This document shows, piece by piece, positions 1 to 64,000 of a stretch of 64,000 nt of DNA. The first letter of the stretch is position 1; the number at the start of each line of letters is the position of its first letter. Origin of the DNA: Okamejei kenojei. Its lineage: Eukaryota. The notes under the pieces were generated by a model. It was given only the letters and a program-made list of their open reading frames with translations. It ran no database searches and was not told where the DNA came from. Where the stretch lies: positions 19,964,001 through 20,028,000 of the forward strand of contig CM069150.1 of assembly GCA_035221665.1 (NCBI GenBank), written 5' to 3'. The translations under genes were made by a program, and so were the position numbers.

Positions 1-135
1 ATGCAATCACAGTATGGTGTTTGTAGTGATTTGCTACTATTAAACCACTTGCACATTTTACATGCAATGCTGTTAAAGAAAACAGAATTTTTATGACACA
101 ATTAACTGAATTATAAAGATACAACCAATACTTAC

Positions 136-244
136 AGTTGTTGAGTAAGTCTGTAATATCTAGTTCCAGCGAGGGCATGATTTCTGTGAACATTTTAAAC
201 TGTTTTCCAAACCTTGGCATCTGCACCAGAAGACATGACGGGAT
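136..244 (-). CDS. CYLD-like: CYLD-like coding exon (USP domain)
   Basis: [36 protein letters not shown]; 109 nt; cag/gtaag boundaries. Confidence 0.92.
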
Positions 245-3200
245 CTGAAATTGAAATACCATTGGAAAGTTGGGAGATGCTAGTAACTATTTGATAATAT
301 AACCCCACATTGCCCCAATATTCCCTAATGCCAGCTTCAACACTTAATATCTGCCTAAAATTTTAGATATTGTACACAGCACAGGTTAATTTAATGTATT
401 ACTGTCACATGTACAGAGGTGCAGTGAAAAGCTTTGTTGTGTGCTATTCAGTCAGAAAGACTTCACACGATTACAATTAAGCCATTCACAGTGTACATAT
501 ACGGGATAAAGGGAATAACGTTTAGTGCAAGATAGATGTCCAGTAAAGTCCAATTAAAGATAGTCCAAGGATCTCCAATGAGGTAGATGGTAGTTCGGGA
601 CCGCTCTCTAGTAGGAGAGAGTTGAGTTGATTGTCACGTGTACCGAGGTACAGTGAAAAGCTTTAGTTGCGTGCTATCCAGTCAGCAGAAAGAATACATC
701 ATTACAATCTGATTCAGTTGGAGCTGTTCCCAAACCGTGCTGTGTTGTACTCTGATCACAAGATCGGCGAGACCTTGATCCCCATTTTTATTTCAATTTA
801 CTGGCAGTAAAGTGCAAAATGCAGCATTGGAAAGAAAGGAGGTACTTGAAACTAGCCTAAAATTGAATCCATATTGTCATGAAAAGGGACCTTGATAGTT
901 TGGGCATTACTCAAACTTACACCACCCTGACAACATTATAATGCATTACAACTGAGTGAATTGACAACAATGAAATGCACTACAATTCACCAAGAGAGCC
1001 CATGATGACTTACCTTGTAAATCAAAAGAGTTTGACAAGCCAGGAGCACATTGAGCCCTGAATAACTGAAGGAGCGATTTTATAATAAATACTAATACTA
1101 AATACTAATACTATTGTAGGCTTGGTCATCTTAACTCCAACTTGCAATTCACTTGCAGCCCAAAATACCTAGTGATTACACAACTTCTTTAAGAATTAAT
1201 GGGCAGCACAACGGTCCCAGTGGTAGAGCTGCTGCCTCACAGCACCAGACCAGGGTTCGATCCTGACTCAGGTGCTGTCTGCGTGGAGTTTTCACGTTAT
1301 GCATGGGTTTCCTCCAGGCGCAACATAGTCCTTGTGTTTGTATGTTAATTGGCCCTCTATAATACCGCCCTTATGTGTAGGGAGTGGGTGGGTTAACATA
1401 GAACTAGCGTGAATGGGCGATCAGTGGTCAGTATGAACTCGTTGGGCCGAAGGCACTGTTTCCCTGCAACTTTAGAGTACGAGTGAAAACATTTGAAGCA
1501 GATTGTTCTGAATTTCTTAGTGGGTTTTGAAATGTTAATTGCGAAGCAACTCACTGAACATTAATAAAGTGAAGTATTTAAGAGAAAAGGTTAGTGTTTT
1601 GGAAAAGAGAGAGCAACCAACCTCCTCAAATTTCAAGTCACAGCAGAGGAAGGATCGCTCCAGGAGAAACTGTACCGTTGGCACTTTAACTGTATCATCT
1701 TTATCCAGGATTATCTGATAACAGTTGCTTTCCTGAATTTTCTCACCCGACCTGGTGTGCACATGAAGAATAACACTATTCTTGTGTCCACATCAATAAA
1801 AATCATCATTTACAGCCATCAGTACAGTAACTAGAAACAAACTGTTAATAAAATTAGAAAGGGGTTAGGATTTGAACATAGTTTAGTTTCAGAAATTGTA
1901 TGTATATTGCAAGGGGACCAGTTTTAATTTAGGTTACCAAGGAAACATCAGAAGGAAAGAGAAAAGTGAAGATGTAATGAGTTAATGAAGACACAAGGAA
2001 CTGGTTTACAAAAAGAAAAGGCACAAAGTGCTGGAGTAAATCAGCGGGTCAAGCAGCATCTCTGGGAGGGGGTTGGCTGATAGGCCCCACCTGAATTCCC
2101 ATTATTTTCTTGCGTTCCCCTTCCACCTATATTCTTTCCTCTGGCTTCACATTGTGTTCCTCTTCTAGCTTTATCCTCTATCTCACACCTTTTGTCTCTT
2201 CATCTCTGGCCTTTGCCCTACCATCTACCAAATTGCTCCAGGATTGCCAGTTTATTTGTTCAAATCCGAGACAAAAATCCGTGTTTAAACTTTGTATGGC
2301 ACTGCAAGAGAACTCTAAGGTTAAAATCAGTGTAAAAATTACAAGAACTAAAAATTCTAATTTAATTTTCAGAATTGTCCTCCAAAACAAGTTAATTTGA
2401 TTTCTCATTTTTTTAAATATGTGAACAAACATGGCTCAAGATTAAAACACAATGCTGGAGGATCTCAGTGGGTCAGGCAGCATCTTGGAGATGGACAGAC
2501 AACACTTGTTGAGATGTATCTTCAGAGTGATGGCGTTGAGGAGAGAAAGTTGTTGTCACCTACTGTGTGGAGTTTGTACGTTCTCCCTGTGACCACGTGG
2601 AATTTCTCTGGGTGCTCCAGTTTCCTCCCACACTCGAAAGACACATAGGTTTGTAGGCATCTATAAAATTGTAAAGTGTGTAGGATAGTGCTAGTATGGT
2701 ATGGGGTGATTGCTGGTCGGCGAGGACTCATTGGATTGAAGGGCCTCTTTCTGCGCTGTATCTCAAGTCTAAAGTAAAGTCTACTCTGCCCATCTTCCCA
2801 TCACACTCACTCACCTGTATCCACCTGTCACTTGCCAAGCTTTGCTCCACTACCATCTCTCTTCCCCCTACTCGAATCTGAAGAAGGGTCTCAACCCAAA
2901 GTCACCTGTCCATTCCCTCCACAGATGCTGCCTGACTGGCTGAGTTCCTTCAACAGTTTGTTTTTTTGCTCAAGATTCCAGCATCTGCAGTCGTTTGCAA
3001 TCACCTTGGGTGGAGATGATTTTGGTTTCAAAACTATACAAGGAATCGATTATTTCCTCTCCCTTGCTGCCTCACAGCGCCGGAGACCCAGGTTCGACCC
3101 TGACCTCAGGCTCTGTCTGTACGGAATTTGCTTGTTCTCTCTGTGACCGCGTGGGTTGCATCCCGGTTTCCTCACACATCCCAAAGACGTACAGGGTGTA

Positions 3201-6200
3201 GGTTGATTAGCTTCTGTAAATTGTCCCTAGTGTGCACGGGTTGTCATTGATTGATGTGGACTCTGTGGGCTGAAGGACCTGCTTGCACAGTATCTCTAAA
3301 CAAAGCATGTCAGGGCAATTGGTGAGTCCAGAGGCAAAGATATAAATTAATTAAGATCTTCAGGACATCTAAGCTGACACAGGACGTGAAAGAAATGCCC
3401 TCTTGTAATGAGCATGAGATTTCAACGTTGAAATCAATTTGAAAAAATTAATAACATCTTTAATGTAAACTAAAACTGTTACTATCGAACAAATATTTAC
3501 AAAGATGAAAATCTGGGACAGCTAGTGACAGAAACAACACATTTTCATTACTTTTAATGCATTTTTTTCTTCTACTTTTTCTCTTGACAAAATTAAAGAG
3601 TTTAGAAATTAAAGCTAGAATGGGTGACATTCGCAATGAAGGGCAATTTCAAAAGTATGACAGAGCTTCCAAGTGAAGCATTAAAAACTAGTCCAATTGG
3701 TACCAGAATCAATTCAAGCAGCATCTGTGAGGGTGAAAGGCGTTTGCTGATATCTAGCGGGGAGTCCTGATACAGTGTTTTGACCTGAAACATGAACATA
3801 CACCTTTTGCTTTCACAGATGCTTGACAAGCTAAGTTCTTCCCTCATTGTTTTATGTTCAATCACTTTTAGCTTCTGAGTTGGATTTGTTTAATGGACAT
3901 GAACTGATCAGAAATAAAGTCTATGAAGAAATGTCAATGGCTTAAAAAAACAAAGAAAAGTACCTGATCTTCAGCAGTGGATCAACCGCCAAGACTTCAT
4001 GCAGTAGGACATTGATAAACTCTTCTGGATCTAGAATGCAAATGATCAGAAGTGTTCATGTTCACATGAACCGTGCTATTCACTTTAATTTTAGTTATCT
4101 ATTACAATAGTTCAGGAAGTTAGGCACTGGCAGATTGCAGTGTACATTCATGATAGGTTAGTTACTGCTCTGATTTGAAGACAGGCACTAAACAAATCCA
4201 AAATAATGCTTGGTTTTGTATGCAAAAGTGTGGGCCAGGCTCTCTAATACAAAATATAATTGATGTTAAATGAATTGCAGTTATAAACACAATATCATTC
4301 AGAATTCATTAAAGGAAACCTTATTATATGTTGGGTTATCACTCAAGAGTTTGCTAATAGAATGTTCAGGTCAATACCTGTACTTGGCAATTAAATGTAA
4401 TTTTAAAAATATCCTATTGCAGTTAATGCTAGACACAATCCAGAAAAAAATGTACATCTTAGTACATCGACGAGAAAGCAAAGGGAAAACTTAAAAGGAT
4501 CAAATTTAGACGTATTTTAGAATGCCATAATTCTGAATGCCATAGTTCTGGTGTTGGTCAAACATGCTGGTTCAAGGTAATTGTATTGAACAATAAGGGG
4601 AACAAACCAAACATTAGAGGCCATAGGTTTAATGTGAGAAGGGCAACGTTTAAAGGAGACGTCCAGGACACGTTTTCTACAGAGGGTGGCAAGCGCAGTA
4701 ACCCGCTGCCGTGGGTGGCAGTTGAGGCAGATACTATATCTGCAGCATCTGCAGTTCCTCCCTACTTTCCGTAGACCTCCTTGACCACACTTTGTTCTAG
4801 ATATGAGCATCTGTCCCAATTTCACATTAATGTATTTAGACCAACCTGGTTGCCATTCCTGATTGACGAAAAAAAACAAGGAAACATTGCAATTCAAAAA
4901 TAAGAAGGCCTTAATAATGGCAAAAAAACATACTTAAATTCAGGAAAAACTCTCCCACACCAACAATAAAAACGTGGATTTCAAATATGTCTGAAACGTT
5001 ACACTTAGAAGATGTGAGATTCCTCCTAGCAGGCAAATCAGACCATTTCCAAAAGTTTTGGTCTCCATTTATCGACTTATTACAAGCATAGGGTGCAACA
5101 CAACTCTGAAAATAAATGGTATCAGGACCTGGTGAGGGGTGTGTAAAGATACGAAGGAGGTACATCCCTTTTATCTTAGCTTATTTTACTTTCTCATATT
5201 TTCTGTCTTCTATTTTTTTTTCTTTCTTTTCCTTTGTTTTTCTTTTTTAGTCTATCTTGTGTCTTACGCTTCTACGGGCTCTTCCTGATCACTCTCTCAT
5301 GCACTTACTATCCTATCTAACTCTCTCTATTCTTCTTCTTATTCTTCTTCTTAAAGTATAAAATAAGAAGTGGTACAGGAAATGTATTATGTTATTTTTG
5401 GCTTATATCATTGTGTAATATTATATCATTACTTCTAATAAAGAAAAAAAAAAATTTAAAAAAAAGAAGGCATCAGGAGAATGTTTATACTTAACAAAAA
5501 TAAAATAGTTACCCTTCTCTGCCGAGACAAACGTGTCACATCCTAACAGCTTCCTCAATTTCATCACCTTCTCTGCATTCACAAACCCAGTCCTAGGATC
5601 AAAGTATTTGGTGGTTAACTCTCGGCGTCTTGAATATTTATTTAAATATCCGGACCCTAGATTACAGAGAAAATTACAAAAGTGCAACATTTCAGAACAC
5701 TTCTACACTACACTGAATTTTCTGACAAAGTAAAAAAGTCTGTAAATGACAAAGAATGAGTGGCAGGAAATCTTAATTAAAAAGTGCTGGAGTAACTTAG
5801 CGGGCCAGACAGGACCGACAAAGGGAATGAAAAAGCAACGCTTCTAGTTCGCACCCTTGAAAATGGTCCTGAACCGAAATGTTATCTGAAGGGTCCCAAC
5901 ATGAAACATTGCCCATCCATTCCCTCCACAGATGCTGCCTGGCCCACCGACTTAGCCCAGCACTTTGTTTTACTCAAGATTCCAGCATTTGCGGGTCCTT
6001 GTGCTTCTATAGGAAATTTTATTTCTTAATCGTTCCAACAGCAAATTGATCATTTCACTGAAATGTTATATTCTCTACCAATTAATCTAGTGCCACTAGA
6101 CCACTAGTCAGAAGAAATAGAAGTGTATATAATAAAGTGGCATAAATAAAGGGGTATACAGTAAATCCTCACAATAATGGACCATGTTTGGGGGGGGGGG

Positions 6201-9200
6201 GGGGGGAGAGATGCTGTTCATTATTGCCAATTGTCTGCTATAACCTTGTGAGGGGGGGTTTAAGTTTAACCCAAGCCAGGAGGGAAAAACCCACCGCGGG
6301 GGTGGGTTAAACCAGCGAGATTCTCAGGCCAGGGAGCCATTGAGCCCTCAGCCCCACACGCGGTGCACCAGGGGAGAGCCCAGTATTCACACTGCCTTCT
6401 TGCTGCTCGCTCTCTCCCATCCCGCGAACTGGACCAACCGGAAGCACGCCATGTAATACCAGCTCGATGGGTAACTGCCGGAGGTGGAGAAGGGGTGCAA
6501 TGGGAGCATCGGTCCACTATAACCAAAATCTTCTCTAGAGGGCCGTTATTGCGAGGGTTTACTGTATTTTCAATCATTGGTCCACAATTCGTATCGCCAG
6601 TACAGATGCTCGCCCGAATTTAGAAAACCCAATCTTCCGCTTATGAAAATTATTGATGATTCCAGATCCGGACAAATAACTACATGGAATTAATCCTGCC
6701 CTCAAACAATTTCCACAGTAAGCATTGCAAAGTAGAAATTAAAATCAAAAACTCGGACTAATCTTCTATTTGATCCTACTTTTTAAAATCATTTCTTTAT
6801 TTCAATAGACTTGACCAGCAAACTGAACAGAGAATGTCATTCAATCTTGAATATCACTGCCACATGTTGGCTCTTCATCATCAAAGTGGAACCAAAGAAT
6901 ATTCTTGCCCATAACTTTGAAATATTAAAAAAAAAAGAACAAATCTTAAAATTGTCAGGTGCACGAGGCTCGGTCAGCATGGACAAATTGGGCCGAAGGG
7001 CCTATTTCTGTGCCGTATCGATACTGTGATTCTCACTTACGTTCGCAATGGGTTGACTATATCCTCCCTCAGTATTCGTTGAATTTTCTCATCATGTCCG
7101 CCGGGCTTGTGAAGTATACCATCCAATACTGAACTGAACGTGAACAAACTGAAAAATGAATGAAAAGTAAAACAATAAGGCATAACTCCGCAGAATTCGT
7201 TCTTACCTATGTGGAAATAAATGGGCTGGAAATAGAACATTTTCTATGAATGGCATTCAGCTTCGAGAGAGGAATACTCCATTCACATTTCCAGCTGTGA
7301 TTGCAATTGACCCAAATCTATACTTGCTCCGTGTAAAATATCAATGGAGCTAAAGGTAAAAATCTACCTGCTAAAATGAAGAACACACGAGGGGGGGGGG
7401 GGGCAAACAAACATATCCTCGAAATTATCCCAAATGTACAGGCCCACTTGGGATATCTGATGCATCCTACTCAGCACAGTGGCTGTCTCAGCATAGACAT
7501 CAATGTACATTCAATGAATCTCTTTCCACCCACCTTCACATACTAGCCCGTCAATTATGTTAATGTGGCCAAGTCCATTATATGCCAGCGATCATCTTTG
7601 ACATTAACAAATACTTGGTATATGCATTTTTTCCTTTAAAACACTGCCACACAATAAATGACATAAAAATGAACAAAGTAATTAGAATAACATGTTTTCT
7701 CTTGGGAGCAAATTACTCTCATTCATTTAAATTGGCCGAGTTCACATCAGCTTAGCCTGGGGAAAAAAAAGACCGTGCTGGAGAAACTCAGCGGGTCAGA
7801 CAGCATCTCTGGAAAACATGAATAGGCGATGTTACAGGTCAGGACACTTTCTTCAGACTGATTCAGGATGGGAAGAAGGGTCCCGAAACGTCACCTATCC
7901 ATGTACTCCAGAGATGCTGCCTGGCCCGCTGAGTTACTCCAGTACTGCGAGTCATTTTGTAAACCAGTATTCGCAGTTGTCTTCGTCGACCGTCAACAAT
8001 GGACCATTGTGGGCTCCACCTTTCCTAAGTCATTGGTGCTGGCTCTGTTTTGTTCTCAATTTTCATACCTCTAGTTTCCCTCTAACCTGACCCTCAGACC
8101 GAAGGATCTCAACATGAAATGTCACCTATTCCTTTCCTCCAGAGATGCTGCCTGGCCCGTTGAGTTGCTCCAGCATTTTGTGTCTATCTTCGGTGTAAAC
8201 CAGCAACTGCAGATCCTTTCTACACATTTGCAGTTCCTTCTTTCTCAGCTTTAACCTGACGTTGGCTTGGGCAGATGTATCAACTCAAGAGCTGGGACCT
8301 CTGCAGTAGATCATGTCCAGCGCAACTCAGGCCTGAGCACAGGAGAAGCCAGCAAAAGAGTAGAAAATACCACTGTCAATTTAAACCAATGCTAGCAATG
8401 GAAACTGGGACTTCTGCAGCAGTATATGTTCAAGTCCAGCTTAGTGCTGGCATCAATGCAAGGGTTGTATTCATTATATTGCTCATTAAAATCTGCTGTA
8501 AGTTTTCAAAGGTTCTCCAGTATTTTGTTTCTTATTTGCCACAGAAACCAAATTATACCCAGCATACAGTGCATTATAGCCCTTGATTTTCCTCTCTCTC
8601 CATCCCCTTCCCATCCCAGTTTTCCCACCCGTCTTACTGTCTCCGACTACATTCTATCTCTGTCCCACCCACTCCCCTGACTTCAGTCTGAAGACGAGTC
8701 TCGACCAGAAAAACGCCACCCGTCCCTTCTCTCCAGAGATGCCGCCTGTCCCGCTGAGTTACTCCAGTATTTTGTGTCTAGCACTTTTTAATCTTGAACT
8801 GCCTGTAGTAAATTGTTATGGTATAACTGTCCAACAGCATAGAAAAATGGCACCGCACAACATCAGTGCTTTCACAAGAACAGAGGTGGCACATAACAAC
8901 CAATTCAAATCTAGAAACGGGAGCCAAACCTGAAAATTGTAGAGTCTAGGTAACAAGAATTGTAATGTCCCTGAATCCCTTTCATTCTCCCTTCCATCAA
9001 ATGCTGCACTTCATCCTCACGTACTGGGGGGACATCCTGTTCCATGGTGTGATCATCTGCAATCATTTTCTCTTATAATTGAAACAACCAAAATTAATAG
9101 TTTTAGTTTTCACATATTAATCCAGTAAATTAAATGCAATTTCAAGGCCAAAAGCCTTAACATCATGCAGCACTGAAAAATATCACCAATTTTACCTGGT

Positions 9201-12200
9201 GCATTAATTGGGGTTTTGCACACATTCTTTAGTTCATGTGTGAGAAAACGTGCATCTGGTTTACAGGCTCTAAGCTGTATAAATAATGCTTTATTCCTTT
9301 CACAGACAAAATATCGCCTTTTCTCAAATGTGCCATCAGAGCCAGTTTTCAGCTCATAGTCCTAGAAATGATTTAAAAAGAAACGTTAGCTTCACATTTG
9401 TCCTCCATTGCTCCTCAATAAACTATCTACCCCTGCCTTAAAAATATTCAAAGATATTGCTGCCATTGCCCTTTGAGGAAGAGTGCCAAAGTCTCACTAC
9501 CCTCAGAAAAAGAATTGATCTCATCTTAGTTTAGTTTATTATTGTCCTGGGTACCATGGTACAGTGAAAGGATTTTGTTTGTGTGCTATCCAGCCACAGA
9601 AAAGACAAACGATATATGAATACAATCAATTCCTCCGCAGTGAACAGAGAAATTTCATAAGGTCTCCAATTAGACAGATGGAAGGTCAAGACTGCACTCT
9701 AGCTGATGAGAGGACTGTTCAGTTGCCGGTTAACAGCCGTGAAGAAACTGTTCCTGAATCTGGAGATATGTATTTTCAAAATTCTGAAGCTCCTGCCTGA
9801 TGGTGGGGGGGGGGGGAAGAGAAGAGAGTGAGTGGTCCTTGATTATGGGGTGGTGGACTTGCCGAGGCAGCATAAAGTATAGATGAAATCAATGGAAGAG
9901 TAGCTGTTTTGTGAGATCTGTCTTAAATGGAGGTCCACTTCAGGAGGATCACCTATTCTTAAAGAGATCTCTACTTCTAGATTGTCCAAGAAAAAATGTC
10001 TCCTCGACACCCACCAAGTGAAAACCTGTCACAATCTTATCTGTACACTGTGGATGAATTGATTGTATTCATGTATAGTCTTTGATTTGATTTTATTGTC
10101 ATTCCAACACACAGGGCAATAATAAATTAAACATAAATCCCGGCAGTTACAAGCCTAAAATGTGCAACCTTTCTTTAGAAGTCAACCAATCCACTCCAGG
10201 TATGAGACTGGCAAATCTCTTTAGTTTAGCAAAATTGTGCAGAAACAGGTCCTTCAGCCATCCAAGTCCACACCGACCAGCAATTCCCACACACTTACAT
10301 TATTCTACACACACCAGGAACAATTTACAACTATACCAAGCCAATTCTGTCATGCTTCCATAAGGATTTCACTGACTATACTAACCAATCACCTCAAAAT
10401 ACTTCAGAGCGGCTTCCTCAGATAAAGCACAAAAAGGTCCACTCATTTCCTTTACATAGGAAAAAAAGGAATACAGCAGCCTTAGATGATTGCGGAGATT
10501 TGGTATGTCGACAAATAATCGCTTAAACTTCTATTGGCTATTAATAGAGCCAGGATGTTTAGGCACTAAAAAACTATGAAATAGGCAGGCAAAAAGGCAT
10601 AATAAAATTACAAAAAAGGCACGGAAAAGGCATTCATTGACTAAAAGGCATAAAAAGGCATGCATTTCCACCACCAAAATATGGTTAAAAATGATAATAT
10701 AAAGGTATACTACATTAAATTACCAAAGTTGTCTGGTTGCACATAATCACCATCACTCTTTTCAAATGATCTGGTGTTAAACTCAGACAGAATATGCTTC
10801 AGTTGTGAAAAACATATTTCTACCTCAGCTGAGGTCACTGGTGCATACCCGAAACAAGCTACAGACTCTATATTCATGTCGATATCTTGTGCATTACAAC
10901 TACTTTTGAAAACTTTAGCCGTGTTTTGTATTTCTTCAAGATCTTTGTTTGCTAAAATCGTTCTCTCACATTTCCCTTGTATGTCTTTACCTATGTCAAC
11001 AGGAACTTTACGAATATCGTCAGTTACTTTGTTAAAAACCTGCAAGTTATTCACTAATGTTTCGCCATGTTTCTCATGGGAACTGATGGCTTGTGGGAAG
11101 TTTGCAAAATTGGAAGCAATAAATAGATTTTGGAGTAGACTAAACCAGCGCCCAGCGGCACGAATGAATGAACGGTGGCACCCCCGGATTCGCCCCGGTG
11201 GTGGAAATTTTCTTGTAATTTATACTATGTTAACACGTTAATAATAACATTAATATTAACGTATTAACATAGAAAATGTCATTGTAATCACGGTACAACG
11301 AGAAAATAGCACGACCTGTTAGCAAAACAGCAAAAAAAAGGCTGATTTAGGCAGTCGATCGTGAAAAAGACATTATCCTGGTGAAATCATGAAAAAAGGC
11401 ATGAAAAGGCACATGGCATTTATGGCAAAATCCTGGCTCTAGTTATTAAACTCTTTTGCTAGGGCAGTTCACAACCCTGCGGTATAAATATTGATTACTC
11501 TAATTTCATGTGGCCCTTACATTCCCTACCTCTCCGCCGCTCCCCCACCCTAGTCGTCCTGCTAGTTCCTGCTATGTTTGCATCCATTTATCCCTTCATT
11601 ATCACCTCCTCCACAGCCAACAATGGACCATTGTGAGCTCCCCCTTTCTTTGGTCATCATTGCCGGATCTGGTTTGTTCTGAACTTCTTCATGCCTCTAG
11701 TTTCACGCTCCCCTATTAGTCTGAAGAAGGGACATGACCCAAAATGTCACCTATTCCTTTTCTCCAGAGATGCTGCCTGACCCACTGAGTTACTCCAGCA
11801 TCTTGTGTCTATATTTGATAACACTTGTCAAAAAGCATCTGACATACTTACAAATATTTATCAAATTACTTGCAATCATGCAGGTCTGAAAACAAAGCCA
11901 TTACAAAACTTACCAATTCAATTCCTGCCATCCTTTGCACCATTCGTTCTGGTATACCAATCCATCTAATAACTCCGTAGACAAGATTGTTTCTTAATTG
12001 TACTTCAACCATTGACCCAACCTCAAGAGCGGGATTCTCACATCCCTCAAAAGGTTCAGAGCTGATTTGAGTCAAAGCTTTGGAAATGTGTTTAGAAGAG
12101 TCCTTCCCACGGTCCGGAATTGAAGCAGAGGAGACAAATGACTTTGGAACTTCATTAGATTGTTCCATTCCCATTCTTCTCGAAGATATACTGATAATTT

Positions 12201-15200
12201 GGGATGGTTCTTCGAATAGTTGTGTGCTCCCATTTTTTGCATCTTCTAAAACTGTAAGACAACAAGGTTAAACCACAGATATTTCATATTTATATCACAC
12301 AGATAAAAAATACCTCCGCATGAACAACCTACACCAACATATTCTTGAACTTGTTTGTTTTGTTTGCAAATACACAGGACTAGATGTTAAAAATCCAAGA
12401 TGCCAAATATCAATTTACTCCTGATGGTGATGGGAGCCTTCTGCACTCACCTATGCTCCTCCGATGTTGAGAAAGGCTAGGCAGACACGTCATTGGGGTT
12501 ATCAAGTGGGCACCTACTTTCATCAACGTTTCGCTGATTGAACCACGACGTCTCCAGTAGGCTCAGCGGTGCATTCTGGCGTCCCAGAACCACCCCCCTC
12601 TGCATCTATCTAGACGGTTATTTGGGAGACCAAATGGGGTCTTTCCTCTTCAGCCGGAGCCACTGGCTACTCCGCTCTGCTACCCGTGATGTTTCTTTGA
12701 TGGCCTGGCGTAGGGCTTGTCCGCTGATCCCCAGGTCCTTCATCAGTATTAAAGTAGATGCTGCCACAAATCCTCGACATCCAACTTCTACTGGGCAGAT
12801 CTGAGCTCTCCAGCCCCGCTGTTCGGCCTCTGCTGCAAGCTCTGTATATCGCAGTTTCTTTCTTTCGAAGGCTTCCTGCACAGCATCCTCCCAAGGGACT
12901 GTGAGCTCCACAAAGTACACCATGCGCTGACAGTTCGACCAGAGCACAAGATCAGGTATATATAATTGAACTTGATATTAACTCAGATTCTGAATATGAG
13001 CTTATCTTCCCCTTATCCCAGAAATGATTGGGTTAACATACGAGTATATGATAGCTTTTGGCCTATACTTGCTGGAGTTTGAAAGGATGTGAGAGTATCT
13101 CACCAAAACCTACAAAATAATGGAAGGCCTAGATAGTGGATGTGGAGAGGATGTTTGCAGTAGTGGGAGAGTCCAGGGCCAGAATAAAAGGAAGTACATC
13201 TAGACTGGAGATGAGGAGGACTTTCTTTAGCCAGGGCGGTGCATCTGTGGAATTCATTGCCACAGACAGTGGTGAAGGCCAAATCGTTGGGTGTTTTTAA
13301 TGCAGAGAATGATAGGTTCTTCATTAGTAAAGGTGTCAAAGGTTATGGGGAGAAGGCAGGAGAATGGGATCGAGAGGGAAAAATAGATCAACCATGATCA
13401 AATAACGGAACTGACTCGATGGGCTGAATGGTCTAATTCTACCTTCTGGACTATCTGACATGAGGAAACTTGTATCAAAGGAAAAAACCTCTCACACCAA
13501 CACCACTTCAAAAGCAACCAAAATCCAAACAAAAAATAATGTGGTTGAGAGATGTTTCTCTCATGAAATCGCTGAGCTATCTGCATGCCAATCACAGTGA
13601 GTATTGTCAGACGAAATAAAACACTTGGTACAAATTCCTTGGGGAATGGGTTTTCAAATTGGCCTCCCGAGGCAATCCGAGAAAGCTCAAACCTTTGCTT
13701 TAATAGAAAAAAACCTGCCTGAGTTGGAATACAAGACCTTTTTGATAATTCCAATTACTACTAATAATGTTATCCCAATAAATCAAAAGCAAAAGAAGGA
13801 GACTGATGCTTGGCAAACAAATAGTCACTTCAGATTGCAGAGGTAGCTGTGGTTCATTTTAGTTTTAAGAGAAAAAGCAATTTAAAAACGTTAGGGCAAT
13901 ACTATTTTGATAAAAAGGAGCCAGTATGAAATACTGCCCCTTGCTATTGCTATCTATAATAGATCATCCTCTATAAGTTGCTGAGGCTCTTTGAGGGCCT
14001 GACGTCTATCAGTCTGAAGACAATACTGCCCCGAAACATCACCTGACCATCCCCTCCCCAAATGCTGCCTGACCCGCTGAGTTCCTCCAGCACTTTGTGT
14101 TTTGCTTCACATTTTTCATCTTTGTTTTCTAAAACCCTTCACCGTTTCCACTCCATAATATCCTCCAGCCATCTCAAAATCTCTAACTCTAGCCACCTTA
14201 CTTATCACTAAATTTAATGATACATTTGGCTGTTAAGGGATTATCTCTAGCATTGCTTCAAATTTAGTTTAGTTTATGTTGTCACGTGCACCTAGATACA
14301 GTGAAATGTATGCTGCGGAAAGACGATACGGGATTACAATCAAGTTGTGTACTGTGTGCAGATACATGATAAAGGGAATAGTGTTTAGTACAAGATAAAG
14401 TCCAGTGAAGTCTGAGTAAAGTGAGATAGATTGTAGTTCAGGACTGCTCTCTAGTTGGTGATAGGATGGTTTAATTGTCTGATAACTGATGGGAAGAAAC
14501 TGTCCCTGAATCTGGAAGTGTGCGTTTCCACACCTCTGTACCTCTTGACTGTTGGGAGAGGGGAGAAGAGGGAGTGGCCGGGGTAAGGCTGGTCTGTGAT
14601 TATGCTGGTGTCCTTGCCGAAACAGCGCGAAGTGTAAATGGAGGCAATGGAAGGGAGGTTGCTTTGTGTGATAGTCTGATCAGTGTCAATAATTCCCCAC
14701 AAAATATCCTAAGCAGTTCCCAGGTGTTATGCAAAAAATAAATTGTTGCCAATGAAACATAACAGGCACAGAATACAATGTCAAACCGTTCATGCACAAT
14801 ACATGCACAAAATAAGCAGGCTTGAAACTACCATTGTACAATTAAATTTCTTACCGAATGGTTCTACTTCAGTGTTGCTGACCTGAATGATTTCTCCTGC
14901 ATTAACCTTCATGCATGGATCACCTTTCTTCCGACTTGGTCTATTGTCTTCCTACATTGAAAGTGGGGTGAGTAAGGTGGAGAGAATAGAGAAAAACATT
15001 TTGAGACAACATGCAAGTCACTGAAGCTTTAACAAGGAGAGCTCTACATAGTTTCTTCCAAGTATTACTTGCAAAATCTGAAGCAAATTAGTAAAGACAA
15101 CTTTCTCAACAAGTCAGGAAGCATCCATGCAAAGAAATAAGACAAGTCGATGTACTGCTGAAAGATCATTAACCTGAAACATGAAATTATTTTCTTCTGA

Positions 15201-16991
15201 CCCACTCAGTATTTGCAGCTCTTTGCTTGAATTTCAAATTTCCACTTTTAAACTTAAGGATGAAATATACACACAAAATAAATTAACACCAAGAACAGGA
15301 TTCTCTCTTTTTAATTTTGTTATGTTACCCACAGACATAGCTCTAGGGGCACAATTTATCTGGTGACCTAAAACACTCCAGACCAAAGTACTCAGCTTGC
15401 CAGATAATATCTTGCCTACGTGGCTTTTAATTATGCTTTAAAACTTATTCTGCTCTGCTCTCGATCAAGGGTGATCTGTTTTTTTCCTCAATCCCATTTT
15501 AGTCTCTTCTCCCTGTAACCCAATTACTTATCCTCCAGTCGTCTGTGGTCAAGAATTCCACAGATTCACCACCCTCTGGCTAAAGAAATTCCTCATCATC
15601 TCCATTTTAAAGGTATGTCCTTTTATTCTAATGCTGTGCCACCTTATCCTAGAGTCTTCCACTACCAGGAAACATCTTCTCCACATTCACTCAATTTAGG
15701 CCTGGTTCATGAATAATTATATTATTCTGGTTCATTGAAATCTGATATTAATGTATAAATAAAACCGGCATTAATCCAAAGGATCAGAATTGCTCCACTT
15801 GATACAAAACAATGACAAACTAAAGAAAAGTCAGATGATCCCCAATGCTGTTAGATAGTCCTTTTGAGCTATGTTTTACACAAGGATCCAAATAATAAGG
15901 TATAGCTGATATAAAGCTTTAAGTTCATGAAGTCAAAATGCTGATTGCTGGACAAAAGATGATTAACCCATGGAAACATAAGAGACTGCAGGTGCTGGAA
16001 TCTAGAGCAAAACACAAAGTGCAGGAAGAGCTCAGTAGGTCAAGCCGCATCTGTGGAGGGAATAGAACTTCCTCTCTCCCCCTACCCACACCACAGTCAA
16101 GCTCCCCCCCACCAGAACAATCAGTCTGAAGAAAGGTTCCGACTTGAAATATCTGTCGCGTGTGTGTGTGTGTATGCACACGCACCTACTGATTTTTTTT
16201 TGTTCTATGTTTGTACTATGTTTACATTGCTGTTGTGCTGCTGCAAGTCAAGGCCAAGGAAAGAGCGTTCACGTCGCGGCCCTGTTTCCACCAATCTTTC
16301 CACCACCATGCACAAGAAGCGCAAGACAGACACCATTGGATGCAGATGCCGAAAAGTATTGTTCAGCTCTGCTGAACAACTTCTAATCTTGTGTGTGGAC
16401 TCGATGAGAAGCAGCTGCAAGTGAGAATTTAATGTTCTGTTTCGGAACATATTTCAATACAACACTCTTCACATTTTCCAAACTGGTAAGTGCCCAATGG
16501 TTCTTTACAATTCGGCATTGTAAATACTATTTACAAACTGAACCCACAATATTTTCTGGTTATTTGCTGCTTACCATCAAGCTTACTTGAAACAATGTTC
16601 CATATAGATCCAAATCTTTTTTTCTCTGGGTATTTTCAATATTTTTGACAATTCCCACCATCTTGTTGTTCTTTCGTAGTTGAACTACGTCATTGATTTG
16701 GACTTTAGAAATGGATCTGAAGAGCGGTTCGTTCTTAAAGAGCTCGTATCGATGGGAAAGATCCTGGATATCAACAAGTAGCTCCGCTTCTTCCTTACGG
16801 ATTACTGTATAATTTCCTGGTTGCAACTTTACTACTTGCTTGAAGCGTTCCACAGTTGCGGATATTTCCTCATGTCTTAAGCGGTTGAAATAGCCCAAAG
16901 ACCCTCGCAGGACCTTTCTTCCACATGTAGTAAAATCTTTTAACACAATACAATAGCGTTTATCATTTTCAATTCCACCCATTCTTTCCAT
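136..16991 (-). CDS. CYLD-like: CYLD-like ubiquitin carboxyl-terminal hydrolase (CYLD paralog); 9 coding exons in window, 3' end continues beyond position 1
   Basis: Spliced exons 16991-16575, 14951-14855, 12251-11914, 9361-9196, 9056-8930, 7148-7041, 5592-5513, 4030-3964, 1751-1622, 244-136 (ten segments counting the last) are all GT-AG and phase-compatible. They encode a CAP-Gly domain ([34 protein letters not shown]) and USP motifs ([34 protein letters not shown]) that match CYLD. Confidence 0.93.
1622..1751 (-). CDS. CYLD-like: CYLD-like coding exon (USP domain)
   Basis: [43 protein letters not shown]; cag/gttgg boundaries. Confidence 0.92.
3964..4030 (-). CDS. CYLD-like: CYLD-like coding exon (USP domain)
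   Basis: [23 protein letters not shown]; 67 nt; tag/gtact boundaries. Confidence 0.92.
4910..5465 (+). mobile_element. L1-clade LINE 3' end (5'-truncated)
   Basis: ORF2 tail [17 protein letters not shown]...[12 protein letters not shown]-rich 3' UTR, AATAAA and poly(A); AAGAAGGC-containing direct repeats on both sides. Confidence 0.8.
5513..5592 (-). CDS. CYLD-like: CYLD-like coding exon (USP domain)
   Basis: [26 protein letters not shown]; tag/gtaac boundaries. Confidence 0.9.
6159..6564. mobile_element. Tc1/mariner (Tigger/pogo-like) MITE
   Basis: TA|CAGTAAATCCTCACAATAATGG ... CCGTTATTGCGAGGGTTTACTG|TA: imperfect TIRs with TA TSD. Confidence 0.8.
7041..7148 (-). CDS. CYLD-like: CYLD-like coding exon (USP domain)
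   Basis: [35 protein letters not shown]; cag/gtaag boundaries. Confidence 0.92.
8930..9056 (-). CDS. CYLD-like: CYLD-like coding exon with USP catalytic Cys box
   Basis: [22 protein letters not shown]; cag/gtttg boundaries; 127 nt. Confidence 0.93.
9196..9361 (-). CDS. CYLD-like: CYLD-like coding exon, second half of CAP-Gly domain
   Basis: [39 protein letters not shown]; tag/gtaaa boundaries. Confidence 0.92.
10545..11441 (-). mobile_element. Internally deleted hAT-type DNA transposon with transposase C-terminal remnant
   Basis: TIRs TAGAGCCAGGAT / ATCCTGGCTCTA; 8-bp TSD GCTATTAA / GTTATTAA; subterminal AAAAGGCA repeats; minus-strand [21 protein letters not shown] resembles the hAT dimerization motif. 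Confidence 0.88.
11914..12251 (-). CDS. CYLD-like: CYLD-like coding exon, first half of CAP-Gly3-like domain
   Basis: cag/gtaag boundaries; [38 protein letters not shown]. Confidence 0.9.
12415..12958 (-). mobile_element. Hero/R2-group non-LTR retrotransposon 3' fragment (restriction-like endonuclease domain plus 3' UTR)
   Basis: PDLVLWS...VELTVPWE...RKKLRY...PVEVGCRGF motif series, ORF 12618-12947. Confidence 0.85.
13025..13445 (+). mobile_element. CR1-clade LINE 3' fragment
   Basis: Homologous to the 42152-42722 copy. Confidence 0.75.
14855..14951 (-). CDS. CYLD-like: CYLD-like coding exon ([32 protein letters not shown])
   Basis: tag acceptor, gtaag donor, 97 nt open frame; bridges phase 0 to phase 1 as the flanking exons require. 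Confidence 0.75.
16575..16991 (-). CDS. CYLD-like: CYLD-like first coding exon (N-terminus, degenerate CAP-Gly1 region)
   Basis: ATG at 16991; acceptor before 17016; donor GTAAG at 16574. [18 protein letters not shown] resembles CYLD ELLLAITNCEERFSLFKN. Confidence 0.85.
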
Positions 16992-18299
16992 GGGGAATCC
17001 AAGGCAAGGTTAGAACCTGAAAGGGATCATACCAATGGTAAATTTTAGAATATAAGACACAAATGATAAATTAATTTAGACACAAAAGATAAATATAAGA
17101 TAGTTATTTCTTATTGTTGTTTGACTTGAATATATTTAAATATAGCATTTTCCGATTTGAATGGATAGCTTATAAAACAAAGCTTTTCACTGTACCTCAA
17201 TACACATGACAATTATAAACCTAAACCTTAGGGGTTTGTGGCATGAAAAAAAGATGAATCAACATTCAATAGATTTATGAATGCCTAATACTGCCTGTAA
17301 TCATCTTCCCTGTTCACTATACCACCAATTTTAGTTTTCATTCATAAATCTTAAATTATTAAAATATATATTTATACCTAAATTTTTAATACTGTATAAA
17401 GAACAAGTTGAAAACCCAGCACCGACCCCTGAGGCAGACCTCTGGTTACAGGTCTTCTGTCTGAAAAACAATCCTCTACCACCCTGTTTCCTATCTTCTG
17501 GCCAATTTTGTATCTAATCGGCTAGCTCACCATGGATCACACGTATAGCAACCATCCAGACCAACCTACATGAAGACAAACTCAATGATGCAGTTATAAG
17601 CAAGATTGGTGAATGCTTGCCACCTTAGAAGGGTCCATGCTTAATTTCCCTCCACGGGTGCTGCCCAAACCACCGAGCTACTTCAGCACTGGGATTTGTT
17701 CAAGATTTCAGTATCTGCAGTTCCTTTTGCATCTATTTTATTGCTCCACTGCAAAATCTCCACAACCAACCACAAAATCTCCACAACATATGCCTGCTTT
17801 TAAGGAGTTGTACTCCTCTCTCTGAATCTCTCCAGATACTGCCTGACCCACCATGTTCTTCCAGTACTTTGCGTTTTGTTCAAGATCCCAACATCTGTAG
17901 TTCCTTGCATCTCCAGCATCTATGGAGGAACTCCTCCAACAATTTGGACTTTTTCCCTCAGGCTTGTTGTTATTAATGGCATTCTCCAGCATTTTGTTTG
18001 TTTTTTTTTGGTCAGGAACCCAACACCTGCAGTCCCTGATGTCTCCAGCATCTGTAGAGGACTGAATTCCTCCAGTATTGTTTATATTTTTGCTCAAGAT
18101 CCGAGTATCTGCAGTTCCTTGCAATCTGCCACCAGCACCTGTAGAGGACTGGGTTCCTCCAACATTTTGTTTTTTTATTTGCTCAAGATCCCAGCATCTG
18201 TAATGTGGTCTGTACCAAGTGGCAGACTGGGTCTAAAAATATTGGTTGCCAGGAGACAAAGGGGGCCCACTTGCCATCGGGCAAGCTGACACCCTGGCC

Positions 18300-19080
18300 A
18301 AGCTGACATCCGCCACTGGTCTGTACGTTTCACCGGGAAGAGGGTTTGGGCCGCACACAGTGGGCTAGGGCGAGGCGAGGCGAGACGGGCAGAGCGGCCG
18401 CAGGCCCATGATGAACACCGGGAATGCGGTGCGCCGGGCCGCGGCACCTGTCTGTACGTAACCCCGGGGGTTTATTCGATGTCTGGGCTGCTGTTCACGC
18501 CCACAGACCGAGTAGGCCAGAGCGTTTCCCGACCGCTGTGACATCTCAAGCCCGGGACAGACTCACCTCCTCCTCCTGCTCACCCGCCGCCGGACCGGGC
18601 CCTGCTACTGCGCCTGCGCCACCAGTCCCACACCCCCCCGTCTCACGTGATTCCTGCAGCCGGCACTGCGCATGCGCGTGGCCCCTCTCACGTGACCAGG
18701 GCGCTTTCCAGGCACTGCGCCTGCGCCACCCTACAACCCCCCCACCTCACGTGATTCTTGCAGCGGGCACTGCGCATGCGCGTGTCCCCCTCTCACGTGA
18801 TCAGGGCGCTTTCCGGGCATTGCGCCTGCGCCGTCCCCGTCCCGCGCGCTCCGGGCCGTGCTCCATCTCGCCTGAGTCGCCGGCTGCAGCAGCGTCTGCG
18901 GAGCGGAGGGGACAGGCCGAAGAAGGGTCTCGGCCCGAAACCTTGCCCATTCCCTTCGCTCCACGGATGCTGCTGCACCCGCTGAGTTTCTCCAGCACGT
19001 TCGTCTACCTCCCATTTTGCAGCGTCTGCAGCTCCTTCCTGAGTCGCCGTGTCGGATCTGTGCTGTCGATCATGCCGTAG
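18300..19080 (-). promoter_or_regulatory. CpG-island promoter and probable non-coding first exon of the CYLD-like gene
   Basis: CpG-rich. Minus-strand donor GAG|GTGAGT at 18567/18566. Four TCACGTGA E-boxes, five NRF1-type TGCGCNTGCGC motifs and two GGGCGCTTTCC kB-like motifs between 18607 and 18832. Confidence 0.75.
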
Positions 19081-19194
19081 CCAAGGGCAACAAGAGTCAC
19101 AGAGTGACCCAGTGTGGAAACAGGCCGTCGGCCCAACTTGCCCACACCGGCCAACATGTCCCAGCTACACTAGTCCCACTAGTCCCACCCAAAG

Positions 19195-21044
19195 GTTAGG
19201 GAGGTGCCGTGGTAGTCTGGCGTTTTGATCTCTACAGAGCTGAGGCCACGCGCCAACTCTCGGACACCTCCTACTTACCCATGGACCACTAACGAGCACC
19301 AGGCCACTATCTCTAGCACCATCACTGACTTAATCAACTCCGGCTCCCTGCCCCTCCGAGCCTCCAACCTCATAGTTCCCCAGCCCCGCACGGCCCGATT
19401 TTACCTTCTCACCAAAATCCACAAACCTGACTGCCCCGGGAGACCCATTGTCTCTGCCTGTTCGTACCCCACCGAACTCATTTCCACATACCTCGACTCC
19501 ATCCTATCCCGCTTGGTTAAATCCCCCATCAGGATGGTCTCAAAGCCCTCCGGTTCTTCCTCGACCGGAGGAGCAACCCATACCTGTCCACTGGCACTCT
19601 CCTCTGCCTAGCGGAGTTAGTCCTTACCCTCAATAACTTCTCTTTTGACTCCTCCCATTTCCTCCAAACACAAGGCGTAGCTATGGGTGCACGAATGGGC
19701 CCCAGCTACGCCTGCCTCTTTGTCGAGTACGTCGAACAATCCTTGTTCGCGGCGTACCAGTGCCCCATCCCCGACCTCTACCTCCGTTACATCGACGACT
19801 GCTTTGGTGTCACCTCCTGCACCCACACACAACTACTGACTTCATCCGTTTCTCCACCAACTTCCATCCGGCACTCAATACACCTGGACCATTTCCGACA
19901 CATCCCTACCATTCCTTGACCTCACTATCCCCATCACAGGGGATACACTCCTGACCGACATCCACTATAAACCCAACTCCACTATGACCCCCACGGCTAC
20001 CTGGACTCCTCTTCCTCCCACCCTGCTTGCTGTAAGGACTCCATCCCCTATTCCCAATTCCTTCGTCTGCGCCGCATCTGCTCCCAGGATGAGGTGTTCC
20101 ACACCAAGTCATCATAAATGGCCTCATTCTTCAGAGAATGGGGATTCCCCTCCCCCACTATAGATGAGGCTCGCACCAGAGTCTCCTCCGTATCCCGCAA
20201 CATTGCCCTCTCTCCCCATCCCCTCACTTGCAACAAGGGCAGAGTCCCCCTGGTCCTCACCTTTCACCCCACCAGACGGCACATACAACACATAGTCCTC
20301 CGCCAGTTTCGCCACCTCCAACCTGACCCCACCACTCACCACATCTTCCCATCTCCCCCCCATCTGCCTTCCGCAAAGACCGCTCCCTCCGCAACTCCCT
20401 TGTCAATTCTTCCCTTCCCTCCCGCTCCACCCCTTCCCCGGGCACTTTCCCTTGCAACCGCAAGAGATGCTACACTTGTCGCTTTACCTCCCCCCTCCAC
20501 TCCTTTCAAGGACCCAAGCAATCGTTCCAGGTCCGACAGAGGTTCACCTGCACCTCCTCCAACCTCATCTATTGCATCCGCTGCTCTAGATGTCAACTGA
20601 TCTATATCGGTGAGACCAAGCGGGGGCTTGGCGATCGTTTCGCCGAACACCTCCGCTCGGTCCGCAATAACCAACCCGACCTCCCGGTGGCTCAGCACTT
20701 CAACTCCCCCTCCCATTCTGTATCTGACCTCTCTGTCCAAGGCCTCCTCCACGGCCAGAGTGAGCAACACCGCACATTGGAGGAACAGCACCTCATATTC
20801 CACTTGGGGAGTCTGCATCCTCTTGGTATGAACATTGAATTCTCTCAATTCTGTTAACCCTTGCTGTCTCCTCCCCTTCCTACCGCTCCCTCAGCCCTCG
20901 GGCTCTTCATCCTTTTTCCTTTCATCCCCCCGCCTCCCCCCACCCCCCATCAGTCTGAAGAAGAGTTTTGGCCCGAAACGTTGCCTATCTTCTTCGCTCC
21001 TTAGATGCTGCTGCACCCGCTGAGTTTCTCCAGCATTTTGTGTA
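19195..21044 (+). mobile_element. Penelope-like retroelement (RT + GIY-YIG endonuclease), 5'-truncated and frameshifted, with 11-bp TSD
   Basis: RT motifs KIHKPDCPGRPIVS, MGARMGPSYA, YLRYIDD; GIY-YIG NLIYCIRC..LIYIGETKR..DRFAEH..PVAQHFN; CCCACCCAAAG direct repeats at 19184-19194 and 21045-21055. Confidence 0.92.
20951..20985 (+). ncRNA. Minimal hammerhead-ribozyme-like motif in Penelope 3' terminal repeat
   Basis: CTGAAGA-A-(stem II, one mismatch)-GAAAC-GTT. Minimal hammerheads are an established feature of Penelope terminal repeats. Confidence 0.6.
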
Positions 21045-21050
21045 CCCACC

Positions 21051-21353
21051 CAAAGATCCTATAGCGGAGCAAGATAGGCCACTCCTGCGAAACGCAGTGG
21101 GCTGACGTGTAATACGGAGCGGAACGTGGGCATTTGTTTCGTCCATTTCAGTAACAGGAACCTACCCGACCCGACTCGCAGTGTAAACAACGTTGCGGGG
21201 GAACAGTTTGTGTGTGTGATATAGGGTTAGATTCATAATTCTGTTAGTTCATAATTTTGTTAATTCTTGTTAAAGAATAAAATGTTTATAAATTTTGACT
21301 CTGGTAATTTTCTTTTTTTCTTTGCTGTGCCCCAAAGAGCTCTAGGATCTTTG
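21051..21353. mobile_element. Non-autonomous DNA transposon (MITE) with 14-bp TIRs, possibly P superfamily
   Basis: CAAAGATCCTATAG ... CTCTAGGATCTTTG (1 mismatch); superfamily assignment is inference. Confidence 0.65.
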
Positions 21354-24300
21354 ACTGCGTCTGCGCCACCCCCAGTCTCACGCGATCCAGGCCACGCTCC
21401 AGCTCACTTGAGTCACCGGGTGCAGCAGCATCTATGGAGCGAAGGAAATATGCTGAAGAAGGGTTTCGGCCCGAAACGTTGCCTATTTCCTTCGCTCCAT
21501 AGATGCTGCTGCACCTTCTGAGTTTCTCCAGCACTTTTGTCTACCTTCGATTTTCCAGCATCTGCAGTTCCTCCTTAAACACTTGAGTCACCGTGTCCCG
21601 GAGACGGATCTCTGCTGTCGATCAAGGGCCATTGAGTCACAGAATGATACAGTGTGGAAAACAGGCCATTCGGCCCAACTTGCCCACGCCGGCCAACGTG
21701 TCCCATCTACACTAGTCCCACCTGCCCGCATTTGGTCCATATCCCTCTCAACCTGTGCTATCCATGTACCTTTTTAAATATTTCTTAAACTTTGGTATAG
21801 TCGCAGCCTCAACTACCTCCTTTTTCAGCTCGTTCCATACTTTCATAATAGTGAAAACATTTTTAATTATAGATTTTTCTCTACCCCTTCCTCTCTAGAA
21901 ACAATTTGCTTTCTACAACAAAGGGGAAGAGAGAGTTTTAAACCACAATTTGTTCAGGTAATGTTACAATGACAATGTTCTCCCGTGTTGGATCTTTTGT
22001 AAAATACGACACAATGTGCTGGAGTAACAGCGGGTCAGGTAGAATCTCTGGAGAACATGGATATGTGACGTTTCGAATCGGGACCCTTTTTCAGTTACTT
22101 TTGTAAATCTAATAATAATAATAAATACTTTATTAATCCCCTTTTCAGGGGAAATTAAGAATGTCCTTGCAGCACACTAATAAAAATACAACATAGCATT
22201 AAAGAAGAAATTTAACATTAAAACATAAAAACATCCCCCCACAATGGTTCCCACTGTGGGGGAAGGCACAAAGTCCAGTCCCCATCCTCTTGTCCACCCA
22301 TAGTCGGGCCTATTGAGGCCTCCACAGTTGCCGCTACGGAGGCCCGATGTTTCAGGTGCTCCCGCCCCGTATTCACTTTCCCCACATATTTCTGTCTAGC
22401 CTCTGTTAAAGACACCTGGAAAGGCACCCGTCAAATTTATCCTACAAGAATAGAACAAAAAAATCTGACGGTCGTGAGTTTGATCTTCACACGGATCATT
22501 AATTTATCACAGTGCTGCAGCAGATAAAGCTGCTGCTTCACAGTGCCAGACGCAGGTTTGATCCTAACCATGGGTGCTACCTGAACGGAGTTTGTATGCT
22601 CTCCCTGTGATTGCGTGTTTTTTCTCCGGGTACTGCGGTTTCCTCCCACACTCCAAAGACGTACAGGTTTGTAGGCTAATTGGCTTCAGTAAAAATTATT
22701 CCTAGTGTGAAGAATAATGCTAGTGTACGGGGTGATTGCTGGTCGGCGCAGGCTCAGTGGGCCGAAGAGCCTGTTTCCGCTCTGTATCTCTAAAGTCTGA
22801 AGGTAAGATACCCAGAATATAGAAGTGAAAGGGAGGGATGAGACAGATATTGGTAAGTGGCATAAGAAAATGAGGCAGCTGGAAGCAGGTAGATTAAATG
22901 TGGCAAATGCATCCGACCTCACCACATCTGCCTAATTCTCTTATATTTCCACCCATCACCCACCAATGTCTGTCCCTCCACCTTTACTTTCTCCACCTGA
23001 CTCCATTTTCCCTCCACTCCCTCATCTGGATCCACCTAACACCAACTGTAGCAGAGGAGTTACTTGCAAATTTAGATTTGGTGTCATCTTTTCAGTGCTT
23101 TCAAAGATGTACTTTTTTTCCTTTATGAGTGTTCATTTTAAATATTAATTACAGCAGATGACTGGGCAGATATTTATTGGTAGTGCCATTAGGTGCTTCT
23201 TTATGAATATATAACGTGCTGAATGTTGTCAGTGCAATCTCAAATTGTCCTTGAGAAGATGGTGGTGAACCGTCCTGCAACCACTGCAACCGTTCTGATG
23301 ATGATACGTTCCAAATTGCACTTAGGATGGGAGTTCCAGAGTTTAGACAAAGCGATAATTAAGAACTCTTGTCACAAGGAACTGCAGATGCTGGAATCTT
23401 AAACAAAACATAAAGTATTGGAGTAACACAGCGAGTTGGGCAGCATTTGTGGAAGGATGGATAGATGACAGCATCCTTCTTGAGACTGATTGGAGTGGGG
23501 GCCCCGTCCCGCAACATCGTCTGTCCGTTTCCTCCATCGATACTGCCTGACTCGCTGACCTCCTCCAGCACTTTGTTTCTGGGTCAGGAAACAAACTGGT
23601 GATATATTTCCAAGGCAGGATGGCATGCAGTTTCAAGGTAAACCTGCAGATGGTGGTGTTCCTATGCTGCTGACATTCTTGGAGACACAAGGACTGCAGA
23701 TGCTGGCTTACGACAAAAGACGCAAAGTGCTGGAGAAACTCAACATATCAGGCAGCATCCATGGAGAACATATATCCGTGACTTAGGGTCACCTATTTAT
23801 GTTCTCTGAAGAAGGATCCCGACCCGAAACATTCCATTCATATTCTCCAAAGGTGCTGCCTGATCCGCTGAGATACTCCAGCATTTTGTGAGTTTTTTTC
23901 ACCTGATGTTCATGGCCTTCTTGGAGATGGGCATTTCAGATCAGGAACTATCAGCCAGCAGAAGGGTCCCAACCCGAAATGTCACATGTCCATTCCATCC
24001 ACAGATGATGCCTGACCTGTTGAGTTCTTCTCGAGCTTTGTGTTTCGAATTAGAATAGCATTAGCATTTTAAAAAGAAACAAAGTGTTGGAGTAACTCAG
24101 CTGGTCAGGCAGTATTTCTCCAGAGAACATGAATATGTGACGATTCAGGTTGGGACCCTTCCTCAGATTGATTGTAAGTTGGGGGATAAAGCCCTTCTGG
24201 GTATTGGATGGTGGAATGGCTTTGAGTGTGAAGAAGTGAGTCGCTTGCTTCAACATACCCAGCCTCTGACCTGCTCTTACATTGAACATAGACCAGTACA

Positions 24301-26969
24301 GCACAGGAACAGGCCCTTCACTCCACTACATTTGTGCTAAACATGATGCAAAGTTAAACTCCTCTCATCTGCCTGTACATGATCCATATCCCTCTATTCC
24401 CTGCACTTCCATGTGCCCACCCAAAGCCTCTTAAATGCCACTATCGTATCTGCCTCCACCACCACCCCTGGCAATGCTTTCCGGGCCCCCACTACTCTAT
24501 TTGTAAAAAACACTTGCCCCGTATATCTCCATTAAACTTCCCCCTTCTGACCTTTTAGCGGTGCCGTCTAATGTTGGGGAAAAAATGGTTCTGACTTTGC
24601 GCTATTTATGCCTCTCATAATTGTATATACTTCTATCAAGTCTCCCCTCAACCTCCAACGTTCCAAAGAAAACAAGTCTATCCAACCTCTCCCTGTAGCT
24701 GAAGCCTTCTAATCCTGACAGCATTCTGGTTTTTACTAATCTTATTTTTTTTAAAAATGTCTTAGTGGCTTGAGTCAAATTCATTTTTTCAGTTTCAAGT
24801 CAGTGGTGACCCCCAGAATATTGACACTGTGAGATTTAATAATGGTATGCCATCGAAAGTCAAAGGTAGGTATTTTTTTCTCTTGAGTCATAGAATTATG
24901 CAGCTTGGAAAAAGGCCATTCAGCCCAACTTGCCCACACTGACCAACATGTTCCACCTACACTGGTCCCACCTGCCTGTATTTGAACTATATCCTAAACT
25001 TTTCAGGTACCTGTCTAAATATTCCTTGATTATTGCGATAGTACCTGCCTCAACTACCTCCTCTGGCAGATCGTTCCATACACCACCCTTTGTGTGAAAA
25101 ACATACTCCTCAGGTTCCTATTAAATCTTTCCCCCTTCACCTAAACCAATATCCTCTGGTTCTCGATTCCACCACTCTGGGCAAGAGACTGTGCATCTAC
25201 CCGATCCATTCCTCTCATTGGAATTCCTCTTTGTTGGAATGGTTTTTTGCCTGGCACTCCCGAAAGACTCCTGCAAGTTAACCTTGCTTGACGTTGCTGT
25301 TCTTCGTGTCTGACAAGTTATTGCGAATAAAGAAGTTAACTGTTACTCACGTCTCGTGTAAATTATTGAGACACATGCACATGTGTGGTCAGTGCATGCA
25401 TGCATGTGCAGTTGTGTGTCAGTGTACGAGTATTGTCAATGCAGCCCACACAAACCCTACTCCCGTCCCAAACTCCCAATCACATCTACTCCTTCTCAGG
25501 ACCTTGAATAGGAAAGGTTTAGAGGGGTATGGGCCAAATACAGGCATGTGGGACATGTAGATGGGGCATCTTGGTCAGCATAGGCATGTTGGGCTGAAGG
25601 GCCTGTTTCTGTGCTGTAGGTTTCCATGACGACTTCAGGCTGCCTCAGGAACACAGCCAACATAATCAAGGGCCACTCACATCTCAGTCATTCCCCCTTC
25701 TCCTCTCTCCTGCCAGGCAGAAGGTAAAAATACTCCAAGGCAGATATCAGAACAGCTTCTTCACCACTGCTATCAGACTCCTCAAGGGTTTCGGTCCGAA
25801 ACGTTGCCTATTTCCTTCGCTCCATAGATGCTGCCGCACCCGCTGAGTTCCTCCTGCTCGCTAGTTGGTTCAGTTCAGCTTTAGTTTATTGTCACCTGCA
25901 CCGAGGTACAGTGAACCGAAAAGCTGTTGTTGTGCGCTAACCAGTCAGCATAAAGACCATACATGATTACAATCGAGCCATTCACAGTGTACAGATACAT
26001 GACAAGGGAAGGACCAAGGGATCGGGAGTGATTTAAGGATTCCCGTGTAATGATTACTCCTGACTCTCAGTTTGAAGAGGGTGTCGACCCGAAGCGTCAC
26101 CTCCTCCTTCCCTCCAGAGATGTTGCCTGCCCCGCTGAGTTACTCCAGCACTTTGTGTCCACCTTCGATGTAAACCAGCAGCTGCAGTTCTTTCCTACCC
26201 ATTCAACGTTTTCAGAATTAACCAAAGAAGCGTCGTGCAGATGTTATTTGGAAATGTCCTCTATTCGACTCCCGGCGGGGCTCGGGGTACGCTGCGCCGC
26301 CCCTTTGTACGTTAATGTTGTGGTCAGAATAGTAAATCGCAGGAGGGAACAAAGGCAGCCAGCCGTTCCTGGCATGTTCACACAGCGCTCCTTCAGAAAC
26401 ACGCCCAAACCCGGAAAAAAAAGGGGGCGGTGAAAAGACTGACCTGTCCAATGTCGGTGATCGGTGCAGCAAATCCATCCCAGCTTGCGATGTAACATCA
26501 CAAACAATCGCCGCCCACACACGCAAGCCTCAAAAACCAGTCGATGTGTACAAAATGTTAACCCCGCAGCGTGTGCCCAGAGAAGCCGACTGGGTTTGTC
26601 TGCAAGCCACGCGTGCAGATATGGATAGGAAAGGGATATGGGCCAAACCCGGGGAATAAACGTGTCTGACGAGACACAAAATGCTGGAGCAACTCAGCGG
26701 GATAGGCAGCGTCTCTGAAGGGAAGGCATGGGTCATGTTTCGGGTCGAGACCCTTCTTCAGATGGGTATCTTGGTCGGCATGGACGAGTTGGGCCGAAGG
26801 ATCTGTTTCCGTGCTGAGTGGCTCTGCACAGAAAGATACCCCATAACTTGTATATCTAAATATATGTTTCATACATTGATATATATATAAATGAATAATT
26901 GAAGTATATAAGGTAATAGAACCCGATGCCAGCACTACACATAAATGCGCATTCTATATATGGATACAA

Positions 26970-27103
26970 NNNNNNNNNNNNNNNNNNNNNNNNNNNNNNN
27001 NNNNNNNNNNNNNNNNNNNNNNNNNNNNNNNNNNNNNNNNNNNNNNNNNNNNNNNNNNNNNNNNNNNNNNNNNNNNNNNNNNNNNNNNNNNNNNNNNNNN
27101 NNN
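26970..27103. other. Assembly gap (134 N)
   Basis: Run of N bases. Confidence 1.
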
Positions 27104-27239
27104 CAATTAGCTGACCATCCAATTATATTTACATATTTATTTCCATTCATTATCTGTGGATGTGGACACAGATTACACTGTTCTCTATGTACCCCAACTC
27201 TGGGGTTGTCACCTGATCAATATATTTTTCAACCACTGC

Positions 27240-27970
27240 CATTATCTCTCTCCCCCACTTCTGTTCTCGCTCTCTCATTGCCCTCTCCTGACCCCTGTTC
27301 TCTCTCTCTCTCCACCCATCCTCTCCCTCCCACTCGCTGAATTCGTCCTCTCCCTCTCACCCCACCTTTTCACTCCTTCCACTCTCTGTCCAACACCCTT
27401 GTCCTTTCTCCTCCCATCATTTCTTCGCTTGCTCCCTCCCGCCTCTGGCCTCTTCTTCCTATCCGTCCCCGTGCCTCCCTCTCCCCCCATCCTCTGCCCC
27501 CCGTCTCTCTCCCCATCCTCTGCCCTCTCTCCCCCCTATCATCTGCCCCCTCTCTCTCCCCTATCATCTGCCCCTCTCTCTCCCCTATCCTCTGCCCCCT
27601 CTCTCTCCCCCTATCCTCTGCCCCCTCTCTCTCCCCTATCCTCTGCCTCTCTCTCCCTATCCTCTGCCCCCCACTCTCTCCCCTATCCTCTGCCCCCCCA
27701 CTCTCTCCCCTATCCTCTTGCCCCCCCTCTCTCCCCTATCCTTCTATCCCTCTCTCCTATCCTCTGCCCCCCCTCTCTCCATCCTCTGCCCCCCCTCTCC
27801 CCCCCCCTCTCTCCATCCTCTGCCCTCCCAATCCGTCTTCTCTCTCTCTCTCTCCTAATTCATGAAATCTCTCTCTTTCTCTCCTACCAATCCCTGTACT
27901 CTCCTGTCTTATCTCTCTCCTCCCAATCCCCCTCTCTCCCCCGCTCTCTCTCTCACACACACACACACAC
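27240..27970. repeat. CT-rich low-complexity tract with a ~23-bp minisatellite (CTCTCTCCCCTATCCTCTGCCCC), ending in (CT)n(CA)n
   Basis: Directly visible pyrimidine-rich strand; tandem units at about 27480-27830. Confidence 0.9.
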
Positions 27971-28277
27971 CGATTTTTGCACACGCCTATTTGAAACGCG
28001 AACGCTTCAGTTCCGCACCTGCAGCGGCGTTGCACACTCGCTTCCTCAATCCCCTCAATGAAAGCAACATCGCAGTGACGAGAGGGAGGGAGCGAGCGAG
28101 GGGGGCGGGAGGGGGGAGAATGGCAACAGTGTATCACCGCGGGAGCCGGGCCACCGAGTGAGTGAACGAGTGGAGCGGGGTCGCTGCCGGGTGACATGGT
28201 CATTTCGTTACAGAAATACATTGTTTCATTGAACGTATCTTTCCAGCGACGCGATCGGAAAGGAGAAACAAGACACA
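27970..28277 (+). promoter_or_regulatory. GGT7 CpG-rich promoter / 5' UTR
   Basis: CpG-dense segment with a GC box (GGGGCGGG near 28102) immediately upstream of the GGT7 ATG. Confidence 0.6.
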
Positions 28278-60120
<31,843 letters not shown>

Positions 60121-60274
60121 CCAAAAATTCAGCCAATATCTGTTTGTCTTTCCTTCTTTTCCTTTGTCATTTTGGTTCGCTGTGAAGTCACAAAAATGAG
60201 AGACAAAGGTTAGTTGCACAGAACAATAGTCCTGGAAAACAGTAAAGAGGAGAATCAGAATCCTACTTGAGTTT

Positions 60275-60545
60275 GTGGGAAGGAACTGCGGATGCTGGTT
60301 TACACCGAAGATAGACACAAAATGCTGGAGTAACTCAGCGGGTCAGGTATCATCTCTGAAGAAAAGGAACAGGTGACGTCTCGGGTCGAGACCCTTCTGA
60401 TTTGTTCTGTACCTTTTCACACCTCTATTTTCCCTCTCCCCCGACTCACAGTCTGAAGAAGGGTCTCGACCCAAAATGTTACCTATTCCTTTTCTCCGGA
60501 GATGCTGCCTGACCCACTGAGTTCCTCCAGCATGTTGTGTCTAGC
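60275..60545. mobile_element. Penelope-derived fold-back mini-element downstream of the GGT7 stop
   Basis: ACACAAAATGCTGGAGTAACTCAG... arm and its reverse-complement arm ...CTGAGTTCCTCCAGCATGTTGTGT. Confidence 0.75.
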
Positions 60546-61064
60546 CTTCTTGAGTTTGATGTTTCCGACTTAAGATGGCCTACCTTCTGTTGTTCACCAG
60601 TGTTGTTTGTATTGGAACCTTAAGAGCAGTTAAAATATACGCTGCAAGTCATCCTGCCTCGGAACAATTGCAAAATGTATACTTGCTTGGCAAACCTTCG
60701 CCCGCGTTTGCCCCTCCCCCATCTCCCCCGCTTTCCATAGAGTCATACAGCGTGGAAACATGCCCTTTGGCCCAACCTGCCCACACCAATCTACATGACC
60801 CATCTACACTAGTCCCATTTGCCTGCATTTGGCACATATCACTGTAAATCTATCCTATCCATGTACCTGTCTAATTGCTTCATAAATGTTGCGATTGTCC
60901 CTGCCTCAACGACTTCCTTCGGCAGCTCGTTGACCCACCACCCTAAGTGTGAAAACGTTACCCCTCAGATTCCTATAAAATGTTCCCCCTTTCACCTTAA
61001 ACCTATGTCCTGTAACTTTAAGCCATCGATATATTGTGACGCCAATGATATAAATTCATAATAT

Positions 61065-61432
61065 CTAGGAGCAGAATTAGGCCATTTGGCCCATCAAATC
61101 TACGATGCCATTCAATCTTGGCTGATCTATCTTTCCCTCTCAACCCCATTCTCCCGCCTTCTCCCCATAACTCCCGACACCCATACTAACCAAGAACCTA
61201 TCAATCTCCATCTTAAAAATATCAATTGACTTGGCTTCCATAGCCGTCTGTGACAATGAATTCCACAGATTCACCACCCTCTGACTAAAGAAATTCCTCA
61301 TCATCTCCTTACTAAAGCTGCGTCCTTTTATTCTGAGGCTATGGCCTCTGGACTCTGAGGCTATAGCCCTAGATTTTCACACTATTGGAAACATTCTCTC
61401 CACATCCACTCTATCCAGGACTTTCACTATTT
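61065..61432 (-). mobile_element. CR1-clade LINE 3' fragment
   Basis: Reverse complement of the same CR1 3' region (GAATTCCACAGATTCACCACCCTCTG). Confidence 0.75.
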
Positions 61433-61794
61433 GGTAACTGACATGTTCACTTCCAATAAGGCAATTATTAATTAGTTTAGTGAATTAACATAACTTTATT
61501 TTAGATTTAACTTTTTCTAATGAGCATCATTATCAGAAGTGTATAATCAAACATGCTGTAAGGGAGAAAGAACATATCCATCTAGTTTATTTCCCCTTGA
61601 CTTTCCTGTTACTTATCCCCTTGCCTCAACCCAGGTGGAGTTACATTATGTTGCAGTCCTTGGGTTTACTATTGGTGTTGCAAACACTATTGACTTCATC
61701 TTCTGTCTGTGCTAAATTCATAATGTATTAACTTATGCATGTTAAAATCTATCTTTGAAGATGGATACTGTTACAGTCAATAGAAATCAGACAT

Positions 61795-62077
61795 CACAGT
61801 GGCACAGCCAGTAGAGCTGCTGCCTCGCAGCGCCAGAGACCCCGGTTCGATCCTGTCCTCGGGTGCTGTCTGCGTGGAGTTTGCACGTTCTCCCTGTGAC
61901 CGGCGGGGGTTTCCTCCGCGTGCTCCGGTTTCCTCCCACGTGCGGGTTTATTTCCCGTTTCCCGTTTATTTCCCGTATCGTGTAGGGAGTGTGTAGAACT
62001 AGTGTGTGAACGATGATCGTCGCAGACTCGGTGGGCCGAAGTGCCTGTTTCCATGCTGTATCTCCAAACTAAACTAA
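61795..62077 (+). mobile_element. tRNA-derived V-SINE (HE1-like), full length
   Basis: tRNA-like head with A/B boxes (TGGCACAGCCAGTAGAGC, GGTTCGATCC), V-domain (TGCGTGGAGTTTGCACGTTCTCC...CTCCGGTTTCCTCCCAC), CR1-type tail. Confidence 0.85.
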
Positions 62078-63659
62078 ATGAATATCAGTAGCGCAGTTCA
62101 ACACGTGCATACACATTTTGTGCAAGTGATTGAGGGAACACGGAGTAATTTCTCAGTCGCTGGTGCCAAATATCTCAGCGTTGGCCTGTATTTATTTATT
62201 TATTTATTTGTTTTAAAAAACGTGTAGTGCACTGTTGCTTGTGCAGTGTTTCCTGGCTTATCGATTGTCAGGAGCCGACAAGGTGGGTTTAAGTAACCCA
62301 GCATTGAGGAACAAACAGTGCCAGTTTCTTTCCATGAATTCCTGCCCGTGAAATTCTGTTGCACTCGAGGCCCAAGGCATCTTTGCACAAACGTCTTTCG
62401 CACTGAATGTGCACAGGGTCAGGTGGGTTGTCAATGCACTGTGGACCAAGTGGGAAGACATGATAGTGTAGGGAAGTGATGCTACTACAGTTTATATGGG
62501 AAGGGAGGCAGTAAGATTGTAATCCTGGGGGTGGTCAAAGTTTGAATGCGGTTTTGGGGCAGGTGGGTGTTAAATCAGTAAGGTCAAAAGTTGGAGGGGC
62601 TGCCAGGATTAGGCTTCTGGGAGGGGGGGGGGGGGCTTTTCAGGATTGGGACCATTGAGGATAGAATCAGGGCTCAAGGTTAGTTGGATATGCGATTGAG
62701 GTTGTAGGGTGGGGAGATTCAGTCATCCACACAAGTACGGGTCTTGAGAAAAACTAGAAGCAAACAGCTTTGCAATAAAACATAGCTGGGGAAACATGGA
62801 TGCCTCCATGTCAATGGATGGGGTGAAGGCAGACCCACTTAAATGTAGAAATAAGGAAATGCAGATGCTGGTTAGTGCACAAAAGGACACAAAGCGCTGG
62901 AGCAACTCAACATGTCTGGAGAACATGGATAGGTTACGTTTGGTGTCCAGACTCTCGGTCTGGAACTGGGATTTGTCTCGGTCTGAAACTGGGCCTGGGC
63001 CTGGAATCCAGGCGAGTTGACGGCCCCAGTCTACTGGTGGCCGGAGGAGAAGAGGCCAGGATCGGCAGAGTCATTGGTCACGGCCTGCGGGTAGTTAGAG
63101 TGCAGGTCCCGTCCCGAAACGTCACCTTTCCGTGTTCTCCACGGATGCTGCCAGACCCGCTGAGTTACTCCAGCACTTAGCTTCATTTGGACACTGAAAT
63201 GTAGACAAGAATATTGCACCACTGGCATCGGACCATGTGGGGTTACTGGCTACTTGGTGTCATTCACAAGCTCTCTATGAATGCAAGTCATATACAGATG
63301 ATCAGGAAGAAAGATTCCAACATGCAGTTCCTTCATAGGCTTGGGGTTTTAATAAAATTAATTTCAGTAGCTCAGACAGACCTTGTGTTGTGTAGTGAAC
63401 TTGTAGGCCAGCAAACATTCTACACCAGGACGTTACAAAAATAGATTTAGTTTGAGTTCTAATGAAAGTCATTAACCTGAAATGTTGCATCTGATTCCTT
63501 CTCCGCACATGCTGCCTGACCGGCTGAGAATTTCAAGCAGTTTCTGTTCCTATCTTAAATCCCAGCATTCCTCTGTATTCCCATTGTGAATCGGTTTCAG
63601 CAAACCGAGTTTGAAACCGGCATGACAGTACAGTGGCGCTAGGTGCCATTTGTTAAAAT

Positions 63660-63918
63660 GTAGACACAAAGAACTGCAGATGCTGGTTTATACCAAAGAC
63701 AGACACAAGTGCTGGAGTAATTCAGCGGGTCAGGCAGCATCTCTGGAGAAAAAGCAATAGGTGACGTTTTAGGTCAGGACCCTTCTTCAGACCTCGCTGT
63801 TCGAGACCATGTTCCGTTCCACCAGTCTGAAGAAGGGTGCCGACCTAAGACACCATCATGTCCATTTCCCTCCAGTGATGCTGCCTGAGCTGCTGAGTTC
63901 CTCCAGCACTTTGTGTCA
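63660..63918. mobile_element. Penelope-derived fold-back mini-element
   Basis: Inverted arms with CTTCTTCAG and CTGAAGAAG cores. Confidence 0.7.
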
Positions 63919-64000
63919 GGAGTGTGGGTAGGTTAGAGGCTGAAGCTAGGGTCTGGAGCATTTGCATACATCCTGTTCCTTTTAAACTCACAGGAAAATT

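Follow-up and report, generated by a model that had tools for sequence, protein, structure and literature searches.

Dispersed minimal hammerhead motifs in a 64,000-nt skate locus are most probably 3' stubs of Neptune-type Penelope-like elements

Penelope-like elements (PLEs) of metazoans carry minimal type I hammerheads (Cervera and de la Pena, 2014; PMC4209133), which number about 4,000 in coelacanth and about 9,000 in Xenopus. They are mostly dispersed single motifs of truncated PLEs, with opposite-strand pairs 100-700 bp apart and several families per genome, and the same holds for the repeats analyzed here in a 64,000-nt stretch of the Okamejei kenojei genome (CM069150.1, positions 19,964,001-20,028,000; hereafter the window). 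The skate motif shares with the published ones the core consensus, a G10.1-C11.1 pair, an unpaired base following A9 and a stem III that is palindromic and loopless, whereas its stem I has 2 bp instead of the usual 3-5 bp (as in the D. virilis, Culex and Oikopleura entries) and its copies are very densely packed locally. Many animals are already known to carry dispersed hammerheads of truncated PLEs, and the skate is an added example. No paper on skate PLE hammerheads was found in the literature searched, nor was a shark or skate entry found in one supplement file of PMC4209133.

Neptune-clade PLEs (PMC8557442) have in common with the locus a C-terminal GIY-YIG endonuclease, a CX2-5CxxC linker, 5' truncation, an inverted truncated 5' copy and a 30-40 bp tail, in many cases confined to one end; they differ in that a full-length copy is absent from the window. 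The protein of Poseidon from Anolis carolinensis (PMC11167929), a member of a different PLE clade, cuts and extends both target strands on uncleaved RNA, and it initiates reverse transcription within the RNA, at two sites that closely follow the hammerhead. These sites bound a tail, as the two types of skate 3' end do, but in vitro the two strands showed no difference in start site, whereas the skate pairs described below are either-or (16/17). Animal non-LTR retrozymes (PMC7229834; 10.64898/2026.07.22.740005) resemble the skate copies in type I hammerhead, PLE ancestry and short non-coding size, but they form head-to-tail arrays in which every unit has a complete hammerhead, and they give rise to circular RNAs, while the skate copies are single or inverted, variable in length and broken.

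The repeat unit was profiled by iterated nhmmer (E<=0.01), which gave 74 matches occupying 6,852 bases (10.7% of the window); the same search of the reversed, non-complemented window gave 0 matches. The two catalytic boxes stand in register at 17 places, whereas 100 Markov controls averaged 3.9 such cases and never exceeded 10. The original prediction that the motif recurs more than 20 times thus holds at a higher density than claimed, and each of the 23 coordinates it listed has a same-strand match within 25 nt (23/23). Its spelling of the core does not: the first 29 letters have 0 exact matches in the window, where the A variant of the first box followed by the stem II start occurs 11 times and the T variant once. 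The Rfam results (26 matches in the window, 5 in 54400-54600) contained no hammerhead family. Forty matches, some of them also treated separately below, lie outside the 17 back-to-back pairs and span 2012..63568 on both strands: (i) 2065-, 2526-, 2877+, 3769+, 8101+, 8687+, 14014+ and 18918+ in the left part, (ii) a cluster of four at 17640-18200 (+), (iii) 22094-, 23957+, 24167-, 25784+, 26073+, 26762-, 32619-, 34245+ and 34688+ in the centre, (iv) 35736-, 36137+, 36652+, 37246+, 41073+ and 43164+ in the centre-right, and (v) 48828+, 49117+, 50391-, 53036+, 55015+, 55297- and 63462+ in the right part.

At least four subfamilies (A, B, C and D) were distinguished among the window copies. The four majority sequences contain the CUGANGA and GAAA boxes with an NUH cleavage triplet, and are identical at 11/11 invariant core positions (linker, 11/19). 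In all four, A9 is followed by an unpaired base, G10.1 pairs with C11.1 and stem II has at least 4 bp. The palindromic 15.2/16.2 positions, with no loop III, are C-G in subfamilies A-C and U-G in D, so that the motif was correctly recognized as a PLE minimal hammerhead according to the consensus of PMC4209133. Subfamily A has the cleavage triplet GUU and G-U pairs in stem II. At the level of single copies, all 11 core positions are intact in 11/40 core-spanning copies, and stem II cells are 81.6% paired (33 copies) vs. 19-43% for slid structures. The 15.2/16.2 palindrome, which decays as CpG, is paired in 17/33 copies; two stem I pairs are formed in 23 and 24 of 33, and a third in 5/33. The complete fold (core, stem II, palindrome and stem I) is kept in 0/74 copies. 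Subfamilies are separated by one-sided stem changes only, and no measure of compensatory stem changes, stem II covariation included, rose above shuffles (107-464 of 500 reached the observed value, with few lineages sampled). Beyond the core, the unit continues for about 60 nt in its short form and about 100 nt in its long form, and is as conserved there as in the core.

Three coding PLE remnants lead into this motif. The first (19195..21044, +; subfamily A), delimited by Pfam, homologues, a tblastn map and the linker motif, is 5'-truncated and frameshifted, and comprises, in this order, an RT part, a CX4CxxC linker, a GIY-YIG endonuclease, a short non-coding region, a minimal hammerhead and a short 3' end. 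Its Pfam RVT_1 and GIY-YIG matches are both below the curated cut-offs, and its homologues in rays and whale shark show 61-67% identity. An 11-bp target-site duplication (19184..19194 on the left, 21045-21055 on the right, +) was read directly, and the element's own hammerhead (20952..20985, +) retains 11/11 core positions and the palindrome, with a stem I of 2 bp and one mismatch in stem II. The element bounds given in the original prediction are exact; the motif itself, however, does not end the element, as the core is followed by the conserved 60 or 100 nt, and this copy belongs to subfamily A, whereas the motif as first described is that of B.

The second remnant (28802..29365, +; subfamily B; left boundary approximate), recognized from its sequence and from upstream matches to shorter B copies, is a C-terminal endonuclease fragment (28802-29035; tblastn E 1e-15) followed by about 225 nt of non-coding DNA, the hammerhead and a short end. 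The third (50393..51081, -; subfamily C) is also a C-terminal endonuclease fragment leading into a hammerhead and long tail, and holds a nested subfamily-A copy (about 50608-50710) flanked by a 10-bp duplication. Two further copies retain long PLE non-coding upstream sequence, namely about 250 nt, with a weak endonuclease trace (tblastn E 0.008), in a B copy (11471..11815, +), and at least 300 nt in a long-tailed C copy (51771..52203, +). A C-terminal GIY-YIG after the RT (Pfam, homologues, tblastn) and a CX2-5CxxC linker before it are both present; the linker marks Neptune and Nematis, not Poseidon (PMC8557442). By sequence features the parents are probably Neptune-type PLEs, with the linker also found in Nematis. 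Because the window contains no full-length autonomous PLE, the ORF start and promoter are unseen.

We consider it very likely that the repeats are 3' stubs of at least four Neptune-type PLE subfamilies, copied by their own RT-endonuclease and now neutrally decaying. The three endonuclease ORF ends continue into the motif, and B copies reach upstream by graded lengths (about 13, 35, 53, 62, 66+, 113 and 250 nt), as far as the ORF. Through the core run 41/74 copies, and 2/74 have their 5' end within 3 nt of the cleavage site. The 3' ends are of two types about 35 nt apart. Counted from the first conserved box, 19/29 short copies end at +10 to +18 and 22/32 long copies at +47 to +54 (13 copies unclassified), a spacing that matches the 30-40 bp PLE tail (PMC8557442, PMC3846280). 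The predicted derivation from PLEs is upheld: the copies are ends of the coding PLEs themselves, truncated to varying extents on their 5' side. Against the stub explanation stand the lack of a full-length autonomous PLE in the window, the stem II covariation not exceeding shuffles, and the read-through of the cleavage site, which is also compatible with a ligated circular template.

The original prediction had seen in these copies a separate non-autonomous and ribozyme-processed family of retrozyme type; on that view the hammerhead would trim each copy to unit length, and PLE RT would mobilise it in trans. The PLE-type motif fits such a family, non-LTR retrozymes reportedly stem from PLE terminal repeats and were seen in one chondrichthyan genome (10.64898/2026.07.22.740005), and about 30/74 copies have similar 5' ends. 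These ends, however, lie at the 5' edge of the hammerhead and precede the cleavage site by about 30 nt, and the 3' ends lie 60-110 nt downstream of that site, so that the unit boundaries are not those set by cleavage (2/74 5' ends within 3 nt of the site). The hammerhead unit is a tandem repeat in 0 of the 23 tandem-repeat rows of the window, which also contains no head-to-tail units each with a complete hammerhead; co-oriented neighbours differ in subfamily where both are assignable (e.g., 7872/8101 and 48828/49117), and copies are nested within coding PLE ends. Moreover, the retrozymes of PMC7229834 carry canonical hammerheads in tandem repeats, and minimal ones are treated there as the PLE type. 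A retrozyme-like family is therefore very improbable here, and the self-cutting aspect matters little, as the type is known and the copies look dead.

Less favourable to the stub explanation, the many copies with no detectable upstream sequence could also stem from a short non-coding master, and the template may have been such a master or a short capped transcript starting just upstream of the hammerhead, with the stubs as SINE-like run-off products. This alteration is compatible with the stub explanation, as it changes the source RNA only, and we regard it as a reasonable possibility, though short of an even chance. In its favour, 35/74 5' ends, including 17/34 paired arms, lie -10 to +10 of C3, and positions -4 to -2 before the core, which we take to be similar to initiator or 3' splice-acceptor consensus sequences, are identical in the four majority sequences. 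The ends are, however, scattered over about 20 nt with no single preferred base, at least two of the 35 copies (20954+ and 2877+) extend further upstream, and for lineages that the window does not include, upstream sequence would escape detection. Five more of the 35 may be longer as well (16125+, 23484-, 24167-, 49117+ and 51184+). In D. virilis the Penelope intron begins 46 bp past the start site (PMC2377424) and reaches to the 5' side of helix I (PMC4209133), as a short template would have it.

Many of the copies are not independent elements, as had been assumed, but arms of single insertions. The window contains 17 back-to-back (5'-to-5') pairs, compared with 3.4 expected and a maximum of 11 in 5,000 simulations, and 16/17 consist of one long arm (tail of about 35 nt) and one short arm (permutation p=2e-5). 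The tail is on the right arm in the pairs at 21413..21581 (A/A; 14-bp duplication), 40263..40396 (10-bp duplication), 5781..6013 (D/D), 7764..7978 (C/C), 34061..34248 (D/D), 36459..36595 and 51078..51307, in which the left arm lacks an internal part of the core and adjoins the endonuclease fragment at 51081. It is on the left arm in those at 36965..37129 (B/B; 11-bp duplication), 60274..60543 (B/B; 10-bp duplication), 54412..54761 (B/B; arms 93% identical), 15967..16149 (right arm stopping just past the core), 23373..23590, 23680..23899, 31307..31467 (a pair lacking the core), 53914..54103 (the 17th pair, right arm ambiguous), 62842..63189 (C/C; 149-nt unrelated spacer) and 63657..63917 (B/C). 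Flanking duplications of 10-14 bp accompany 4/17 pairs, as against 1.8% of 272 controls at >=8 bp. The copies thus display the Neptune-like traits of 5' truncation, an inverted 5' copy, an optional 30-40 bp tail and variable duplication length. Pair excess, one-tail pattern and duplications agree with the stub explanation; less favourable to it are the 13/17 pairs lacking a clear exact duplication and two composites possibly tailed at both ends.

Those possible larger composites are formed by 2065- (tail internally deleted) with 2877+, and by 51184+ with 50510-. A MITE-like amplified palindrome was rejected, as no inverted junction recurs among loci and all 17 differ; the sole repeated stretch (18821-19179 vs. 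21356-21721) sits in a duplication that includes the flanks.

An alternative to priming on both target strands is that a single template folds back and primes itself to give a pair, a mechanism suggested for rotifer PLEs from their palindromic junctions (PMC3846280). At 36965-37129 the junction is indeed perfectly palindromic, with the 4-nt palindrome of stem III at its centre, pair arms are more alike than random copies (0.80 vs. 0.73, p=0.004, 14 measurable pairs), and the arms belong to the same subfamily in 7/8 pairs with both arms assigned. Fold-back nevertheless appears unlikely, since 16/17 junctions have a spacer or unequal arms and are not palindromic, and alone it leaves unexplained why the outer ends lie at two different RT start positions in 16/17 pairs.

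The presence of one tail per pair (16/17) and the 5'-edge pile-up (about 30/74) go beyond the PLE literature found, and together suggest that priming is two-ended and asymmetric and takes place near the RNA 5' end. Under the stub explanation, both target strands would be extended, one from each start site, and most cDNAs would abort within 100-140 nt, near the 5' edge of the hammerhead, so that two short cDNAs would be joined as a back-to-back pair. More specifically, we tentatively propose, at somewhat less than even odds, that a protein dimer primes, in a single event, one strand from the distal and the other from the proximal RT start, and that both cDNAs usually come to an end by run-off where the RNA has a 5' end or a splice edge beside the hammerhead (strong-stop-like) before being joined back to back. 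If so, the hammerhead would mark or scaffold the RNA of the dimer rather than release the template, and many thousands of fossil records of the integration step would be preserved in skate genomes. As PLE integration is poorly understood, the strict one-tail pattern and the 5'-end pile-up provide a testable clue.

The core had been expected to be better conserved than its flanks, and this is true between subfamilies (11/11 vs. 11/19 in the linker) but not within copies, where in a controlled test core and invariant tail decay alike (27/320 vs. 72/960, p=0.63), as expected of stubs. A cruder first test, which speaks against the stub explanation, found slightly less decay in the core than in the tail (27/382 vs. 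208/2005, p=0.049); it was discounted because end trimming and subfamily-variable columns bias it and the effect was gone in the controlled test. The hammerhead would have been under selection in the active parents, where it was probably protein-assisted or dimeric, and would be a passenger in the stubs.

The window also contains coding exons of a CYLD-like gene (53..16991, -; 89% identity to Amblyraja radiata CYLD-like), which continues past the left end of the window, and of GGT7 (28278..60117, +; residues 1-660 covered). Within these coding spans lie 49 matches, of which 27 are sense, 10 of them with at most one core change. These numbers are what could support the view that intronic copies cleave or regulate the two pre-mRNAs and are retained for it, yet none of the 27 keeps the full fold, and the idea of many working cleavage sites in both transcripts is not supported. 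The core decays like its flanks, and unpaired intronic copies (16 sense, 11 antisense) reveal neither sense depletion nor a gene-consistent bias. Published minimal PLE hammerheads are, furthermore, inactive as monomers or dependent on PLE protein (PMC4209133, PMC11167929), and a regulatory role is in our opinion extremely improbable. Finally, 15/17 pairs fold as strong hairpins (z<=-3 vs. 20 base shuffles), which would pair any hammerhead arm with its own antisense and make the inverted pairs a dense source of intronic double-stranded RNA.

The unit, a short 3' stub of a Penelope-like element (PLE) with a minimal hammerhead motif and a tail, was searched with a profile seeded with nine window copies (two iterations, E≤0.01), which gave 74 matches in the window, covering 10.7% of it, and 0 in the reversed window. 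All 23 motif coordinates of the original prediction fit a same-strand profile match, and catalytic boxes lie in register 17 times in the window, compared with a mean of 3.9 and a maximum of 10 in 100 Markov controls. Judged by its sequence, the motif is a hammerhead, and its proposed PLE type was supported, since it fits the metazoan PLE minimal hammerhead consensus in the PMC4209133 supplement. Rfam scans of the window revealed no hammerhead family, which is no evidence against this identification because Rfam models omit this minimal form. The miRNA matches from the Rfam scan were under the gathering score (the best ones on inverted pairs), and a tRNA gene search of the window found none.

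Four subfamilies (A, B, C and D; 7, 20, 16 and 18 copies) were distinguished using seeds picked by eye, with 13 of the 74 matches left over; their mean divergence is 5.7, 9.1, 10.7 and 16.9%, respectively. The four majority sequences agree at 11/11 positions of the core, 7/12 of stem II and 11/19 of the linker, as well as 32/38 of the first tail block and 12/12 of the distal box. The core is thus better conserved than the linker, but not than the tail blocks, which are kept about as well, so the expected excess over the flanks held in part. Among 33 aligned copies, hand-selected from the 74 matches, stem I comprises two pairs only and stem covariation is absent. Folded singly, five copies showed no signal (z between +1.1 and -1.4). 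In a crude two-strand energy model omitting stem I, the predicted dimer fold is less favourable than the best cofold, by about 8 kcal/mol for subfamilies B and C and by 19 kcal/mol for A; these energies are too rough to give usable evidence. Dimer cleavage of PLE hammerheads has reportedly been studied by Lunse et al. (RNA Biol).

The PLE origin of the copies stood, but the separate retrozyme-like, ribozyme-processed family that had been proposed was not borne out: the copies are truncated PLE ends. Shorter B copies hold nested portions of the upstream non-coding stretch (~13 to 250 nt), and, in addition to the long PLE copy, two endonuclease C-terminal fragments, followed by a non-coding stretch and then the motif, occur at 28802-29035 (+ strand) and 51081-50935 (- strand). 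The 3' ends cluster at two positions, ~35 nt apart; the stretch between them corresponds to the PLE tail known from PMC8557442 and PMC3846280, which PMC11167929 links to two internal RT start sites. Template release by the ribozyme would place 5' ends at the cleavage site, where they were found in 2/74 matches, one of them via an internal deletion. Forty-one of the 74 copies read through the core, and uncleaved RNA is the dominant substrate according to PMC11167929; read-through alone is no argument against circles, because a ligated circle would likewise be read through. None of the tandem arrays in the window includes the unit, a retrozyme being defined, for working purposes, by an array of that kind in 10.64898/2026.07.22.740005. 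Several degenerate head-to-tail copies of the tail part, lacking the hammerhead core, were observed at 17640-18200 (+ strand).

The PLE at 19195-21044 is flanked by an 11-bp target duplication and encodes RT and GIY-YIG domains as well as a CX2-5CxxC linker, assigned to Neptune and Nematis and not to Poseidon in PMC8557442; it is disrupted by frameshifts and an internal deletion. On both sides of it lies a diverged duplication of ~360 bp (18821-19179 and 21356-21721), which contains one inverted insertion together with the target duplication of that insertion; of its two copies, the left one is within a GC-rich stretch, with many differences towards G or C. The last 60 residues of protein P0024 (a neuromedin-U receptor 1 model of Rhinoraja longicauda) share 70% identity with the C-terminus of the PLE endonuclease; either part of a PLE has been exonised there or this end is an artefact of the gene model. 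No credible match to the unit was found among 167 PLE-like proteins.

Back-to-back pairs, in which two copies (arms) are joined 5'-to-5', number 17 against 3.4 expected. Three of 20 candidates had been removed before counting: two second-nearest partners (34146-/34245+ and 36534-/36652+, named by start coordinate and strand) and a nested insertion (50510-/50608+), likewise long plus short, i.e., with and without the tail. Four of the 17 pairs are flanked by exact duplications of 10-14 bp and are therefore single insertions; all 17 junction sequences differ. The tail is present on exactly one arm in 16/17 pairs, the remaining one being ambiguous (permutation p=2e-5). Of the unpaired matches, 16 have the long 3' end and 21 the short one, with 3 unclear. 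A tail often at a single end only is mentioned, uncounted, in the accessible passages of PLE papers (e.g., PMC8557442), and no strand difference in vitro is reported in PMC11167929. Two larger composites with possible tails at both ends, and four short arms that stop ahead of the usual short site, argue against a strict one-tail rule. The pairs suggest two-ended priming, each end from a different start site. Fold-back self-priming, as proposed in PMC3846280, is a rival explanation. Strong hairpins are predicted for 15/17 pairs. For the 40 unpaired matches, the duplication search gave 5 words of ≥10 nt (2.5% in controls), and only those at 18918, 22094 and 50608 resemble true duplications. A 214-nt upstream match of 54548- was rejected as an artefact, as it matches its own mate.

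Many 5' ends (35/74, of which at least 2, perhaps 7, are wrongly placed) lie ≤10 nt from the first core base (C3), which could reflect run-off near the RNA 5' end or a splice edge. All four subfamilies retain a pyrimidine tract ending in AG just before an ATG, ~+30 to +50 after C3 (e.g., 54500-54520, - strand), which resembles a second 3' splice acceptor. The possibility that the tail carries the start of the ORF was rejected: subfamily A has an open ATG frame, but in B and C this frame is interrupted by a stop, and the spacing between the two conserved boxes is a multiple of three in just 5/8 measurable copies.

The invariant core bases are all intact in 11/40 core-spanning copies. A descriptor requiring four contiguous stem II pairs and the cleavage triplet found three sites in the window, none of which combines the palindrome with stem I; as read from their bases, the copies are dead. 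In a crude test the core was slightly better preserved than the tail (p=0.049), an advantage that disappeared in a controlled test limited to invariant non-CpG columns of 32 fully spanning copies (27/320 core versus 72/960 tail changes, p=0.63). Internal deletions joining short repeated words within the hammerhead or tail, at 51143 (-), 7872 (+) and 2065 (-), suggest template slippage or microhomology repair.

By exon map, CYLD-like coding exons extend from 16991 to the left window edge (- strand; one exon shows 89% identity to the protein of Amblyraja radiata and 78% identity to its Rhinoraja longicauda counterpart), and GGT7 coding exons span 28278..60117 (+ strand). Unpaired copies inside the two coding spans are sense in 16 cases and antisense in 11, and there is therefore no sign of selection for or against host RNA cleavage. 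Thirty of the 40 unpaired matches are on the + strand, across both genes though these lie on opposite strands, which may be local chance.

Truncated PLEs are already known to leave dispersed motifs by the thousand, along with motif pairs on opposite strands 100-700 bp apart (PMC4209133). The skate copies are a new host example of this known kind, and one mechanistic lead merits a genome-wide count. No earlier shark or skate description was found in the searched literature, which misses most subscription papers, Dfam and Repbase; supplements of 10.64898/2026.07.22.740005 may name chondrichthyan families relevant to novelty.

A possible minimal HDV-type ribozyme is located at 16249-16301 (+ strand; insert to ~16413). 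It occurs once in the window and lies in antisense orientation relative to the CYLD-like gene. Positions 15-44 of the Rfam CPEB3 model match 16252-16281 with 27.3 bits (gathering score 35; E 0.0046 over the whole window). In the P-element layout, a 7-bp helix (16258-16264 with 16295-16301) occupies the expected P2 place, P4 is missing and P1 contains a mismatch. The candidate begins immediately after a 9-bp word (16240-16248) repeated at 16414-16422, and is followed by an ATG at 16308, an arrangement resembling a LINE 5' end; no real Pfam match was obtained for the short ORF. Other repeats include (i) a GC-rich minisatellite (20 bp, 23 copies; 40471-40952) in a GGT7 intron, (ii) a pyrimidine-rich minisatellite (27474-27876) upstream of GGT7, and (iii) another abundant repeat, ~190 bp long and present in the window in over 20 partial copies (among others at 2600-2780, 22621-22807, 29784-29965 and 43614-43799), which probably represents the elasmobranch HE1 SINE and CR1-type LINE ends.
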